DNA from: a virus
Lineage: Duplodnaviria; Caudoviricetes
Direction: 5' to 3' (one strand)
Length of the DNA: 64,000 nt
IMG/VR virus record: IMGVR_UViG_3300028596_000001
Shown here: piece after piece, positions 1 to 64,000 of the stretch
Layout of the letters: every line of letters starts with the position of its first letter
Position numbering within the stretch: position 1 is the first letter of the stretch
Notes under the pieces: generated by a model
The model's database searches: none
Seen by the model: the letters and a program-made list of their open reading frames with translations, nothing else
Told to the model about the DNA's origin: nothing
Program-made: the position numbers and the translations under genes

Positions 1-249
1 AACATTGTTAGCCTGCGCATCATGGCTAAAGAAGCGTTAGCTGCGGGCAGTCCTTTCGCGATCAAGTTCCGTGTGGCTGAAAATGTCAGCGTGGACCTGG
101 AAGCCGAGGAAGTGGTTGCAATGTCCGATGCTGTTGCTGCACAAGTGCAAGCAGGTTATCAGGCTATCTGGGATCTGAAAGACCTCACCGAACTGGCTGA
201 GACCATCGCAGAGATTCCGGAAATCCCGACTTCCATCTTCTCCTTGTAA
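1..249 (+). CDS. C-terminal part of tail-fibre-associated protein (DUF4376-like), truncated by window edge
   Basis: Frame is open from base 1 (NIVSLRIMAKEAL...); FRVAENVSVDLEAEEVVAM...YQAIWDLK resembles DUF4376-type fibre assembly proteins. Confidence 0.45.
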   Translation, partial: NIVSLRIMAKEALAAGSPFAIKFRVAENVSVDLEAEEVVAMSDAVAAQVQAGYQAIWDLKDLTELAETIAEIPEIPTSIFSL

Positions 250-253
250 CGTA

Positions 254-288
254 TAAGGGACTAGGTGGTAACCCCACCTAGTCCCTTA
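254..288. other. Perfect 15-bp stem hairpin without U-tract
   Basis: TAAGGGACTAGGTGG-TAACC-CCACCTAGTCCCTTA, abutting the AGGAG RBS of the next gene. Confidence 0.7.
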
Positions 289-298
289 GGAGTTTCTC

Positions 299-1357
299 AT
301 GCTCGAACTTCTACACGGAGGAACCGGGGGCGTACGCCCTACGTACCCTAACTCTGGTCCTGGTACTAAGGTTTTACAATACGGCAACGAGGAGATCGGT
401 TACTTTGGCGAGGTTACAGGGGCACAGTTGTTTACCCCCAAAGAGTACATGACTCTTGCCAGAGCGTATTTCGGTAACCATGATAACACTGCCGATGCTT
501 TGTCCAACATCTGGCTGAAGTACTTCTTTAAAGGTAAAGTTGTTTTCATCGCCAAAATTCCTTTTGCGGCCAACGTCAACTGGAATGAAATTTATTTGTC
601 CGGTTTGGTTTACGGAACTCAGAACAATGGCAAGTACCCTGCGGGCAACGAACCGACGTGGCAATACAACCCGTTGTTCAAACAGGAAGGCCAGCGCAAT
701 TGGGCTTTGATCCCTCGTCTGATCAAAGGTGTGGCGACCGATCCGTTTACTACCTTCAACGACGCGGCGTATACGGGTAGTGAATGGACGGAGTTGGTGG
801 GTCGCTGCTTCGTTGGTCCTAACCCACCGGTTAGTGAGAAGTGGGCATCGTTCTCGGTTGCAGATCTTCGCTTCGACACCAACCGTTATTTCTGGGCTCA
901 AGAAACCGACAACGCTAACGTCAACAATGCGTTGTACCTAACCAACGGTTCTGCCACGTTCTTTACCCGCACTAGCTTGGTTAAGACCTACCAGGCCATG
1001 TGGTATCGACCAGTGCTGGAATTGGTTGATGCTGCAAACGGTGGTGTGTTCCCTGCTGCTAATATTAAGATCAAGCCGTCTGAGGATATCGCGGATATCT
1101 GGTTGCTTGATACTGATATTGAACCAGGCGACCCCGATCTCAACTTGGGTATTAACAACATCCGTATTGAAGACCAAGGCGTTAAAGACCTCCTGGTTAC
1201 TTACTCCTTCGATCCAAGCACTCCTAGCCGGCCAAACAACATCAATGGCATGGTAGAAAGCAGTGACTGGAAATTGTTTGGCATTACTGGCGTTTATGTT
1301 GAGCCAAGCAACTTCGAACTCCCGCCAACGTATTACGAAATCCTGAAAGGCGAGTGA
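299..1357 (+). CDS. Virion structural protein, GPG..GD..GYFGEV / WRPVLEL paralog family
   Basis: SGPGTKVLQYGNEEIGYFGEV ... WYRPVLELV; AGGAG RBS; motif shared with the next four genes. Confidence 0.7.
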   Translation: MLELLHGGTGGVRPTYPNSGPGTKVLQYGNEEIGYFGEVTGAQLFTPKEYMTLARAYFGNHDNTADALSNIWLKYFFKGKVVFIAKIPFAANVNWNEIYLSGLVYGTQNNGKYPAGNEPTWQYNPLFKQEGQRNWALIPRLIKGVATDPFTTFNDAAYTGSEWTELVGRCFVGPNPPVSEKWASFSVADLRFDTNRYFWAQETDNANVNNALYLTNGSATFFTRTSLVKTYQAMWYRPVLELVDAANGGVFPAANIKIKPSEDIADIWLLDTDIEPGDPDLNLGINNIRIEDQGVKDLLVTYSFDPSTPSRPNNINGMVESSDWKLFGITGVYVEPSNFELPPTYYEILKGE

Positions 1358-1358
1358 T

Positions 1359-2306
1359 ATGAAAAACATGATTAAGTGGGATAACCTCACTCAAATGCCG
1401 TTCACCACTAACGTCTACCGTGGTAACGCCCCGCTGGACCGGGCTGCATTGTCCAACCCCATTGCTACGTTGACTGCTGGTGAAACCCAGTACGAAGACG
1501 ACGTGGTTCGTGGGCAGACTTACTACTACGTGCTCGAAACCGTAAAGGGTAGCGACAAGGTCCCTAGCAACAACATCCAAGTAGTTGCCTTGCCGAAAAA
1601 AGGTCCTGGTCCTATCGCTTTGAAACAAGGCGATTACAACTACGGCTATTACGGTACGATCCCTACACGTGACTTCATTGGCACGCAGGGCATCCTCGAC
1701 CAAACCAAACTTGTACTCAACGCCGGCAGCGCGATCCTACAACTTTCCCCTACCTGGCATAAATACATCCGTAACGGTAAGGTGTTGTACGTACCTAACG
1801 GCCCGCTGATTTCCGGGTTGTGGTATAAAAACGTCTATGACGCTGGATGTGTATTTGGTGTCGCCGGTCCTGGTCCTTACAACGCTGGCGCTGATGTACC
1901 ACAGAGCAAAACTGTGGATATCGGTGGTACCAAGTTCAAAGTACGTCTGATGAAAGGTTGGAGTGATGATGTAACGGTTCAGCCACCATCTTCCCCGGCT
2001 TCGTCAGAACTCCTTAACCCGCTCCTTAACGAATGGGACGACCTGGTCTACCCGTTGTATGAGTACGTACCTACGTCCCAGCGGATGGCCAACGTGCAAC
2101 AGCAGACCCGCACCCAACTCAAACTCGACGCTACTAACGTCGGACGGTTTATGTGTCAAGAACGTTGGCAGGGTAGTACACCAATTTTCCGTGGTATAAC
2201 TGTCGCTGGTCGCCCAGCAGTAACCACTATCGGTGTTGACGGTAACGTTAGCATTACTGCTAACTTCATGTCGTGGTGGCCTGTACTGGAACTCGTCGAA
2301 AACTAA
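1359..2306 (+). CDS. Virion structural paralog with N-terminal FN3/Ig-like module
   Basis: MIKWDN..NVYRG..YYYVLE; GPGPIALKQGDYNYGYYGTI; ends WWPVLELVEN. Confidence 0.7.
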   Translation: MKNMIKWDNLTQMPFTTNVYRGNAPLDRAALSNPIATLTAGETQYEDDVVRGQTYYYVLETVKGSDKVPSNNIQVVALPKKGPGPIALKQGDYNYGYYGTIPTRDFIGTQGILDQTKLVLNAGSAILQLSPTWHKYIRNGKVLYVPNGPLISGLWYKNVYDAGCVFGVAGPGPYNAGADVPQSKTVDIGGTKFKVRLMKGWSDDVTVQPPSSPASSELLNPLLNEWDDLVYPLYEYVPTSQRMANVQQQTRTQLKLDATNVGRFMCQERWQGSTPIFRGITVAGRPAVTTIGVDGNVSITANFMSWWPVLELVEN

Positions 2307-2316
2307 GGAGATCTAA

Positions 2317-3288
2317 ATGAGCATTAAAATCGCTTGGTCTCCTTTCGGCAGTGTGCCCGACCAACTGACGTTGTTTTGGAGTGATTCCCCGTTCACTGCC
2401 GAGACCCTACCACCTGACAGTGTAAACATCCCGCCAGCTAACGTTGATTACGTGGACGATGGTGTAGCGGAACGTGCTACACGGTACTACATGCTGCTGG
2501 CTAAAAAGGCTAACAAGCCAGATCATTACAGCCAATGTCTGTGCTATGCCAACTGGAAGAAGACCGGTCCAGGGCGTAGCACTATCCTGCGTGGCGACTG
2601 GAACATTGGGTTGATGGACATTATTACTAGTAGTCAACTCTTCACCGCAAGTGAATTGAAAACGGCACTAGGATTAGGTGTGGGCTTTGGCGGTAACGTA
2701 AACGATGCGGTGGCTGGTCATTGGTATAAGTTCATCCGCAGGGGTAAGATTATTTTTATCCCTACCGCGCCACTTTCCAATACCGGCACCATACGTTGGA
2801 CTGATTTGTATAACGCGGGTCTTGTGTACGGCGTGGATGGTCCTGGGGCGGCTCCATTTAATTTAACGACTGCCGGTTTAACACCTCCAGTAACAGCTCC
2901 AGTCAACCAAAAGCGAGTAGTCGTTAAAGACGGGCACAGCTTCTTGGTGCGTACTCCAACCCTCAGCACGCTACCTACCGACCAGTTCATGGGAGCTAAC
3001 AAGGATACGTTCCCCGGTGGTGAGTGGTGGGAAACCATGGTCATGGTGACCCTTAACCATATAGAGGCGGATGACGTTAGCAAAATACCACCGCTCAGGT
3101 GGGGTGATTCTGCTGGGGCACCAGCAAACTGGTGGTCTTGTGGTGCGACACCGCACTTCAGGCCAAACACATTCGCCACCTGCCTAAGTGCCAACAACTG
3201 GTCTGGTTATACCCCTCGTGACGCTAAGGGGACCTTGGCATCTAACTGGGTCAACTGGGTGCCTGTACTCGAATACATTCCTGAATAA
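2317..3288 (+). CDS. Virion structural paralog with N-terminal FN3/Ig-like module
   Basis: MSIKIAW..RYYML; GPGRSTILRGDWNIG; ends WVPVLEYIPE. Confidence 0.7.
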   Translation: MSIKIAWSPFGSVPDQLTLFWSDSPFTAETLPPDSVNIPPANVDYVDDGVAERATRYYMLLAKKANKPDHYSQCLCYANWKKTGPGRSTILRGDWNIGLMDIITSSQLFTASELKTALGLGVGFGGNVNDAVAGHWYKFIRRGKIIFIPTAPLSNTGTIRWTDLYNAGLVYGVDGPGAAPFNLTTAGLTPPVTAPVNQKRVVVKDGHSFLVRTPTLSTLPTDQFMGANKDTFPGGEWWETMVMVTLNHIEADDVSKIPPLRWGDSAGAPANWWSCGATPHFRPNTFATCLSANNWSGYTPRDAKGTLASNWVNWVPVLEYIPE

Positions 3289-3299
3289 AGGTAAACACC

Positions 3300-4217
3300 A
3301 TGGGAATCAGAATTGAATGGGTTGACCCTAACCAGGCCAACGCCCCCGTCAGCATCTATCGGTCTGAAAACAAGATGCTTGACGACAACAATCTGCCTGA
3401 ACCCATCGCGGTAGTTCCTAGCAACACCGGATTCTACCTCGATGAGGACATCATCCGTAATAAACTGTATTACTACCGTGTGGCTACTCCTGGCGTAGAG
3501 GGGAGCGGTGAGCTGGTCATTACCCCTAACAAGGGGTTGATGTTCATGCCGTACACAGGCCCGGGTCCCAAGAACATCATTCGTGGTGATTACGAGTTCG
3601 GTATCTTTGGTCGCATGCCCATGGGTAACTTGTTCAGTGCCCAAGAGCTCGTTAGTTGGTCCGGTATCGATGTTATCACCGAAACAGTTCCAGGCATCCC
3701 TAACGAATGGGTTAAGTTCATCCACAAGGGCAAGATCTATTTCACACCGACGATGCCTATTGCAACCAAGGTATCATGGCTCAGCCTGTATAACGCTGGC
3801 TTGGTTTACGGGGAGATCCCGAAGGTTGAGTGGCCGCCGCTCGTCAAAGATACTTACCCATTCGTCCCGCAGAACAAAACGATCTCCCTAAGAGAGCATT
3901 TGTTCGGTGTTCGTTTCCCTACGTCGCGTAAGAATTCGCAAAGTACCGCCGGGGATCAAGCCAGTCTGATTGGGGGAGAATGGGATCAGTTCATTGCCAG
4001 CCTGTATGTGGTAAGGACTTTCCCCGACGCTAACGGTAATCCACAATTGGACGACAACGGCAACCCACCATACGCCAGCTTCACTACCGACGTTAGCGTG
4101 GCCGGTTGTTTGAACCGCGGGTACTCCACCGCAGGGGATAGTACATTTAACTCATTGCCTAGTGGCACCACCGATGCTGTAAACGGCTGGCGTCCGTTGC
4201 TTACACTGATCCTTTAA
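3300..4217 (+). CDS. Virion structural paralog with N-terminal FN3/Ig-like module
   Basis: MGIRIEW..SIYRS..LYYYRV; GPGPKNIIRGDYEFGIFG; ends WRPLLTLIL. Confidence 0.7.
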   Translation: MGIRIEWVDPNQANAPVSIYRSENKMLDDNNLPEPIAVVPSNTGFYLDEDIIRNKLYYYRVATPGVEGSGELVITPNKGLMFMPYTGPGPKNIIRGDYEFGIFGRMPMGNLFSAQELVSWSGIDVITETVPGIPNEWVKFIHKGKIYFTPTMPIATKVSWLSLYNAGLVYGEIPKVEWPPLVKDTYPFVPQNKTISLREHLFGVRFPTSRKNSQSTAGDQASLIGGEWDQFIASLYVVRTFPDANGNPQLDDNGNPPYASFTTDVSVAGCLNRGYSTAGDSTFNSLPSGTTDAVNGWRPLLTLIL

Positions 4218-4228
4218 AGGAACCGCAT

Positions 4229-6229
4229 ATGGAGATTTTCCTAAGTGTCCTGGATGGGAAAAAGGAATATCCCTACCCAGATGACAAATATCTGGGGGAA
4301 GTGGCCAGCGGTGATTTCATTGACGGTGTTACTCTGGCTGCCAATTTGGGTCTTACTGCGGGCATCTCCCAAAACGCTACAACCAGCTGGCTCAAGTTCC
4401 AAGCCCAGGAAGGCTATACGTTCCTGATTCCTAAGAAGAGTTTGCGCTATCGCCTCTCTTGGGATTCCTTGAATACGGCTAACGTAATCAATGGAGTCAA
4501 GACGGTCCTGGTTCAGGGCAACCTTTATAAGGTCCGGGTGCTCAAAGGCGCTGAAGCGAATCCAACTGGATGGACTTCAGCGCTGGGCCAGGATAACCCA
4601 GCTATTGCGAATCCTTCAGAATGGAACCGCTTCGTGCACAGGGTCAGTGCAAACAATCCTGGACTTGCCTCCAACTGGGAAAGTTTCAGCAATACTGACC
4701 TGGGTGTTGCCAACGGTACTACCATCGGGCGAATGAGCATCTGTACGGAAGAAGTTGCTGCCATGTCTGGCTATGTGATTGGACGTGGTAATACAGCGTT
4801 GTCGGAATTCAACTACTTCACCAAGCTCGATGGAACGAGCACTGCGCAAAACCATTACGGCTGGCGCCCGGTATTGGAGTTGATTGGCCCTGCACCTTAC
4901 TACCCTGATTCAGGTCCAGGTAGTAAGTACCTAATAACCGGTGACGAGCAATTGGGTTACTTCGGTGAAGTTAGTGCCGCTGATCTGATGACCCACATCG
5001 AACTACGTAACCACCTTAATCCGGCAATGGTTGCGGACATTCGCGTTCAATCTGATTTGGGTTGGTTCAAGTTCTACCATAAAGGGAAGGTGAAGTTCAT
5101 CGGCAAGGGTAGTTTCTCTACCTACCTGTCCTGGAACACGTTGTATGCTAACGGCGGTGTCTACGGCACTAACGATAACGGCAAATACCCGGCCTCAACT
5201 CCGGTTAACCAATATCGTCCTGTGACGTTGGTTCGTGAAGGTGTTGATTGTAAGTTGGTTCCTCGGCTGATTACCGGCGGTCCAGACCCTTACACATCAG
5301 CTACCGCCTACCACACGGATAACGAGTACGGTGATCTCCTTTATCGGATGGTTACTGGCGCGCATCCTAACGCAGGTTTGTGGGCTAGCTACACAACTAC
5401 TGCGCTGCGACTAAACCAAGCCCACACGTGTGTTAGTACACAGGACACTAACTCAGCTAACTCCATGATCCGTGGTTATTCTGGTAACCTACACGCCGGC
5501 GCACAAAACTTAAGCAAGGCCGATATCAACGGCTACAGTCAACACATCCGCATGGTGTTGGAACTGGAGAGTATTGTTAGACGACCTTTGTTGGCTTTGG
5601 ACCCTTCTGATCAAACAGCAGGTTCTACGGTTATCGAAGATAAATCCGGTCGTGCCCTCACAGTAAGCAACGTTGGTGTGGTGGTATCTGATGACGGTCC
5701 TAAACCAGGCGTTAAGTCGATGTACTTCGACGGTACTGGATGGAATTATCTGCGTATCCCGCATGCGCAAGTACCTAACATCCTCCGTGGTGATTTCACC
5801 ATTGAGTATTGGTACAAACCGCAAACTAATGCCAACGGCTTGAGTGCTGTATTCAACCAATGGCAGCAAGCTGCTGGCCTGGGCGGTGTGGTTTGCTCGA
5901 CGGCAAGCCCGACAGCTCAAACCTGTCACTTCGGTCCATTCAACGAGAACGGTGCGTTAATAACAGCAAGCGCTCCTCCACCAGGTTGGGTGCATGAAGC
6001 GATTACCCGTAAGGGTGATACCTTCACACGTTGGCGTGATGGTAAGTCTGTGGGTACAGCTCTCAGCGCTACGTCCAGAGACAAGATAGCTATTGACTGG
6101 ACTGTCGGTGCCTACTTTGGCCCTGCCGGTACTGTACCAGCTAACGGGGCGACTGTGTTGAATGGTTGGGTGGCTAAGCTGGCTATTACTGGCTATTGCA
6201 AGTACACTGCGGAATTTACCCCTGAATAA
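4229..6229 (+). CDS. Virion structural protein: two paralog domains plus C-terminal LamG/concanavalin-like domain
   Basis: YLGEVAS..WRPVLEL, then GPGSKYLITGDEQLGYFGEV..MVLEL, then YFDG..DFTIEYW..WVHEAITRKG..KYTAEFTP. Confidence 0.7.
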   Translation: MEIFLSVLDGKKEYPYPDDKYLGEVASGDFIDGVTLAANLGLTAGISQNATTSWLKFQAQEGYTFLIPKKSLRYRLSWDSLNTANVINGVKTVLVQGNLYKVRVLKGAEANPTGWTSALGQDNPAIANPSEWNRFVHRVSANNPGLASNWESFSNTDLGVANGTTIGRMSICTEEVAAMSGYVIGRGNTALSEFNYFTKLDGTSTAQNHYGWRPVLELIGPAPYYPDSGPGSKYLITGDEQLGYFGEVSAADLMTHIELRNHLNPAMVADIRVQSDLGWFKFYHKGKVKFIGKGSFSTYLSWNTLYANGGVYGTNDNGKYPASTPVNQYRPVTLVREGVDCKLVPRLITGGPDPYTSATAYHTDNEYGDLLYRMVTGAHPNAGLWASYTTTALRLNQAHTCVSTQDTNSANSMIRGYSGNLHAGAQNLSKADINGYSQHIRMVLELESIVRRPLLALDPSDQTAGSTVIEDKSGRALTVSNVGVVVSDDGPKPGVKSMYFDGTGWNYLRIPHAQVPNILRGDFTIEYWYKPQTNANGLSAVFNQWQQAAGLGGVVCSTASPTAQTCHFGPFNENGALITASAPPPGWVHEAITRKGDTFTRWRDGKSVGTALSATSRDKIAIDWTVGAYFGPAGTVPANGATVLNGWVAKLAITGYCKYTAEFTPE

Positions 6230-6236
6230 GGAATGA

Positions 6237-6698
6237 TTGATGAGTACATTCACTAAGTTCTCCGGTGAAGAAGCATTGGTGTATAACCACGAACTCAGCG
6301 AACAGGCTGGTAAAGATTTGTGGAACACCATCCCAGGGTTTCGTTACTACCTGGGTAAAGAGAATTCGAACGAATACGTAGACGTCGAAACTGGCTTTGT
6401 CACGGACGGCGCTACTATTCCTCGGATCCTCTGGTGGTTGCTGCCTCCCATCGGCGAATATTCGCAGTGCACCACGCTGCATGATAAGTTGTGCACGACG
6501 TACTACTATATCCGCTTTGTTGATGGCGTGGAAGTCAAGGTTGCGCTCACCCGCAAACAGATCGATGAGATCTTGAAAGAATCCATGGATGTGAAGAAAG
6601 TGACGTGGTGGAAGAAGAAGGCTATCATGGCCGGCGTAAACTTGCACCGCATCTTGAGAAACCCCACCGCTCCTAAACCGGTTTACGAACTGGCTTAA
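6237..6698 (+). CDS. DUF1353 family protein
   Basis: VETGFVTDGATIPRILWW...TLHDKL matches the DUF1353 signature. Confidence 0.75.
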   Translation: MMSTFTKFSGEEALVYNHELSEQAGKDLWNTIPGFRYYLGKENSNEYVDVETGFVTDGATIPRILWWLLPPIGEYSQCTTLHDKLCTTYYYIRFVDGVEVKVALTRKQIDEILKESMDVKKVTWWKKKAIMAGVNLHRILRNPTAPKPVYELA

Positions 6699-6757
6699 GA
6701 CAAAAAAAGAAAAGACTATTAGTACCCCTAGCCCTTAACGGGCTAGGGGTACTAATA
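6699..6757 (-). terminator. Intrinsic terminator at convergent junction
   Basis: 18-bp stem TATTAGTACCCCTAGCCC-TTAAC-GGGCTAGGGGTACTAATA; adjacent A-run is the U-tract on the minus strand. Confidence 0.8.
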
Positions 6758-6762
6758 CCTAA

Positions 6763-7257
6763 TCAGCGCAGATCATCCCAATGTTCATCTGGGATATCAT
6801 CTCCCTCTTCTTCGTCGAGAGCGTCATCCTCGACTTCGTCATCTTCATCTTCTGGTTCATCTTCTTCGTCCTGACGTTGCTCGTAGATCACCGCATCGTC
6901 ATAACGTTCAACACGAGCTATGTGTACATCACGTTCTTGGCAGCACTTACAAACAATCAATGGCTCATCGCCAGAAGAAGCACAGAAGTCATACCACCGC
7001 CAGTCGATTGTGTCTTTAACCTTAACGGTCTGCAGACAATCGACGCAAGTGGTATCTTGCTCACCAGCTGCTGTTTCACAGCTAACGCGACACTCCTCGC
7101 AAACAATGTGCGCGAATACGAGACCACTGTCGTCTCGCTCGTAGAAGTAACCGACAGCTTTACTCAAATCTTCTTTAGTGCAATGCTCGCAGTAATCGGC
7201 ATCGTCCACGATAGTGTTGAACGATTTAGTGTGACGGAACCCGGTAGTATTAGCCAT
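6763..7257 (-). CDS. Cys-rich (Zn-binding) protein with acidic tail
   Basis: CEHC, CEEC, CVDC, CKCC; C-terminal D/E run. Confidence 0.65.
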   Translation of the reverse strand: MANTTGFRHTKSFNTIVDDADYCEHCTKEDLSKAVGYFYERDDSGLVFAHIVCEECRVSCETAAGEQDTTCVDCLQTVKVKDTIDWRWYDFCASSGDEPLIVCKCCQERDVHIARVERYDDAVIYEQRQDEEDEPEDEDDEVEDDALDEEEGDDIPDEHWDDLR

Positions 7258-7269
7258 GTTCAGTAATCC

Positions 7270-7797
7270 TTAAGCAGCTTGAAAGTTATTAGCGATGTTC
7301 TCCAAATGGAGAGCAGTAGCTTCTTCAATAGAGATACCTTTAATAAAGGCAATCTGTGCAGCATACGCTTCTACTTCCCAAGGAGTAGCAGCATAAGAAG
7401 TCAGGTCAGCAGACAGGTTAACTTCTTCACCTTCCCAGAACAACTGAGTAGCGGTACCAGTCAAACGACCTTCCTCATGTTGGATGAGGTGAGTACGTTC
7501 GTGTACCAGAAAGCTTTGCAGAGCACGCTGACGACGACCAGCATCAGCTTGTTCCAGCATGTTCAAAGTGCTAACGATTTTGGTAGGGTTAATGATCAGA
7601 GCGACCACTGGACCTTTGCCATCTTCGAAGTCGTAACCAGTAACACAAGCCTCATAACCAGCAGCATCGAATACAGGCACCATACCTTCTTCGACTACTA
7701 GTACGTGAACATCATGAGGAATCAACATATCATAACCTTCTTTACCGAAGATAGTGATGAAGTCCTCAATCGAAATATTGCGCAGTTCCATGACCAA
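7270..7797 (-). CDS. Putative zincin-like metallopeptidase
   Basis: LVHERTHLIQH (HExxH) plus PWEVEAY. Confidence 0.6.
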   Translation of the reverse strand: MVMELRNISIEDFITIFGKEGYDMLIPHDVHVLVVEEGMVPVFDAAGYEACVTGYDFEDGKGPVVALIINPTKIVSTLNMLEQADAGRRQRALQSFLVHERTHLIQHEEGRLTGTATQLFWEGEEVNLSADLTSYAATPWEVEAYAAQIAFIKGISIEEATALHLENIANNFQAA

Positions 7798-7843
7798 TTC
7801 CTTTTTAAAGTAGTTAGTAATCCAAATGAATTACTGTTACATT

Positions 7844-7866
7844 CATCCTGGTTATATAGGTCTGAA
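7844..7866 (-). promoter_or_regulatory. Candidate phage early promoter (variant TATATAAC)
   Basis: Minus strand TTCAGACC-TATATAAC-CAGGATG upstream of 7797. Confidence 0.6.
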
Positions 7867-7895
7867 ACACCCCAGAAATTAAAAGAAGTATAATA

Positions 7896-7929
7896 ACCTC
7901 CTACTACCCCGTCAAGGGTAGTAGGAGGT
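7896..7929 (-). terminator. Intergenic hairpin, probable terminator
   Basis: 14-bp stem ACCTCCTACTACCC/GGGTAGTAGGAGGT with A-rich flank. Confidence 0.7.
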
Positions 7930-7935
7930 GTATCT

Positions 7936-8313
7936 TCAGAAGTTGCGAACAGCCGATTTATCAGTGTCGTCCAAATCGGCATTGTTTTGCCAAACAGTAC
8001 GGGTGATGACCCCCATCAATTGATAGAAGTCAGTCATGACCTTGTAGTTCTTTAGGACTTCTTTCTCCAGTACATCATGAGAACGAATAGGCACAATCTC
8101 CAACTTGGTCTTGGCCTTATTGTCTTCCTTATATACTTTCGCCTGCACACTGTAACACAGAATGCCGTGATGCTTGTAATGGAGAACCACCGAGTTGTTT
8201 GGTTTATCCCACTCCAGGTACACTTCTGCCTTACAGTATTCGTAACGAAGGTACAAAGGACACAAACGCAAAATGCTCAGCGTCAATGCCATGATTTCCT
8301 GTTCTTTAGTCAT
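7936..8313 (-). CDS. Hypothetical protein
   Basis: ORF in the minus-strand gene tiling. Confidence 0.6.
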   Translation of the reverse strand: MTKEQEIMALTLSILRLCPLYLRYEYCKAEVYLEWDKPNNSVVLHYKHHGILCYSVQAKVYKEDNKAKTKLEIVPIRSHDVLEKEVLKNYKVMTDFYQLMGVITRTVWQNNADLDDTDKSAVRNF

Positions 8314-8328
8314 AACCTTTACCCAGCA

Positions 8329-9330
8329 CTAATTAGTTGGTTGTTCCAGCCCGATCTTGTTAGCGTATTCGCCCAGGACCGCTTCAGTGGCCAGCATACG
8401 CGCTTCGCCCTGCTTGTTGGAGTTACCACCCGGAACCCACGGTACCCAGCCTTCTACGTCCTTCCAGGAGTCGTAGATAGTCTCGGCCCGCTTCTCGATC
8501 TCGGCTTTACAGCGAGCCGCTTCCATCTCCATGAGGTATTGCTTGTCCTCGGAGTACGTACCTTCAGGGATGAGGTTCAGAGGCTCAGTAGCCTGACCAG
8601 CAACCCAGGCCCGAACAGTGTAGACCCGACTGGTGTTGTAGTACTTGGACTTGGCGATAGTCAGCACGTTCTTCGCACCGACATCGAACTCGTCATCCCA
8701 GAATGGAATGTACACGCCTTGCTTCAGCAAGTCGCGCGCCAGTGCCACATACGCATGCCAGCGTTTGGTATACTGCTCGGTCAGGAAGTAACCCAGAGCA
8801 ATACCGACCTTGGACGGATCGACCCGGAACTTCTTCTCTTCCAGAATGCGAGGAAGATCAGTGAACTTGTTCATGGCAGTGAGGCCCAGCAAAGCCACCA
8901 GCAAAGGTACCTGACGTTCCAGGCGCGCTTCAGCCACGGCCTCTTCGTACGGATCACGCTTGTCACCAGCTGGGAGCACGTTAGTACCCTGTTGTTCAGC
9001 CACCGTGTTAGGGTAACGGCCTTCCAGCACAGCCACACGACGCGACAGCCAGCGGATACGATCCTTGGCGATCTCGCCCAGCAGGCTCTTGTGGATGTAG
9101 GCACCGTCGGTGCGATGCGACTGCATCATGCGCCGAGTATCTTCTTCGTCGCTGATAGTCGACATCATTGACAGACTGTAGGCGAGTTCATCATCACTGA
9201 GGAGATGTGCACCAGCCAGATCTTCACGCTGGATTTCAACATAACGCGGGTGTGGATCTTTCTCGCCGGTGGCCAGCCACTTCAGGTCAACAACTACGCG
9301 ATCTTCTTTAGACATTTTCTTAATTCCCAA
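8329..9330 (-). CDS. Hypothetical mosaic protein
   Basis: 333-aa ORF with short modules KDRIRWLSRR and GWVPWVPGGNSNKQGEAR. Confidence 0.7.
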   Translation of the reverse strand: MGIKKMSKEDRVVVDLKWLATGEKDPHPRYVEIQREDLAGAHLLSDDELAYSLSMMSTISDEEDTRRMMQSHRTDGAYIHKSLLGEIAKDRIRWLSRRVAVLEGRYPNTVAEQQGTNVLPAGDKRDPYEEAVAEARLERQVPLLVALLGLTAMNKFTDLPRILEEKKFRVDPSKVGIALGYFLTEQYTKRWHAYVALARDLLKQGVYIPFWDDEFDVGAKNVLTIAKSKYYNTSRVYTVRAWVAGQATEPLNLIPEGTYSEDKQYLMEMEAARCKAEIEKRAETIYDSWKDVEGWVPWVPGGNSNKQGEARMLATEAVLGEYANKIGLEQPTN

Positions 9331-9396
9331 ATACGAGTTAGTGGGTCACACCTCCCCACCCTTAGGTAGAGAGGTGTTCGCCGGAAAGGGTGTTAC

Positions 9397-10341
9397 TTAG
9401 GCAGTAGCTTTAGCCTTGGTCTTGCCTTTAGCCGCAGGTGCAGCAGCTTTGACCGGAACCTTGGCGGCACGTTCAGCTTCGCGACGAGCGTCGCCAGCTT
9501 TTTCGGCCTCGGTACGTTCGTGAACCTTCAGGTGCTCGCTCAACGGCTTCAGATTGAGGTTCGAGGTATCAGGTCGCTTCTGAGGCCGTTGCTGCTTCTT
9601 TTGCTTGTTACCAGGCTTGACCAGCAGGCTGCCGATGTTGACCACACCGCTACGGTCGTTGCGCTTGCGCTCGTCAGCAGTCCACAGACCCATGCCCTTG
9701 TTGATCGCTTCACGCGGGAACACATCCAGGTCCAGGTTGTAGCAGTAACCGCCAGCGGCCAGAGTGTTCAACTGTGGCTGCTCTGGGTAGAAGTACACAC
9801 GCGAAGGAACGTACTGCTGTTCCTTGTTACGCAGGCCGACTTCGATGATGGTCGGTTCTGGGTAGACCAGGCTCAACGCCTCCTGCCAGAAGTTGGCGAT
9901 CATGGTGTTGTTGTTGTCGTACGCTCGCGGCCCACGCAGTAGGCTGTCGTTGTACATGGTGCGGATCGCACCCTTAACGTCCTGGGCGGTACCTTCGATC
10001 AGGAACGACCAGACCTTCTTGCCGACGATCGCAGTGAAGAAGATGAACTGCTGGCAAGCGGTGAACATCAGACGGAACTCACCGTCTACCGAGGCGATGA
10101 CACCGAACGCAGTGATAGCGCCCTTGATACGTACTTCATGCCAGTTGCCGTAACCAGCAGTTTCTTTGTCCGACGGACGATTCTTGTGGATGTCCAGGGT
10201 CAGGATACGCTCGCAGGTCTCGCGCTGGAAGTCACGAGGGAAACCTTGTTCTTCGAGGCGCTTCTCGTTGGCGCCGGTATCGACGATGACGACCAGAGAC
10301 TTCTTGGAAACGGCTTTTACTTCTTTAGTAGGCTGCGACAT
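9397..10341 (-). CDS. Hypothetical protein with basic Ala/Lys-rich tail
   Basis: Strong C3 codon bias; ends KAAAPAAKGKTKAKATA. Confidence 0.7.
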   Translation of the reverse strand: MSQPTKEVKAVSKKSLVVIVDTGANEKRLEEQGFPRDFQRETCERILTLDIHKNRPSDKETAGYGNWHEVRIKGAITAFGVIASVDGEFRLMFTACQQFIFFTAIVGKKVWSFLIEGTAQDVKGAIRTMYNDSLLRGPRAYDNNNTMIANFWQEALSLVYPEPTIIEVGLRNKEQQYVPSRVYFYPEQPQLNTLAAGGYCYNLDLDVFPREAINKGMGLWTADERKRNDRSGVVNIGSLLVKPGNKQKKQQRPQKRPDTSNLNLKPLSEHLKVHERTEAEKAGDARREAERAAKVPVKAAAPAAKGKTKAKATA

Positions 10342-10457
10342 GATTACAACTTCCTTTTAACAAACCGATTGAACAGTGAATTACGATTGAAATAGATTGT
10401 GGAGGGGACGACTTCTTTCTCCTCCACGTAGTTATTGAAACGCCGTAACTTTTAAAG

Positions 10458-10985
10458 TTAGTAACGGCCACAGTAGTAGCTACGCGCCAACGATTCGTAT
10501 TCCCGCGATGCCTGCTCGGACATGACACGTTCTTCGATGAGACGTCCGCCCTGGTCACAGATGTACACAGAGATCAGGCCGTTCTTTTCGTTCTTCACGT
10601 TGAACGTAACGATCGCGCCGGCGTTTACCACACTGGAATCGACCAACGAGTATTCGTCAGCCTTACCAGTAGGGACCAGGTATTTCCACATGGACAGGTC
10701 GACGTTGGTTTGGGCCAAACGAGCGGCTGCAACACGAACAATGTCCGATCCCTGACCATTGCTAAGACCGTAGGCCGCCAGCTTGGCGAGTTCGATAGCC
10801 AGCGTCTTGTTATCGACTTCACGCAGTTCCGAACGGGATTCGATACTCTGGCCGATAGCGATGAGCTTTTCTACGTCGACGCTACCGAGTTCACGTTCAC
10901 GTTCAGTGACTCGACGTGAACCAGCGGCTGGTCTGGCGACGTGTTCTTCACGACGAGTTTCGGATGGATCACCTTTTACTGGCAT
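10458..10985 (-). CDS. Hypothetical protein
   Basis: ORF with RBS in the tiling. Confidence 0.65.
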   Translation of the reverse strand: MPVKGDPSETRREEHVARPAAGSRRVTERERELGSVDVEKLIAIGQSIESRSELREVDNKTLAIELAKLAAYGLSNGQGSDIVRVAAARLAQTNVDLSMWKYLVPTGKADEYSLVDSSVVNAGAIVTFNVKNEKNGLISVYICDQGGRLIEERVMSEQASREYESLARSYYCGRY

Positions 10986-10997
10986 AGTCTTACTTCC

Positions 10998-11552
10998 TTA
11001 TTTAAATTTGTCGATCCAGGACCACTTAATAGTAGCTGGTCCTACACTTTCCAGAGGGTTCTTTGGATCGCCGAATGGATGAATGAACATGGTGGGGGAA
11101 GCGTTAGTATTAAAGATCCTCACACGCCCTACGAACTGCATATGAACAGGATCCAGGATGCAGGTCTCCTCGGTCACACACGCATCCCAGATCATGCGCT
11201 GCGCCGTCAGCTCGGCAGGAAGGATGATGTCCTCCTTACCGGTGAAACGCGGGCGAAATACCGAGTACTCCATATAGGGGTAGTTCTTCTTCTCGAACAA
11301 ATGAGCCACATTAGGGAACACTCCCCTGAAACACTGCTCGATAGTAGGAGAACAAGAGATACGTGGGAGATTAGGCTCAGGGTAAGGGAAACTGATATCC
11401 CCTATTATTTCCTGAGCTTCATCAAAACCATCTGGGTTGTTAGGATGCCACATCCCTTGGAACGTAGAGTTCTTGAAAGAGATGTGGAACATTTCCTTAA
11501 ATCCAGGTTTGGACTTCACCGTCCGGTACTTGAGTTTATCGCCCATGGTCAA
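10998..11552 (-). CDS. Hypothetical protein, possible ART-like fold
   Basis: FHIS ... PRISCSPTIEQC ... VTEETCIL. Confidence 0.45.
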   Translation of the reverse strand: MTMGDKLKYRTVKSKPGFKEMFHISFKNSTFQGMWHPNNPDGFDEAQEIIGDISFPYPEPNLPRISCSPTIEQCFRGVFPNVAHLFEKKNYPYMEYSVFRPRFTGKEDIILPAELTAQRMIWDACVTEETCILDPVHMQFVGRVRIFNTNASPTMFIHPFGDPKNPLESVGPATIKWSWIDKFK

Positions 11553-12102
11553 TGTGTCCTATGGTCCCCACGTTGACGTATGCGGACCGGTCTTTAGAGG
11601 TTGGTCGATAGTTACTACGTGGCATCTTTGCACGCCACATGGCTTCCTCTACCCACCCCTCACGATGAAGATTACGAGGGACCGGGTCCTTTGTATGGTT
11701 ATCCCGATCCCCATTAAAGAGATAATCACTGTACGTCCTACCAATGATCTCCTTGATGTTGCGAGCAGCGATCTTCCAGTGGTTGATCTGGTATTTCAAC
11801 AGACAGCCTACCCGCCAACCAGCTACCTTTATATCAATTCCATCCACTGTCACATATGGGGCGAATTTAGGCATCTGGATGGCGCGTACAAACGGATTGG
11901 TGACGTTAGTGACAGGAACGTGCATGTACTGGACCCAATCGTCCACTTCGGCACCACAGGGTACGTGGCGATACGCCGCCGGAGGTTCCCAGCGCAATGT
12001 CACCTTCGCAGGGCGGTACTCCCGGGTGATTGGATCCTGGCGCATGAAACTTATTTCTTTTTCAATAGCCACGCTTCGTTTCCTTTTCTGGGTATCTGGC
12101 AT
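11536..12102 (-). CDS. Hypothetical protein
   Basis: ORF overlapping both neighbours. Confidence 0.55.
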   Translation of the reverse strand: MPDTQKRKRSVAIEKEISFMRQDPITREYRPAKVTLRWEPPAAYRHVPCGAEVDDWVQYMHVPVTNVTNPFVRAIQMPKFAPYVTVDGIDIKVAGWRVGCLLKYQINHWKIAARNIKEIIGRTYSDYLFNGDRDNHTKDPVPRNLHREGWVEEAMWRAKMPRSNYRPTSKDRSAYVNVGTIGHIDHGR

Positions 12103-13330
12103 CGTTCAACCGCTGACGCGTCTTAACGATGTGGTTACGCACCCTAGACATGCAACTGGTGTGGGTTAGTCTAACCAGGAGGTTGCCGTTGCGATCACGG
12201 CCAGGCATACGCCCGTACAACTGGATGTGGACCAAAGACTCTACCGCACGTTCAGCCCAAGGCTCCAAAGGAAGAAAAACCTTAAGGGGTTCCATGGCGT
12301 GTTGGTACATGTATTCGACGTCACGATCTATAATCGCTCCGCTGGAACTACTCTGAGCGCGCATAGCGGCTCGAAGTGTTATCGAGTCACAGATCCAACT
12401 GTCTACGTCACCACGCACCATCCTGGCCGGGAAAGTATGTATCTTCTTTCCACCAACATAGAGAGTATTGTACTCGAGTTTGATATATGTTGGATTGGCA
12501 TTAGCGCTGAACTCTTCCACGGCTTTGGCGAAGAAAGAGCTGAACACTGGTACAGAAAGAGAGCCGGTGTAAGGCCAGTCTTCGTAAGTATCGGAAAAAC
12601 GTAGCCCGCTGAACAGATTGCGCTCACGTTCGATCCCGTCCCTGTAGTGGTTAATGAAACCACTGTCCTCCAGGCAAAGGAACAGAGCGTTCTTACGTAG
12701 CCCGCCGAGGAACGAATTACGCCAGATGCCTGGGTGACGATAACGGCTTGGGTACAGGTAAGGGCTTTGGGGCAATGCTAGTTCACCACGACGGAAACCG
12801 CCACCTTTTGCCTGGCCATGCCTCACGGTTTGCCACATGTGGTGGCCCATGATCATTTCCTCCGAGGTGAGTGGTGTTCTGGCGGCTGTAAGGCAGTCCT
12901 TGGTCATGGAACTATGACCAGAATAGCGACTGAAGCTACCCAGCGGTAAACCATTACGAAGGTGCTTGTTCAGAGCATCAAGTCCGGTTGGCATTTCGGT
13001 TCCACAATTACCAAAAGGAGCGCTCACAACCACCGGAGCGCGCGTCAATAATGTACGTCCTCCGAAATAATCCCGGCATCTCTGGAGCATCTCCTTCCCT
13101 GCTGATGTTACCGGCGGATGACTGATTGTGCAGGTGAGGGGACCTTTTAATCCATCGGTTAACAACACCGCCCTGGCAGCAACATTTTTGGCATGGTCTT
13201 CGGCAGTAAGGTACTCGATCGACGGGTTCTTGGCGTTTTCCAGATGCTGGATTGCTTCTTCTACCGACATAGCTGGCAGATCCAGGAGAGTACGATCAAT
13301 CAAGCCTGGTGTAGGGGTTTTCTTGTCCAT
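12062..13330 (-). CDS. Hypothetical protein with degenerate RecA/DnaB-like segments
   Basis: Start moved to ATG 13330 (GGAG RBS); PTGLDALNKHLRNGLPLGS and GGFRRGEL. Confidence 0.55.
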   Translation of the reverse strand: MDKKTPTPGLIDRTLLDLPAMSVEEAIQHLENAKNPSIEYLTAEDHAKNVAARAVLLTDGLKGPLTCTISHPPVTSAGKEMLQRCRDYFGGRTLLTRAPVVVSAPFGNCGTEMPTGLDALNKHLRNGLPLGSFSRYSGHSSMTKDCLTAARTPLTSEEMIMGHHMWQTVRHGQAKGGGFRRGELALPQSPYLYPSRYRHPGIWRNSFLGGLRKNALFLCLEDSGFINHYRDGIERERNLFSGLRFSDTYEDWPYTGSLSVPVFSSFFAKAVEEFSANANPTYIKLEYNTLYVGGKKIHTFPARMVRGDVDSWICDSITLRAAMRAQSSSSGAIIDRDVEYMYQHAMEPLKVFLPLEPWAERAVESLVHIQLYGRMPGRDRNGNLLVRLTHTSCMSRVRNHIVKTRQRLNDARYPEKETKRGY

Positions 13331-13406
13331 CTTGAATTGCTCCGAACGATTATGGAGGTGTGTAATAGACCGACCTACGTCGTATGGAATTACTACATCG
13401 TCATCT

Positions 13407-13985
13407 TTAGGCACAGAGCATTTCCTCCAGCGGGTGTTTGCCGAAGTCACAGGTACGTGTACACTCACCAACAGTAACAGTAACTTGCTTGTTCATGAAA
13501 GGTAGCTTTGCCACACGGATGTGTGCCAGTGTATCCTTCCATTTGCCGCTCAGGTCGTACTCGAACTCTCTGTCCCCGAGGGTTTTCAGGAATTCCAGCA
13601 CGAAGTGTTTCAGGATGTCGTACATTTGCATTGTAGAAGGACGTCCGTCCAACATGAATGCTTTGAAGAGGTTCATCCACGCCTCATCAAGATCGTGGCT
13701 CCCCGCCGCTACAGTGTAGGAGTAACGACGACTACGGGTAAACCAGTAATACTTGGTAGCACTGCCGCTGCTGAACACAACCATTTTGGTGTGCTGGGCA
13801 TGAGTAACACCGAACAGGGTGATGTTGCTACCCAGATTCGGTTTGACGACATGAACACGACCCGAAGCCATCGCACTCGCACGATGCTGGGTGGTAGGGA
13901 TCAGTTGATCACGGTCAAGTACAACAACACCTTCCGACATATCGAAAGGGAATTCGTGTTTCAGTTCAAAAGCCTTAACCAACAT
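13407..13985 (-). CDS. Hypothetical protein (paralog of 14038-14505)
   Basis: Shared LIP.T and S.G..T.Y.W motifs. Confidence 0.65.
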   Translation of the reverse strand: MLVKAFELKHEFPFDMSEGVVVLDRDQLIPTTQHRASAMASGRVHVVKPNLGSNITLFGVTHAQHTKMVVFSSGSATKYYWFTRSRRYSYTVAAGSHDLDEAWMNLFKAFMLDGRPSTMQMYDILKHFVLEFLKTLGDREFEYDLSGKWKDTLAHIRVAKLPFMNKQVTVTVGECTRTCDFGKHPLEEMLCA

Positions 13986-14037
13986 GGATCTTCTCCTAAA
14001 AGAACATCGGGGATCTAAGTCCCAATTAAAAGTGTAA

Positions 14038-14505
14038 TTAACGTGAGTAGTTATGCAGAACTTGGCGACTAGCCATGTTGCGTAACTTGAGAGCCAACCA
14101 CTGTGTAGATGTTTGGTTCTTGTAAGCGAGCGACTGGCTCAAACGAATGAAGTTAGCCGCGGCTGCCAATAAAGAGTTACAACCTACCGGGTAAGTTGCT
14201 TGCATTTTAGGCAGAATGTCTCGAGCACTACCCAACCAGAAGTAGGTTGTTTGCACCCCATCACTTGCTACAATGATGATGCCGCCGTCCCCACGTAGCG
14301 CAAGATAAAACCCAATGTCATTCTTGAGCGACGTGGAAATACAAATGTGTCGTTTCAGAATGGTGTGCGGTATCAATTCCGCTGATTGCCCGGTAGCCCA
14401 ACTAACTGGTTCACCAGTCATGCGGTCAACGAAGAAACGTTTCTTCACGAGCCCGAGCATCTTGGCTTTATGGACGTCGAGTTCCTTTAAGTCAGACATG
14501 GTCAT
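14038..14505 (-). CDS. Hypothetical protein (paralog of 13407-13985)
   Basis: Shared LIP.T and S.G..T.Y.W motifs. Confidence 0.65.
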   Translation of the reverse strand: MTMSDLKELDVHKAKMLGLVKKRFFVDRMTGEPVSWATGQSAELIPHTILKRHICISTSLKNDIGFYLALRGDGGIIIVASDGVQTTYFWLGSARDILPKMQATYPVGCNSLLAAAANFIRLSQSLAYKNQTSTQWLALKLRNMASRQVLHNYSR

Positions 14506-14551
14506 TCCTTAAGAAGATAGCCCCAGTTGTATTAACCTGGGGCGAGTGTTA

Positions 14552-15352
14552 TTAACCCAGGTAATCAGGTTTGTTGCCGGCGAAGTTGATGACGTTGAGA
14601 GGGTTACACTTCAGGTGTTCACCTTCTTTCGGGGCATCCGGAACAACAATGAAGTCGAGCAGTTTGTTGGTGTCCTGGACGCTGAAACTGGTGAAGTCCA
14701 GTTCGCACTCAAACGCACTGTCAGTAGTCATGGTGATCAGACCACCTTCATTGATCACCAGGCCAATGTTTTGACCGCAGGCTTCCACACCAACATGTAC
14801 CGCGCCGTTAACCGCACCCAACGAGAAACTACCTGGAACGCTGAAACTGAAAATCACTTCCAGCCAGTTACCGTCACGGCGGTTCCAAACACACCATTTG
14901 TCGTCGCGTTTCTCGAAACGCACCGGCCGTGCAAATTGCCGATGGAAAGTAATTTGGAAAACGGCATGTTGGGTATAGACCTGGTGCATCATGACATCAT
15001 TGCCATAAGGCCCTTTAACAACTTCAACTTCGGCCTCTTCCCCATAGCTCCGCGCGAGGAGTTTGACGAGGTTGGCAAAAGTATCTACCGCAACATCAGA
15101 GCCGTCTGGATTTAATGTAAACAGCCCGTCTTTGTTGAGGTGCATTGAGGCTGGTAGAGCGGACACCCCGCCCATGTAGCCGAACATCGGTTGCATCCCC
15201 CCAACAACATTGGAGATACGGTGTCCCATGGAAATAACACCCACTGGCGTGGTGAGTGGATTTTTCGAATAACCTGGGCTGTAGATCTCTTCGAGCGAAG
15301 GTTGTGAAAATTGAGCGCCTTCAACCAGAACATTCAGCATAATCTTTTTCAT
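14552..15352 (-). CDS. Hypothetical protein
   Basis: 266-aa ORF followed by an imperfect hairpin. Confidence 0.7.
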   Translation of the reverse strand: MKKIMLNVLVEGAQFSQPSLEEIYSPGYSKNPLTTPVGVISMGHRISNVVGGMQPMFGYMGGVSALPASMHLNKDGLFTLNPDGSDVAVDTFANLVKLLARSYGEEAEVEVVKGPYGNDVMMHQVYTQHAVFQITFHRQFARPVRFEKRDDKWCVWNRRDGNWLEVIFSFSVPGSFSLGAVNGAVHVGVEACGQNIGLVINEGGLITMTTDSAFECELDFTSFSVQDTNKLLDFIVVPDAPKEGEHLKCNPLNVINFAGNKPDYLG

Positions 15353-15382
15353 AACAATTTATCCTTGGTAATTAATAGAACG

Positions 15383-16711
15383 TTATCGACAGAAACCGTT
15401 GTAAGGTACCAGTGCAGTCTTTTCTTTCTCGCCTACGAACCAGTACTTGTCCGAGGGTTTCAGCTTGGCCGTGCCGAACTCACCTTTCGTGAAGTTCTTA
15501 CGCCACCATTTGTTCTTGGCTTCGTCGTAACCCAGAACAGTAAGCGTGTCGCCAGGCAACTTGAGCTCGGTAACTTCTGTTACTCCGCCTTCATCAACCA
15601 GGTGATATCCGAATAGGGATTTGAAGGGATACGTGTAATAACGTTTACCTTCGAGCTGCCCGCCAGCGAAGTCAACTGAGCAGTTAGCTACAACGGTGTA
15701 ACGACCAACTTGCATTTTGGTCAGCCCCCATTGCCACAGGCCATAGCCAATAGCAGCCAGGATGATCAAAGCAAGAGGCCAGAAAATTAGCCGACGGATC
15801 TTCTTCTTGCGTTTTTCTTCTTGCACACGTTCGAGTGCCGCCAGAGCCAGAATAGCCGGATCCTGAGAAACTTCGCCTTCCTGTGGATTCAATTGCTCTA
15901 CATGTTGCTTAAGCGCATCGATAAACTCAGGGACGGTGAGGTCTTTGTTAGCCAGCAGGGCACCACGAATGTTGCCTTGACGTACGTGTTCTTTGCTACC
16001 TGGGCGCGGCGGCGCCTGGAGCGGGTCACCGGTCAAGAAATTCCCGCCGCGAGGCCATTCGCCGGTACGTGGCCACGGAGTATCAGGCTGCACCCCACGA
16101 GTGAATTTGGAGTAGATCTTGTGCTCGTCGAAGTAGTTCATCAGGGTCAAGTAGTGACTGTACATGTACCCTTGTCGAGCCTCTTCATCCATAGGCCCGA
16201 CTTCTTGAACGAACACACCGTCACCCTGGTACTTCAACCCAGGCATGAGCTTCTCGATTCCGGCGATATGCTCAGGCGCCAGACCGAGTTCGGTAGTGAT
16301 GCGCATTTGATGATTGTTTTCTTTACGACCCATAGCTACTCGCGTTGATGGTGCATCAGATCCAAAATGCATGTGCTCATCAATTTGATCCAACGCTTTG
16401 AGGTTAATGACAGAACCATCCGGCAACCACTGGACGATACCGCCGATGTCGGTGATCTCCCAACGACAGGCAATGGCGACATCACCGGTATCCAACCACG
16501 TCCAGCCTTCCCCACGACGAACGTAATACCGCATCCCCTGCTTGAGGATGTCACCCTCTACTGCCCCAGGAATTACAAACCCCATCTGGGCTTCTGGTTC
16601 CGGTCGAGGAGTCTTAACCGGAGGCATTGCCGTTCCCACCGCTACATCTGGCAGACCAGGAATAGCGCTCTCCAAAACAGTTGTATCGTCAGTACCATTA
16701 TTATCTTTCAT
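15383..16711 (-). CDS. Single-pass membrane protein
   Basis: KRKKKIRR-LIFWPLALIILAAIGYGLWQW; C-terminal domain bracketed by two Cys. Confidence 0.7.
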   Translation of the reverse strand: MKDNNGTDDTTVLESAIPGLPDVAVGTAMPPVKTPRPEPEAQMGFVIPGAVEGDILKQGMRYYVRRGEGWTWLDTGDVAIACRWEITDIGGIVQWLPDGSVINLKALDQIDEHMHFGSDAPSTRVAMGRKENNHQMRITTELGLAPEHIAGIEKLMPGLKYQGDGVFVQEVGPMDEEARQGYMYSHYLTLMNYFDEHKIYSKFTRGVQPDTPWPRTGEWPRGGNFLTGDPLQAPPRPGSKEHVRQGNIRGALLANKDLTVPEFIDALKQHVEQLNPQEGEVSQDPAILALAALERVQEEKRKKKIRRLIFWPLALIILAAIGYGLWQWGLTKMQVGRYTVVANCSVDFAGGQLEGKRYYTYPFKSLFGYHLVDEGGVTEVTELKLPGDTLTVLGYDEAKNKWWRKNFTKGEFGTAKLKPSDKYWFVGEKEKTALVPYNGFCR

Positions 16712-16776
16712 GCAGCCCCCATTACAAATTAAATAAACCTAACCCTACCTGCCCCCGGGGACAGATAGGGCCAGAT

Positions 16777-17331
16777 TCAACTTACCAACCGAGTACGTTT
16801 AAAAGGTATGCTGATACGTTTATCAGGCTGGTCCATGTCTCGGAAGTACAGAACAGCGTGACTGGTAGTCGGCGAGAAGTCCTTGTTGACGTACAACATG
16901 TAGTTCTTACCGTCCACCGGTACCGGCAGGTGTGGCCGCAGATGCATCAACACGTAGTTGAAGATCCGCAGATACTTGTGCTCGTAGAACTCGTCGATGA
17001 TCGCTGCAATACGCGGACCTACCTGGCAACCGAACAATTCGGGTTTCTGCTCAGTGCGGGCACGGTGTTGGCAAACAAAGATCAACTGTGAGTCTACGTC
17101 TTCGTTGTTGAGGAATTTCTTGATTGGTGTTTCTGGATTGTGGATCATTTCGATCAGGCAGTCCAGGCCGAACAAGAATTCACGAATAAGGTATTTTGCA
17201 TCCCGCCCAAAAATGTCTACCAACTCCTGGGTCAACTCCGGACCGAATACTTGGTCGTAGTAATTCTTGGTGATAGCCCCCAACAGGTGATGCCCGTGGA
17301 AACTAGCTTCCATCTTCTTAGCCCCTTTCAT
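16777..17331 (-). CDS. Hypothetical protein (paralog of 17400-17972)
   Basis: EFLFGLD, VGP..A.I.EF, DG, IPF motifs. Confidence 0.65.
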   Translation of the reverse strand: MKGAKKMEASFHGHHLLGAITKNYYDQVFGPELTQELVDIFGRDAKYLIREFLFGLDCLIEMIHNPETPIKKFLNNEDVDSQLIFVCQHRARTEQKPELFGCQVGPRIAAIIDEFYEHKYLRIFNYVLMHLRPHLPVPVDGKNYMLYVNKDFSPTTSHAVLYFRDMDQPDKRISIPFKRTRLVS

Positions 17332-17364
17332 AAAGGTCGCCTCTACTAAAACTGTTTAACGTCT

Positions 17365-17387
17365 CCCCCTAGTAATGTAGCTTTGAA
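17365..17387 (-). promoter_or_regulatory. Candidate early promoter (variant TACATTAC)
   Basis: Minus strand TTCAAAGC-TACATTAC-TAGGGGG. Confidence 0.5.
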
Positions 17388-17399
17388 TATGTGTAGAAG

Positions 17400-17972
17400 T
17401 TAAATAGCACCAGCCATCTGAATGACCGAACGTCTTGCCCCCGCTGCCTGGAGACTCTTGCCCAAACGATTCAGGAAGAAAGGCAGTTTAAGAACCTTGT
17501 GCTCTGTAACGTCCACATACTCAAAAACTGCAAACATGGGGTGTGGTGTTTTGATCTCTAATCGCAATTTGCACTTACGCCCGTCCAGCGTGAACTCAAG
17601 CTGGTTATTACCCACAGCGTGCATAACCCGGAAGAATACGTTTAAATAATCCTGCTTAAGAAACTCGCCAATAGCTGCCCATGTAACCGGACCCACTGAC
17701 TTTATTTTCCAGGTAAAGTCATTCTTGTGGAGTTTACATTTGTTAAAGACGCGATTAGCCTCGGTGCGCACCGAGTAGGTATCGTGGGTTTCCAGAATAC
17801 GGTTGGACTTGAAATGTTCGCTTTCGGTGATCTCGTGCATGTGATCCAAACCGTAAACAAATTCTGGAAGCATTTTGATCGGCAGCAATCCGTTAACAAA
17901 AATGCTCGAGATGTCATCCGACAAGTAAGCGGCATGACGATCGTAATACTCTTGAAGGGTTTCCATTACCAC
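17400..17972 (-). CDS. Hypothetical protein (paralog of 16777-17331)
   Basis: EFVYGLD, VGP..A.I.EF, DG, LPF motifs. Confidence 0.65.
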   Translation of the reverse strand: MVMETLQEYYDRHAAYLSDDISSIFVNGLLPIKMLPEFVYGLDHMHEITESEHFKSNRILETHDTYSVRTEANRVFNKCKLHKNDFTWKIKSVGPVTWAAIGEFLKQDYLNVFFRVMHAVGNNQLEFTLDGRKCKLRLEIKTPHPMFAVFEYVDVTEHKVLKLPFFLNRLGKSLQAAGARRSVIQMAGAI

Positions 17973-18041
17973 AATTCCTTTATGCGTAAATGCGCAATAT
18001 ATTAGCAGGTTTGTTATATTTTACCAAAATGCAGCCATAAC

Positions 18042-18071
18042 CCTACCCTAACCCGTTAAGGTTAGGGTAGG
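18042..18071 (-). terminator. Hairpin after 18082-18666
   Basis: 12-bp stem CCTACCCTAACC/GGTTAGGGTAGG. Confidence 0.65.
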
Positions 18072-18081
18072 TGGCTACTAA

Positions 18082-18666
18082 TTAAACGTTTTCAGCATCC
18101 AGCTGACCGTAGTCAGTTTCTGGGATGATGACTACCGGCGCGGTACCAGCTACCCATTCCAGGGTACCTTCGAAGGTATCGCCAACCAGGACAGCGGTGG
18201 TGCCACCTGGAGCAACGGTAACGGTCGGGATATCGTATTTCAGGTTGGCACGCAGCATTGCTTCTACTGCGGCCGGAATACCTGCTTCTTCGATACCCGC
18301 GGCGATGACGATACCGACTTTGACGTCAGGACCATCAACGTAGGAGTACAAGCCGGCTTCGGTCTGCGCTTCGAGAGCATTCAGATCAGCCAGGGCTTCG
18401 GTGTTCTTCAGGGTATACAGTTCCAGGTCGGTTGCGGCAGGTGCCGGAGTCCAGGACTGGTTGATACCGCGGAAGTTACGCGAAACCGAAGTAACGGTGG
18501 AAGAACGACGGGTGTCACCGTCGGTTTTGACGATAGCGCTGATAGTTACATCAGCGAAAGTCAGATCGGTGAACAACGCCAAATAAGTTGGGTTGCTCTG
18601 ATAACGATCCAGGTTAAAACTGAGGAAGCGTTCGAAGAACAGTTCCAAGTGCTGTTTAGCAGCCAT
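18082..18666 (-). CDS. Hypothetical, possibly virion protein
   Basis: Strong codon bias, Ala/Thr/Val-rich. Confidence 0.65.
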   Translation of the reverse strand: MAAKQHLELFFERFLSFNLDRYQSNPTYLALFTDLTFADVTISAIVKTDGDTRRSSTVTSVSRNFRGINQSWTPAPAATDLELYTLKNTEALADLNALEAQTEAGLYSYVDGPDVKVGIVIAAGIEEAGIPAAVEAMLRANLKYDIPTVTVAPGGTTAVLVGDTFEGTLEWVAGTAPVVIIPETDYGQLDAENV

Positions 18667-18719
18667 GACACACCCCTTTGTGAGTACCTTACCCAGACAA
18701 AGTGTCTAGGTATAAGATC

Positions 18720-18923
18720 TCACTGGTATATCAATGTCAGCACTACACCAATAGGCAAAGTTGCCAGGAAACACGTGTTGCGACTAAAATTAGTCAGTAG
18801 TACTAGTCCGGACAAAGCCAATGCAAAAAGATAAGGCCCCTTCATCTGAATAGCGTAACCGACAATCATCCAGAATGTAAGGAACCACTTATCTTCCCAC
18901 AACAATCTCATACGTTCAGTCAT
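18720..18923 (-). CDS. Small multi-pass membrane protein
   Basis: 67 aa, mostly hydrophobic; fills the gap; GGAG RBS. Confidence 0.5.
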   Translation of the reverse strand: MTERMRLLWEDKWFLTFWMIVGYAIQMKGPYLFALALSGLVLLTNFSRNTCFLATLPIGVVLTLIYQ

Positions 18924-18975
18924 TTAAACTCCCTAACTACTGGGAGGAGTTTCCCCCTCCCGGCAGTCTTACTTA

Positions 18976-20643
18976 TTAATTGCCCAGGCTAACAGAGTCC
19001 AGTTTGTTGCTGACCATGATGCTCGACATGTTCGCCAGGATCTTGGCAGTCTGCATACCACCTTTCAGAGCGGTGATGGACGCGTAGGCCGTGTCGTAGA
19101 TCCCGAGTTCTTCAGGCTGGCCACGACGACCGGTTGCCAGATCGAGTACATCTTTCTGCTCGTTGGCGTCCTGGAAGATACCTTCCATGAGGATTTCGTT
19201 TTGCTTGTGCGCAACGTCGATAACCCCACCGAGGATAGCCTTCCATTCGTTCGGGAACCAGATGGTTTCCGGGCCGGCGACTTCCTGCTCCACGAGCACC
19301 GCTACGGTGTCCATTGCCTTGATGAGGGTAGTACCAACCCCAGGCACGATACCGTTCACCAGCGCGCTCTTGACCGCCTTGATGACGTCTTCGAAACGGT
19401 CCTTACGTTCCTTCACGTCAGATTCGGTTTCGCCACCGACCCAGATGGTGATTACCTTACCGGTCATATTCCGGATACGGGTTTCGTCGAAACGAGCACG
19501 ACGGTTGAAACGGTTCAGTCCGTCATAGTTACCCAGCGCTTCACTGATCTCTTCCACACGCTCAACGATACGCGCCTTGGCTGCTTCACCAGGTTCGAAG
19601 ATCGAACGTACGTTGTTGGTAGTGAGCGGATCGGTAACCATGGTGATGTCGGTGTGCAGTACCTGGTCCAGGTTGGCGAACATAGGAACACCGAACATGA
19701 TAGCCAGGTCTTGCATCATCAGGCTCCCTACCGAGCCACCAGCACCGTTTACACGGCAACCGACGAACTGCATGTTCAGAGGAACCTGTTGCTGGGCTGC
19801 CCGCTGTTGCAGAGCGCCGTTGAAAGCGATCACCACGTTGTCCATGTTGGTCTCGATCGAACGAGTGATCAACAGGACCGTGACCAGACCTTCTTCGTGT
19901 TTGACGTCCTTGAAATGTTCCAGTACCGCGAACAGATCTTTCGGATCGTTACCACGAATGTAGTCATCGACGATTACCGGAATATAACGATCATAGGTAA
20001 CCTGGGTACGGTTCTTACCGGCATACAGCGGGTTGCTGTAGACGATGCCCAGATTCAGACCGTCGGTACGCACGACTTTGTCTTCGGCTTCCACACCGTG
20101 AACCAGTTCGATTGATGGGAACGAGTCTTCGTTTTCACGATACAGGTTCACCACCAGCGACGACAGCTTGACGTCGTTGTTCGACGAGGTGCGGGCCATG
20201 TCGTACAGGCGCTTGTCAGACACGTCGATGTGGATGGTGTTGTTCTGGAGCTCGGTGATCCACATCTGGCAGAGCTTGTCGATGAAAGCTTGTTCCTGGT
20301 AGGTATCGAACTCGCGATACAGCTTGAACAGTTCAGCCATCAGCAACGTGGTAGTGGTGGTACCGTCACCGCACTCTTCATCGGTCTTGATCGGTGCTTC
20401 GGTAGCCACCTTGTTGACCAGCTCTTTACGCGGGTCATTGAACTTGATGGAACGGGCAACGGTTACCCCGTCTTTGGTGACCTTGGGTTTGGTACCAGTG
20501 CTGATGACCGCCAGCTTACCGTTTGGGCCCATGGTCGCTACTACGGCCTTACGTACATCTTCGACCACTTCCGACACCAGTTCACCAGTTTGGGCGATGG
20601 TCAGGAAATCAACAATACCAGTGCTATTATCAAAACCGCGCAT
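18976..20643 (-). CDS. groEL: GroEL-like phage chaperonin
   Basis: ATMGPNG, VTKDGVTVA, GDGTTT, ERKDRFEDVIKAVKSALVNGIVPGVG, GIYDT; no GGM tail. Confidence 0.95.
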   Translation of the reverse strand: MRGFDNSTGIVDFLTIAQTGELVSEVVEDVRKAVVATMGPNGKLAVISTGTKPKVTKDGVTVARSIKFNDPRKELVNKVATEAPIKTDEECGDGTTTTTLLMAELFKLYREFDTYQEQAFIDKLCQMWITELQNNTIHIDVSDKRLYDMARTSSNNDVKLSSLVVNLYRENEDSFPSIELVHGVEAEDKVVRTDGLNLGIVYSNPLYAGKNRTQVTYDRYIPVIVDDYIRGNDPKDLFAVLEHFKDVKHEEGLVTVLLITRSIETNMDNVVIAFNGALQQRAAQQQVPLNMQFVGCRVNGAGGSVGSLMMQDLAIMFGVPMFANLDQVLHTDITMVTDPLTTNNVRSIFEPGEAAKARIVERVEEISEALGNYDGLNRFNRRARFDETRIRNMTGKVITIWVGGETESDVKERKDRFEDVIKAVKSALVNGIVPGVGTTLIKAMDTVAVLVEQEVAGPETIWFPNEWKAILGGVIDVAHKQNEILMEGIFQDANEQKDVLDLATGRRGQPEELGIYDTAYASITALKGGMQTAKILANMSSIMVSNKLDSVSLGN

Positions 20644-20689
20644 TACGAGTACTCCAACTAATAAAAGAATTCTTTAATGTGCCTCTGCA

Positions 20690-20712
20690 CACTATAGTAA
20701 TATAGGCTTCAG
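20690..20712 (-). promoter_or_regulatory. Early-type promoter TATATTAC upstream of groEL
   Basis: Minus strand CTGAAGCC-TATATTAC-TATAGTG. Confidence 0.7.
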
Positions 20713-21336
20713 TTATTTCTCAGCCGCATCGAATACTTCGCGTTCAAAGAACTTACGAAGCTGATGAATAGCTGCAATAGCTTTACCTACACCCTTAACT
20801 AACTCGTCGATCTGCTTAGCAGAACGGTTGGCCAGATCATGCCGACCAGCATAGGGCACGGGCACCCAAATGACGATGGTCTTGTGGCAATCACCGATGC
20901 TGACACTGCCGGTACCGTTCCGCTCCAGGTTGTAGGAGACCAGACCGGTGTAGCGACTGTCTTCTGGATTCAGCCAGTGCTTGGCCACTACCGGATCTTT
21001 CTCCTCCTTCCCCCAACCTTTATACAGCTTGAGGAACTCCTTGAGCGTGTCTTGTAGCAGTTGTAGCTTGCTTTCCTGCTTGACCAAACCCACGTCGTCA
21101 TCGATGTTGTGCAGGTGGACACGCACGCCGTCGATACCGATGTTCAGATGTCCATCCCAACTATAGTTGTAGTTCTCTGGAGCACCTTTCTTACGCTTCT
21201 CGTCGCTGATACGACAACTGGCGGTGAAACAGTAGTCCCAGTACGAAGTAGCCAGCGGATTAGTCGTACTGACGAACTCACGACCAATAACCGTTAACTG
21301 ATCAAAGCAAACTGTGCCTTTATCATAACCTTTCAT
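20713..21336 (-). CDS. Hypothetical protein
   Basis: ORF in tiling. Confidence 0.65.
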   Translation of the reverse strand: MKGYDKGTVCFDQLTVIGREFVSTTNPLATSYWDYCFTASCRISDEKRKKGAPENYNYSWDGHLNIGIDGVRVHLHNIDDDVGLVKQESKLQLLQDTLKEFLKLYKGWGKEEKDPVVAKHWLNPEDSRYTGLVSYNLERNGTGSVSIGDCHKTIVIWVPVPYAGRHDLANRSAKQIDELVKGVGKAIAAIHQLRKFFEREVFDAAEK

Positions 21337-21410
21337 AACAGTTGCCTCAAAAATACAAAAAGATGAAAACTAACCTCTACCTTATTCGGGTAGAGGTTAG
21401 AATTTACTTA

Positions 21411-21680
21411 TTACGCTGCCTTCCGTACGAGGTAGTAGGTACCCTTGCGGTCCACGAACTTGTAGTCGGCTTTGCCCTCGATCGGACCCATCGCTACCAT
21501 AGCCTCGATCTTCGAACCGAGGTTGAAGGCATTGTGGACCTTGCCCAGGACGTCGTCGGTAGTGAGGGCGTTGTCACCTACGTCTTTGACGATACGCACA
21601 CCCTCGGCGCCTTTCACTTGTTCCATCAGCCGCTTGAATTCAGCAGTGCCCAGCTTTTGTTGTACTTTGATAGTAGCCAT
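21411..21680 (-). CDS. Small hypothetical protein
   Basis: AGGAG RBS, biased codons. Confidence 0.7.
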   Translation of the reverse strand: MATIKVQQKLGTAEFKRLMEQVKGAEGVRIVKDVGDNALTTDDVLGKVHNAFNLGSKIEAMVAMGPIEGKADYKFVDRKGTYYLVRKAA

Positions 21681-21689
21681 TGTGGCTCC

Positions 21690-21956
21690 TTAGAAATAAT
21701 GGAAGAGGCAAATAACCGCGTAGATACCCAGATAAACCCAACCGATCTTGTACAGCACGTGGAGTCTTGCTAATAGCTTGACCTCTTGGGTCTCCTTCAT
21801 CTGGAAACCTTTACGACTAACCATATGAAGGAACACAATGCTAGGCCCACCAGACTGTTGGATGATGATGTCCACCAAAATGTTCCTGATAACCAAACGG
21901 TAGATTATCATCCAGACGACAAGCGCCCCGGTCAGGATATGGATACCGACCATCAT
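21690..21956 (-). CDS. Small membrane protein
   Basis: Two hydrophobic segments; ATGA-type overlap. Confidence 0.6.
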   Translation of the reverse strand: MMVGIHILTGALVVWMIIYRLVIRNILVDIIIQQSGGPSIVFLHMVSRKGFQMKETQEVKLLARLHVLYKIGWVYLGIYAVICLFHYF

Positions 21957-22351
21957 TCGACCAGCCTTTTAACGAAGTCTACCAACTTCTGCAAGTCGTA
22001 AACCTGGAAGTTGTCTGGCATCATCCCGGTGATGTCGAACTCCTCTTCACCATTACGGTAGAACACCTGGATGCCACGGTGGCGTTCGACGTACATGTAG
22101 AACCGACCACCCTTGTCGTCCGGGTTTTCTTTGTCTGCGTGGATAGTGACATCCGCGAACGAGTTACCCAGGCAGTAGGTGTAGGTGATCGACCCCAGTT
22201 TGTCGAAGATCGTGCCAAAGCTGGTCTTGTGGCCGTAAGCTTCTTTGTCCCAGACGAACTTGTTGTCCTGCACCATTGTCAGCCAACGCAGGAAGACATC
22301 TTGCTCTGCCATGGTTGGGGTGTGAGTTACTTCTGCTGCTGTTGTTGTCAT
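21953..22351 (-). CDS. Hypothetical protein
   Basis: GGAG RBS, tiling. Confidence 0.65.
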   Translation of the reverse strand: MTTTAAEVTHTPTMAEQDVFLRWLTMVQDNKFVWDKEAYGHKTSFGTIFDKLGSITYTYCLGNSFADVTIHADKENPDDKGGRFYMYVERHRGIQVFYRNGEEEFDITGMMPDNFQVYDLQKLVDFVKRLVE

Positions 22352-22365
22352 TACCGATTACTCCA

Positions 22366-22581
22366 TTAATACGAAAGGTTTGAGAAGGTACCCCAAGTGA
22401 TGATTACCTGCATGGTAAACAAACAACCTAGAACTACCTTCCCCCAGAAATCTTCCCGCCGAAAGAACTTAGTATAAGTCTTCGGTGAAAAATTGTACCC
22501 AATGTAACGATGCAACCACAACCGCACCAGGAAAACATAAACGGCAGTCAGTGCCATTAACCCAAGGTGGAAGTAGAGCAC
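22366..22581 (-). CDS. Small membrane protein
   Basis: Two hydrophobic segments. Confidence 0.55.
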   Translation of the reverse strand: MLYFHLGLMALTAVYVFLVRLWLHRYIGYNFSPKTYTKFFRREDFWGKVVLGCLFTMQVIITWGTFSNLSY

Positions 22582-22590
22582 GTTTACTCC

Positions 22591-23355
22591 TTATTTGAAA
22601 TGGCCACGTTTAATGGCTTCGGTAGTAATAGCCACACAACGGGCAAAGTCTTTGTGGGACAACAACCGTTTAACTCGGTGGATCTGGTCCATATACTCGA
22701 ACGCACCCCCGCGTTGAACTGCGGCCAGACGGAAGTCTTTGTAGTACTGGTGGTCCTTGAACTCGGCGAAGTCTTTGTCAAAGTCGCCCTCGTATGTAGA
22801 CAAGTAAGGTTCGTGTTCGGTAGCCAGTCGTAGGATCGGTCGCACATCGATTGGCCTGGCCACCCCGCTCTTCTCGCACACCGGAATCTTTGGGACATCC
22901 CAGAGTACGTTAATTGGAATACCTGCCCAGACGTCATCAGTCAAGTGCTCCAAGAACTCCCCACGGTTCAACGGGTCCTCGCAGGAGAGATCTCCTGGAT
23001 CTTCACCGAACTGCACCGGTAACTGAATTGCCCAGTTGAGGAGTTCTTCACCGAAGTACAGGGCCTCACTTGGGTCACTACCTTGCTGGTGACGGCCCCA
23101 GGCTTCCACTACTTGCAAGAAACCAGCAAAGGTACAACGACCGAAAGCATTGATGAGGTCATCAGCCATTTTGTAAGCAGGGGCCATGCGATCAGAACAA
23201 GCCTTCCGACAGACCAGATCGCTGGCGATCATCATGGTGTCGCCACCGTAAGCCTGCACCACGATGGACACCTGTTCAAACAGATCCCGAGCAATTGGGT
23301 TTTTACGGATCAGTTCGATTTCTTCAACGATGTTTTTATCATATTTACGAGACAT
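22591..23355 (-). CDS. Hypothetical protein
   Basis: 254-aa ORF, tiling. Confidence 0.7.
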   Translation of the reverse strand: MSRKYDKNIVEEIELIRKNPIARDLFEQVSIVVQAYGGDTMMIASDLVCRKACSDRMAPAYKMADDLINAFGRCTFAGFLQVVEAWGRHQQGSDPSEALYFGEELLNWAIQLPVQFGEDPGDLSCEDPLNRGEFLEHLTDDVWAGIPINVLWDVPKIPVCEKSGVARPIDVRPILRLATEHEPYLSTYEGDFDKDFAEFKDHQYYKDFRLAAVQRGGAFEYMDQIHRVKRLLSHKDFARCVAITTEAIKRGHFK

Positions 23356-23827
23356 GGCCTTTCACCATTTCCAAATATCGAACAAAGTCTTCGGCAACTT
23401 TAGCAGCTACCGCCCAACCAGCTTCACGATTGAACTCTGGCGTAACCTTCCAGTGTAGGTTCCATACCGGGAACCAGAAATGTTTGCCGGTCTTCGGGTG
23501 CGGCTGCTTGAGGAAGTTGATCCGCGACGTCTGGGTGATACCCATGAGGTGTTGCTGTTCCCCTAGGTGGTGACGGAACAAGCGCGACAGCTCGTCGATA
23601 TGGTCTGGATCACGCACACCGATCATGATGTACGGTTCATCCCACCCGCTGTTGTCATCATGACCTTGGCAGGACCAGAGGGTAACCAGTTCCGGTGACT
23701 TGTTGATTGCCAATACCAGAGACTGGATCTTTTCGTCAATGGCAGACAAAGGCAGGTGATCAGCCCGATTACGCATCACACGGAAATCAGTTGCGTGCAT
23801 GCGGTGGTTCTTGTTGAATACAGTCAT
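23345..23827 (-). CDS. Tyw3-like domain protein
   Basis: IDEKIQSLVLAINKSPELVTLWSCQGH resembles the Tyw3 N-terminal ID..I..LV..IN....T.SSCSGR motif. Confidence 0.45.
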   Translation of the reverse strand: MTVFNKNHRMHATDFRVMRNRADHLPLSAIDEKIQSLVLAINKSPELVTLWSCQGHDDNSGWDEPYIMIGVRDPDHIDELSRLFRHHLGEQQHLMGITQTSRINFLKQPHPKTGKHFWFPVWNLHWKVTPEFNREAGWAVAAKVAEDFVRYLEMVKGHVS

Positions 23828-23837
23828 TACTGAGCCC

Positions 23838-24041
23838 TTAATAAAGAGTTCTTGAAATTAAATAGCCAGCCACTAGTGCCAAAGAAATCACCAGTGAACC
23901 GCTAAACAAAGAAAACATACACAGCTGTAGATCGGTTAGCTTGCCCAGTATGTATTGACCACGATACGTACCGAACCAGCCGACAAACCACAGTACTACT
24001 AACACAGTGAAGCAGCTAAACATCACATCTAACCAGTCCAT
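23838..24041 (-). CDS. Small membrane protein
   Basis: Two TM segments. Confidence 0.55.
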   Translation of the reverse strand: MDWLDVMFSCFTVLVVLWFVGWFGTYRGQYILGKLTDLQLCMFSLFSGSLVISLALVAGYLISRTLY

Positions 24042-24117
24042 GTCGGCACCTATTCGATGTTAGTTACCAAGGAGTCCTAACGAACCCCATCCGGTTACAT
24101 TACCCATTACACAATCC

Positions 24118-24342
24118 TCAAATAAACATTGGTTGGTCTTTGGGGACTAACAATCCCTTATGGAACTGCAACGTCTCACCCACTCGCAGATTATTCTGCC
24201 CAGCCTTTATGAAAAATAAAAGGGTCCCACATGCAATGACTGCACCGGAACCCCTTATCGCCTTTACCTTAAAAGACGTAAACCGGGAGAGAATCAGATA
24301 CTCCTCTCTGGCTAGTTCTAAGTATCGACTTGGAAGGAGCAT
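24118..24342 (-). CDS. Hypothetical protein overlapping the upstream gene
   Basis: GAGG RBS before ATG 24342. Confidence 0.4.
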   Translation of the reverse strand: MLLPSRYLELAREEYLILSRFTSFKVKAIRGSGAVIACGTLLFFIKAGQNNLRVGETLQFHKGLLVPKDQPMFI

Positions 24343-24739
24343 CGACAACCTCTTCTTTGAAGTTGCAGTCCCGGAAGACTGCTTTATCTTGGAAGATGGT
24401 GTCGGAATCGTTCTCGATCGAACTTATTCCAACCTCCCGATCCCCCTTCTCATTCACATAGAGATAGAGGACCTTGTTAAATTTATCCGTGTGGTAAGTG
24501 ATGGCCAGCCCATCCAAACCTACCCAACCCGGATTAACGGTGTCGTACTTATCGCCGTTGTACATTACGTACTCGGAGGTCAGATCAAACACCGTTTCTT
24601 GCTGTACGGTTTGGATCTCGTGGAAATCCTCAGCCCGATCGGTGAAACCGTATTGCTTGCAAACGAGGGAATCGTCGGCTACAGCAGAGTTAGCCAACAA
24701 AGCCAGAGAACAAACTACAACACTGAACATCCCTTTCAC
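24269..24739 (-). CDS. Secreted/periplasmic protein with N- and C-terminal Cys
   Basis: Signal peptide ...LANSAVA; VCKQY and FRDCNF. Confidence 0.65.
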   Translation of the reverse strand: MKGMFSVVVCSLALLANSAVADDSLVCKQYGFTDRAEDFHEIQTVQQETVFDLTSEYVMYNGDKYDTVNPGWVGLDGLAITYHTDKFNKVLYLYVNEKGDREVGISSIENDSDTIFQDKAVFRDCNFKEEVVDAPSKSILRTSQRGVSDSLPVYVF

Positions 24740-25284
24740 GCTACTTCTCCTTGCAGGACCAGACGGCTGTTGATGATTTCGTTGATTGGCATGGCATCGA
24801 GTTCTTTCAGGTGTTTACGGTAGTGTTCCGCGATAGCGCTGATGCGCTCACCGAAAGGAGTGGTCTCGAGGCTACGGGTGTTCTTGCACTGGAGTTCCAG
24901 GCTGTGCAAGGTAGGACCAAAAGCACTGAAGCTAATCTTGTCCTTGGTCATCTTGCCGTGGAAGAACAGTGGACTTTCCTGGTCGACGAACTGGGAGAAG
25001 GTTACCGACTTATCACCTTTCAACCATTCACGGAAGTTTTCCAGCCCGTCAATGATTTCCAGGATATCAGCCTGGTATTTACCGATCTCGGTAGCAATGC
25101 TGAAAGTGTGCAGCGAGTCAGTGCTAATAATAGCCTGACGTTTGATACAGCCGTTGTCAGCGAACTCTACAACCGAACGGAGAATCAGATCACCGTTCTT
25201 TGCAACCGAAGCAGTGGATTCGAACACTACGTTACGGGTCTTGAATTCGTCAACGATAGCGCGGGAAGAAAATACGATAGCCAT
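24736..25284 (-). CDS. Hypothetical protein
   Basis: Start moved to ATG 25284 (AGGAG RBS). Confidence 0.65.
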   Translation of the reverse strand: MAIVFSSRAIVDEFKTRNVVFESTASVAKNGDLILRSVVEFADNGCIKRQAIISTDSLHTFSIATEIGKYQADILEIIDGLENFREWLKGDKSVTFSQFVDQESPLFFHGKMTKDKISFSAFGPTLHSLELQCKNTRSLETTPFGERISAIAEHYRKHLKELDAMPINEIINSRLVLQGEVA

Positions 25285-25347
25285 AACAAAAACTCCTATT
25301 AGGTGTCTACACAGACGACCTGTCAATAATGGTAGGCTTAGCAGCCG

Positions 25348-25569
25348 TTACATCCGATAAAACTGCGAAGCCAATTCCAGGATCATGTAGACGTCCCAGA
25401 GCAGGATTCCAGCCGCCACTGCTATCCCCAAGCAGCAAGCGTTGTATTCAGCGGAATACTCTTCCGTTTGACTTAGACTGCGATTGCAGAACCGTATCAC
25501 CCAAATGCAAAATGCAATGGTTACAACGAAGAAGAGTACCCCAAGTATTATAATCTTTGCGGCGGTCAT
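25348..25569 (-). CDS. Small membrane protein
   Basis: Two TM segments; first gene after a promoter box. Confidence 0.6.
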   Translation of the reverse strand: MTAAKIIILGVLFFVVTIAFCIWVIRFCNRSLSQTEEYSAEYNACCLGIAVAAGILLWDVYMILELASQFYRM

Positions 25570-25623
25570 GCCAGTTACTCCTTGTGGTTATGCAATGCTT
25601 ATTAAAAACATCTACGTGCATTA

Positions 25624-25646
25624 CACCCAAGTAATATAGACCTGAC
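25624..25646 (-). promoter_or_regulatory. Early-type promoter TATATTAC
   Basis: Minus strand GTCAGGTC-TATATTAC-TTGGGTG. Confidence 0.7.
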
Positions 25647-25658
25647 CGCCTCTAGAAG

Positions 25659-26159
25659 TTAAACGGTTAGTTTAAGCCTGGTGTAGATACCGGTCTGGTC
25701 AATTACCTGGAAGCCCAAACGCTGGTAGAAGTTCAGTCCCCGTTTGTTATCACGGTAGCACTGGACCTCCAATGGTTGCTTGAAGATCTCCATGTGGTTG
25801 TTAACCAGGTAACTACCGCTAGTCCACCCCCGACACCATTCCTCGAAGTAAATAGAAAGGAGTTGGTCTTCTGCCACTGCCATAAAGCCAACCGGTTCAC
25901 CGCTACGTTCGAAGACATATACCCAGTCGAGTAGCTTCAGGTATTCATCGAACTTCTCGTCCATGAAACCAGGTTTACGGCACTGGGCGATCTGGTCTTT
26001 GAACATCTCACTAACTGCCTCACAAGAGAGCAGTAAACTGAGTTCATAGCGCGTCAGTTCATCCCAGAGACGTCTAACACTTTTAATGATCTCTTCGGTA
26101 AGACCGGTCTTGGAATACATCTTGACGATAGCACCACGCAGTTTCCCGTCGTTTCTCAT
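25659..26159 (-). CDS. GNAT acetyltransferase (YjaB-like)
   Basis: GEPVGFMAV..LLSIYFEEWCRG..NKRGLNFYQRLGF. Confidence 0.8.
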   Translation of the reverse strand: MRNDGKLRGAIVKMYSKTGLTEEIIKSVRRLWDELTRYELSLLLSCEAVSEMFKDQIAQCRKPGFMDEKFDEYLKLLDWVYVFERSGEPVGFMAVAEDQLLSIYFEEWCRGWTSGSYLVNNHMEIFKQPLEVQCYRDNKRGLNFYQRLGFQVIDQTGIYTRLKLTV

Positions 26160-26785
26160 TCAGTCAGTTCCTTACGGGCTACAGTCAAAATAGCTTCCAA
26201 CTGAGCCAATGTGTAATGACCATCCACAACAGCATAACTCCCACGAAAATCGACATACCCAGCCCAGTTGTCGATAATACTCTTTTGTAGCTCAATGTTC
26301 TCCGGGGTGTATGCCGTGGTACGGGAGCCATTGAGAGCTGCTGGATCGAACTCCGAAGTGACACTAAAGCCACATTTAAGAGCCAACTGCACCATTCCGA
26401 CGACTTCGCCGCTCCAAACCATCTTGAGTTGTGCATAAGTAACACTAGCTGCCGCCTTGTATTCACGGAGCATGCTGAAAGCATGTCCGCAATGGCGAAA
26501 CGCTTCCAGCACAAAGATCTCCAGCACTTGGTTAGCGCCGGCCATCAGGTAGCCTACAGGTTCGCCATCATGCAAGCCTTCAATAATGGTGATGTAATCT
26601 ACCCCATGATCGATAGCCTCGCGGAGTTCTTTTTCCGCTTGCTCTTCTTCAGAAAGTTTCAAACCATGCAGTTCCCGATACATGAAAAGCAATGTTTGGA
26701 ACGGGCCTCCGTAAAAAGCTTGAGAGAAATCTGATTTCTCTGGTTTGCCGTATTTCTGAGTAAAGAAGGTATGTGAAACTTGCAT
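26156..26785 (-). CDS. GNAT acetyltransferase-like
   Basis: GEPVGYLMA..VLEIFVLEAFRHCGHA..LKCGF. Confidence 0.65.
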   Translation of the reverse strand: MQVSHTFFTQKYGKPEKSDFSQAFYGGPFQTLLFMYRELHGLKLSEEEQAEKELREAIDHGVDYITIIEGLHDGEPVGYLMAGANQVLEIFVLEAFRHCGHAFSMLREYKAAASVTYAQLKMVWSGEVVGMVQLALKCGFSVTSEFDPAALNGSRTTAYTPENIELQKSIIDNWAGYVDFRGSYAVVDGHYTLAQLEAILTVARKELTE

Positions 26786-26806
26786 AAATAAAACTCCTAA
26801 GGTAAT

Positions 26807-26834
26807 GGGTAAGCTAGCCTAGGCTAGCTTACCC
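26807..26834. repeat. Perfect 28-bp palindrome centred on CCTAGG
   Basis: GGGTAAGCTAGCCT|AGGCTAGCTTACCC. Confidence 0.85.
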
Positions 26835-26845
26835 TACACCGGTTG

Positions 26846-27430
26846 TTAGTTAATGTCTTTAGCCAGACGCCAGATGAGATTGGTGATCGCAGTATTCGTT
26901 GGATACGCTGTCTGTTCGGAATCGTCCTGCACGAACCCCAACCGGTCGAAGAAAGCTAATGCATCCGGACTCTGATACCCGACGGCTGCAGTTACTTCCT
27001 TTACATCGAAACGATTAATGTACAACTCCAGCAAAGACAACCCAATGCGGTCCTTACGGAAGGCTGGCATGATGTAAAGCGCCAGCACATGGTTTTGGAC
27101 ATTCATAGCCAGGTAACCAACCACCATGCCAGTATTGGCTTCCATGGTGATGAGCTTTGCTGTCTCTTCCATTTCCAAGGAGAACATTTCGCTACGCTGT
27201 ACAGGATCCAGTGCCCAGTCGAGCTTCCGCTTGAAGCGCGGATCTTTCATGAACACCGGCAGCTGTTCATAAATGCTCATGTTGTAAAGCTCTTTAACCA
27301 TGCCATAAATGGATGAATCTATCGCATTACCGTCCATCATGATCAAACGAGCCTGGAAATCGTTTGCATGCTTAACTTGGCGACGAGGAAGACCGAACAC
27401 ATTACGCTCAAACAAATTCTTATTAGACAT
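26846..27430 (-). CDS. GNAT acetyltransferase
   Basis: VVGYLAM..VLALYIMPAFRKDRIG..ALAFFDRLGF. Confidence 0.8.
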   Translation of the reverse strand: MSNKNLFERNVFGLPRRQVKHANDFQARLIMMDGNAIDSSIYGMVKELYNMSIYEQLPVFMKDPRFKRKLDWALDPVQRSEMFSLEMEETAKLITMEANTGMVVGYLAMNVQNHVLALYIMPAFRKDRIGLSLLELYINRFDVKEVTAAVGYQSPDALAFFDRLGFVQDDSEQTAYPTNTAITNLIWRLAKDIN

Positions 27431-27442
27431 ACCAAATACTCC

Positions 27443-27874
27443 TCAGCTGCGGGTGCAGTCTGCCAAAAACACGCCGCGGTTGATTTCGCGATCATCGTTA
27501 GTGAGATAAACAATGAAATACGTTTTACCATCATCGTCAACACGACGGAACAACATATCGCGTTGATTGCCAGCCACACCGCTGATAGCCCCACCCTCGG
27601 GGATACTCAGCTTGAGTCCTTCCTTGAAAAGATCATTCTTTTCGACGGTGAACTCGTACTTGGTTTGCTCTATTACGATTTCCTTTTGAATAACCGGGTT
27701 ATCAGTCAGGAAACCTTGAGTCATGTTCATTGCGTTGTCAGTGTACTTCTGGCACGTGTAGGTCTTCAGGACCTGGGCGCCAACGGTAGGGTCTACCGCA
27801 ATAAAAGGCTGTTGGTTCATAGCAGCAAAACCAACAGTAGGAATCAGGGACAGTACCAGTGCAATCTTCTTCAT
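27443..27874 (-). CDS. Secreted/periplasmic protein with N- and C-terminal Cys
   Basis: Signal peptide MKKIALVLSLIPTVGFA; TCQKY and LADCTRS. Confidence 0.65.
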   Translation of the reverse strand: MKKIALVLSLIPTVGFAAMNQQPFIAVDPTVGAQVLKTYTCQKYTDNAMNMTQGFLTDNPVIQKEIVIEQTKYEFTVEKNDLFKEGLKLSIPEGGAISGVAGNQRDMLFRRVDDDGKTYFIVYLTNDDREINRGVFLADCTRS

Positions 27875-27918
27875 GAAACACTCCTAAATGAATCGAGTGC
27901 AAGTAGACCAGAATTGGC

Positions 27919-28203
27919 TTACTTGTTGAAACGGGCTTTCAGTTCTTCCAGCTTACGCAGTTTGGTCTTGCCCGCCTTGCGCGCTTTCCACACAGCAGTA
28001 CCATGTACACGGCAGTACCAATCAATCCACTTGGGGTTCAGACCGAAGGTGGTATCACCGCGAAGCTCTGGTTCTGGATCAGGCCCGAGTTTAGCTTCCA
28101 GTTTAGGCGGTGTACGATTAATAGCGTCGTAGATAGCCTGATCCATACCTGGCATGATCCCGTCGAAGTCGGCGTTCAGGGATTTCAATTTATCATTAGT
28201 CAC
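27919..28203 (-). CDS. WxxWY-module protein
   Basis: Start moved to GTG 28203 (GGAG RBS); NPKWIDWYCRVHGTAVWKARKAG. Confidence 0.6.
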   Translation of the reverse strand: MTNDKLKSLNADFDGIMPGMDQAIYDAINRTPPKLEAKLGPDPEPELRGDTTFGLNPKWIDWYCRVHGTAVWKARKAGKTKLRKLEELKARFNK

Positions 28204-28594
28204 GGGGATACTCCGGATACATTGAGAGACGTTCGGTATGTTTCCTGTAGAGGCGAGGACGTACCTTAACCAATCTAGAGAAAACATCCTTGGTGGTAAA
28301 GAAGTAATCTTCGATCACGTTGAAACCGAGGATACGCAAGCCTTCATCGACCGTAAACAACGGGGCTTTCATGTAGCAGCGATCGCCGTCAAAATCGATC
28401 ATTGCATAACCACGGTTCAATGCAATCTTGCGTGGCACACCGGTTTGACGCATGTGCCATTCGACCCAGTCGTTGGACAAGAGATTATCCGGACCAGCGG
28501 TGAGTTTGGGCTCTGGGTCAGTAGCCAGTTTAATACGTGTCAACACATTGGTCGCATTATGACCAAGAGTACTGGTTAGAGCTTTATGTTTCAT
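28196..28594 (-). CDS. WxxWY-module protein
   Basis: SNDWVEWHMRQTGVPRKIALNRG. Confidence 0.6.
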   Translation of the reverse strand: MKHKALTSTLGHNATNVLTRIKLATDPEPKLTAGPDNLLSNDWVEWHMRQTGVPRKIALNRGYAMIDFDGDRCYMKAPLFTVDEGLRILGFNVIEDYFFTTKDVFSRLVKVRPRLYRKHTERLSMYPEYPRD

Positions 28595-28818
28595 GCTATC
28601 CCCATTTCACGATGGAATACACGCAGCATGGCCTTGTGTACCTTTTCGCCTTCGTCCCGTGGTACGTCCGCCAGGAACTTGGCTTTGTGCGTTCCGGCAC
28701 TTCTTTCGAAAGCATCGGAAGCGTTGTTGAAGCGATAAGCTGGATCAGCTTCTTCAGCTTCCTTGGCCTCCAGCTCGGCAGCCATTTGCTGACGGAAACG
28801 AGTACTCATGATGCCCAT
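28591..28818 (-). CDS. Small hypothetical protein
   Basis: Coupled overlap with neighbours. Confidence 0.6.
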   Translation of the reverse strand: MGIMSTRFRQQMAAELEAKEAEEADPAYRFNNASDAFERSAGTHKAKFLADVPRDEGEKVHKAMLRVFHREMGIA

Positions 28819-28820
28819 GG

Positions 28821-29315
28821 CTATTCCCCTTTGACTTTGAAATGGACGTCATTTTTGATTACAACACGCCCGTCTTCTAAAGCTTCTGAACGAACACCGC
28901 CAGCCAGCGTACGAATTGGTTTCGTTACCCCTTCGATTTTTTCTGGTTTACGTGCGGCATGATACTGCTCAGCCGCTTCCACTTGATGCGGGTGCTTACC
29001 TTTTTCTGCAGACGGCTGCAAATTCAAAGCAAGATTGTTATACAGCTTGAGACCGCCATTGTCCGCTTTGATTTCTGGAGTGATGGCGTAAGACTTACCG
29101 TCTACAGTTACCCACCCGTTAGAGTAGGCAATGCCGCAGAGTTCCCAGAACGACTTGACCACTTTGCGTATGTGGCCAGCTAGGCTTTCAATACCCAGGA
29201 TAATCGCTTTACGATCTTCATCGGAAGCTTGTTGCCAGAAGTCTTTGACGTACTTCTCCAGCGCTTCCTTACCTTCTACGTCAGCCAGGCCACTTACAAA
29301 TTCGTCGAGAGTCAT
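28821..29315 (-). CDS. Hypothetical protein
   Basis: Tiling. Confidence 0.65.
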   Translation of the reverse strand: MTLDEFVSGLADVEGKEALEKYVKDFWQQASDEDRKAIILGIESLAGHIRKVVKSFWELCGIAYSNGWVTVDGKSYAITPEIKADNGGLKLYNNLALNLQPSAEKGKHPHQVEAAEQYHAARKPEKIEGVTKPIRTLAGGVRSEALEDGRVVIKNDVHFKVKGE

Positions 29316-29316
29316 A

Positions 29317-29628
29317 TTACCACCATGCCTTGAGATCGTTAACTACTTTGCCTTCTTGTAAAGCTTGGATACGGATACGGGCAGTAGCCTTAGCCACATT
29401 AGAAGACACCTTTTTCTGCAACCTGTACCAAGCGATCCATACCGGGTTTGCTTTACCTTCAGCGTTGGTCAAACTAGGTTCGTTCATGCACTGAACGACT
29501 TCATTAAAAACCTTATGCGCTCGCAGGTAGCTAACCCCGTGTTGTTGCATATACCACTTGGTCCAGGGTGCAACATTTAAAACACCCTTACTGGTAATAA
29601 GGGATGGCTCTTTGTCATTCGTTATCAT
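29317..29628 (-). CDS. Protein of two tandem WxxWY modules
   Basis: APWTKWYMQQHGVSYLRA and NPVWIAWYRLQKKVSSNVA. Confidence 0.65.
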   Translation of the reverse strand: MITNDKEPSLITSKGVLNVAPWTKWYMQQHGVSYLRAHKVFNEVVQCMNEPSLTNAEGKANPVWIAWYRLQKKVSSNVAKATARIRIQALQEGKVVNDLKAWW

Positions 29629-30106
29629 TGTGTTTCAACCGATCCATGGAGCCAGGGGTACGGATAATGGTCAGGTGGGTGGCCTTATCGCTAAAGACGT
29701 CCTTATGGAAGATGGCACCACCGTCCGCCATCACCCTTTCCCGATTAAGCCGAATCCCGACTCTTGTAGGACCTTTAAAGCCAAGGCAAGCCACCCAGGC
29801 TCTGTACAACAAACGTCGCGTGCCCGGACTGTTGGACACCAGGCGAGTGACGCGGTCCTGGAACGGGTCGAACTTGGGGATGGTGTAAAACCCACCTCGC
29901 GGGCCACCTTTAAAACGATCACCAGTGATTTGTGGCATCGTTTCATGCAGGGTGGTTAGAAAGCTGAAAGCAGGAGTAGACGGCACTGGGTATCCCTGCT
30001 GATCCACCACAATGAACGGTGCGCCACCACCAGGATGAGTAAGGACCTCATCCAAAGTTGGTTTTGGCATTTTCTTCAAAAGTTCGTCTACCAATTTCTT
30101 ATCCAT
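29615..30106 (-). CDS. Hypothetical protein
   Basis: First gene after promoter-like box. Confidence 0.55.
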   Translation of the reverse strand: MDKKLVDELLKKMPKPTLDEVLTHPGGGAPFIVVDQQGYPVPSTPAFSFLTTLHETMPQITGDRFKGGPRGGFYTIPKFDPFQDRVTRLVSNSPGTRRLLYRAWVACLGFKGPTRVGIRLNRERVMADGGAIFHKDVFSDKATHLTIIRTPGSMDRLKHNDNE

Positions 30107-30139
30107 TACCGATTACTCCTTAAAAACTAATGTACTATA

Positions 30140-30162
30140 CACACTAATAATTTAGGCCTGAG
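30140..30162 (-). promoter_or_regulatory. Degenerate early-type promoter
   Basis: Minus strand CTCAGGCC-TAAATTAT-TAGTGTG. Confidence 0.45.
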
Positions 30163-30221
30163 TTCTTGCAGAAATTAAACACTCTATAGGGTACTATATA
30201 CCTACTACAGTGAGAAATAAT

Positions 30222-30938
30222 ATGAAAGAGTTACTACTCTCTGGGGGAGCTCCGAACAATCCTGAACCTACCGGCGATGTGTTGTTTTTGTACGATCCCG
30301 AGACAAGCAAAGACCTTATCTCCGGACAAGTCTGTGTTGCACTATCCGGCGGAGCCGCTGTAGACAATATTACCAAGATTGATGGCAAAGGAACGCTAAA
30401 GTTGGTAGGCGGTGGTAGCCAGGGATTGATTACATTCCCCACCCCGCTCAGCCTTGAAGTATTGTCTGAATGGACAGTTGAATGGGTATCTCGCCCGATC
30501 TCCATTCAAAGTGGTTACGTTACCGAGATGTTTATTGACACTAGCCCTAGCTCAGGTTACCCCATTGGTTGCCGCTGGCCAGATGGTGGTTATGGTAACC
30601 GTGCGCAGTTCAACCTGTCTAACTGGGCGAACGAAAACATTTGGCACCCGCCATTTGCCAAAGCTGCGGCGGAAGGCAATACCATTCGGTGGGCGATGGT
30701 TTATAAAGGTGGGTTGATACGGATCTACAAAGACGGGATTAAACAGTCTTTGGCGGCCGGCACCAGTGGGATCTACGACAAGGACTTCATTTCCAAAACT
30801 GTGTCATGGCCTGTGTACCACAAAATTTACTTGGGGTACTTCAACGGTACTAACTCTGCTTGGACCGGTAACTTCGGCCGTTTACGGATTAGTAACTTTG
30901 CTCGTTATCTCGCCAACTACACACCAGTGCCGTTCTAA
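30222..30938 (+). CDS. LamG/concanavalin-like virion protein
   Basis: EWTVEW..RWAMVYKGGLIRIYKDG..RLRISNFARYLANYTPVPF. Confidence 0.7.
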   Translation: MKELLLSGGAPNNPEPTGDVLFLYDPETSKDLISGQVCVALSGGAAVDNITKIDGKGTLKLVGGGSQGLITFPTPLSLEVLSEWTVEWVSRPISIQSGYVTEMFIDTSPSSGYPIGCRWPDGGYGNRAQFNLSNWANENIWHPPFAKAAAEGNTIRWAMVYKGGLIRIYKDGIKQSLAAGTSGIYDKDFISKTVSWPVYHKIYLGYFNGTNSAWTGNFGRLRISNFARYLANYTPVPF

Positions 30939-30950
30939 TAGGAGGCGTGC

Positions 30951-31670
30951 ATGATTGAGTTACTGAACGGACGCGGGCAACAAATCGTGGAACCAACGGG
31001 TGATGTCGTTCTGTTGTTCGATTACGATACCATGACCAACTTGGTCGATTATCCGATCACTGCGTCTTTGGTAGATGCTTCTATCGATCGCGTTAACTTG
31101 ATTGATGGTGTTCCGGTGTTGTCCAAAGATAACATGAGCACTAGTCGGCTAGTAATCAATTTTGGTATACCGTTAGATTTCTCTGTAGGTAATTGGACCT
31201 TTGAATGGTCTACTTTTACCACTCAGCTGTACGGTGGGTACAGCGGTGAAATGTGGTTCGATGGCGGTAATGTAAGTAATGCGGGTTTCGCTAGTTTCTT
31301 TGGGGACTACGGTTTTGGTAACAGAATTATGCTTGCCGACGGCCAAGCACCGGATACTGCGGACTTGTGGCGGCCCCTGCATTATAAAGCTGATATGTTA
31401 AACAAGTTAGTGCGTTACGCCTGCGTTTATAGAAATGGGTTTTTCTCCTTCTTTATCGATGGTAAGAAACAAGCCATGGAAAACGGCGTTACCAACGGTA
31501 CAGTCAAGACCGACGTTCCGTTGCGTGGCCTAGGTAAAGGAATGACCCGTCTGGAGGTGGGTCGAGTGACCGGTTACAGCCACATCCTCCCTAACATCGG
31601 ACGAGTAGGCAGAATACGTGTTAGCAAATTTGCTCGCTACTCATCGGACTACACACCAACACCATTCTGA
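30951..31670 (+). CDS. LamG/concanavalin-like virion protein
   Basis: NWTFEW..RYACVYRNG..FFIDG..RIRVSKFARYSSDYTPTPF. Confidence 0.7.
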   Translation: MIELLNGRGQQIVEPTGDVVLLFDYDTMTNLVDYPITASLVDASIDRVNLIDGVPVLSKDNMSTSRLVINFGIPLDFSVGNWTFEWSTFTTQLYGGYSGEMWFDGGNVSNAGFASFFGDYGFGNRIMLADGQAPDTADLWRPLHYKADMLNKLVRYACVYRNGFFSFFIDGKKQAMENGVTNGTVKTDVPLRGLGKGMTRLEVGRVTGYSHILPNIGRVGRIRVSKFARYSSDYTPTPF

Positions 31671-31682
31671 TAGGAGGTGGCT

Positions 31683-32600
31683 ATGATCGAAATGTTCCTA
31701 CCGCAGAATACCATTAGTGAACCACCTATCCCAGTTATTGGTGGAGTCTATAAACAACTTGCCAGCGCGGTCACGCCACGGAGTTCCCACTCCGTCGTTG
31801 CCATTGATGGGAAGATCTACGCATTCGGCGGTAGTTATGGTGCTCTCAACAGCACCATGGAAGTTTACGATATCGAAACCAACACTTGGGCACCTGTTGT
31901 TGCTCAAGGCATGCCAAGCCCTCGTCATGGTTGTGCATGCTGTGTATTGAACGGTAAGTTTTATATCTTCGGTGGGTCCACTGGCAACGGCTGGGGGCCG
32001 ATGAGTCAAGAGGTTTATGTATTCGACCCTGCGACGGTAGCCTGGACTAAACTGGCAAACACACCGAATGCGGTTGCGTTGCATACGGCAGTACCCATTA
32101 AAGGCAAGATCTACATATTCGCTGGGTTCAATGGAGGAGCTCCGGTAAACGATCTGTACGAGTATGATCCTGTCGCGAATACCTATCGAACCATTGCTAA
32201 CAGCCAGCCTGTCCAACACGGCCACAAGGCAGTAGCGATCGGCGACCGTATGTTTGTTGTGGGCGGGGTGTCTAGCTCGACATTGCTCAACCGTTGTGTT
32301 GCTTACGACCCTGTAAACAACACCTGGCAACACTACGCGGCTTCTCCTGTTGGTAACACCTACACCTTCGTTGGTGCATTAGGTAACTACATCTACATGT
32401 TTGGGGGTAGCCTTAACAACATCACGACAACCAACAACCGTTTGTTCAAGTTTAGTCTGGAGACTAACAGTTGGGCTGAACTTCCGTCTGGTGCTAGTCC
32501 CGCTTACCTTGGCTGGATGGCCGTCTCGGATAAAGCACTTTATTTGCACGGCGGTTATAACAACACTGCGGTACTTGCCGAGCTTTGGGAAGTCAAGTAA
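31683..32600 (+). CDS. Kelch-repeat beta-propeller protein
   Basis: About six repeats H..V...KIY.FGG......YD.....W; start at ATG 31683 after GGAGG. Confidence 0.9.
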   Translation: MIEMFLPQNTISEPPIPVIGGVYKQLASAVTPRSSHSVVAIDGKIYAFGGSYGALNSTMEVYDIETNTWAPVVAQGMPSPRHGCACCVLNGKFYIFGGSTGNGWGPMSQEVYVFDPATVAWTKLANTPNAVALHTAVPIKGKIYIFAGFNGGAPVNDLYEYDPVANTYRTIANSQPVQHGHKAVAIGDRMFVVGGVSSSTLLNRCVAYDPVNNTWQHYAASPVGNTYTFVGALGNYIYMFGGSLNNITTTNNRLFKFSLETNSWAELPSGASPAYLGWMAVSDKALYLHGGYNNTAVLAELWEVK

Positions 32601-32634
32601 TGCTTAATACTCTATTAACCAAAGGCTAAAGGAA

Positions 32635-33336
32635 ATGATCGAGCTTTTAGGATTCGTTGGTAAATCTAACGTTAGTCCTCCTGTTGGTGTGGATAATTTC
32701 TTCTTCTTTGACGGACCTACTCCCCCAACACTTACCCTGACCTTAGGAGGTTCAGCGGCATTCGAATCGACGCCTACAATCGATGGAAAGACAGCGTCAT
32801 TCACCACCACAGCAGATACGCTAAAAGTTACATTCGGAACCCCTCTTAACTTGAGTACATCCGACTGGACTTTGGAGTGGTCGATAATTAACCAGGCAGT
32901 GCCTGCGGCGGATTACGCTGCTGAGCTGGGGCTGTTTCCAGCTAATGGTGGTGTGGCCGGTCTCCAGGCTCGTTACGGTAGTCCAGGTTTTGGTAACCGT
33001 CTACAGTTCGGTGGGAGAATGGCTGCTCTAGAAACCTGTTATAGTTCTCAATACACTAAATCCGGATTGGTCGGTGTGCTGAAACGTTTTGCCCTGGTTT
33101 CCAAGAACAAGAGCATTACGTTATACGTTAATGGCGTTAGGGAAAACTTTGCGTTGGGTACTACCAACACATACAACACCACGGCTTTTGGATTAGACAC
33201 GGACATGTCTGCCATTACCAACTTGCTGTTGGGTAGTAACCCTCTTGCAGGCGGTTCTGTATTGGCTAAGCGTGGTCCGGTGAAACTCAGCATGTTCGCT
33301 AAGTACAGTGCCAATTACACGCCGGTTCCATTTTGA
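32635..33336 (+). CDS. LamG/concanavalin-like virion protein
   Basis: DWTLEW..RFALVSKNK.ITLYVNG..KLSMFAKYSANYTPVPF. Confidence 0.7.
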   Translation: MIELLGFVGKSNVSPPVGVDNFFFFDGPTPPTLTLTLGGSAAFESTPTIDGKTASFTTTADTLKVTFGTPLNLSTSDWTLEWSIINQAVPAADYAAELGLFPANGGVAGLQARYGSPGFGNRLQFGGRMAALETCYSSQYTKSGLVGVLKRFALVSKNKSITLYVNGVRENFALGTTNTYNTTAFGLDTDMSAITNLLLGSNPLAGGSVLAKRGPVKLSMFAKYSANYTPVPF

Positions 33337-33393
33337 AGCAAAAAAAAGAAACATATACTACCCCTAGCCCTTAACGGGGCTAGGGGTAGTATA
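33337..33393 (-). terminator. Intrinsic terminator, near-copy of 6699-6757
   Basis: CAAAAAAAAGAAA then TATACTACCCCTAGCCC-TTAACG-GGGCTAGGGGTAGTATA. Confidence 0.8.
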
Positions 33394-33397
33394 GTCA

Positions 33398-33958
33398 CTA
33401 TAGGTTTTTCAGGACCTTGCCCTTACGCTGATATTCAGCCAACGCTTCCCGTGGAATTTCTGGATCGATATCCGGGTGTTGGTGGACGATGCTGTCATCC
33501 AGTTGCTGGCGGATTACTTCAAGTGCTAACTTGAGTTTCTCACCGTCCATCTCGCCCAGCGAGCCATCCAGGTTTCTACCGGCCTTGTACTGTTCGTGTT
33601 GGAAAGTACCCGATTCCTTGATACCGGCTGCCCACAACTGGGTCATCACGTAGGACTCAAGGTACTTACCGTAGAACAAATCCACGTTGAGCAGTTGCCC
33701 TTTGTGGAAGTGCAGCTTCGACGCATTACCGTCGAGAATGCCGGTGAAGGTCAGAAGATCTTTTTCGTAAGCCGCTTTAGCTTCCGCCAAATACTCCAGC
33801 GGGTAATTGTGGTAAACCGCTTTGATTTGGCCATCAGCGCCAACATCGATACCACCAATACCGAGATCCCAACGAACTTGCGTATGGAAACCTTTTTCGA
33901 TCTGTACGCCATGGAAGCCAAGACCCTCCTGGAAGTTAATATCAGTTACCCAACCCAT
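33398..33958 (-). CDS. Hypothetical protein
   Basis: AGGAG RBS, tiling. Confidence 0.65.
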   Translation of the reverse strand: MGWVTDINFQEGLGFHGVQIEKGFHTQVRWDLGIGGIDVGADGQIKAVYHNYPLEYLAEAKAAYEKDLLTFTGILDGNASKLHFHKGQLLNVDLFYGKYLESYVMTQLWAAGIKESGTFQHEQYKAGRNLDGSLGEMDGEKLKLALEVIRQQLDDSIVHQHPDIDPEIPREALAEYQRKGKVLKNL

Positions 33959-33967
33959 AACAGCTCC

Positions 33968-34645
33968 TTACATCACTTGTAGTCCATTGAGATTCAACAG
34001 AGTAAACTTACCACGACCAGGTTTCCACCCTTCAGTGTCGATGTAATAAGTGTTACCCAACTTCAACATATCCGTTACCGGGTTATGTCCCACTACCAAG
34101 GCGCGAACACCTGTAATCCTGGTAGTGTCTTTCTCTTCGAACCGTGCACGGCTGTACATGCACTTGTTCATTACCTTCTTGTGTTCCTTACGACGGCTAT
34201 CGTCACGCAGACGCGCTACAAGCTCATCCCAGCTGTCGTAAGCACAACCGGCATGCACAATACCAACTAACCCGTATTTGGTCTCTACCTCGATTGCAAT
34301 GGGCAGAGCATCAAAAGGAACAGAGAACAACTCCTGCTCTTGTGGGGTGAACGCTTTAAACCAACTACCGGCGTTTTCTAACCAACTGGGCGAGGTCAGA
34401 TAACGAGAAACATGGTCGTCATGATTACCCTTTACCGAGAACACCCAGTCTTTGTTTAACCAATTAAAAGCTTCACGGTTCTCCGGCCCACGATCAACCA
34501 GATCTCCTACAATGAACAAACGATCAATCAGTGGGTTGAACTTAATCCGGTCCAATTCCACCTGTAGGTAACTGAAGTGCCCATGCACATCACCTACAGC
34601 GATATCTCGCCCCTCGGTGTTTACTCCAAATCGCTTAACATACAT
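33968..34645 (-). CDS. Metallophosphoesterase (lambda NinI / PphA-like Ser/Thr phosphatase)
   Basis: GDVHG, VGDLVDRGP, GNHD, HAG, GHNP, IDT motifs. Confidence 0.9.
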   Translation of the reverse strand: MYVKRFGVNTEGRDIAVGDVHGHFSYLQVELDRIKFNPLIDRLFIVGDLVDRGPENREAFNWLNKDWVFSVKGNHDDHVSRYLTSPSWLENAGSWFKAFTPQEQELFSVPFDALPIAIEVETKYGLVGIVHAGCAYDSWDELVARLRDDSRRKEHKKVMNKCMYSRARFEEKDTTRITGVRALVVGHNPVTDMLKLGNTYYIDTEGWKPGRGKFTLLNLNGLQVM

Positions 34646-34660
34646 AGCCCCATTCCTTTA

Positions 34661-35194
34661 TTAGGTCCGGGAAGCTAGTCCCGGTACGTACAATAACCAA
34701 TTACCGTGAATCATAATAGAAATTTGATCGCTCTCTTTGTCGTAAGCGACCTTTGGACAAACCTTAACAGCTAAGGTATCTGCCAAAGTAGGCTCCGCCA
34801 TAAAGCCTCGGTAAGCAGGATCACCAATCATGGCGGTAGGAGCTTGTGTAAGCACCTCTACCCAACGTTCTTGTTCATCCCGGAGGGTATCCATGATTAC
34901 CTGGATATCTCGTGGGGAGAACGTAGGGAAGCCGATGGCGAGTTCGTGGTACCAGTCTTTGTTGAAGTCGCCGTTGATGTTAAGCAGTGGCGTCTTCTCA
35001 ATGAATTCAACAACCCGTAACCGTAAACATTCACCGATTACTTGACCTTTATCCCAAGGGCTAGGGTCGATAGCACCTGGGTAACCGCCGTCGAAAGCGC
35101 GGTCCATGAAACTGGTCGGTACTGGTTCTTTTTCTTGTGGTTTGAAAAGAAAACTCTTAACCCGCATACTTACAGTATTTACAAGGTGGCGCAT
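34661..35194 (-). CDS. Hypothetical protein
   Basis: GGAG RBS, tiling. Confidence 0.6.
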   Translation of the reverse strand: MRHLVNTVSMRVKSFLFKPQEKEPVPTSFMDRAFDGGYPGAIDPSPWDKGQVIGECLRLRVVEFIEKTPLLNINGDFNKDWYHELAIGFPTFSPRDIQVIMDTLRDEQERWVEVLTQAPTAMIGDPAYRGFMAEPTLADTLAVKVCPKVAYDKESDQISIMIHGNWLLYVPGLASRT

Positions 35195-35216
35195 AATAGT
35201 TCTCCTTTAAGTAAAA

Positions 35217-35244
35217 CTATCTAGCGGTGTTACCCGCTAGATAG
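35217..35244 (-). terminator. Hairpin closing the membrane operon
   Basis: CTATCTAGCGG-TGTTAC-CCGCTAGATAG with adjacent A-run. Confidence 0.65.
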
Positions 35245-35256
35245 CCACACTGCTTA

Positions 35257-35814
35257 CTACTTGATAGTAGCTTCGCGCTTGCCGGTAGCAAAGGCGTTCT
35301 GGGTTGCTTCGTCAGACACGATCCGGCACATGGTCAGTACGTCTTTCTTCGGGAAGCCTGCCATCTTCAACAGCCAGCCACGAACCAGGTAGTCACGGGT
35401 GGTTTCGTACTGGGTACACAGTTCGATCTTGCGGTCCTGGGAAATCTTGAATTCAGAACCACCGCCGTCGATGATGTCATGGACTTTCAGGAACAGCTTC
35501 GAATCCACAGTGGGGTTCTGTTCCTGGATCCATTGCATCGTAGCCTGACTACCATTCTTGCCGTAACGACCTTCCACCGCAGCCTGCACCACTTCCTTGA
35601 GGGAGTTGGTGTACTGCTTGTTCAGACCCACAGCATCCTGGATCTTGATGGTGGTGGTGCTCAACACGTTTTCACTTTTGGTGTTGAGTGCCTTGATGTC
35701 GTTTTCGAAGGTGATCGCGGTGTCGTGCATGCTCTGGTAGCCCAGGAACAATGCACCAGCCACACCGCCGATGATCAGAAACAGCACGCCAACAACAATA
35801 CCAGCTACTTTCAT
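35257..35814 (-). CDS. LemA-like membrane-anchored protein
   Basis: N-terminal TM followed by helical domain (WIQEQNP..LFLKVHDII..Y..W..AGFP). Confidence 0.55.
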   Translation of the reverse strand: MKVAGIVVGVLFLIIGGVAGALFLGYQSMHDTAITFENDIKALNTKSENVLSTTTIKIQDAVGLNKQYTNSLKEVVQAAVEGRYGKNGSQATMQWIQEQNPTVDSKLFLKVHDIIDGGGSEFKISQDRKIELCTQYETTRDYLVRGWLLKMAGFPKKDVLTMCRIVSDEATQNAFATGKREATIK

Positions 35815-35832
35815 TTTCTTGCTTTCCTTGAG

Positions 35833-36927
35833 TTATGCAACGTCTTCTTTAATTACATACACCGCGATACCGATGGCGGAAGCCAGGTTCAGCAATACCA
35901 TGGTAACAATTACCCAGGTGGGCGGTATCCACCCGTTCTTCATGTATTCGAACTTCTTGTTCGAGACACGTTTGAAGTCTTCTTTGATCAGATGGTACTG
36001 TTCTTGCACCAACTGGTCAGTGAACTTACGTTCGTAGGTCATACTCTGGAGTTGCTTGAGCATGATCTGGTTATCTTGCCCGTCAGCAAACGACATGGCC
36101 CGAGCCCACTTAATGTTCTCTTCATCGTCGATGCCATAGAACAAGATTACGTCATTCTTACGAGCACCACTCCAATACTCCATGAGAGCATAGAAATAGT
36201 CGTCAGGGTTCTGCGTTACTACCAGGATGACGTTAAGTTGCTTGGTAGGGCCATCATGACTGAGTTGCGCATTCAGCCAGATGTTGATACCATCGTAATC
36301 CGTATTAACCCCAGGATCCTGGACAACACGGTTGAAACGATAGTAGTCGTACGGTTTTGGATATGCGGGCAGTTTACCAACGTAGCGGTTATGCATGGCT
36401 GTATCCACTTTGAAGCGGTTACGGTCCAGTAGCATGAAGTTAGTAACCATCCCAACCTGTGCAACCGGGTCGGCTACCTCCACCACGCTGTAACGCTCTG
36501 GCATCTTCAAGCCGCGACGATCCGCACGATCAATGGTGTACGTCCCCAAAGTCGTGTAAACGTCCCAGTCGACGTCGTAGGAGTGCTCATCGCAGTACTT
36601 GGGCCGACATACCGTACGGGAGCGCCGCTTACCCTTGGAATCCGTGTAACTCTCCGACTTACAGGTCTCCCCGCACTTGTACTGGTGACTACAGGACACG
36701 TGTACCGAGTCCTTACCAGTAACAAATCCGTTAAAGATGCTGATGTCAGACGTTTGGGAAGAAGCGGCTGCCGCGATAACACCCATACATAGCGCGGTAC
36801 TAACAATAGCACCCAAGCCCTGCAAGGCCCATTCTTTCGGAGTGATCTTGTGCGGGAAGAAGAACTTCGCGATCAAAGCCACCAAGAAAGCCGGTATGAA
36901 AACTAAAGGGAAATAAAACCCCATCAA
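35833..36927 (-). CDS. Membrane protein with Cys-rich loop and TPM-like domain
   Basis: Two N-terminal TMs, CSHQYKC..C..YCDEH, KQLNVILVVT..WSGARKNDVILFYG, C-terminal TM. Confidence 0.6.
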   Translation of the reverse strand: MMGFYFPLVFIPAFLVALIAKFFFPHKITPKEWALQGLGAIVSTALCMGVIAAAASSQTSDISIFNGFVTGKDSVHVSCSHQYKCGETCKSESYTDSKGKRRSRTVCRPKYCDEHSYDVDWDVYTTLGTYTIDRADRRGLKMPERYSVVEVADPVAQVGMVTNFMLLDRNRFKVDTAMHNRYVGKLPAYPKPYDYYRFNRVVQDPGVNTDYDGINIWLNAQLSHDGPTKQLNVILVVTQNPDDYFYALMEYWSGARKNDVILFYGIDDEENIKWARAMSFADGQDNQIMLKQLQSMTYERKFTDQLVQEQYHLIKEDFKRVSNKKFEYMKNGWIPPTWVIVTMVLLNLASAIGIAVYVIKEDVA

Positions 36928-37328
36928 CTACTCTCCTTATACTCCTTGTAGGCTTTGGCGTTTTCCTTAGCCTTATCTTCTCGACATACGAATGTATCAT
37001 ACACACCGGTGCAATGACGATAGTTGTAGTCTTTCGCCCAGGCGTCCAGATCACCCATGGTTTTTGCATAACCTAGCGCACACAGTAAAACAAAAGTGCC
37101 TAGGAGCAGCCAACCAACGAAGTTAGTCATTGGCGGGTCTTTCACAATCTTCACTGGCGGACGACGTGGTAGCACTGGCTTGTGCTTAGGGACCAACGGT
37201 AGCTTGGCGTGTGTTTCATACTTCCGTGACGGCGGAGGTGCCGCAGGAGCAGGAGGACGTTTGTAACTATGCCCTGGATACTCCTTGCCTTCCAGATCAT
37301 CAGGCGGGGGTATGGTGTCACGAGTCAT
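36924..37328 (-). CDS. TM + C-x8-C protein
   Basis: Start moved to ATG 37328; Pro-rich N-terminus, TM, CTGVYDTFVC. Confidence 0.7.
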   Translation of the reverse strand: MTRDTIPPPDDLEGKEYPGHSYKRPPAPAAPPPSRKYETHAKLPLVPKHKPVLPRRPPVKIVKDPPMTNFVGWLLLGTFVLLCALGYAKTMGDLDAWAKDYNYRHCTGVYDTFVCREDKAKENAKAYKEYKESS

Positions 37329-37330
37329 AA

Positions 37331-37540
37331 TCACCTCGGCAAACAAGAAATGAAGAAAACCCACATGCCGATAACAGCAAGGATCAGCAACCAAAACCAA
37401 AGGTCATCGTTCAACTCTTTGGGTTGGTCTGCTTTAGCTGTACCGGGTTTGCGTATGTATACAAATACACCAGTAGAAGGGTCGTCTATGACGACCTCTT
37501 CTTTGGCTATGTATTGTCCCTCAATTGGTTTTGAGGGCAT
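37331..37540 (-). CDS. Small C-terminal TM protein
   Basis: LWFWLLILAVIGMWVFFISC. Confidence 0.55.
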   Translation of the reverse strand: MPSKPIEGQYIAKEEVVIDDPSTGVFVYIRKPGTAKADQPKELNDDLWFWLLILAVIGMWVFFISCLPR

Positions 37541-37790
37541 TGAGTCCTTCCTCGTACTGTTGTCTGAGTTCCGCTTGTTTCAAGCGTACTTGCAGGCATT
37601 CAGGAGTGGCGTATTCTTCCGCACAGACAGTACGGTTGTGGGCGTCTTTAAGACGACGAGCATTTTCCCCGTCAACCTTGATGCCGTAGAACACCGCCCC
37701 ATAAACAAGGACTACGATAAGTGCGAATATAGCAACGACAAACCAGCACCCAGGTCCGCCCTTAATTAGGATTTCCCCCAGTCGTTTCAT
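37521..37790 (-). CDS. TM + C-x8-C protein
   Basis: CAEEYATPEC. Confidence 0.7.
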   Translation of the reverse strand: MKRLGEILIKGGPGCWFVVAIFALIVVLVYGAVFYGIKVDGENARRLKDAHNRTVCAEEYATPECLQVRLKQAELRQQYEEGLNALKTN

Positions 37791-38017
37791 TTAAGCAACT
37801 CCTTTTGTCGACTTTCCAACAAGAGTTTCTCGATCTTGTACTGGTGGCAAGGAATGGTGTCGAAGCGACCAACACAATTGGTCTTGTTATCTTCACGGAT
37901 CTCGCCACGACGCATCTCAACCCACTTCTCTATTAGCAGTACGGAAGGCACGCCTATCACAACAATAATAGCAATGCGGCTCAAATACCACCACCACCAC
38001 GTATTACGTCCTCTCAT
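37787..38017 (-). CDS. TM + C-x8-C protein
   Basis: CVGRFDTIPC. Confidence 0.7.
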   Translation of the reverse strand: MRGRNTWWWWYLSRIAIIVVIGVPSVLLIEKWVEMRRGEIREDNKTNCVGRFDTIPCHQYKIEKLLLESRQKELLK

Positions 38018-38247
38018 TTATTTACTTCCTTCAGCTTGCGCTGGTACTCTTCTTCGATAACCGATTTCTGAAGCTTCTTAGTGTGGCAGGCAGGGAGATC
38101 CCACTCAGCCTCACAGTTCTTCTTCTGCAAGTCTTCATTGGCCTCGTAGAAACCATAGGAAAAGCAAGTAACACACAGCAAGAACATTCCAACTAACGAA
38201 AATACAAACCGGCCGCTGGTGCCGTCTTCGTCATCATAACAACTCAT
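38014..38247 (-). CDS. TM + C-x8-C protein
   Basis: CEAEWDLPAC. Confidence 0.7.
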   Translation of the reverse strand: MSCYDDEDGTSGRFVFSLVGMFLLCVTCFSYGFYEANEDLQKKNCEAEWDLPACHTKKLQKSVIEEEYQRKLKEVNK

Positions 38248-38480
38248 TTATTTAGTTCCTGGAGTTTTTGTTCGTAGGCTTCTTTAGCCTGTACTTTCTT
38301 TATGCGCTTTTCCAAACAGTCGACGGTTTCATATTCGACAGTACACAGATCCGCACGTTCACGCCGATCATATTCGGTAGACGCTTTGCCAATACCAATC
38401 AAGACAAGAATAATCACCGCCACCGTACTGAGGAGTTTTAATCCGTCCATAAAGGTGAAGCGGGTATCATTTCGACTCAT
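38244..38480 (-). CDS. TM + C-x8-C protein
   Basis: CTVEYETVDC. Confidence 0.7.
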   Translation of the reverse strand: MSRNDTRFTFMDGLKLLSTVAVIILVLIGIGKASTEYDRRERADLCTVEYETVDCLEKRIKKVQAKEAYEQKLQELNK

Positions 38481-38760
38481 TGCTCTCTCCCGCTTTAAGG
38501 GTTTCTTCGAGCGCCTTAGTCAGACAAAGAGGATTGTTCATCAGTAACTTACACTCCGATTTAGTGGGTGTGTTACGAATAACCTCTTGCTGCCGTTTGG
38601 CGTCTGCCAGGAACGCTTCGGTGGTCTTTTTGTAGTCAGCACTGAGGGCCGCCAGCTGTACCAAGAAAGAAATACAGATAGTAGGAATGGCTGCCATGCA
38701 AAACAAGAACAACCAATCCCAACGGTTAAGGCTACGTACTTTCTTTACGATCTGCTTCAA
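38467..38760 (-). CDS. TM + C-x8-C protein
   Basis: CKLLMNNPLC. Confidence 0.65.
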   Translation of the reverse strand: MKQIVKKVRSLNRWDWLFLFCMAAIPTICISFLVQLAALSADYKKTTEAFLADAKRQQEVIRNTPTKSECKLLMNNPLCLTKALEETLKAGESNESK

Positions 38761-39284
38761 TCGCCACAGCTCCCACCACCACTGTCGCCACCACTGCTGC
38801 CGCTATCGCCGCTATCACTACCACGGCCGTAGTCTGTCGGTGTATCGATAACGCAAGCGCTACGCTCAGGGCGACGGTAGCTGTCGTCATCACCGCTGGA
38901 CAGCACAGTATGTGCTACTGCCAGGTGCATGAGCGTATTGTCTGGTTCATGGTAACGTGGACCGGGCTGTTGGCCAGGATAATTCACACGACGCATTGGA
39001 GGAGGTGGTGGTGGTTGGCGATTCTGGCCAGTTAACGGATGTACTGGCGGAATAGAGCGCGTATAACCGGCAGGGGCTTCATGCATGCCGTAACCAGGAT
39101 TAACGCTAGATTTCCAGGTTGGGGTCTCGGGGCTTTCCATTGGCTCTTCCCCATGGTTTCTACGTAGGGCTTCAATGAACTCCTTATCCCCTGGCTTTAC
39201 CTTGATACGGCTACGGAACATCACGAAACCAACACACGCGCCACCCAGGCCAATTACACCCAGTACAATCGATCCCAAATCCAT
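38757..39284 (-). CDS. N-terminal TM protein with Pro-rich middle and Gly/Ser/Asp tail
   Basis: Ends GSDSGDSGSSGGDSGGGSCGD. Confidence 0.7.
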   Translation of the reverse strand: MDLGSIVLGVIGLGGACVGFVMFRSRIKVKPGDKEFIEALRRNHGEEPMESPETPTWKSSVNPGYGMHEAPAGYTRSIPPVHPLTGQNRQPPPPPPMRRVNYPGQQPGPRYHEPDNTLMHLAVAHTVLSSGDDDSYRRPERSACVIDTPTDYGRGSDSGDSGSSGGDSGGGSCGD

Positions 39285-39347
39285 AAATAATCTCCCGTGG
39301 TTAAAGTACCTACCGGAGTCCCGAAGGACCCCGATAGGATTTCTAAA

Positions 39348-39674
39348 TTATTGTTTAGACAGTAACGAAATACGGCGCTTACCTTCCGCAAATGCTTCCG
39401 GGCCAGTACGCCCGGTTTGAGCTTTATACCAATCCATCCAACTAGCCGAAGGAGAGAAAGGATCAAAGGTGCTAAGCATGACAGGCTCTGGGGTAGGAGG
39501 CATGTTATCTGGGTGATTATTCCCGGACTTACCTTGCTGCCAATTGAGAGTACTGGTATTGGCATCTACCAGATACAACTCCTTCTCATAACCGTCCACA
39601 GTTACCTTGTAGATGATCTTCCCCTCGTGGTTGCGCCCCACTTGGTCTACCCGCGCGTTCTTTTCCAGGTTCAT
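39348..39674 (-). CDS. WxxWY-module protein
   Basis: SASWMDWYKAQTGRTGPEAFAEG. Confidence 0.6.
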   Translation of the reverse strand: MNLEKNARVDQVGRNHEGKIIYKVTVDGYEKELYLVDANTSTLNWQQGKSGNNHPDNMPPTPEPVMLSTFDPFSPSASWMDWYKAQTGRTGPEAFAEGKRRISLLSKQ

Positions 39675-39677
39675 GGT

Positions 39678-40238
39678 TTACTCCGGTTTAGGCTTAGGGA
39701 AGATTCCGTCGGCAGGATCCCGGTATGCACCATAGGTCGGGTCGATAACCGCCGTCAGCGTTTTCCAGTTCTCGAGCAGCTTCTCCAGACCCTCTTGAGT
39801 TAATCCAAGGGTAGCTGGGTTGGCAACTTCGAAACAGTCAACGATAAGCTTACCGGGCAACTTAGGGAACTTCTTTAGGATCTCGGCGCCCAGATGCGCC
39901 ATATCGTTTTGATCCAAGATCCCCACGCAGTAGGCAACACGGTTAACCATGAGGCTGATTCGCGACAGGACCATCGAACGATCTTCGAAACTTTTACGTA
40001 CTTCTTTCAAAGTACGACGGAACCCTACAGCTTCCATAAACGATTCGCCAGATTTAGAAGGCAGCCAGTTGCTGAAGTAACCGTCCGGAATGACCCGAAC
40101 CTCCACACCTTTGTCAACTACTTTACCCTCGATAGCATCGATTGCAACGCCGTGAGGTATTAAAGTCCCTTGACGCAACATGCGACCGAGCGACTGCTTA
40201 TTAACTGGTTCTGGCTGAGTATCTTTATCTTTTGTCAT
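39678..40238 (-). CDS. Hypothetical protein
   Basis: Tiling. Confidence 0.65.
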   Translation of the reverse strand: MTKDKDTQPEPVNKQSLGRMLRQGTLIPHGVAIDAIEGKVVDKGVEVRVIPDGYFSNWLPSKSGESFMEAVGFRRTLKEVRKSFEDRSMVLSRISLMVNRVAYCVGILDQNDMAHLGAEILKKFPKLPGKLIVDCFEVANPATLGLTQEGLEKLLENWKTLTAVIDPTYGAYRDPADGIFPKPKPE

Positions 40239-40240
40239 TA

Positions 40241-40618
40241 TTACATTCCTCGTTTAAGAGCCAAACTGTAAGCATACGCTTCTTCTGGGGACATCTTGTC
40301 TTCACGGGCCATGTGCATCACCCAAAGCAAAGAGATATGTCCATCAGAAGTAAGCATGGTATCTGGAACAGGGATGATGTTGTCAGGAATGGTAAGAACC
40401 AAATCAGCAACAATCTTCCGTTTTATAGTTTCCCCGTAGTCCCTTACCATACGGTCACCTACGTTCTTCGCTTGTCCAAAACGAGGAATTTGTTTTACTC
40501 TACCTAACAAGTGAGGCTTCCAATACTCAATCCAGACGTCGTTCACTTCATCTGGATTGGTGGTAAATACCGAAGGTTCGTTGTCCTTCGGTAAGTACAA
40601 AACTATTCCGTCGTCCAT
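40241..40618 (-). CDS. Hypothetical protein with weak WxxWY-like module
   Basis: LLWVMHMAREDKMSPEEA. Confidence 0.55.
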   Translation of the reverse strand: MDDGIVLYLPKDNEPSVFTTNPDEVNDVWIEYWKPHLLGRVKQIPRFGQAKNVGDRMVRDYGETIKRKIVADLVLTIPDNIIPVPDTMLTSDGHISLLWVMHMAREDKMSPEEAYAYSLALKRGM

Positions 40619-41031
40619 TACTCTTCCTTGGTCTCTGGGCCAACCTGAACAAGCTTATTACAATCCAGCTCACCCCAGACGCCAGCGTGATAAGCCGACC
40701 CATAACCCACGTTGTGGGTATAGCGGTACCAAATGATCCACTCCAAACGCGATACTTGTTTGGGACCATTGCCGACAGATGCCTCAATAAATTTAATCGG
40801 CTCGATGCTCGGATCCATGTAACGGAGAGGTTCTTCTTCGAGGAGCTTGATAACTTCCTCACCACGTTGATAAGCCTGCATGAGGTTCGTACGTGGGTTG
40901 TTACGAATATACCAGGCAAGCCAATGCACACTAACAGGGCGGCGATGGTTACCAGTGAAGATGCAAGGCTCGTCCAATGCTGGCTGGTAAGTGACGTTGG
41001 TGTTATTAACGTCCAGAGCTTTGTCGTTCAT
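40618..41031 (-). CDS. Protein of two WxxWY modules
   Basis: HWLAWYIRNNPRTNLMQAYQRG and EWIIWYRYTHNVGYGSAYHAG. Confidence 0.65.
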   Translation of the reverse strand: MNDKALDVNNTNVTYQPALDEPCIFTGNHRRPVSVHWLAWYIRNNPRTNLMQAYQRGEEVIKLLEEEPLRYMDPSIEPIKFIEASVGNGPKQVSRLEWIIWYRYTHNVGYGSAYHAGVWGELDCNKLVQVGPETKEE

Positions 41032-41036
41032 GTTGA

Positions 41037-41627
41037 TTACTCTTTTCCTAAGAAGGTTTTACTTGCTGTAAAGTACACTTGTTTACGATCGAACACACAG
41101 AACTCGGCTTTACCTGCGGAACCATGACCACTACCGCCGTGGATGGCTCCGTCATAGCCGAGCTTACGCAATCTGTTCACTTCCATGAGGCTTTCGAAGA
41201 AACGATGGGCCTGGAAGTACAACTTGGATAAATCATCTCGCTCCGACAGGTATTCCGGAACACTCCGGAAATACATACTCAGCTTGCGCCAATTGTCGGT
41301 TTCTTCAATATACTTGGCGAAACGGAGAGCGATCCGCTTAGCTTCGCCTTTACCCAAACGTTCAGCCACGTCACTGAGTTCCAGGAACGGATCATCAGGC
41401 TGGTCGATAAAAGGTCGGTCCAGTACCAAATGAACCGGGTAGACACGTGAGGTGTAATAGTTGCCAGTGGTGCTGTCGACCTCGGAATAGATGTTGGCCG
41501 TGTCGATATCTCCGAAATACAAAGCACGGAGATTAGACTTAGGCGTATCGTAAGCGGGGTGGGTACATTCGCCCCGGAACAAACGCAAAGCCTGACCATC
41601 AGGTCCTTTATAAAACGGCATAACCAA
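41037..41627 (-). CDS. ADP-ribosyltransferase-like protein (ART-PolyVal-like)
   Basis: LFRG ... LYFG..TANIYS ... VYPVHL..RPF ... GYDGAI ... EFCVFDRKQV. Confidence 0.7.
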   Translation of the reverse strand: MVMPFYKGPDGQALRLFRGECTHPAYDTPKSNLRALYFGDIDTANIYSEVDSTTGNYYTSRVYPVHLVLDRPFIDQPDDPFLELSDVAERLGKGEAKRIALRFAKYIEETDNWRKLSMYFRSVPEYLSERDDLSKLYFQAHRFFESLMEVNRLRKLGYDGAIHGGSGHGSAGKAEFCVFDRKQVYFTASKTFLGKE

Positions 41628-41634
41628 CTCCTTA

Positions 41635-42273
41635 TTAATAACCTTCTTGGTCGTCGATAGCGTGGTCGAAGAAATACGACATACCAGAGAAACCGAAGTG
41701 GTGGAACATCATGACCTTACCTTTGAAATGGGTAAGGCCTTTTTCACGCGCCCACTTGTAGTACGACTTCTTGATGAGGTCTTTCTCATCTTCGATAGTC
41801 CACTTATCGTGTTCACGCAGCCACTTGGCGTTGGTGGATACTTGGAAGCCCCAGACTTCTTTGTCGTTGTAGATAACCCCGTGGTTACCTTCAGCGATCA
41901 TGCGCTCAATGATCTCACCCCAGCGCACCTTTTCCGCGAAGTACTTCAGTACGTGCTTCACCGGGCACTTGGCCGACATGATGTTATCCAGCAACGAACG
42001 TTGCATGAAGCGTGGTACGTTGTGGTAGTTACGTTGGCACAGCTGGATGATCTTCTTCGGGTTATCGGTGAAGTAACGGTAGAAGTAATCGATCAACTGG
42101 TTTTCCTGTTCGATCGGATACAGCGAATCATCCAGAACGAAAGGTGGTGGGGTCTTACGGAAACTAGGCGGGGTTTTGGTATACTGCTTCCAAGCCAAGG
42201 CCAGTTCGCTCAGGGCTTCGTCAGACAGTTTAGCGTTAGCCAGCTCTTGTTTCAACTCAGTGGTAGCGTCCAA
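41635..42273 (-). CDS. Hypothetical protein
   Basis: Tiling. Confidence 0.65.
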   Translation of the reverse strand: MDATTELKQELANAKLSDEALSELALAWKQYTKTPPSFRKTPPPFVLDDSLYPIEQENQLIDYFYRYFTDNPKKIIQLCQRNYHNVPRFMQRSLLDNIMSAKCPVKHVLKYFAEKVRWGEIIERMIAEGNHGVIYNDKEVWGFQVSTNAKWLREHDKWTIEDEKDLIKKSYYKWAREKGLTHFKGKVMMFHHFGFSGMSYFFDHAIDDQEGY

Positions 42274-42582
42274 TTACTTATTCCTTTCCTGTAAACGTTT
42301 ATTTTTGCTGCGGATATTACGATTAGTACGACGAAGTTGTTTAACCTCGTCTTCCAGCCACAACATACGTTGGGCTACGGCAGCTATCACATGTTCTGGG
42401 ATAGTGGTTTCTTCCAGGTGCTCGGTAGCCAATAGGTCTACCAGAATCTCTTCGGTAGACTTTTCTGGATAGATGAACTCCGCACGAGTAATGGGTTGGT
42501 TAAGTTTATATTTTGTAGCAAAATACGCCAAGTGGTCTTTAACCAGTACCCCATTGGAATCGAAGTTTAAACGATTACCCAT
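42274..42582 (-). CDS. Hypothetical protein with C-terminal coiled coil
   Basis: LEDEVKQLRRTNRNIRSKNKRLQ. Confidence 0.6.
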   Translation of the reverse strand: MGNRLNFDSNGVLVKDHLAYFATKYKLNQPITRAEFIYPEKSTEEILVDLLATEHLEETTIPEHVIAAVAQRMLWLEDEVKQLRRTNRNIRSKNKRLQERNK

Positions 42583-42591
42583 GGAACCCCC

Positions 42592-42981
42592 TTAGTGCTT
42601 GACGACTTCTTTCTTGTTCTGATACTCGTCGACGTAGGTTTTAACGCCAGTGATCAGAACATCGACGATGTCGTCATCGAGTTTATCTTCACCATGGAAC
42701 ATGACGGTCATGCGCATGTCCTTTTTGTCTTTCAGTGAGTGCGCAGTTAACAGGCCGATCTGCTGAGTACCTTTCTGCTCGGCGATTTGGATGGCGATCA
42801 TCTTCTGCTTCTTGTTGTTCTTGCCTTCGGCGCAGTTGAACAAGAAGTGGCGACCGCGGAGTACTTCTGGGATCGACTCAGCGTGATCAAAGATCAATGC
42901 CGGGATAGTCTGCTGTTCGTGGATGAACTGGAACAGTGCATCATAGGTTTTGGTGAACGGGGATTTCTTGACGATAGCCAT
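42592..42981 (-). CDS. Hypothetical protein (probable paralog of 42991-43425)
   Basis: IPALIF, L.G.HFLF, DKL..L...YV. Confidence 0.65.
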   Translation of the reverse strand: MAIVKKSPFTKTYDALFQFIHEQQTIPALIFDHAESIPEVLRGRHFLFNCAEGKNNKKQKMIAIQIAEQKGTQQIGLLTAHSLKDKKDMRMTVMFHGEDKLDDDIVDVLITGVKTYVDEYQNKKEVVKH

Positions 42982-42990
42982 TGTGGCTCC

Positions 42991-43425
42991 TTAGTGAATA
43001 GTAGTATTGCCTGGCAGAACGGTAGCTGCCATTTCTTCTTTGGTGATAAACTGCATGCTGTCGTCCTCTACTTTGAAGACATACCCGTGCAGCATGGATA
43101 CCAACTCTTGGGTTTCCCGTGGGCTGAGGTCGTCCAGCATGCTCAGAGGGGTAATACAGAAACCACCATCTTGATCTTCAAAGATCACACGCAACGGTTC
43201 GTAGTCCTTCTCTGGGTCACCTGTGTTACCGATCAGCTTGAGGATAACCAACCCCAAACCACCCATGGGATTACGGGCGATGGTAAACATGAACGACGCA
43301 CCATCCAGACGATGAACTTCGTTCTTGAAGATAGCCGTGATAACCAACCCCGGCATGTCTTCCTTTTCCAGGTATTCATCGAACGCGGTTACCAGCTTAT
43401 CAATAGCACCTTTTTCTTCTTTCAC
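42991..43425 (-). CDS. Hypothetical protein (probable paralog of 42592-42981)
   Basis: MPGLVI, L.G.SFMF, DDL..L...YV. Confidence 0.65.
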   Translation of the reverse strand: MKEEKGAIDKLVTAFDEYLEKEDMPGLVITAIFKNEVHRLDGASFMFTIARNPMGGLGLVILKLIGNTGDPEKDYEPLRVIFEDQDGGFCITPLSMLDDLSPRETQELVSMLHGYVFKVEDDSMQFITKEEMAATVLPGNTTIH

Positions 43426-43458
43426 GATTACAATACTCCTTAAACAAAGTTATTGCTA

Positions 43459-43481
43459 CACCCAGGTAATATAGATGCGTA
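43459..43481 (-). promoter_or_regulatory. Early-type promoter TATATTAC
   Basis: Minus strand TACGCATC-TATATTAC-CTGGGTG. Confidence 0.65.
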
Positions 43482-43501
43482 ATCCGGTTAAAACTAATAT
43501 A

Positions 43502-43529
43502 CCTCTATCCCTCCTAGGAGGGATAGAGG
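43502..43529. repeat. Perfect 28-bp palindrome centred on CCTAGG
   Basis: CCTCTATCCCTCCT|AGGAGGGATAGAGG. Confidence 0.85.
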
Positions 43530-43536
43530 CTATGGG

Positions 43537-44148
43537 TCAGATGCGGATCTCTGCCAACTTCCGAACGAAGATGATTTCGAGGTTGTTGACCTCTGCCGGG
43601 TACCAGGCCCAGTCCTTCTCTTCGCGGTTGAGTTCTTTTGCTACACGCTCAGCGCCGGCTTGCCAGGCGGTGGTGGTGTCGACGGAGTAAATAGAGCGAT
43701 ACCACTCGAGCCAGTCTTTTTCCAGAGTCGGTATGGAATCACGCTTGAAGCTGCAGAGCTTCGGTTCTTTCGGGCCTTTCGCAGCATAGTTCGAAAATTC
43801 GTGGAGGAACTGCTGCATGGCGGCCAATGGGTTGAACCCCTGGATACCTTCGGGCACTTCCACTACGATCATGTTCGACTGGATGCGCCTGGCGCCCATA
43901 CGCTGTTCAATAGCGTCGCTGATTTCTTTATATACGTCTTTGGTTCTGAAGCCCCACAGGGTATTATCGGACGTCACCACACCGATTTCAACGGTTTCGC
44001 CGCCGTACCCCCAGTTGGCTAAAAGCCAGCTGGTGAACTGGCGGTCGTTCATACGACCCAGGGTGTCGACAGCCAGTTTCTTGACATGCAGCAACTCTTC
44101 TTCGGTGAGGTTGTCACGGACGTACATATTGTTAACACGAACAGACAT
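43537..44148 (-). CDS. Protein with C-terminal WxxWY module
   Basis: EKDWLEWYRSIYSVDTTTAWQAG. Confidence 0.65.
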   Translation of the reverse strand: MSVRVNNMYVRDNLTEEELLHVKKLAVDTLGRMNDRQFTSWLLANWGYGGETVEIGVVTSDNTLWGFRTKDVYKEISDAIEQRMGARRIQSNMIVVEVPEGIQGFNPLAAMQQFLHEFSNYAAKGPKEPKLCSFKRDSIPTLEKDWLEWYRSIYSVDTTTAWQAGAERVAKELNREEKDWAWYPAEVNNLEIIFVRKLAEIRI

Positions 44149-44164
44149 GCGTAGCTCCTGCTAT

Positions 44165-45070
44165 TTAGAAAACAGTGATGGGGTTGTTGGTATAGACCGT
44201 GAAGTTACGAGTACCGTGTTCCATCTTGGCTTTATAAGTGTCGTACTGTGCCCCGTGTTCTTTTTCAAGTTCACGGCAGACCTTGTACGCACCGATCTTG
44301 ATTTCTTCGTCAACCATCTGTGCGACGAAAGCAATGTCACGATGGTTTGTTTTCGAAACGAATACATGCCACGCCAGCCAGTCTACTGGAATATAGCGAA
44401 CACCTTTGATAGCGTCAGCCCAATTCCACTTGCTAGGCTCGGACTTCGTGTATTCACTTGCCTTCCAGTGATCACCCAGGGCTTTGAGTAGGTACCGTAG
44501 GACCCCACCAACGATCTCATCGGAAACCCGATTGGAATACACCTCAAAGGTGCTCTTGGTGATAATCGCCAGGACTTCCATGTTGGACTTCTTGTGGATA
44601 ACAATAGATCCGGTATGGAAGGTTTGCACCTGGAACCAGCCGAGGTCCCATTCCTTCTGTTCTACTATGAACAAGCCCAGCAGGCCCAATGCATCATACA
44701 ACGTCTGGAATTCGTTGCAGTATGGATGCCGGTCGTACTTGACTGGGAGTCCTTTGTCACCGTACTCACCTTGGTCTTTGTCAAGATGCCGGCGCAACAA
44801 GTCAGCGAAGGCAGCATTGATGCGCTTAGGTGGGAAAGCTTCCTGCAAAGCACTACCACCGCTGTAAACAAACTTACCGGTGCCCTCAGAGTAGTAACCC
44901 ACCGCGATACCGTCCAACATAACGTGTATATTGTTGCTTACCGCAGCGGATGGTGCTCTGTGAAGAATGATCGAACCAGTCTTGTTCTTGAACAGCTCGC
45001 TTGGATTCAATCTGAACCCATAAGCGTACAGCATGTTCATTCGTTCTTTAAGGGGGATATCTTCAGCCAT
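44165..45070 (-). CDS. Protein with C-terminal WxxWH module
   Basis: PVDWLAWHVFVSKTNHRDIA. Confidence 0.65.
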   Translation of the reverse strand: MAEDIPLKERMNMLYAYGFRLNPSELFKNKTGSIILHRAPSAAVSNNIHVMLDGIAVGYYSEGTGKFVYSGGSALQEAFPPKRINAAFADLLRRHLDKDQGEYGDKGLPVKYDRHPYCNEFQTLYDALGLLGLFIVEQKEWDLGWFQVQTFHTGSIVIHKKSNMEVLAIITKSTFEVYSNRVSDEIVGGVLRYLLKALGDHWKASEYTKSEPSKWNWADAIKGVRYIPVDWLAWHVFVSKTNHRDIAFVAQMVDEEIKIGAYKVCRELEKEHGAQYDTYKAKMEHGTRNFTVYTNNPITVF

Positions 45071-45399
45071 TAATGTCGCTCCCTGCTATTGAATTCCGAC
45101 TTGGTAACTTCCTTGAGGATGAGTTGCACCCCGCCCTTTGGATGCTGGGTTTGGGAAGTCACCGTAAAGCCACGCTTGGAAACCAGGATGGCACGTTCAG
45201 CCAAAGGCTGGATACATACCGACCCAACTTTGAGCTGGCGTTTAAGCTTGCGCATCTCTGGGAGCACAGGCAAGCCAAAAACTTGAAAGCAGTAGTCGTC
45301 TATCAGCTCTTCGAAGAGACTTTTAGCCTTTTCGGCATCCAGTCCTTCGAAGAGCTTTTCGAAACGACCCTTCAATACTTCTTCAGTATTGTCGGTCAT
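45070..45399 (-). CDS. Hypothetical protein
   Basis: TAATG coupling with neighbours. Confidence 0.6.
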   Translation of the reverse strand: MTDNTEEVLKGRFEKLFEGLDAEKAKSLFEELIDDYCFQVFGLPVLPEMRKLKRQLKVGSVCIQPLAERAILVSKRGFTVTSQTQHPKGGVQLILKEVTKSEFNSRERH

Positions 45400-45701
45400 T
45401 ACTTCTCCTTAATCATTTCCACCAACGGTATGGGCGAGTAGAAGTCCTTAGCCGGAATGTATTCTTTTACGAATACTGTACATTCCTTCATCAGGTCCTC
45501 GTCGCTTTTCTCGAGCAACTCGATAGTCTGGTTTGCATTGGCCAGAAAATCTTTCATCTTCTTGGCCAGGTGTTCCATGGCCACTTCCATGGTCAGATTA
45601 TGCTGAGCCATATATTCAGCCAACCACACCTTATTAACGTCAGGGGAATCGACGTTAGTGAACAGCCATGGACGGCGAAAAGACATAGAGCTATTAGGCA
45701 T
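45399..45701 (-). CDS. Hypothetical protein with weak WxxWY-like module
   Basis: NKVWLAEYMAQHNLTMEVA. Confidence 0.6.
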   Translation of the reverse strand: MPNSSMSFRRPWLFTNVDSPDVNKVWLAEYMAQHNLTMEVAMEHLAKKMKDFLANANQTIELLEKSDEDLMKECTVFVKEYIPAKDFYSPIPLVEMIKEK

Positions 45702-45778
45702 CTGGTATTCCCTTCTTGGTTTATTTAGAGGTTAACAACAGTTACTCCCTGCAAAACTTCGTCCATAGTTCTGGTTTC

Positions 45779-46138
45779 TTATTTAGCCTCCCCCTCAGTG
45801 TATTTGGTTAGCATTCCTTCCAGAGCAGTTACAACCTCGCTTAGGTCACCGTGACCCAGCAAAGTCATTTCCTTGTCAGCAACGCGACGACGGAAGTTCA
45901 TCATACGTTGTAGGCAGGGTTTGATTTCAGAGCCGGTCCAGCCAGAGGTCTTCTTGTCCAGCATGATGACGAAATCCGGAATGCGGATCAGGTCACCACT
46001 GAACTGGACATGTAAAACATAATCGCTAGTGTGAAAATAGTGATCGTACTTCTCCCCCTCGGGAGTAGGTGCTTTGTCGAGCAGTTGGTTCACCAGTAGT
46101 TTGGATTTGTCAACCAGCTCACCGTAGACGATAGGCAT
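45779..46138 (-). CDS. Hypothetical protein
   Basis: Tiling. Confidence 0.6.
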   Translation of the reverse strand: MPIVYGELVDKSKLLVNQLLDKAPTPEGEKYDHYFHTSDYVLHVQFSGDLIRIPDFVIMLDKKTSGWTGSEIKPCLQRMMNFRRRVADKEMTLLGHGDLSEVVTALEGMLTKYTEGEAK

Positions 46139-46446
46139 TACTTCTTTCCTTCTAAGTCATTGATGGCCTTAATTACCATGGCATAGATTTCGTTAATATC
46201 GCCGTAGGTAACTGGGTCATCGTCAATTTGATAATTATCAGTAACATGGATCTTGATGGCTAGCTCTGGCTCATTGGTTGCCAGGACTACGTAGCCGATC
46301 CGCGGATTGTACTCGACGCTAAGAATAACGTCACCCGATTTAGCAAAGCCCAACCAACCGACCATATTGGGTTCTTCCGGTCGGACGTACTCGATGAGCT
46401 TCTTCAGTGGTTCAACCAGTTCTACTACAATTTGTTCGAGGTTCAT
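46138..46446 (-). CDS. Hypothetical protein
   Basis: GGAG RBS, tiling. Confidence 0.6.
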   Translation of the reverse strand: MNLEQIVVELVEPLKKLIEYVRPEEPNMVGWLGFAKSGDVILSVEYNPRIGYVVLATNEPELAIKIHVTDNYQIDDDPVTYGDINEIYAMVIKAINDLEGKK

Positions 46447-46457
46447 CTATGCTCCCC

Positions 46458-46664
46458 TTACGTAATTGCGTTACAGGTCACTACTAGTTTGGTCGGACCC
46501 TTCTCTGCCTTAATACTCGAATTCGACCAGCTCTTTATATAACTGGTCATCCCGTAACTTTTTACAACCTGCTCCATAGCCGGCTTACATTCGTTAGCGG
46601 GCATAGTGGTAGTAACCGGGGCACTACCTACCATGGAGAACACAGCAATAACGAGCGCTTTCAT
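46458..46664 (-). CDS. Small hypothetical protein, hydrophobic N-terminus, two Cys
   Basis: AGGTG RBS. Confidence 0.55.
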   Translation of the reverse strand: MKALVIAVFSMVGSAPVTTTMPANECKPAMEQVVKSYGMTSYIKSWSNSSIKAEKGPTKLVVTCNAIT

Positions 46665-46680
46665 AAATCACCTATAATGC

Positions 46681-46724
46681 AAAAAGAAAAGGTGAGCACC
46701 AGGTACCCCCGAAGGAGTACCTGG
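46681..46724 (-). terminator. Intrinsic terminator after 46735-48036
   Basis: CCAGGTAC..CGAA..GTACCTGG plus A-run. Confidence 0.7.
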
Positions 46725-46734
46725 CACTGAACCG

Positions 46735-48036
46735 TTAGCCCATCAGGTAGCTGGCCAGACCTTGGATCATGCCGCCTTCAGAAGCTTCAGCTGCTGGGGT
46801 TTGACTGGCGATGACCTTTGGAGTCGGAGCTGCTTCGATGGCATTGTCTTCTACGTGGCTGTAGGAGCCCTCGTAGAAGTTGTCACCTGGGATTACCGCA
46901 CGACCCAGACGGGTACCACCGACACCTGCCAGCAGGCCAGCACCAGCTGCCAGCCCGCTACGCAGGATGTTGTCTTCGACGTGCTCGTCGACCAGAGTAC
47001 CCAGACCGAAGGCCGCTGCAGTACCGATGGCACCGCCTGCCAGAGAACCGATGCTCATGCCGCGCTGAGCGATGTCGATACCACCGGCAACCACTGCCAC
47101 GCCAGCTGCGATCCAGCCACCACGGATGCCGCCCTTGTTTTCACGCATGAAGCTGTACGGCGACTCGTCTTCCTTCTTCGGATTTTCCTGAGCGAAGTCA
47201 ACCAGGCTGACCACGTTCTTCAGGTTGTCTTCGGAAGTCAGCAGGTACATTGCCAGCTTGTTGTCGAACTTCTTGATCTCGTCGCCGACGAACTTGTTGA
47301 ACTTCTTGAACGACTTGGCGTGAGCCTTGTCGGACTCCAGCCAGGCGTTGAAGGTTTCTTCACGCTCTTCGGCGCTGGTCAGACCAGGAACTTCTTTCAG
47401 GCAACCGATCAGCGATTTGATGATCGGCTTCAGGTAGTCGTAGACACCCATGACCTTGCCGCTGGCCAGGTCGCCTTCCAGGAAGGACAGAACGATGTGA
47501 CGGTTGCCTTTCTTGACCTTGCCCTTCTCGATGGCAGTGGCCAGAGCTTCGGCGAAGGCTTTGGCCTCGACGTTGGCGCGACCGTTATCGTTGTCCTTGG
47601 CCTTCTTGTCCTTTTTGGTAGGAGCAGGAGCGGCGTTGGCGTGGATGTTTTCGGCGACGTTGTTTTCTGGAGCGGTAGCGGTTTGCATGGCGGATGCCTC
47701 GGTGGTGGTTGCATTAGGGTTGGTGTTGGTGATCATCTTGTTGTCAGCGGGCAATTCTGAGATACCCTTAACGCTGTCGACAATCACCGGCAGTACTTTT
47801 TCTGGCAGATTAGCTTTCAGGCCGTTCAGCAATGCTGGGTTGGCCTTCTTGATAATCGTGATCGAATACTTGGTATCGAAGCGAGTGTTGATTGCTTCGA
47901 GTACCGCTTGACGATCTTCGCGAGTTACGAAATGATCGTCCAGCAGGTAATGCTTGACTACTGCTGTTACTGCTGCATTCTCCTGAGCATCCAGAGCAAG
48001 TTGAATGGCAGCAGCAATAGTTTCAATCTGATACAT
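46735..48036 (-). CDS. Large hypothetical protein with glycine-zipper hydrophobic C-terminal region
   Basis: GGWIAAGVAVVAGG..GSLAGGAIGTAAAFGLG..GLAAGAGLLAGVGG; strong codon bias. Confidence 0.75.
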   Translation of the reverse strand: MYQIETIAAAIQLALDAQENAAVTAVVKHYLLDDHFVTREDRQAVLEAINTRFDTKYSITIIKKANPALLNGLKANLPEKVLPVIVDSVKGISELPADNKMITNTNPNATTTEASAMQTATAPENNVAENIHANAAPAPTKKDKKAKDNDNGRANVEAKAFAEALATAIEKGKVKKGNRHIVLSFLEGDLASGKVMGVYDYLKPIIKSLIGCLKEVPGLTSAEEREETFNAWLESDKAHAKSFKKFNKFVGDEIKKFDNKLAMYLLTSEDNLKNVVSLVDFAQENPKKEDESPYSFMRENKGGIRGGWIAAGVAVVAGGIDIAQRGMSIGSLAGGAIGTAAAFGLGTLVDEHVEDNILRSGLAAGAGLLAGVGGTRLGRAVIPGDNFYEGSYSHVEDNAIEAAPTPKVIASQTPAAEASEGGMIQGLASYLMG

Positions 48037-48087
48037 GATTCACTCCTAGGAATTAATTGAGTTCGATTAAAAACTCTATGTTTCATA

Positions 48088-48110
48088 CACCCAAGTAATA
48101 CAGGTCTGAA
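48088..48110 (-). promoter_or_regulatory. Early-type promoter (variant TGTATTAC)
   Basis: Minus strand TTCAGACC-TGTATTAC-TTGGGTG. Confidence 0.65.
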
Positions 48111-48145
48111 CAATCCTAGAAGTTAAATTTATTGCTTATAAGTAA

Positions 48146-48586
48146 TTACTTATCTTTAATGAATCCAAAGCTCATATTGGTAAAGATAAGTTCACGACCC
48201 ATCCATTCAGCGAATACCTGCTCCAGCTCCAGATGGTTGTATGCATCCAGCTTGTAGCCCAGGGACATATGGAACAAGGGAGTACCGTACGAATGTTCGT
48301 AGCCTGCTTCTTTAAGACTACGGAACTCTTCGAGCATCTGCGGGGACGTCAGGTGGAATACGTATGCGTCGCCCAGCTTACCCATGCTGATGATCTTGGC
48401 AGCGAAGGTCTTGGTCTTGTCGAGTTCTACCAAAGGTTCCTTGTGTTCGCGCTCGTCGTACATCATGGTGACGTGCAGATCGTATTTATCGCTAGGGGCT
48501 TGACCAGCCTCCATGAGCGCGCCGAATACGTCTTCTACCATGTTGTCTTGCAGGCTTACTTGAATGTAGCTGTAATCCGGTTCCAT
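48146..48586 (-). CDS. 2H phosphodiesterase, Acb1 (T4 57B)-like
   Basis: LHVTMMYD and FHMSLGY (two Hx[TS] motifs); L.SPQM...R.L...G..HSY..P.FH spacing as in T4 Acb1; 146 aa. Confidence 0.7.
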   Translation of the reverse strand: MEPDYSYIQVSLQDNMVEDVFGALMEAGQAPSDKYDLHVTMMYDEREHKEPLVELDKTKTFAAKIISMGKLGDAYVFHLTSPQMLEEFRSLKEAGYEHSYGTPLFHMSLGYKLDAYNHLELEQVFAEWMGRELIFTNMSFGFIKDK

Positions 48587-48600
48587 GATTTATCCTTGAG

Positions 48601-48647
48601 GCAAAAAAATAAGATAAGGACGGCTACTACCCCTAGGGGTAGTAGCC
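48601..48647 (-). terminator. Perfect 26-bp CCTAGG-centred palindrome with A-run
   Basis: AAAAAAATAAG... GGCTACTACCCCT|AGGGGTAGTAGCC. Confidence 0.75.
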
Positions 48648-48660
48648 TATACGATCGACC

Positions 48661-49416
48661 TTAGGCAGGCTGTACGTTTACGTACTCATAGAAAGCAGTA
48701 CACACTTCCCGCACCGACTCTGCCAGTTCGTTCATATCTAGTCCGACCACCGGGGCACCAACACTGGAAATAACATCCAGTCGGCCATGGTGCCCTTCAA
48801 TGGTCACCTGGTGTTTATGCGAACTCCCAAATTTGATTTGGACGTAAGCCAAACGCTGGTCAGTCATGTGGTGGTAGGTGACAACTGCATCACCCAGAGG
48901 ACCTCTACCAACTACCCCCTTATAACGTCCATGAGTAGCATGGATACTTTCAATCAACTTACCCAATTCCACCATGATAGCCGTGACAGGTCTTGGTTCG
49001 TTGGCAGCAGTAAGGTCAACAACCGATGGCGGCGATAGGAGGTCCTTCGCAGTACTACGCCATACATTAGAACAAAGGGCCGCGATGGTCTTGGTGTTAT
49101 CAAACTTTATCACCGCCTGCTGGACCAATGGCTTCCAGAAATGCGCATCCGCTTCTGCCAACCGGGAATGGTAGGTAGCAGGACCGAATATCAACAGTGC
49201 TCTTTCAGACATGCTGAAGTTGTACAGGCAAGCCTTGAGTTCGCCATTGCTTTGATCGGTGACAAATACCAAATGGTATCCTTCATCAACAACAGTCGAC
49301 ACCAGGTCAGGGCGTTGCAGTGCGTCTTTTGAGAGAACGGACTGGTAACTCTCTACCAGCCCTTTACCCATGGCCATGATCTGTTTGATCAACGGATCAG
49401 AAGTATTAGCATCCAT
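48661..49416 (-). CDS. Hypothetical protein
   Basis: Start moved to ATG 49416 to remove the long overlap with the DHH gene. Confidence 0.6.
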   Translation of the reverse strand: MDANTSDPLIKQIMAMGKGLVESYQSVLSKDALQRPDLVSTVVDEGYHLVFVTDQSNGELKACLYNFSMSERALLIFGPATYHSRLAEADAHFWKPLVQQAVIKFDNTKTIAALCSNVWRSTAKDLLSPPSVVDLTAANEPRPVTAIMVELGKLIESIHATHGRYKGVVGRGPLGDAVVTYHHMTDQRLAYVQIKFGSSHKHQVTIEGHHGRLDVISSVGAPVVGLDMNELAESVREVCTAFYEYVNVQPA

Positions 49417-50410
49417 GTTCACATCCTTGTTTAGGAACTTTCGCCCATTCACCGCCGACCTTCGTGTAACTGTACGACGACAGGTATTCGTGGGAATGAT
49501 GGAACTGTTCATCAGTAAGTGGGATACGGAACGCCGCGCTGTTGGCATGACCACCGCCACCGAAGCGTTTGGCGATCTCACCTACGTGCACACCGCCATC
49601 CTTCTTACTACGCAGCGAGTACTGACGACCATCACGACCATCTGCATAAGTAACCGAGAACGGTTCACCGACAGACAGAGCAGCACCCAGCTCATTGCGG
49701 AACAGGGAGTTCGCGTTAACGATAGGTACGTCGTAATCATCCAGCTTGAAGCGACGAGCGCTCCGTGACAGACCCTTAACGGTCTTATCGATATGACGCT
49801 GGATGGCAACACCTTCAGCTACCAGTTCGTCGATATCTTTGTTGATGACCGTGTCGAAGGTAGTGACGTTCATTTCATAACTAAACGCGGCAGCAACCCA
49901 ATGTTTGGTGTTGGGGTGTTTGTGCCACCACATGTCGTAGTCTTCGGCGTAAATGATCCCCAGGGGACAGGCCGACGACACGTTATCGACGTTGAACCAT
50001 TTCCAGGCCAACATGGCACCAGAGTGACGATTATCAACGACAACAACCGAACCACCATCTCCCTGTTCGCTTTTGAACCAAGCTTCCAGACCTTTCTCCC
50101 ATTCCTTCTCGGCGATGGGAGCGAGTTCTTTCAAGGCGGTATCGTGGTGATCCAGTACCAGCAACGAACAGATCGACATGAGGTGTTTGGTGGTGTGCAG
50201 ATCAAAAGCAAAGTCCACACAGATAACACGTTTACCGATCAGCTTTCCAAAACCCTGGCCGAAGATGTCTTCGAAGTCATCCCCGTACTGAACAGCCACA
50301 GTATCAGCCTGACCACCGTAATACTTCCAGACTACCCAACCAGCAGCCAGACCGTCCAGGCAGTTCTTGTGGTAAATAATCACTACATCGTGTTGCGATT
50401 CAAAAGCCAT
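49406..50410 (-). CDS. DHH/DHHA1 phosphoesterase (NrnA/NrnB-like)
   Basis: YHKNCLDG, CVDF, LDHH, SGAMLAW, EDYDMW, YSLRS, FGGGGHANSAAF. Confidence 0.85.
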   Translation of the reverse strand: MAFESQHDVVIIYHKNCLDGLAAGWVVWKYYGGQADTVAVQYGDDFEDIFGQGFGKLIGKRVICVDFAFDLHTTKHLMSICSLLVLDHHDTALKELAPIAEKEWEKGLEAWFKSEQGDGGSVVVVDNRHSGAMLAWKWFNVDNVSSACPLGIIYAEDYDMWWHKHPNTKHWVAAAFSYEMNVTTFDTVINKDIDELVAEGVAIQRHIDKTVKGLSRSARRFKLDDYDVPIVNANSLFRNELGAALSVGEPFSVTYADGRDGRQYSLRSKKDGGVHVGEIAKRFGGGGHANSAAFRIPLTDEQFHHSHEYLSSYSYTKVGGEWAKVPKQGCEHGC

Positions 50411-50413
50411 TAC

Positions 50414-50725
50414 TTAAACCCCGTTCTTAACCCAGAATTCCGTTTGCTCTTCACTGCGAGTAGCAATGTACGCACCCTGTTCATTGACTGCATCGTAGTA
50501 CGCGTTTTCTTCGTAAAGGTATTCGACCTTATCGATGAAGCCGTTCTTGATGGTCACGTAGAAAGCACGGCCGTCGGGCTGGTCCGCACGTACGCGCACT
50601 TCAGGCCCGCCGACCACACCCAATACACCTTCTAATGCAAAGGTGGTGATGTGTTCGGACTTTTCGGAACCTCGCTCGATGAAACGCCAGTCATTGCCGT
50701 GTTTAAAGAAACGATAACGAAACAT
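50414..50725 (-). CDS. Hypothetical protein
   Basis: Tiling. Confidence 0.6.
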   Translation of the reverse strand: MFRYRFFKHGNDWRFIERGSEKSEHITTFALEGVLGVVGGPEVRVRADQPDGRAFYVTIKNGFIDKVEYLYEENAYYDAVNEQGAYIATRSEEQTEFWVKNGV

Positions 50726-51105
50726 TAGACGTCCTTATTCTTTTCTTTTAAGAAACCTTCTTTACGCTTCGCCAATTTAACCGCGATGGTATCCTTGGTC
50801 GATTGCAGAAGACCTTCAATGAGTTTCCGAGGGAAGAGTGGTTCGTTGTTACCATTCTTCCGCGGATAGACGATGGACTCACGAGTGATAACGACTAATG
50901 GGTCAGGGTTTTCCACGGCACTCAAGCTGTAATGGATGACGATGGAAGGATTCCCTGTTTTGAAATCTTTACAGTGCAGGCAGAAATTATTGTTTTCCGG
51001 GATGTAGAAACCACCAACACGGAAATCGGATATGATCTCCGAAGCTGAGGCAATCAACATCTCATCAGTAACCTCTGCAACATCATCCACTTGTTTGTTT
51101 TCCAT
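50725..51105 (-). CDS. Hypothetical protein
   Basis: Tiling. Confidence 0.6.
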   Translation of the reverse strand: MENKQVDDVAEVTDEMLIASASEIISDFRVGGFYIPENNNFCLHCKDFKTGNPSIVIHYSLSAVENPDPLVVITRESIVYPRKNGNNEPLFPRKLIEGLLQSTKDTIAVKLAKRKEGFLKEKNKDV

Positions 51106-51114
51106 GAGAAGTCC

Positions 51115-51306
51115 TTAGCCTTTGTGGCGCGGGTCTTTGACGTGGATGGCAACGATGGTGCCACGAGATTTCTTAATTCGTGCGAAGGTGCGACGAGCAG
51201 CTGTGTCCGCAGGGCACGGCATCTTCATGCAGTCAGTAGTAAACTGCAAATGCCCGAGTTTAGCCAAGAACAAGTATTCCCGCTTTACTTTATATTTCTC
51301 GACCAT
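51115..51306 (-). CDS. Small basic protein
   Basis: Ends RIKKSRGTIVAIHVKDPRHKG. Confidence 0.6.
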   Translation of the reverse strand: MVEKYKVKREYLFLAKLGHLQFTTDCMKMPCPADTAARRTFARIKKSRGTIVAIHVKDPRHKG

Positions 51307-51310
51307 GAAC

Positions 51311-51490
51311 TTATTCCTTGTCCAGCGGGTAGCGTGGGTTCTTGATATGGACAGCCACGATGGTCCGGCCAGTACGGATGCGTTCCTGGATACGTCTTAC
51401 AGCCGCTTCTGCAAAACCCGCGTCTTGCTCACGGAAATAGCGCCAGCCGGCGGAGTCTTCGGTGATCTCTACGATGTACTTGCTTTCCAT
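51311..51490 (-). CDS. 59-aa protein missing from the ORF track; paralog of 51115-51306
   Basis: Manual translation MESKYIVEITEDSAGWRYFREQDAGFAEAAVRRIQERIRTGRTIVAVHIKNPRYPLDKE; AGGA RBS. Confidence 0.65.
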   Translation of the reverse strand: MESKYIVEITEDSAGWRYFREQDAGFAEAAVRRIQERIRTGRTIVAVHIKNPRYPLDKE

Positions 51491-51494
51491 ATTC

Positions 51495-51821
51495 TTATTC
51501 CTTTTTCAAATGGACTGAACCAACTGACTCGGTTTGAGGTGCCATGGACGTGGCATAAGGTCCAACATAATTGATAACATCAACCATAACCTTAACGTCG
51601 TCGTGTTCTTTGAGGAAGGTTGCAGTACCCTCCCCGTTACGCAAAGTTTCCAGGTAGACGTTACCGTGGCCGTGAGCGTCAGAGATACGGTTAAACAAAG
51701 TGCTACCAGCCAAGTCCTCAGACAAACGGATCTGAGGGAACTTGTGGAAATCCAGGAAGCGTTCCATGTGGATTGCGCCGTCTTGTACAGCTCTTACTCG
51801 TAGAAAAGAGAACTGTGCCAT
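51495..51821 (-). CDS. Hypothetical protein
   Basis: Tiling. Confidence 0.6.
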   Translation of the reverse strand: MAQFSFLRVRAVQDGAIHMERFLDFHKFPQIRLSEDLAGSTLFNRISDAHGHGNVYLETLRNGEGTATFLKEHDDVKVMVDVINYVGPYATSMAPQTESVGSVHLKKE

Positions 51822-51830
51822 AACCGCTCC

Positions 51831-52148
51831 TTATTGGCTTTTGTCACAAATGGCTTGTAGGCCCTTCAGCTCAGAGCCATAACGATCACCGTAGCGGAAG
51901 TCTTCTACTACAACGTCCCATTTGCTACCGATCTTCACTTTTTCTGCTTCACTTCTTCTGCAGCCAAAGCGCTCGTCACGATAGACCTTGTTGGTGCCGA
52001 CTACTTTAAGGTCCAACGTACTACCACGTTTAGACCGGAGATCAACGTCAATCACTTCCATAGTGACACGTTCGGTCTTGGTGACTTCACGTTCTGGACA
52101 ACCGGTCAGTGCAGCCATTGCCAAAGAAACTACTAACAACTTACGCAT
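51831..52148 (-). CDS. Lipoprotein
   Basis: MRKLLVVSLAMAALTG-C lipobox. Confidence 0.75.
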   Translation of the reverse strand: MRKLLVVSLAMAALTGCPEREVTKTERVTMEVIDVDLRSKRGSTLDLKVVGTNKVYRDERFGCRRSEAEKVKIGSKWDVVVEDFRYGDRYGSELKGLQAICDKSQ

Positions 52149-52150
52149 GA

Positions 52151-52498
52151 TTACCCCGCAATAATCAAAGAGTTCATTGCTGCCTTGATGGTGTCGACAG
52201 CTTCATCCAGGACCAACAGTACTTCTGTGTTGATGTAGATTACCAGATGCTGGTCTTGTTTACAGATCATGCAGATCGGCAACAGACTTTGTTTGTAGTC
52301 GTAGATGTAAACAACCGGGCCGTTGTCACGACAGACGTTATAAAGCGCCAGCACGTTGTCACGTGAGTTGAAGTGCGTAACGCTGTTACGACTATAAGAC
52401 AACTCTTTGTGTAATTTTTCAATGGATCGGTATGTAGACCCCAGGTCACAACGACTGTTAGCCAGGGTGGTGAAGTGTTGCTCGAATCCCTTGATCAT
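52151..52498 (-). CDS. Hypothetical protein
   Basis: Tiling. Confidence 0.6.
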   Translation of the reverse strand: MIKGFEQHFTTLANSRCDLGSTYRSIEKLHKELSYSRNSVTHFNSRDNVLALYNVCRDNGPVVYIYDYKQSLLPICMICKQDQHLVIYINTEVLLVLDEAVDTIKAAMNSLIIAG

Positions 52499-53214
52499 CG
52501 CAGATCACCTTGTGGTTTGCCAACGATATCGATACAACGGAACACAGCAAAGCCGTCATTGAACTCAGCAGCCAGTCGTCCGGCTTCACTCATAGCCAAA
52601 GCCATGGTCAAATGACGGAACGGCGCACGGTTGAACAACGCCACACCATTATTACCTACCTTGGCGATTACGTAACGGCCGAGAGTCTTGTTATAGTTCT
52701 CACGGTAGGTAATGTCGTTAGCCTTAGTGAACTTGTTGTGGTACAGTCTGAAGCCATCCCACAATGCATTCACTCGTGCATTGAGGTAGTTGTCATTGAA
52801 GTCCCTGGCCAGGTCGCTCTTTGTGAGGCCCGGCTCGATCTCAAACACGACATCTTCGAACTCAGTCCGAAGCGAGCTACGCTTGGTATTTGGATTGGGG
52901 GCGAATTGCATCTTCGGAGCATCGGCCTTGGGTTTCTTGGCGGTGCTCACATTGTGCAATGGAATTGCCAGAATGTACGGGTCTTTGGGATCCTCGGAGA
53001 TATACACGACCGGGTTGAGGCTGTCGTTGAAGTTACGGCCAGTACGTTCCAGCAAACGGTCCAGTACTTCGTTCAGCGCACCTTCGGCATCTGGCTCACT
53101 GAGACCATTCTCAACGGCCAGTTCTTTTGCGCGATTATCGATCCACTCAGGGGAAATAGCCCGCAGGGAATAACCCTGCTCGTGGAAGAAGTCTTCGCGG
53201 TCTTTGGTTTCCAT
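52495..53214 (-). CDS. Hypothetical protein
   Basis: Tiling; C-terminal PFRH..A.SEAGRLA module. Confidence 0.65.
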   Translation of the reverse strand: METKDREDFFHEQGYSLRAISPEWIDNRAKELAVENGLSEPDAEGALNEVLDRLLERTGRNFNDSLNPVVYISEDPKDPYILAIPLHNVSTAKKPKADAPKMQFAPNPNTKRSSLRTEFEDVVFEIEPGLTKSDLARDFNDNYLNARVNALWDGFRLYHNKFTKANDITYRENYNKTLGRYVIAKVGNNGVALFNRAPFRHLTMALAMSEAGRLAAEFNDGFAVFRCIDIVGKPQGDLR

Positions 53215-53229
53215 TACATCTGTCCTTAA

Positions 53230-53781
53230 TTAAGCAGCGGCAACTGGGGGAGTACCCGCCAGTGGTTTATATTCTTCGTCAATAGTAGTTGGGTTAGCGG
53301 CGGCTTCAACAGCCAATTCGTCAGCCATTTCGTTAAACGGATCACCAGCATGGCCGGCTACCTTGTGGAAGGTAACCTTGTTTAGCTTGAGTAGCTCGTC
53401 CATGATCTTCCAGAGATCGGCGTTCTTAACCGGGGTTTGTGCCTGGTAGGTTACCCAATTGTTACGAATCCATCCACGCAGCCAATTGGTGGCGCCGTCG
53501 ATAACATATTGGGAATCAGTGCAGATAATGAAATGTTTACCTGGCCCGAACTCTTCCAGGGCGGCAATTACCCCCAAGATCTCTTGGCGGTTATTGGTGG
53601 TCATGTAGTAGCCCTTAGACAGCTTAACCACAATGCCATCATAGATAGCTACAATCCCATAACCTCCAGGTCCGGGGTTACCCTTACAGGCGCCGTCAGT
53701 ATAGATGATGTAAGGATTCTGTTTTAAAGCTTCCTTAACCCCCTTGTTACTGACTTTCTTTTTGAAACGATTACTAGCCAT
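53230..53781 (-). CDS. rnhA: Ribonuclease HI
   Basis: YTDGACKGNPGPGG, TTNNRQE, TDSQY, KNADLW, KVAGHAG, NEMADELA. Confidence 0.95.
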   Translation of the reverse strand: MASNRFKKKVSNKGVKEALKQNPYIIYTDGACKGNPGPGGYGIVAIYDGIVVKLSKGYYMTTNNRQEILGVIAALEEFGPGKHFIICTDSQYVIDGATNWLRGWIRNNWVTYQAQTPVKNADLWKIMDELLKLNKVTFHKVAGHAGDPFNEMADELAVEAAANPTTIDEEYKPLAGTPPVAAA

Positions 53782-53829
53782 AAGAACCTCTGACCGAGGA
53801 GGGTGGTTAACCCTCCCCAGCTTTACAGG

Positions 53830-55233
53830 TTAAAAGTACATGTTGAAACTGTCGGTGGTATCACGCGGTTCCAACTGACGGGTCATCTCAGCGGCGGTGT
53901 CGATAGTTTTGATAACCTTGACACGCGACATGATGGTGTCGGACACGTAACGCAGGATGCTGACCATCAGTGGATCGTTGGACGGTTTAACAGCTGGCTC
54001 TTCGTAACGGCCATCGAACATTACCAGGGCCTTACCCAACCACTCGTCCAGCTCGTTGCGCAGTTCCCACTCTTCTTTGTCCAGCTTGAACTTGAACGGA
54101 TCGGAAGTACCAAAGCCACCACCGATGATCTCGATGGTGTTTTCTTCGGTACGGACCATGAGCATGTCGCGGAAACGGCCGTGCGGCAGAACAACCTCGG
54201 TAATCGCCAGCTTGTTGCGAGCATAGAGCGAGTTGGTGTTGATCGTCCGGTCTTTCACGCTCTGGTTGGCGATACCGATGAAGGTAGGGCAGTTCAACCA
54301 GCAACGCATCAGGTTAACGCCGGTGAGGGACAGGCGGCTGTTGGTACGAACGGTGGTCTCGGTGATAGTACACTCCTTGACCGCTACCCGCCCGTTACAG
54401 TCGATCTTGGAATCGGTGATCTGTGCCTGGAAGTAATCACCGCGGCTCAAACCACTGCGACGGATAGTGGAACGCTCCAGATAGACACCGTTGTAGTTGG
54501 TATCGAACTCACGCACTTTCTCGTATTCGCCCACATCCAGTTTCTTTGGAGTGTGGTCGACAGTGGTGTCACTGATCAGGCACTCGCTGTACTTGCCGCC
54601 GATCAGACTGACCGAGTTGAACAGACTGCAATCACGCACGTCGGCGTTGATCACGATAACAGACGCGCCGCGCTTGTGATCGACCTGGTTGCGGTTCATG
54701 CTCCAAGGATTGGACAGGTGCCCACCGCTATCACGCTCGATCCACACCTTGGAGTCTTTGGACATCAAGTAGGCGTGGTACTGCCCTTCCAGCTCGAAGA
54801 TGTACGCATCGAGTACGGTCTCTTTCGGAACCGGCAGTCCGTAATGGCGGTAGCAGAACCATTCGGAACTGAGGCCATCCGGGAAAGTCCGCATACCTTC
54901 CGGGTTATTGATTGCGGTGATGGAACCAAAGGTGAAGTCGCTAGCCACTGGGGCCAGCAAGTTACCCAAGACCACCAGGCCGGAGTCTAATCGGTCGAAA
55001 TCTTTAATTGAAAGGCCCGACTGCACGACCTGAGAGATCTTGGGTACTTCTTTGGGTTTGTTGCCACCACGGAAGGTCGGGAAGGTACTAACCAGCCGTT
55101 GGAATTTGGCTGGCTCCAGTACTTCTTTGGCCGTTACTGGTCCGACTACCATTGGCAGGGTGGTTTCTTTGGACGCCACTTCTACCTTGGCAGTCCGAGC
55201 TGTCTTCACTACTGCTTTTGTATCAGTCATCAC
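53830..55233 (-). CDS. Hypothetical protein with a probable beta-helical segment
   Basis: Repeating S/T/C-x-I pattern (SECLISDTTV, STIRRS, ITDSKID, ECTITETTV). Confidence 0.65.
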   Translation of the reverse strand: MMTDTKAVVKTARTAKVEVASKETTLPMVVGPVTAKEVLEPAKFQRLVSTFPTFRGGNKPKEVPKISQVVQSGLSIKDFDRLDSGLVVLGNLLAPVASDFTFGSITAINNPEGMRTFPDGLSSEWFCYRHYGLPVPKETVLDAYIFELEGQYHAYLMSKDSKVWIERDSGGHLSNPWSMNRNQVDHKRGASVIVINADVRDCSLFNSVSLIGGKYSECLISDTTVDHTPKKLDVGEYEKVREFDTNYNGVYLERSTIRRSGLSRGDYFQAQITDSKIDCNGRVAVKECTITETTVRTNSRLSLTGVNLMRCWLNCPTFIGIANQSVKDRTINTNSLYARNKLAITEVVLPHGRFRDMLMVRTEENTIEIIGGGFGTSDPFKFKLDKEEWELRNELDEWLGKALVMFDGRYEEPAVKPSNDPLMVSILRYVSDTIMSRVKVIKTIDTAAEMTRQLEPRDTTDSFNMYF

Positions 55234-57206
55234 TTGAGTCCTTTTATCGTTTCGATCAGTTTATCGATACTACTTGCTTTGGTTCCCTCGATCGTAGGGA
55301 TACCTAGCTCAGTTGCTTTTAATATCTTACTTTTACTAGGTTTCTCCCCGACCAACAGAAACTGGCAATCCTTGGTCAAATTCTCGACCAATTCAATTCC
55401 ATGGCTTGCAAAGTAAGCGCCCAGCTCTTCCCGAGCTTGGCCCAACGAACCGGTAACGATGCCTTTGATACCAGTTACTACCGTTTCGTTTACATCCACC
55501 GACATATAACGCAGAATGTCTCGAGCGTTGTCGTAGAAGTCCTCATTGCGCAATACAGCTGCTATAGGCAAAGCCAACCCAGCACCAAAGCCAGGAACCT
55601 TCATGACCTTCTCAGGGTCTTTCAGGAAGTCCAAGGCGTCAGTATTAGGTGCTTCATCCCGACGCAGTTCAATAGGCAAAGCATCAGCCAGTTTCTTGGC
55701 TCGAGTCAGATCAATGCCCGGCAGGCCCAGTGCTTTGATAATGATGTGCCACGGTTGTTTACGTGCTGCTTGAATGCGTTCAGCGATCTTCTCCCCGACA
55801 TTGGTAGGGTCCAGCAACCAAATAACATCAGAAGTACTGCTGATGACGTCGAAGTCAATCAACTGTGCCAGCTTGACTGGTCCGAGGTCTTCGATATTCA
55901 GGCAGCGTTTATCAACCAGCGCTACACAACGCATCAGAAGCTGCCCAGGACACTCCACAACGTTGTTACAAACGAGTTCGGCGCTGTTCTTGCTCTTACG
56001 TATCTCTAGAACAGAACCACAGCTAGGGCACTCTGTAGGAGCTTCAAAGAGGGGTCCGCTTCCGCTAGAGACGACACGATGCAACCGAGGAATAACATCG
56101 CCGTTGCGGCTGACCGAAATAACACTGTCTTCACGCAGCTCCAATGCAAGGAATTGGTAAATATTGTCCAGAGACGCTCGGTCACACTGAACACCGCCCA
56201 AACGAATAGGCTGGTAATTAATGCACGGAGTTACACGCCCAGTCTTACCTACCTGCCAGTCGATACTTACCGGAGTGGTTTCCTTCTCTTCGTCAGGGAA
56301 CTTGTAAGCAATGGCCCAGTTAGGATGACGGTTAGTCACCCCCAATTCAGCCTGGCGAGCGATACTGTTGATCTTGCGCACCACGCCGTCCACTGGAATG
56401 TTGAGCAGTACCCTGTTGCGTTCGATATCCTGTTTGGTTGCTTGTGGGGCTGGCCAGAACCCTAGGCGCTCCCAAGCAAACCGCAGTTCTTCGTATTCGT
56501 CACAACCAAAGTTGGTATCGGACCAGTAGATGTTGAAGTCCAGCAGTCCGATGGCGTTCTTGTCCATGTTCTTTTCCAGAGCACGAACAAAGCCACTGGC
56601 GGCATTACGTGGAGTACTCTTCTTCTTGACTGCTACCTCGTTGTAGGAGTCGAAGCTGAAGATATCCAGATAGCCTTCACCGCGTACTGTAAGCTGTTCC
56701 ATGCCCTTTTGGCCACGCAACACTTTAGGGATGGTGCGGAACAACGGAAGGGTGTGAGTTACGTCCTCACCTTCCATACCACTACCCCGAGTGGTCATCT
56801 GCTTGAATTCCAGATAACCGTCTTGGTTCTTGAGATACAGGATCTCCAACGCCAAGCCGTCGATCTTGTATTCGTCGTAGTACTCTTCGTCGGGGAACTT
56901 CTTGGTGAACTGTTCCAGCGCGTCGTGAGTCAATGCTTTCTTGAGGCTGAGCATTGGGTTGTCGAACGTAATCAACGTCAACCCAGCACCGCTAGGCTCG
57001 TGGATAGGTACTGGCTTGTTCTGTATGTCGAACAGTTCAGCCAGTTCCGGGTGGTGTTCCCGCAGCTCTTCGAAACGCTCCACCATTTCGTCGTAAACGT
57101 GGTTGGGGATGACCGCTGTGTTCTTGTTGAAGTACAAGTCGGCGTGATAGGCGATCTCTTTACTGAGCCTTTCCATCTCACCGAATACAGAATCTTTGTT
57201 AGGCAT
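55230..57206 (-). CDS. ligA: NAD-dependent DNA ligase
   Basis: MLSL, EYKIDG, TRG, VRGE, DGVVRK, AYKF, QVGKTG, C4 zinc finger, HhH, BRCT. Confidence 0.95.
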   Translation of the reverse strand: MPNKDSVFGEMERLSKEIAYHADLYFNKNTAVIPNHVYDEMVERFEELREHHPELAELFDIQNKPVPIHEPSGAGLTLITFDNPMLSLKKALTHDALEQFTKKFPDEEYYDEYKIDGLALEILYLKNQDGYLEFKQMTTRGSGMEGEDVTHTLPLFRTIPKVLRGQKGMEQLTVRGEGYLDIFSFDSYNEVAVKKKSTPRNAASGFVRALEKNMDKNAIGLLDFNIYWSDTNFGCDEYEELRFAWERLGFWPAPQATKQDIERNRVLLNIPVDGVVRKINSIARQAELGVTNRHPNWAIAYKFPDEEKETTPVSIDWQVGKTGRVTPCINYQPIRLGGVQCDRASLDNIYQFLALELREDSVISVSRNGDVIPRLHRVVSSGSGPLFEAPTECPSCGSVLEIRKSKNSAELVCNNVVECPGQLLMRCVALVDKRCLNIEDLGPVKLAQLIDFDVISSTSDVIWLLDPTNVGEKIAERIQAARKQPWHIIIKALGLPGIDLTRAKKLADALPIELRRDEAPNTDALDFLKDPEKVMKVPGFGAGLALPIAAVLRNEDFYDNARDILRYMSVDVNETVVTGIKGIVTGSLGQAREELGAYFASHGIELVENLTKDCQFLLVGEKPSKSKILKATELGIPTIEGTKASSIDKLIETIKGLK

Positions 57207-57277
57207 ATTAACCTCGAAATTAGACCAAGCGGCTATAAGGCTAGGTACCAGGGTGTTACCCCCAGCACCTAGTCCGT

Positions 57278-57751
57278 TTAGGCCGACTCGCGTACTTTGT
57301 TCTTTTCAGCCATCAGATCATTCAGCAAGCGGATGTCGACCAGATCTTGGTCGCGCTTAGCTTTTGAGCGTTCTGGCTGGGCATAGCCACCACGTTTCTG
57401 GATCATCAACGTCAGAACGTCAAAGATTTGGATGCCTTCTTCATTACAGATTGGGAAGTAGGTATTACGTTTACGGATCCAGATGGGGTGCTCTTCGTCC
57501 CATTCCTTGCCGTGCCCACTCTCATACTGGAAAGCGACGTCCGTCATCGGATGGCAAATCACTTTCTGGTGAACGGCCAACTTGTGGAACGATTCTTCGT
57601 TTACCCACAGGTTGATGTCCTGGGTATGCTCTCGCAATCCCATGGCAACCAATGCACCGCCGCCACCCACGACCATGTGTTCAAATGGAATACCGTGGTC
57701 TTCGAAAAGAACTCGCAAAGTTACTGCGATGTCATAAGAACTCTTGAACAT
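57278..57751 (-). CDS. Nucleotidyltransferase-fold protein with altered catalytic motif
   Basis: VGGGGALVAMGLREHTQDINLWV (D-x-N instead of D-x-D). Confidence 0.6.
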   Translation of the reverse strand: MFKSSYDIAVTLRVLFEDHGIPFEHMVVGGGGALVAMGLREHTQDINLWVNEESFHKLAVHQKVICHPMTDVAFQYESGHGKEWDEEHPIWIRKRNTYFPICNEEGIQIFDVLTLMIQKRGGYAQPERSKAKRDQDLVDIRLLNDLMAEKNKVRESA

Positions 57752-57752
57752 A

Positions 57753-58238
57753 TCAAACCTTAGTTCTGTTAAGTTGGAGACCGGCAGCAGCCAGCTGGTC
57801 CCGCATTGAGTAAACGTTGTCCAGGCATTCCTTCAACGCCTGGATGTCTTTACGATCTTGCGCGGCCTTTAATGGGGGACGTTCAGGATGGTTCGCCATG
57901 ATTTCTTTTTGTTTGATGAGTTGTTCCGGATGGTAGATCCAGATACCCAAATAATCCATGACATGAACTTTGTCAATCCCCGTAGGCAGCATGTGGAGAT
58001 CCACCATGCCGTCCCATGCGATAAGCTCGCCAGTAAGACCTTGCTGAGCCCCTTTTCGTGCTTTATGTTTTTCGAAGAAGTCCACGGGCACGTCCACATC
58101 CAGGTCACTGGTATATTTACGCAAACCCAACAGAACCAAAGCAGCACCGGCGGACAGTACTACCTTTTCGTAAGGCAACCCTAGTTCAACGCAGAGTTGC
58201 TTATAACGACGAGATACAGCAGCACGATCTAGACTCAT
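57753..58238 (-). CDS. Nucleotidyltransferase (pol-beta fold, minimal type)
   Basis: LSAGAALVLLGLRKYTSDLDVDV; ..K......K...DR.DI. Confidence 0.65.
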   Translation of the reverse strand: MSLDRAAVSRRYKQLCVELGLPYEKVVLSAGAALVLLGLRKYTSDLDVDVPVDFFEKHKARKGAQQGLTGELIAWDGMVDLHMLPTGIDKVHVMDYLGIWIYHPEQLIKQKEIMANHPERPPLKAAQDRKDIQALKECLDNVYSMRDQLAAAGLQLNRTKV

Positions 58239-58246
58239 GGCATTAC

Positions 58247-58561
58247 CTACCCTAACATGTTTTCATTCATGTGACCGATGATGTTCTCGATGCTCTGGGC
58301 GTCAATTGAGGTGTACGCCGGGTTCAGGGCGGTATAGTTGATACCTTTCATACCCATCGAATCGAAGTTCACCAACGCCTGGTTCATCCCATGGAACTCC
58401 ACAACGGCCGTCTTAGGACCACTGTTTTGTTGAATGGTGATGTACGCCACACCTTGTCCAGCAAACGAGGGGATCAGCACCCCGGTCTTGTCCTGAGTTA
58501 CGCGAACTGGAAGTTTCACTGGTGAATTCCCTTGTGTAGAAAACTGGCTATAGCCGTTCAT
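58247..58561 (-). CDS. Hypothetical protein
   Basis: First ORF after promoter box. Confidence 0.6.
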   Translation of the reverse strand: MNGYSQFSTQGNSPVKLPVRVTQDKTGVLIPSFAGQGVAYITIQQNSGPKTAVVEFHGMNQALVNFDSMGMKGINYTALNPAYTSIDAQSIENIIGHMNENMLG

Positions 58562-58645
58562 ATGGTTTGATGCTTCCCAAAATATGTTCAGACATCGGCT
58601 AACCTAACAAGGGAATCAGGATAAGCGAAACTTATCCTGTTCATA

Positions 58646-58668
58646 CATCGTAGTAATATAGGTCCAAA
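58646..58668 (-). promoter_or_regulatory. Early-type promoter TATATTAC
   Basis: Minus strand TTTGGACC-TATATTAC-TACGATG. Confidence 0.7.
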
Positions 58669-58675
58669 ATAAATC

Positions 58676-61144
58676 TTAGACTACCACGCTGTGCTTGTTA
58701 GGGGTGCCGGGTAATGTCAGTCCCTCGTACTTAAAGGCAATGATATTCGGATCCTTGAGGATACCGTATTGCCCGAAATAGTGAGAGACCATGAAGAGTT
58801 GCCGTGGGTTCTTGCCCTGCGTGTATTCCTGGATGAAGTTAAAGAAGCGGCCGCGCTTGATCTCGTCAAACGACACACCAACCTCATCCATGATCAACGG
58901 AGTAGGGAACCCTACGTATGCAGCCAATACAAAACGAAACGCCCAGTCAATCATGTCGGTTTCACCGGCAGAGCATTCCGAGATATCCGGGGTGGGGTCA
59001 GCATCACCCGTCACCACTGGGAACTTGTAATTGAGGTCCCCGTTCTCTTTGTTGCAAGGTTTCACATAAAGAGTGGTGTTCCAGATTTCTTTAATAACAG
59101 TGTTGACGTTACCGCACAACGAATTGATGAAGTCGCTCATCAACTTACCAATGATACCCTTGCTAGGGCACAGGCCATCCATCAGGATCTCGACGGTCTT
59201 GAGTCGAGCACGCATCCGGTTAATGTCAGAGGTAATGGATTCCACTACCGCTGTCAGGCTCTTGGCGTTGATGATCGAACTCATGTGTTCGTCTTTCATG
59301 CCAGTCAGTTCAGAAACCCGAGTGTCTACCAAGTCACGCAACTGAACGTTAGCACGGTTAGCCATGCCTTCCAGGAGTTCTACTTGCAAGAGACGAACTT
59401 CTTCGATCTCCCGCTCATAGTTGGCGATGCTCATCAACTCTTCGTTAAGCAAGAACACCCGGCGCTTGTAGAAAGAGATCTGGTTATTCACACCCACCAA
59501 ATCAGTCTCAAGGTTCTGGACATGTGTTGCGATATCCAAAACGTTATCTTGGCTGATAAGGTCCAAGCGAGCGTCTACAACCTTCTTCTCATCGAACAGG
59601 GTCTGTCGGTAAGCAATCACCCCAACACGGCACATAAACGCATCCAGGACGTTACAGAGGGGTCCTGCTGGCGACTTACCAATGTTGTACGAACGAATCA
59701 GTTCTGGAAGTACCCGAACGTTACCATTCTCCCGAACAAAGTTATAAAGCTGGTTCATTGTCAGATACCATTCGGCATCGTTTTCAATACGCAGATCCAA
59801 AGCTTTACTTTGAGCAGTTAGTCGTTCTACCTGGCCATATTGCGCCGCAATGGTTTCTTGCAGCGTGGCAATGTCCTTTTGGGTAATCCCTACCTTAAAT
59901 GTGCTGGTGCAATCAGGACACTCGATATTCTCAGCCGACTGGTAGTGACGGAGTTTATGCTCCATCTGTTCCAATTGCGATTTAAGGTTACGCAGCTTGT
60001 TGCCTAGTTGTTCCTGATCCAGCAGCAACTGCTTATAAGCGCCGCTGGTGAGACTTTCGTCACTCAGGGTAACAACCCTACCCAAGTACTCTTTAAACCT
60101 GCCTACGACGTACTCCAGGCCTGTAAAGACCATCTCTGGGTCATCGAACACCGGCTGGTTGTTAAGCAGGTTGTTATAACGCTCCAGATCCTTATTGGTT
60201 CGCGCCAAGTCCTCGTCGATGTGCTTGGCTTGGTCCTTGAAAGCACCAGGATCTTTCAGGAAGTCATCCAATCCTTCGAGGTAGGAGGCGTGCTCCGCGA
60301 TAACCCCTTTCAGAACGTTGGCCTTGTCCTGATACTTGCTCAGCATGCCGTCTGCTGTGTCATAGGCCGACTCAAGCTCTTCCTTAGAGAACTGAACACC
60401 GCTGAGGTTATTTACCAACAGCTTGTCCACCAAGAAAGTATAACGATCATGTTTACTACGCAGATTAGGATCCATCTTAGCCGATTCCAAACGCCCACGC
60501 ATTAACAACGAACTTTGCAGATCTTGATCGACCTGCTTAATCCGACGCTCGAGTTCCTCTACCCCACAATTACTAAGTGTGGAGAGTTTACGGTTCTCTT
60601 CGGTGTGGCGTTCGATCTGCTTCTTGATCGTTGACTTGAGGTCGTTACGTTCTTGTCGCAGTTTCGAGTAAACCCCCAACGCGTATTCCGTGTCGTTAGG
60701 GTAGACCTGGAGGATAACTTCCTTGCGACGGTTAGGTGACATGGCCGAAAGACGGTCTACCATCTTCAAGCCGTTCAGGATCCGAATCAATCCGCCGTCT
60801 GCTTTGCCGAAGTGGTTGTAGACCAATTCTTTCTGTGCACTGTAAGTACCGCCAGTGTTCAGCTCAGGACCGTCGTCAATTTTAAAGCTATGACCGTTAC
60901 CCACCCCGGTGTAACTGTCGAGTTTGTACGTCCGCTTATTGTGTATGTATTCCACATACTTCCGCCCACCACGGTAGTTACCGTTCTCTGGTGGTAGCGG
61001 ATTAAGTTCTTTTAAGCACGACGTCTTCCCCACGCCATTTGGCGCAATAAACAAATTGATCATGCTGCGCGTGTCCAACTCAATCTTGGTGATCCCACTC
61101 GACAGCAAAGGAATGTAATTTTCGAGAATCAGTTTTACAAGCAT
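58676..61144 (-). CDS. sbcC: SbcC/Rad50-like SMC ATPase
   Basis: APNGVGKT, coiled coils, CPDC zinc hook, CSAGE signature, LIMDE, VSHY; start moved to ATG 61144. Confidence 0.9.
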   Translation of the reverse strand: MLVKLILENYIPLLSSGITKIELDTRSMINLFIAPNGVGKTSCLKELNPLPPENGNYRGGRKYVEYIHNKRTYKLDSYTGVGNGHSFKIDDGPELNTGGTYSAQKELVYNHFGKADGGLIRILNGLKMVDRLSAMSPNRRKEVILQVYPNDTEYALGVYSKLRQERNDLKSTIKKQIERHTEENRKLSTLSNCGVEELERRIKQVDQDLQSSLLMRGRLESAKMDPNLRSKHDRYTFLVDKLLVNNLSGVQFSKEELESAYDTADGMLSKYQDKANVLKGVIAEHASYLEGLDDFLKDPGAFKDQAKHIDEDLARTNKDLERYNNLLNNQPVFDDPEMVFTGLEYVVGRFKEYLGRVVTLSDESLTSGAYKQLLLDQEQLGNKLRNLKSQLEQMEHKLRHYQSAENIECPDCTSTFKVGITQKDIATLQETIAAQYGQVERLTAQSKALDLRIENDAEWYLTMNQLYNFVRENGNVRVLPELIRSYNIGKSPAGPLCNVLDAFMCRVGVIAYRQTLFDEKKVVDARLDLISQDNVLDIATHVQNLETDLVGVNNQISFYKRRVFLLNEELMSIANYEREIEEVRLLQVELLEGMANRANVQLRDLVDTRVSELTGMKDEHMSSIINAKSLTAVVESITSDINRMRARLKTVEILMDGLCPSKGIIGKLMSDFINSLCGNVNTVIKEIWNTTLYVKPCNKENGDLNYKFPVVTGDADPTPDISECSAGETDMIDWAFRFVLAAYVGFPTPLIMDEVGVSFDEIKRGRFFNFIQEYTQGKNPRQLFMVSHYFGQYGILKDPNIIAFKYEGLTLPGTPNKHSVVV

Positions 61145-61199
61145 GGTATAGATTTCCTTAACGGATACCTGTCCTTTTCTAAAGTATGGAGTACGTGGT

Positions 61200-62198
61200 A
61201 TGAGTTTATTGCAGTTTCTCGGAGTGGGTACCGTTACCGCTACCAAGGACACCAATACCAACGAAGTAATGGTTTACGCTCCGTTCTTATTTCCGCAGGC
61301 TGAGGGTCGTCTGTCGGCAAACGCTGAACGGGTAGAACGGGTAAGTAAGAACGCCGCTGGTGAAGAAGTTCGTAGTACTGCTTTAAAGAGCAATAGTATT
61401 CCGGCTGTCTGGCGGAAGATGGATAACAGTAACCGTATCTCAGCTCCTGACGTTCGGGAGGGCAGTAAGGTAAGCATCTACCGCATCCCAGGTCAGAACG
61501 TTTACTACTGGTCACTGGATGGGGTGAACCCTGATACCTTCCGGATGGAGACAGTCCAGTACGGTTGGAACGCTAACCCTCACGTAGGGGAAAACGGAGA
61601 GTTCGAGGTAGACAACTTCTACCTGCTCAACTTTGACACACGTAACGGTCTTATCCAACTCCGTACCAGTGAGGCCAACGGCGAAGCTACTACCTTCGAT
61701 ATCCAGATCAATACCAAAACTGGTACGATCAACTTCGGTGGTAAGAACGGTAGCATGCTGAAGTATGACGACGTCGAGCGCTCGTTTACTTACACCAACC
61801 AAGACGGTAGTGTGTTGCGGGTGGTGAAGGAAGAGATAATCGCCCATGCCCCGAAGAGTATCTCTCTGTTCACTGACCAAACCGTTAACCTGAAAACCAA
61901 GACCCTCAAGATCCAGGCAGAAGAAGCTTTTGTCGATATTGGGGTGACCAAATGGAAGGGGCGTTTCGAACATACCGGGGATAGTACCCAGTTGGGTGAC
62001 CACGACCAGGTAGGACGGACGTCTCAAGAAGGTAACTACATCCAAGAGGGTGATTTCACTCAGGACGGTAACCAGGTTACCTTTGGTCTTATTATCGGTA
62101 CTGAGGACGTACGCACCTCTACCGTTAGTCTTAACCTCCACCCACATAGTGGCGTTGAGGGCGGTAAAGATACTTCGGGCCCGCCCGTACCAAGCTGA
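61200..62198 (+). CDS. Baseplate central spike (gpV/gp5-type)
   Basis: PDVREGSKVSIYR OB-fold region, beta-helix repeats, C-terminal LNLHPHSGVEGGKDTSGPP (HxH metal site). Confidence 0.8.
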   Translation: MSLLQFLGVGTVTATKDTNTNEVMVYAPFLFPQAEGRLSANAERVERVSKNAAGEEVRSTALKSNSIPAVWRKMDNSNRISAPDVREGSKVSIYRIPGQNVYYWSLDGVNPDTFRMETVQYGWNANPHVGENGEFEVDNFYLLNFDTRNGLIQLRTSEANGEATTFDIQINTKTGTINFGGKNGSMLKYDDVERSFTYTNQDGSVLRVVKEEIIAHAPKSISLFTDQTVNLKTKTLKIQAEEAFVDIGVTKWKGRFEHTGDSTQLGDHDQVGRTSQEGNYIQEGDFTQDGNQVTFGLIIGTEDVRTSTVSLNLHPHSGVEGGKDTSGPPVPS

Positions 62199-62210
62199 CA
62201 TATACCTTAC

Positions 62211-62242
62211 TACTCCTACCGGCCCTAAAGCCGGTAGGAGTA
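62211..62242. terminator. Hairpin at convergent junction
   Basis: TACTCCTACCGGC-CCTAAA-GCCGGTAGGAGTA. Confidence 0.7.
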
Positions 62243-62251
62243 GGGGTACGT

Positions 62252-64000
62252 TTAAATGCGGTCGCGGTTAGTGAAGAAGCGGTTCACACCGTTACCACCA
62301 TCATCGTCGAAGCACGGTACTGCCGTACCACGACGAGTAGCAGTTACCAGGTGGCGATCCAATACCAGGTATTCACGACTCACCGTAAGCACACCGTTAA
62401 CCGAGGTACCGAAGAGGATCTCAGTGTTCGATGTTTCACGGATAGTGTCGCTAGCCATGGCAACCAGAGTATCGCCGTTACGGATCAGGTAGCAGTAGCT
62501 GGTCCCGACAGTCCGGACCTTAACTGCGTAGTCCTTGTCCAGGATGTACGCTCGGCCGTTGATGAACACCTTGGCGCCAGCAGGTACACGTACCCAACCG
62601 GTTTCGTTGATGTCAAACGGATCCACTACCTGTGCCGGGTTCGCCGTGTTCTTACAGTTGGTAGTAAGAGCACCGTTAGCCGGGTCGTATTGATAGACCC
62701 CTTTACGCGGCACCACAAACGCCGGATAGACTTCATCCACCATGTCGATAGACTGACCACTTGGGTACAGGCGGGCGTTGTTAGTAACTACCGCGGTGAT
62801 CACCGGAACGGCATCGTTGATAGCAGGGATGTTGAACGACACGTCCCCGTACAAGTCACCGAATGGGCGAGTAAGAGCGATCGAATAACCAGTAGGGCTA
62901 GTTTGAATAGCCATCAGGTCATTGAAGCTCATCCGCACACCGTCACCAGAGGCAGACACGCGGTACGCACCAGGCAGGCTAGAAACAGCCGGAGTAACGA
63001 TAGTAGTCTTAACACCGCCACCAGGGACGAAGTCGAGAACGAACTGACCGTTAATGATCGACCATGGAGCAACACCTACCTCAGCGTGGCAAAGTCCATC
63101 AGACAACACGAACACAGCCTTGTTAGCCGTCAATGCAAACACTTGGATCTGCGGTTCACGGAAACGAGCGATGCCCGCAGGGATAGGACTACGCGCTGCA
63201 GCCCGGTCGAGCATGGCGCTGGCACTGGCCTGCAAGGACATCAACGAGATCGGCGAGAGACTAACCACCGATCCCAGGGTCAAGGTTCCGTTAACATAGC
63301 TAAAGGAACTGTAACCTTGGTAGTTGTTGTTCTTGGTGAAGGCCAATGGATTAACCGACACACCGTCTACCGAAGACGAGACGTAGCAGGACAACGCCGT
63401 AGGGAACGCATTCAGTTTCTCTTGACGGATATTCAGGTCAGGCAAACGAATGCCGAACTTGTTACCCGAGTCAGTGGTGATGAAACCTGCAGTGTTCCAG
63501 GTGAGTTCCTGCCAACGATAACGACCAGTGCCTACGTCCAACCCGTAAACCAGGTAAGTAGACTCAGCGCCGACGTGTTTGATCGGAATGATCCGTTCTG
63601 GCAATGCGGTGAAGCACGCGTGCCGTGCAGGAACCATCGTCTCAGTGGTGGCTTCTTTCATATCTACATAAGGACGTGGCCCGGCTACCCAGGCTTTAAT
63701 GCCCTTCAAATCGGTTGTGAAGCGTTTAACCCGCATGCAGTACTTGCCATGTCGCGCTTTAACTACTTCGCCGTTATCGAGCACACAGCCCGGCAGGTGG
63801 GTGGGGGAGTTCATGTTCCAGCGGTTGCCTTGTTCCATCCACTGCTTCCCAGCAGGAACCACCAAGTCATTCGCCAGTACATCTTTAACCCGACTACCTA
63901 CTACTCTGACGTTAGCCATACCACCAGCCCGCAAAGTACCCGGGATGATCGATTCAACGAAGCGCCAGGTCACGTACTTGGAAGTACCGTCTGGCAGGGT
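62252..64000 (-). CDS. Large structural/tail fibre-like protein, N-terminus beyond the window
   Basis: Frame open to base 64000; beta-rich; HxPGC and VP.G..V.ING..Y.L segments. Confidence 0.6.
   Translation of the reverse strand, partial: TLPDGTSKYVTWRFVESIIPGTLRAGGMANVRVVGSRVKDVLANDLVVPAGKQWMEQGNRWNMNSPTHLPGCVLDNGEVVKARHGKYCMRVKRFTTDLKGIKAWVAGPRPYVDMKEATTETMVPARHACFTALPERIIPIKHVGAESTYLVYGLDVGTGRYRWQELTWNTAGFITTDSGNKFGIRLPDLNIRQEKLNAFPTALSCYVSSSVDGVSVNPLAFTKNNNYQGYSSFSYVNGTLTLGSVVSLSPISLMSLQASASAMLDRAAARSPIPAGIARFREPQIQVFALTANKAVFVLSDGLCHAEVGVAPWSIINGQFVLDFVPGGGVKTTIVTPAVSSLPGAYRVSASGDGVRMSFNDLMAIQTSPTGYSIALTRPFGDLYGDVSFNIPAINDAVPVITAVVTNNARLYPSGQSIDMVDEVYPAFVVPRKGVYQYDPANGALTTNCKNTANPAQVVDPFDINETGWVRVPAGAKVFINGRAYILDKDYAVKVRTVGTSYCYLIRNGDTLVAMASDTIRETSNTEILFGTSVNGVLTVSREYLVLDRHLVTATRRGTAVPCFDDDGGNGVNRFFTNRDRI

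Follow-up and report, generated by a model that had tools for sequence, protein, structure and literature searches.

A Trp-rich motif repeated between positions 27,919 and 45,701 of the analysed DNA (the window, 64,000 nucleotides in all) belongs to a single ~45-residue domain family that has been multiplied in a clade of phages related to Pseudomonas phage EL. When weak and divergent examples are included, about eleven copies occur across nine window proteins. We found no name or description of this family and propose to call it the PEPxL-WxxWY mini-domain; it very probably constitutes a new autonomous domain family. The module is most likely a portable binding unit.

The first-pass annotation had listed nine copies of W-x2-W-[YH] in seven ORFs, and a six-frame regular-expression scan found the same nine, all on the minus strand. 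Their first-Trp codons lie at window positions 28029, 28468, 29439 and 29565 in the first cluster and at 39440, 40740, 40923, 43713 and 44380 in the second. Direct reading of the sequence confirmed that the Ala follows the Tyr or His by 11 residues in seven copies and by 12 in two. The motif is strongly enriched over shuffled controls made from a rough gene set of a 184-kb portion of the phage genome: nine occurrences were observed, against 0.86 ± 0.91 expected (maximum 4 in 500 residue shuffles), and the extended pattern EP-x(10,22)-W..W[YH] occurred eight times as opposed to 0.03 in residue shuffles. All family copies in these 184 kb of the ~233-kb genome fell inside the window, in the two clusters described before. 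An HMM built from metagenomic representatives, whose input clusters may include the window's own proteins, recovered eight window copies at 27.6 to 65.3 bits, with the next noise match at 7.1 bits. Chance or compositional recurrence of Trp-rich peptides, with no real feature behind it, is refuted by the shuffles, the profile matches and the conservation in relatives, and we assign it a negligible probability.

The first cluster contains four modules, all on the minus strand, as are those that follow; bit scores refer to the metagenomic-representative HMM unless stated otherwise. Module 1 (27949..28074; 65.3 bits) has the canonical form EPELRG...WIDWY...A...G and forms the C-terminal part of ORF 27919-28287, which probably starts at an internal ATG near 28152. 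Its orthologues show 86-88% identity within the module. Module 2 (28388..28513; 44.9 bits), also canonical (EPKLTAG...WVEWH...A...G), occupies the N-terminal half of ORF 28196-28594 (132 aa). Modules 3 (29485..29610; 53.6 bits) and 4 (29359..29481; 50.1 bits) form a tandem pair in ORF 29317-29628 (103 aa), in which the EP of module 4 begins one residue after helix 2 of module 3.

In the second cluster, module 5 (39360..39488; 37.5 bits) lies at the C-terminus of ORF 39348-39674 (108 aa), whose orthologues in two related loci (L008 and L013) carry two modules each. Modules 6 (40843..40971; 34.8 bits, together with orthologue alignment) and 7 (40660..40803; 27.6 bits) are the first and second of a tandem pair in ORF 40618-41031 (137 aa), directly downstream of an ART-like gene (41037-41627). 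Module 7 has a longer arm; AlphaFold2 modelled the module with low confidence as a beta-hairpin (residues 81-94) followed by two helices. Module 8 (43633..43767; 37.9 bits) spans residues 128-172 of ORF 43537-44148 (203 aa). The most divergent copy, module 9 (44300..44440; SEPSKW...WLAWH...), spans residues 211-257 of ORF 44165-45070 (301 aa); it was not recovered by the metagenomic-representative HMM and reached 28.1 bits only with an HMM that includes it, and its orthologues scored 6-11 bits.

The two weaker copies noted in the first-pass annotation fared differently. The copy in ORF 45399-45701 (100 aa; 45546..45674; RPWLF...VWLAEYMAQH...), in which the second Trp is replaced, scored 15.2 bits against a maximum of 13.1 over 40 shuffles and is probably a derived module. 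The one in ORF 40241-40618 (125 aa; 40454..40579; NEPSVF...DVWIEYW) is less secure, since its 11.6 bits were equalled in 2/40 shuffles; we regard it as a probable degenerate module. In four to five related phages, the orthologues of both ORFs reach similar scores (8.2-20.8 bits for the former and 7.6-17.9 bits for the latter).

Although the module is real, the ~25 residues first ascribed to it were too few. A nearly invariant E-P-x-[LIVM] arm, which had been overlooked, lies 10-20 residues before the first Trp and extends the unit to ~45 residues, with the consensus xxPEPxLxGxxxGxLNxxWVxWYRxxxGVSxxxAxxxGxxRLxxL. The pattern E-P-x-[LIV], 10-20 residues, W-x2-W-[YFH], 10-12 residues to Ala, x3-[GAC] is present in full in eight window copies and in part in three (that with its first Trp at 44380 and those in ORFs 40241 and 45399); overall, EP and the first Trp are separated by 10 to 22 residues. 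Over 189 modules, the conserved positions were E (97%), P (100%), W (100%), W (98%), Y (82%) and A (91%), and the turn, G-[VC]-[ST], showed G in 37%, V/C in 67% and S/T in 52%. Mean column identity outside the signature residues was just 21-24%, and surface residues were poorly conserved both between paralogues and between orthologues.

The family extends well beyond the window. A 43-module profile searched against 1.84 billion proteins gave matches in at least 150 protein clusters with E ≤ 1e-3, of which 32 reached E ≤ 1e-10, and all module contexts examined were jumbo-phage contigs. Among 150 representative proteins, 88 contained one module, 55 two, five three and two four. Proteins made up of little more than an array of two to four modules were common, and 24 of the proteins were no longer than 80 aa, with little beyond one or two modules. 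The module was often C-terminal and joined to many unrelated sequences with no known family. The earlier description of a unit found alone, doubled or attached to differing sequences is thus borne out, and since BLAST similarity among the seven window proteins was limited to the module, they may be called otherwise unrelated at the sensitivity of BLAST.

An AlphaFold2 model of the module had a pLDDT of 77.5 overall, 86-87 over the helices and 56-74 in the arm. It contained a beta-bridge between residues 14 and 21 and helices at residues 23-33 and 37-57, and the second module of the tandem protein was modelled with the same layout of arm and two helices. The model and the conservation pattern together suggest a self-folding domain composed of a short beta-hairpin arm, in which the EP-x-L strand would pair with the G-L-N strand, and a helical hairpin after it. 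The Trp, Trp and Tyr (i, i+3, i+4) would share one face of helix 1, and in the model they would pack on the small face formed by Ala-x3-Gly in helix 2, as well as on the Leu and Pro of the arm. On the same grounds, the conserved residues look fold-determining. The helix-turn-helix proposed in the first-pass annotation agrees with this predicted hairpin, whereas its UBA-like bundle does not appear in the model.

The arm also raises the prospect of self-association, in which EP-x-L would dock on the Trp face of another module, or hairpins would form four-helix bundles, so that module proteins would assemble with each other. The variable EP-Trp distance and the low confidence of the arm mean that the arm could be a flexible docking peptide; in addition, helical hairpins commonly dimerise, and tandem pairs are frequent in the family. 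However, no positive evidence for such contacts was obtained, and the tandem AlphaFold2 model showed no confident packing between its modules (pTM 0.40). We consider this arrangement very unlikely.

The source phage is an uncultured soil jumbo phage of ~233 kb that is related to Pseudomonas phage EL and encodes chimallin and PhuZ. Five related ~20-kb loci (L008, L010, L012, L013 and L024) contained about ten or more profile matches each, and a sixth (L025) had a similar number; all six are syntenic with the window, and each paralogue has its own orthologues in related phages. The module has been expanded within the accessory gene region of an EL-related clade of ~230-240-kb nucleus-forming jumbo phages. 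It was absent from Erwinia phage RisingSun in a full six-frame HMM scan and was not found in phiKZ, FishSpeaker, PDCC-1 or Miami in a first-pass search. The module genes adjoin the ART-like gene, GNATs, a metallophosphatase and Acb1-like genes, which are likely host-takeover or counter-defence genes.

What the portable unit binds can be ranked among candidates, with nucleic acid favoured over one shared protein hub. A domain with HTH-like geometry, including the G-[VC]-[ST] turn, would tether itself or its fused partner to nucleic acid, and the paralogues would recognise differing sites, a reuse akin to that of Myb or Bro-N/KilA-N modules in other large viruses. Nucleic acid is our tentative first choice of putative ligand, at somewhat less than an even chance, because the proteins of up to 80 aa have a median pI of 9.7 (88% above pI 8), the net charge averages +2.4 across 30 residues of the helical part, DNA-binding proteins recur among the weak fold neighbours (homeodomains, HU, IHF, Hbb and pA104R), and repeats that bind nucleic acid typically come in tandem arrays of one to four units. 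Many of the short proteins also have Lys/Arg-rich tail ends.

Several observations point away from nucleic acid. No significant fold or sequence match to DNA- or RNA-binding families was obtained, including in a Pfam-A hmmscan of the nine proteins at E ≤ 1. Acidic modules (pI < 6) make up 29%, the net charge is -1 in 3/8 canonical window modules, and helix 2 has just one conserved polar or basic position, an Arg/Lys (67%). Some of the apparently stand-alone proteins of up to 80 aa are truncated gene calls; P0022, for instance, is an internal-start version of ORF 29317-29628. Furthermore, cytoplasmic proteins of Chimalliviridae reach phage DNA only if imported.

The first-pass annotation had favoured a protein-protein docking tag, by which the module would bind a single shared partner, whether a protein or a compartment of the phage or of the host, and so gather unrelated accessory proteins at one place; candidate partners are a host enzyme, the chimallin shell or the import machinery of that shell. 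The annotation's description of these proteins as early was an assumption. A tag would fit the fusion of the module, frequently as the C-terminal part, to many sequences that are unrelated and unannotated, as well as the nucleus-forming nature of the phage and the likely host-takeover or counter-defence neighbours. In addition, the constraint on Glu-Pro and both Trp is stricter than core packing alone usually demands. However, a protein that consists solely of one to four modules would be a tag with no cargo attached, no conserved surface patch was left after residues assigned to the core were set aside, and orthologue identity within modules (26-88%) was not consistently above that of the rest of the protein. 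We rate a docking tag as possible but rather unlikely. As the module is missing from RisingSun and a first-pass search of phiKZ and of FishSpeaker, PDCC-1 and Miami did not detect it, it cannot address shared nucleus machinery, and a role as a general phage-nucleus address tag is unlikely.

A narrower version is a clade-specific address, in which one hub would read the invariant Glu-Pro/Trp-Trp-Tyr signature and, during infection, collect a dozen unrelated accessory effectors at a single site, while the small stand-alone modules would compete for or regulate the hub. Candidate hubs are a host complex (the ribosome, RNA polymerase or the nucleoid, for example) or a part, specific to the EL clade, of the machinery for the phage nucleus or early vesicle. 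We hold this version to be decidedly improbable. Slightly less improbable is one scaffold with many ligands, in which the conserved residues would only build the mini-fold and each paralogue would present its own surface to protein, nucleic acid or a small molecule, with no common target. The low identity outside the signature, a module charge that spans -4 to +9 and the separate orthologues of each paralogue fit such divergence. However, the surfaces are weakly conserved even among orthologues, which is unexpected for specific binders, and genes that cluster and have repeatedly duplicated in tandem point to a common activity.

For most of the accessory genes in nucleus-forming jumbo phages no function is known, and one family now links about nine genes here, four in EL and at least 150 metagenomic clusters. 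Because the family spans so many proteins, one ligand worked out would annotate many of them. Should the module prove to be an address or anchor common to these proteins, it would reveal the way in which such phages arrange their accessory (and probably early) proteins; should it be a DNA- or RNA-binding mini-fold, it would still be a new, very small, self-folding domain that merits a structure and a Pfam entry.

We compared the module with known domains of similar size and found no significant match in Pfam, PHROG, the PDB or fold libraries (best Foldseek E ≥ 3.7 in the PDB; VIA-align Z ≤ 4.7). It resembles UBA, CUE and EF-Ts N-terminal domains in its small size and its 'helix - G-x - helix' pattern. 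However, UBA (~40 residues) folds as a compact bundle of three helices and has an MGF/MGY loop, whereas the module is predicted to have two helices and a beta-bridged arm. There was no match to UBA, CUE or TS_N (UBA/UBA-like clan, CL0214) in the nine proteins by Pfam hmmscan at E ≤ 1, none of the 150 family representatives showed a UBA-type family, and no UBA structure appeared in any fold search; the UBA-like assignment is not supported.

Myb/SANT domains are ~50-residue helix-turn-helix units with invariant core Trp residues that bind DNA and occur in one to four tandem copies. By analogy, the module would share with them its size, invariant Trp core, helix-turn-helix, one to four units and fusions. 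The identity itself was rejected: Myb has three helices with three Trp (or other aromatic) residues 18-19 apart, as opposed to two helices, an EP-x-L arm and invariant Trp residues three positions apart on one helix in the module, and there was no Pfam match. Classical HTH domains set a helix-turn-helix with a G-hydrophobic-polar turn into a winged fold or a bundle of at least three helices. The module showed the G-[VC]-[ST] turn and two predicted helices, without a third helix; there was no Pfam HTH match, and homeodomains matched only at E ≥ 3.7. The order strand, helix, G-x-S, helix resembles that of ribbon-helix-helix proteins (Arc/MetJ/CopG), which are obligate dimers joined through the strand. 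The arm of the module, however, takes up 10-20 residues and is predicted as a hairpin, no RHH family was matched in Pfam, and no RHH chain was among the listed fold matches. The N-terminal helical hairpin of HU/IHF and the homeodomains share the hairpin geometry as weak neighbours, with TM scores of 0.57-0.64 over 38-49 residues, Z of 4.5 for IHF and Foldseek E of 3.7-9.5, scores that amount to noise when the models are short and helical; sequence similarity is lacking, as is the HU beta-arm.

A tiny domain multiplied in one jumbo-phage lineage has a parallel in Bacillus phage G, in which a small zinc ribbon underwent a lineage-specific expansion to about 35 copies and was proposed to be a transcription factor or structural DNA binder (Iyer et al. 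2021, PMC7824862). The fold and the phage group differ from ours, and the function there is only proposed.

The closest relatives are the proteins of phage EL. By sequence profile, gp133 (89 aa), gp84 (143 aa), gp89 and gp92 share the window module (44.9 bits in one search; 54.7 and 37.8 bits in another); no described function was found for these four. The top structural neighbours in BFVD were likewise two EL proteins, Q2Z0U8 (89 aa, TM 0.71) and Q2Z0Z7 (143 aa, TM 0.59), which match gp133 and gp84 by length. In EL, five or six modules are spread over four proteins, compared to about eleven in nine here. Its module genes, like those of the window, lie among small hypothetical genes beside an acetyltransferase gene, and because EL is cultivable and infects Pseudomonas aeruginosa, the module is directly testable there.

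The W-x2-W-[YH] module is established as a small autonomous domain that one phage lineage has duplicated and shuffled. In a six-frame scan of the window, the motif lay at the nine places listed in the first-pass annotation, inside real minus-strand ORFs, with the first Trp codons at 28029, 28468, 29439, 29565, 39440, 40740, 40923, 43713 and 44380; the few remaining matches fall in short or wrong-frame ORFs. The same output gave the Ala spacing as described, 11 residues after the Tyr or His in seven copies and 12 in two. In a rough gene set called on 184 kb of the genome (full genome about 233 kb, going by the longest contig with the same protein), nine W-x2-W-[YH] motifs were observed versus 0.86 ± 0.91 in 500 residue shuffles, which confirms the enrichment, and eight EP-x(10,22)-W..W[YH] motifs versus 0.03 in shuffles. 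A 25-residue HMM of the nine copies found no other match above 8.7 bits in the six-frame translation of the 184 kb, and thus all copies in this sequence lie within the two clusters originally proposed (27.9 to 29.6 kb and 39.3 to 45.7 kb). BLAST among the seven window proteins showed similarity inside the module only; at that sensitivity they are otherwise unrelated, as had been claimed. The ORFs 27919-28287 and 28196-28594 share 92 nt if the longest start is used. Since orthologous frames in relatives are just 91 to 96 aa from stop to stop, the downstream gene of this overlap probably begins at an internal ATG near 28152 (MPGMDQ...).

The unit had been described as about 25 residues long, which is too small. 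Alignment of the 58-residue stretches around each copy showed a [DEKP]-E-P-x-[LIVM] signature 10 to 20 residues upstream of the first Trp, and the true unit extends to this EP arm. Four syntenic loci from related uncultured phages were reached via homologues (57 to 70% identical) of the double-module protein; in the 43 modules of the window and these loci, the Pro and both Trp are invariant, and the Glu and Tyr are nearly so. The consensus of 189 modules is xxPEPxLxGxxxGxLNxxWVxWYRxxxGVSxxxAxxxGxxRLxxL, with E conserved in 97%, P in 100%, the two W in 100% and 98%, Y in 82%, A in 91% and G in 64%. Outside the signature residues, the mean column identity is 21 to 24%. Module identity between orthologues ranges from 26 to 88% and is not consistently above that of the rest of the protein. 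We rejected the possibility that the EP motif is a prohead-protease cleavage site: the residues ahead of the Glu do not fit S/A/G-x-E, the prohead-protease rule of phiKZ, and a Pro follows the Glu.

We searched the 43-module profile against 1.84 billion representative proteins and obtained at least 150 matches at E ≤ 1e-3, with 32 at E ≤ 1e-10. Among the 150 matches listed, 88 contain one module, 55 two, five three and two four, and the lengths range from 45 to 618 residues; 24 of the 150 have 80 residues or fewer, barely more than the module itself, and a few of these short proteins are truncated gene calls. None of the 20 family clusters looked up carried a functional name, and many of them lie on contigs of 200 to 240 kb. 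Four further fetched loci hold three to about 12 profile matches each, inside 20 kb or less, and the two long ones among them, L024 and L025, have 26 and 11 ORFs, respectively, in common with this genome. A Pfam scan of the 150 representatives (P0010-P0159) yielded one endolysin and one GP17 domain. The endolysin is probably a false profile match on its PG_binding_1 region; the other protein matches PF17420 (GP17, 'superinfection exclusion gene product 17') with an E value of 5e-21.

An HMM from these metagenomic representatives, which may include clusters holding the window's own proteins, recovers eight window copies at 27.6 to 65.3 bits. The copy at 44380, which lies in the 301-aa protein, escapes it and is hence the most divergent one. 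Weaker copies had also been reported in ORFs 40241 and 45399, and both rank next with this HMM. The 45399 ORF, at 15.2 bits, clears all shuffles (best 13.1 among 40 shuffled proteomes), but the 40241 ORF, at 11.6 bits, does not, since that score is reached in two of the 40. Their orthologues in relatives score similarly, and both ORFs probably carry degenerate copies; counting them in gives about eleven modules in nine genes.

The first-pass annotation had suggested that the module is a tag that docks its carriers to one partner. This is somewhat unlikely in our estimate, and a docking tag must account for the proteins that have no cargo. Because many members are modules alone, arrays reach four and conservation outside the signature is poor, we argue that the module is more than a passive tag.

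AlphaFold2 on the module alignment gave a model with a mean pLDDT of 77.5 (86 to 87 over the helical part). With residues numbered as in the first window copy, the N-terminal arm is extended and has a beta-bridge linking residues 14 and 21; helix 1 (residues 23 to 33), a three-residue turn and helix 2 (residues 37 to 57) come after it. The fold had been called UBA-like, which does not hold: the prediction is an arm and two helices rather than a bundle of three, and Pfam offers no matching UBA-type model. On this model, the Trp, Trp and Tyr at i, i+3 and i+4 would share one face of helix 1, and the residues of Ala-x3-Gly would lie one turn apart on helix 2, where their small size would give the bulky indoles room. 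Two Leu, one following EP and one in G-L-N, are predicted on the two strands of the arm, and the Asn/Ser immediately ahead of helix 1 would take a typical helix-cap position. Given this predicted placement, the signature residues look fold-determining rather than like a binding surface. The docking tag would also have to account for the missing conserved surface. A common scaffold whose ligands are specific to each paralogue is another reading, which we consider improbable.

The second module of the tandem-protein model has the same plan, a beta-hairpin and then two helices, at low confidence (pLDDT 59). This AlphaFold2 model (pLDDT 59, pTM 0.40), built from the tandem protein and 11 orthologues, is too weak to judge packing between modules. 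That the module self-associates or exchanges arms seems quite improbable, and a two-copy complex prediction (score 0.05, mark 0.42) counts neither for nor against it.

Searches with the module model in the PDB, AFDB clusters, BFVD, VIA-align wide and the ESM Atlas found nothing significant outside phage EL proteins; the best values were Foldseek E ≥ 3.7 in the PDB and E ≥ 1.3 in AFDB clusters, and VIA-align Z ≤ 4.7. The exception in BFVD consisted of two EL proteins with TM of 0.71 and 0.59, whose 89 and 143 aa are the lengths of gp133 and gp84. Weak fold neighbours were mostly homeodomains and the HU/IHF hairpin. Sequence-profile matches in the PDB were dismissed as chance, arising from the nanobody framework-2 peptide 'W..WYRQ.PG'. 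ESM Atlas look-ups yielded no usable match for the 301-aa protein, the 203-aa protein or a double-module protein.

We lean, tentatively, towards the module binding nucleic acid. The hairpin with its G-[VC]-[ST] turn is helix-turn-helix-like, family proteins of up to 80 aa are strongly basic (median pI 9.7, 88% above 8, with Lys/Arg-rich tails common), and the helical part of the module has an average net charge of +2.4. Myb proteins bind DNA through tandem small helical units with Trp cores, and large viruses commonly fuse promiscuous small DNA-binding modules to variable partners; these analogies add to the leaning. However, 29% of the modules are acidic, one Arg/Lys position is the sole conserved basic or polar residue on helix 2, and the module is not significantly similar to any family that binds DNA or RNA.

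The genome has a gene for a beta subunit of a multisubunit RNA polymerase, whose closest cultured relatives are those of Pseudomonas phage EL (55% identity) and Erwinia phages RisingSun and Joad (56%). It also encodes homologues of three RisingSun proteins: a GroEL-like chaperonin (38%; window 18979-20673, minus strand), and, on the 184-kb genome sequence, a nuclear shell protein (45% over 672 residues; 156740-158905) and PhuZ (38%; 165129-166169). Judging from these polymerase relatives and homologues, the phage belongs with the nucleus-forming jumbo phages of the EL/RisingSun group. It encodes its own chaperonin, as EL does. A sequencing-run search found its DNA in soil and wastewater metagenomes only, with no RNA run among the matches.

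In phage EL, the module occurs twice in gp133 and is also present in gp84, gp89 and gp92; the annotation lists all four proteins as hypothetical. It is absent from the whole RisingSun genome with both HMMs and filters off (best 8 to 11 bits, in junk ORFs), and first-pass searching of phiKZ, FishSpeaker, PDCC-1 and Miami revealed no copy. These results tell against the form of the docking tag in which the partner is the phage nucleus, and place the module in a variable clade-specific accessory region rather than in the core of nucleus-forming phages. At E ≤ 1e-5, RisingSun has no homologue of any of the 41 genes called in window 26-47 kb, whereas core genes are 45 to 56% identical to RisingSun; by its gene content, window 26000-47000 is classed as clade-specific accessory DNA throughout.

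Most genes neighbouring the module genes belong to no family. The exceptions are a GNAT acetyltransferase, a metallophosphatase, an ART-like gene and plus-strand kelch and LamG-like genes, and Acb1-like genes lie near module genes in the relatives, which fits an accessory host-takeover or counter-defence region. The ART-like gene (41037-41627) lies directly upstream of the double-module gene (40618-41031), and in each of the five relatives examined (L008, L010, L012, L013 and L024) a matching gene of about 197 aa stands ahead of the double-module gene, with a weak Pfam match to PF18760 (ART-PolyVal) in L012 and L013. The two genes may form a functional pair. At 37521-38760 on the minus strand, five consecutive small genes encode 89, 76, 77, 78 and 97 aa, each with one transmembrane segment, then Cys-x(5-9)-Cys and a charged C-terminal helix. 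The five resemble a tandem array of paralogues for small membrane proteins, and one of them contains a chance 'WWWWY' match.

Hairpins rich in GC, some with a T run after them, occupy the few minus-strand intergenic gaps (43426-43536, 39285-39347, 35195-35256 and about 33340-33397) and look like intrinsic terminators that split the minus-strand gene array into short operons. The sequence CCTAAATTATT, which resembles promoter features of EL, lies at 30146-30156 (minus strand) upstream of gene 29615-30106, and is the sole window occurrence of CCTA-N-ATTATT, the promoter motif annotated in EL. The EL annotation has two 'putative phage promoter' features, AACCTA[CG]ATTATT, one of them just upstream of the gp132-gp133 module genes. 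An early promoter class was not adopted, one window site being too few to define it, and the 'early' expression of the module genes is an assumption.

Pfam and PHROG scans of nine module proteins gave nothing usable. When the region and two module proteins were compared by megablast and tblastn with 50,697 phage records, no match appeared; a double-module representative had just a weak match to an unannotated stretch of PaBG. The 203-aa protein had no relative in the IMG/VR scan. The module is not described in the literature found on the motif and on EL gp84, gp89, gp92 and gp133, or in the jumbo-phage survey of Iyer et al. We found neither a name for it nor a Pfam or PHROG family, a solved structure or a paper, and the module family appears to be new. 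We regard it as a solid and new domain family from the dark matter of jumbo phages, of moderate interest, which extends to the cultivable model phage EL and whose function is now testable. As a small promiscuous domain expanded in one lineage, it is of a familiar kind; a zinc ribbon expanded to about 35 copies has been described in Bacillus phage G (Iyer et al., PMC7824862).

Follow-up and report, generated by a model that had tools for sequence, protein, structure and literature searches.

In bacteria, genes for LemA (PF04011) and for TPM-domain proteins (PF04536) are commonly paired. The literature searched held no established function for bacterial LemA. For TPM proteins, a chaperone-like role in assembling membrane complexes has been proposed (PMC11237479), and AscG, a small membrane-anchored protein, is reported to complete a TPM domain together with AscF (PMC13456599). 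Bacillus subtilis ydjG/ydjH (renamed samG/samH) make up a PspA-linked TPM module in a membrane-stress operon, in which a membrane-anchored TPM protein works with a Cys-rich zinc-ribbon membrane protein (PMC11237479; PMC13713150). We describe here a phage locus in which a pair of this general kind is preceded by an array of small membrane-protein genes.

A ten-gene membrane-protein unit

The window, a 64,000-nt stretch of DNA, belongs to a 184-kb contig, about 78% complete, of an uncultivated EL-like soil jumbo phage; the contig also encodes a GroEL-like chaperonin. Ten co-directional genes, g1 to g10, occupy the minus strand at 35257-39284 and are bounded by conserved hairpins. The features of this unit are as follows, with E values from an HMM built without window sequences.

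39309..39338, minus strand: hairpin upstream of g1; 13-bp stem with two G-U pairs and a TTCG loop, then TACTTTAA
38757..39284, minus strand: g1, 175 aa; transmembrane (TM) segment at residues 5-23, near the N-terminus
38467..38760, minus strand: g2, 97 aa; TTG start overlapping the g1 stop; TM, CKLLMNNPLC and a helix
38244..38480, minus strand: g3, 78 aa; C-x8-C family, CTVEYETVDC, E 1.7e-14
38014..38247, minus strand: g4, 77 aa; C-x8-C family, CEAEWDLPAC, E 3.8e-12
37787..38017, minus strand: g5, 76 aa; C-x8-C family, CVGRFDTIPC, E 7.2e-20
37521..37790, minus strand: g6, 89 aa; C-x8-C family, CAEEYATPEC, E 1.2e-17
37331..37540, minus strand: g7, 69 aa; tail-anchored, TM at residues 49-67, without C-x8-C
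36924..37325, minus strand: g8, 133 aa from ATG; C-x8-C family, CTGVYDTFVC, E 1.8e-19
35833..36924, minus strand: g9, 363 aa, phrog_2087; three TM segments, two N-terminal helices and one C-terminal
35257..35814, minus strand: g10, 185 aa, phrog_1383; N-terminal TM, then a LemA-like helical domain
35217..35244, minus strand: terminator-like hairpin 3' of g10; CTATCTAGCGG-GTAACA-CCGCTAGATAG, then TTTTAC

The first-pass annotation had described ten minus-strand membrane genes, mostly overlap-coupled, and this description holds. For each of the ten products the Kyte-Doolittle mean exceeds 1.9 over one or more 19-aa windows, the criterion used for a TM segment, and seven of the nine junctions overlap. 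The overlaps are of 4 nt at g1/g2, g3/g4, g4/g5 and g5/g6, 14 nt at g2/g3, 20 nt at g6/g7 and 1 nt at g8/g9, where the g8 stop and the g9 start overlap; gaps of 5 and 18 nt separate g7 from g8 and g9 from g10. The hairpin said to end the run is genuine, with an 11-bp stem and a 6-nt loop. The hairpin at the other end lies between the upstream gene's stop and the g1 ribosome-binding site, and is kept, with compensatory changes, in the relatives L005, L008 and L010.

The last two genes had been called a TPM-like/LemA-like pair, a claim that stands by fold and remote profile and fails by Pfam threshold. The Pfam LemA and TPM models matched nowhere in the phage genome, g9 and g10 scoring below the thresholds; sub-threshold matches were found for 7 of 74 g9 homologs (TPM) and 5 of 44 g10 homologs (LemA). 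The AF2 model of g9 (pLDDT 94) shows the large domain as a predicted Cys/His-rich beta module plus a TPM-like fold. In the beta-rich domain C78, H80, C84, C111, H114 and D117 are invariant; the TPM-like alpha/beta domain spans about residues 198-330 and is followed by the C-terminal TM, as in many TPM proteins. Structure matches of g9 were to TPM domains in both AFDB and PDB, with TLP18.3 (3PVH) matched by the C-terminal domain at probability 0.98, and also cg2496, BA41 and Psb32. The g10 product has one TM, and the helical domain after it resembles LemA, a layout like that of the bacterial protein. The best PDB match of the g10 family profile was LemA 2ETD (E 0.006, a collinear two-block alignment), and its AFDB matches, which reach TM-scores of about 0.6, are for the most part LemA family proteins.

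Like their bacterial counterparts, g9 and g10 are adjacent. They differ in forming phage-wide families of their own, and g9 differs from bacterial TPM proteins in its two extra N-terminal TM helices and its Cys/His-rich beta domain. Compared with samG/samH, where the Cys-rich and TPM parts are on separate proteins, g9 joins a Cys/His-rich module and a TPM-like domain in one chain. The orientation also differs, the g9 domain being predicted periplasmic; the phage unit has no PspA or SPFH gene, and the likeness is one without demonstrated sequence similarity. The pair is widespread in large virulent phages, the g9 family being present in 482 phage records and the g10 family in 479. In each family one pair of cysteines covaries: C88 and C106 of g9 occur together in 61 sequences and are jointly missing from 13, the numbers for C133 and C163 of g10 are 33 and 11, and neither pair is ever represented by one cysteine alone. 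Such a both-or-neither pattern is the signature of disulfides.

The C-x8-C protein family

Among the 1207 ORFs of at least 40 aa on the 184-kb contig, those of up to 170 aa that combine a TM with C[^C]8C are g2 to g6 and g8 only, all packed within 1.9 kb. Because there are only six such ORFs contig-wide and all lie in this short segment, their clustering is beyond chance. The six C-x8-C strings quoted by the first-pass annotation are all present, and an aromatic residue does occupy position 4 of the x8 segment in five of them, g2 having Met. The further claim, that the six are paralogs, is borne out for five. Scored with an HMM made from outside sequences only, g3-g6 and g8 reached E values from 4e-12 to 7e-20, as against 0.73 for g2; when each was left out of the model in turn, E was 1e-6 to 1e-8 for g3-g6, 0.009 for g8 and 3.2 for g2. 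Thus g3-g6 and g8 demonstrably belong, by profile, to one genuine family. The outlier g2, with the architecture of the family and not its profile, is perhaps a sixth; it has a clear ortholog with CPYVMYTPNC in L008.

The family is rare, with 60 cluster representatives among 1.84 billion. In 60 of 60 the layout is the same and the Cys pair invariant. In the consensus, a basic N-tail of short length leads into a TM; a linker of about 18 aa joins this to the loop C-x-G-x-[YF]-[DN]-T-x-x-C, and an amphipathic charged helix of about 23 aa comes last. As had been suspected, the array is undescribed: Pfam, PHROG and NCBIfam hold no model of the family, no match was found among GenBank phages, and no paper describing the array was found. 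The family, whose members are small and bitopic, is a new one.

The nearest relatives of each window paralog are proteins of other phages and not its operon neighbours; therefore the duplications are old, and the paralogs are probably old, specialised copies and not recent duplicates. The g5 orthogroup is marked by 'NTIPCHQxKIExLLLESR' (orthologs in L008, L010, L005 and L012) and the g6 orthogroup by 'TPECLxxRLKKAELKQQYEE' (orthologs including P0189, P0221 and L012:6311). The best-conserved member is g8, with 28-62% identity to 13 relatives (alignment A4). Its start was taken as the ATG, the longest ORF beginning at a TTG at 37400. An N-terminal region of about 65 aa, rich in proline and lysine/arginine (TIPPPDDLEGKEYPGHSYKRPP...), precedes the TM, and WAKDYNYRHCTGVYDTFVCREDKAKENAKAY follows it.

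The genes g1, g7 and g8 encode membrane anchors with proline-rich parts. The TM of g1 is followed by a basic stretch (RSRIKVK), then by a region rich in proline (PPPPPPMRRVNYPG) and last by an acidic Ser/Gly tail with ...SCGD at its end; the predicted topology of g1 is N-out/C-in, and it had no match in Pfam, PHROG or NCBIfam. Genes of the same layout start the cassette in L005, L008, L010 and L012. Counterparts of g7 that keep the C-terminal TM are found in L005 and L008.

The order g1-like, one to five C-x8-C genes, (g7-like), g8-like, g9, g10 recurs in L005, L008/L009, L010 and L012/L013. In five related metagenomic jumbo phages, g9/g10 are preceded by a cassette that has one to five free copies and, in addition, a g8-like member rich in proline; in the complete genome of L005 all five C-x8-C copies are in a single cassette. 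On the other side, about 480 phage records have the pair and not the cassette, among them those of T5-like phages, Kuttervirus, ICP1 and Agricanvirus. Two complete relatives (g9 57-60% identical) keep the pair and have no C-x8-C gene genome-wide, and in L011 (g9 68% identical) the region upstream of g9 is free of them. Linkage to the array is thus accessory and not obligate, and the pair needs no cassette; g1-g8 are a lineage-specific add-on to it. In L006 and L007, which lack the cassette, other, unrelated small TM ORFs lie upstream of g9. Two family members have other contexts: downstream of the L014 member the contig runs on for roughly 760 bases without a g9, and the L015 member sits among different genes on a contig of 1.5 kb.

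Orientation of the Cys loop

The favoured topology of the C-x8-C family is N-in/C-out, with a loop that, as the first-pass annotation assumed, would be closed by a disulfide in the periplasm. The loops are argued to be periplasmic because of the covarying Cys pairs of g9 and g10 and because of the long N-extensions. Extensions of 32-108 aa, without a signal-peptide-like start, occur in 11 of 60 family members; those of g8 and its close relatives are proline- and lysine/arginine-rich, and such extensions should stay cytoplasmic. Across the family the N-side flank of the TM is more basic and less acidic, with a net charge of about +2.2 versus about 0 on the C-side. In the short members by themselves the K+R counts of the two flanks are similar, and therefore the topology given to them depends on their homology with g8-like proteins.

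It is unlikely that the Cys-bearing C-terminal parts are instead cytoplasmic (N-out/C-in), with cysteines reduced or binding metal across a dimer. In g3-g6 the K+R count in the 15 residues after the TM does equal or slightly exceed that before it, the N-tail of g4 is acidic, and a His, a possible extra metal ligand, directly follows the second Cys in 33 of 60 members. However, two cysteines are insufficient for a single-chain metal site, export of the 36-108-aa proline/basic-rich extensions of g8-like proteins is very unlikely, and both the family flank charges and the disulfide-type covariation in g9 and g10 point the other way. That the short members' hydrophobic segments are cleavable signal peptides, releasing soluble, disulfide-stapled periplasmic peptides of about 45-50 aa, is highly improbable: small residues do stand at -3/-1 after the hydrophobic stretch in some (IGKA|S in g3), but the stretches are of TM length (19-23 aa), most members lack an AxA-like site, and the equivalent segment is internal in g8-like members, where a signal peptide is impossible.

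A structural precedent for a disulfide-closed loop of this kind is extracellular loop 2 of SLC6 transporters, where HCNHSWNTPQC follows a TM helix and aligns with the C-x8-C loop, both reading C-x3-aromatic-[ND]-T-x-x-C. The two aligned SLC6 cysteines form an extracellular disulfide. An SLC6 transporter (e.g. the taurine transporter) was the best PDB match of the family profile, at a non-significant E of 0.13. Homology was rejected given this chance-level score and the eukaryotic 12-TM setting; the motif is convergent at most.

Roles considered for the cassette

We tentatively favour, at clearly less than even confidence, a reading in which the C-x8-C proteins face the periplasm as accessory subunits of a LemA/TPM-like envelope module of the phage. 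Located on the periplasmic side of the inner membrane, they would serve g9/g10 as accessory or adaptor subunits, their short helices bundling with each other or with the helical domain of g10, and the proline-rich cytoplasmic tails might recruit a cytoplasmic partner. If it worked as TPM-domain proteins are proposed to, the module would contribute to the assembly or upkeep of membrane complexes, so that the host envelope is kept or reshaped in infection. The inner-membrane complex that the first-pass annotation put forward is conjecture, and so are the roles it suggested, namely superinfection exclusion, envelope remodelling and the blocking of defence sensors.

It is only a little less likely that the C-x8-C proteins are independent small effectors, each binding a host inner-membrane or periplasmic target, and that the g9/g10 site is a hot spot for small membrane genes. 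Speculatively, such effectors could act in superinfection exclusion, interfere with division or cell-wall synthesis, or block membrane-embedded defence sensors. The absence of the cassette from L011 and from complete relatives that keep the pair, the spread of the pair without it, the unrelated TM ORFs in L006 and L007 and the contexts of L014 and L015 all agree with this, and the distinct conserved helix of each orthogroup would fit distinct targets. Set against it, the cassette is directly upstream of g9 in all five phages, overlaps run through the whole unit, g8/g9 included, and the periplasmic part is merely about 50 aa. In addition, Pfam, PHROGs and NCBIfam gave no exclusion, defence or anti-defence similarity.

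A part in lysis, with spanin-like or holin/antiholin-like bitopic proteins, is very unlikely. The neighbouring genes include no evident endolysin or holin, and a conserved ORF for a lipoprotein (o-spanin) was found neither embedded nor adjacent, the two lipobox-like strings in the window not being conserved in four relatives. The periplasmic part of an Rz-type i-spanin is roughly 100 aa or more, and that of the C-x8-C proteins is much shorter, at about 50 aa; the C-x8-C proteins also differ in being multiple paralogs. The likeness to i-spanins consists in N-in/C-out bitopic phage proteins with periplasmic helices and functionally important cysteines, and in a weak match (E 0.005) to PHROG 1152 (Rz-like spanin), given by g6 only of the six. 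The cysteines themselves are used differently, spanins having interchain disulfides whereas an intrachain loop is predicted for the C-x8-C proteins.

The operon and its phage

The window spans bases 9278-73277 of a linear virus record of 184,196 bases with an estimated completeness of 78%. Its gene content marks the source as an uncultivated EL-like jumbo phage: an SbcC-like protein of 861 aa has 47-49% identity to proteins of Pseudomonas phage EL and of Erwinia phages Joad and RisingSun, and the window also codes for a GroEL-like chaperonin (phrog_5725, E 5e-107) and an NAD-dependent DNA ligase. Phage EL likewise has a GroEL-like chaperonin gene. Several soil metagenomes and a single one from wastewater contain contigs identical to the operon stretch; these are short and, having the same sequence as the window, uninformative on variation and expression. 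The operon gave zero megablast matches to GenBank phages, and its stretch was not found in any RNA run in the sequencing-run listing. The features used here are as follows.

39309-39338, GC-rich hairpin with a T-rich tail, upstream of g1
35257-39284 (-), operon of ten genes, g1 to g10 in transcription order
38757-39284 (-), g1, the first gene
37331-37540 (-), g7, coding for a tail-anchored protein
36924-37325 (-), g8, the last of the genes with a C-x8-C loop (the others being g2 to g6)
35833-36924 (-), g9, TPM-like
35257-35814 (-), g10, LemA-like, the last gene
35217-35244, GC-rich hairpin with a T-rich tail, downstream of g10
33968-34645 (-), metallophosphatase-type gene, downstream of the operon
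18976-20643 (-), GroEL-like chaperonin gene

All ten genes of the operon are on the minus strand. Seven of the nine gene junctions are overlaps of 1-20 nt, the other two being gaps of 5 and 18 nt, and every one of the ten products has a strongly hydrophobic 19-residue segment. The hairpin at which the first-pass annotation ended the operon was confirmed and is followed by a T-run. With the upstream hairpin, which is kept with compensatory changes in three related metagenomic loci (L005, L008 and L010), it brackets the operon. Since only about 25 nt separate the upstream hairpin from the start of g1, transcription of the operon may result from read-through or start at a promoter overlapping that hairpin. 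A sigma-70 promoter scan gave no more sites than shuffled sequence, a result that carries no information because such jumbo phages have polymerases of their own. The start of g8 is most likely the ATG at 37325, because the proline-rich N-terminus that it provides is kept in relatives.

A family of small C-x8-C membrane proteins

All six C-x8-C strings listed by the first-pass annotation are present in the sequence, and five of the six do carry an aromatic residue in the fourth position of the loop. Among 1207 contig ORFs, only these six combine a length of at most 170 aa with a TM segment and the pattern C[^C]8C, so the array is not a chance pattern. The further claim that all six are paralogs held for five genes and was not supported for g2. 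In searches of all contig ORFs with leave-one-out HMMs, g3, g4, g5 and g6 were found at E-values of 1e-6 to 1e-8 and g8 at 0.009, while g2 reached 3.2 only. A family alignment of 15 members, taken from the window and three related loci, was used to search 1.84 billion proteins and gave 60 cluster representatives at E of 0.001 or below, 16 of them at 1e-10 or below. When the HMM was rebuilt without the window sequences, it found g5, g8, g6, g3 and g4 with E-values from 7e-20 to 4e-12, against 0.73 for g2. On these E-values g3, g4, g5, g6 and g8 are classed as true members of a new C-x8-C bitopic family and g2 is left outside it. By its scores g2 is either a look-alike or a very divergent member; its own loop has neither the Gly nor the aromatic residue nor the Thr, and the loop of its ortholog in L008 reads CPYVMYTPNC.

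The 60 representatives share one layout, in which a short N-tail, a single TM, a linker, the loop and a charged tail follow one another; the median lengths of N-tail, linker and charged tail are 14, 18 and 23 aa. The family pattern of the loop is C-x-G-x-[YF]-[DN]-T-x-x-C, placed after the one TM and before a charged helix of about 23 aa. Both cysteines are present in 60/60, an aromatic residue (Y, F or W) in 57/60, the Thr in 56/60 and the Gly in 44/60, and just one representative has an additional Cys after the loop. In the window the Thr is absent from g4 and the Gly from g3, g4 and g6. For every window paralog the nearest relatives are proteins of other phages, not the neighbouring paralogs, and the orthogroups are recognisable by their helix sequences; together these observations indicate that the duplications are old and the copies specialised.

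Comparison of g1-g8 with Pfam, PHROGs and NCBIfam returned chance-level rows only, with no model covering the C-x8-C proteins. A protein-atlas search with g5 gave only unnamed small clusters and generic TM-plus-helix models. The family profile found nothing significant among PDB sequences, the best row being the EL2 loop of a taurine transporter (E 0.13). Inspection ruled out identity with twin-CX9C (CHCH) proteins, the C-x8-C being single and the protein membrane-anchored. Our search of the literature on LemA and TPM in phages found neither a paper on the g9/g10 pair nor one on the C-x8-C array. The array is a real family that is without a model in these three collections and for which a describing paper was not found.

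The LemA-like and TPM-like pair

The product of g10 belongs to phrog_1383 (E 2e-59; 479 phage records), which co-occurs with the family of g9. It has a TM at residues 6-24, and its AF2 model is all-helical (pLDDT 78); its predicted layout and fold agree with those of LemA, in which an N-terminal TM precedes a helical bundle of some 150 aa. The assignment to LemA comes from three sources: the g10 family profile has the LemA structure 2ETD as its best PDB match (E 0.006, in two collinear blocks); the top AFDB rows for the model are mostly entries named LemA family protein, whose TM-scores reach about 0.6; and Pfam LemA (PF04011) gave sub-threshold matches to 5 of 44 g10 homologs (best E 9e-4), LemA being the family most often matched. 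Other searches were less favourable. Foldseek against the PDB placed LemA at rank 49 only (E 1.0), a fold search against representative chains returned generic helical bundles only, and PF04011, whose gathering score is 26.2 bits, did not match g10 at E up to 1 or any six-frame translation of the contig at E up to 10.

The product of g9 belongs to phrog_2087 (E 4e-117; 482 phage records). Its model, a confident one (pLDDT 94), begins with two TM helices, continues with a beta-rich and then an alpha/beta domain, and ends in a TM helix at residues 336-360, after the TPM-like domain. Residues ~198-330 matched TPM proteins in AFDB with probability 1.00 and a TM-score by hit of 0.52-0.54; against the solved TPM domains 3PVH, 2KPT, 7TBR, 5ANP, 2KW7 and 9H70 the probability was at most 0.98 and the TM-score by hit 0.40-0.50, TLP18.3 being a solved match to the alpha/beta domain at 0.98. 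The model therefore predicts a membrane-anchored protein with an alpha/beta TPM fold. Pfam TPM_phosphatase (PF04536, gathering score 22.1 bits) matched neither g9 nor, at E up to 10, anything in the contig. Sub-threshold matches were obtained for 7 of 74 g9 homologs (best E 5e-4), and TPM was again the family most often matched. The names given to the pair by the first-pass annotation accordingly stand at the level of fold and remote profile similarity and fall below the curated Pfam thresholds. Given the Pfam misses together with these most frequent sub-threshold matches, only remote homology or a shared fold is justified by "LemA-like" and "TPM-like", not family membership by curated thresholds.

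Some TPM-domain members are reported to have phosphatase or nucleotide/metal-binding activity. Next to the TPM-like domain of g9, residues 78-117 of the beta-rich domain contain the pattern C-x-H-x3-C ... C-x2-H-x2-D, which could be a metal site; C78, H80, C84, C111, H114 and D117 are invariant in 73 of 74 homologs. Two of the top cellular matches by fold in AFDB have neighbouring accessions, A0A1F5TC82 for g9 and A0A1F5TM68 for g10. The two may come from one genome, in which case the pair would also stand together in a bacterium or its prophage.

Two cysteines in each protein vary in an all-or-none manner. At C133/C163 of g10, 33 homologs have both cysteines and 11 have neither; at C88/C106 of g9, the numbers are 61 and 13; a single replacement was never seen. 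This is the behaviour of disulfide pairs, and it makes the two domains, by prediction, extracytoplasmic. The first two TM helices of g9 are joined by a short basic loop, in keeping with this placement. For the C-x8-C proteins we infer that the loop is most likely periplasmic (N-in/C-out) and closed by a predicted disulfide, on three grounds. The first is the cysteine covariation in g9 and g10. The second is that N-extensions of 32-108 aa, found in 11 of 60 members (those of g8 and its nearest relatives being proline-rich and basic), have no signal-peptide-like start, so that their export is unlikely. The third is flank charge: family-wide, K+R is higher and D+E lower on the N-flank than on the C-flank, the flanks of the short members taken alone being nearly balanced. 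In g1 a basic stretch immediately follows the TM, which predicts the opposite orientation, N-out/C-in. With these orientations, and g7 anchored by its tail, all three proline-rich parts (those of g1, g7 and g8) would lie in the cytoplasm. The motif T-[IL]-PPP-x2-L-x-G-x2-YPG-x2-Y-x-RPP opens both g8 and the g8-like protein of L005 (7416-7997). In L008 the same YPG...Y-x-RPP type of motif opens the g7-like tail-anchored protein (5118-5384) instead, and g1 bears a similar PPPPPP...NYPG stretch. The motif looks like a movable cytoplasmic linear motif.

Distribution and possible role of the cassette

About 480 sequenced phages carry the pair, among them T5-like Demerecviridae, Kuttervirus, ICP1, Agricanvirus, and phages of Acinetobacter, Aeromonas and Sinorhizobium. 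None of these carriers has C-x8-C genes upstream of it. In a synteny survey of contigs traced from the closest g9 homologs, phages of ~235-242 kb (L005, L008/L009 and L012/L013) and a 4.3-kb contig (L010) have one gene order in common: a g1-like gene, 1-5 free C-x8-C genes, sometimes a g7-like one for a tail-anchored protein, a g8-like one, and then g9 and g10. All five C-x8-C copies of the complete genome behind L005 lie within a single cassette, as the genes upstream of g9 are called here. Two complete relatives with g9 57-60% identical have no family member genome-wide, and in L011 (g9 68% identical) the genes upstream are unrelated genes for soluble proteins. L014 and L015 hold two family members in other genomic contexts, and copy number per genome ranges from 0 to 6. 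Among 50,697 phage records, tblastn gave zero matches for the C-terminal part of g8 and only four chance-level rows (E 0.3-0.6) for g5, so a cultured relative of the family is not known. The linkage of the cassette to the LemA-like/TPM-like pair is real but confined to one lineage.

The operon is best classed as a phage LemA/TPM-type membrane module to which an array of small Cys-loop proteins has been added. In the best-supported reading, the cassette would be an accessory extension of a conserved, periplasm-facing g9/g10 module, because its position is fixed, its genes overlap (g8/g9 included), and both parts have the same predicted compartment and a common reliance on paired cysteines. [quoted passage not shown] A more specific proposal, which we consider improbable as it stands, would make the C-x8-C proteins a novel class of disulfide-stapled, exchangeable auxiliary subunits that plug into a periplasm-facing phage LemA/TPM-like machine and retarget it to different host envelope complexes, with the proline-rich tails of g1, g7 and g8 coupling it to a cytoplasmic partner and the module acting as an organiser of envelope maintenance or remodelling. 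If true, it would also supply a first function for the pair that T5-like phages, Kuttervirus, ICP1 and many jumbo phages have in common.

The principal alternative is that the C-x8-C proteins are independent effectors on host envelope targets, with genes near the pair only because the site is a hot spot. The dispensability of the cassette in close relatives favours this; the fixed position and overlaps favour an extension of the pair. Two cassette-less relatives have unrelated small TM ORFs upstream of g9 (L006:6453-6710 and L007:7445-7672), and the site is a possible hot spot for genes that code for small membrane proteins. A spanin-like part in lysis is unlikely: the match of g6 to PHROG 1152 (E 0.005, 17.7 bits) is weak, of a kind that a TM plus charged helix can give, and confined to g6, and the periplasmic parts are very short. 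A lipobox scan for an o-spanin gave two out-of-frame candidates in the window, neither kept in L005, L008, L010 or L012; with no conserved lipoprotein ORF found, identity with Rz-type i-spanins was rejected.

If cassette and pair are functionally linked, as in the accessory extension preferred here, the operon would illustrate the way in which a conserved envelope module is extended in large phages; otherwise, the C-x8-C family still provides small candidate binders of the host envelope. The old, specialised orthogroups and the variable copy number are compatible with modular subunits as well as with an envelope-effector toolbox. The family, coherent and unmodelled until now, consists of very small phage membrane proteins, and a practical limit is that no cultured phage carries it. 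The pair is present in the tractable ICP1, CBA120-like and T5-like phages, where its predicted periplasmic facing and covarying disulfide-type cysteines offer genetics a concrete start.

In the phages with the shared gene order, a metallophosphatase gene is often next after g10. The metallophosphatase-type gene downstream of the operon has counterparts at the matching relative position in L008 and L012, with a recorded Pfam Metallophos match, and is thus a conserved neighbour.
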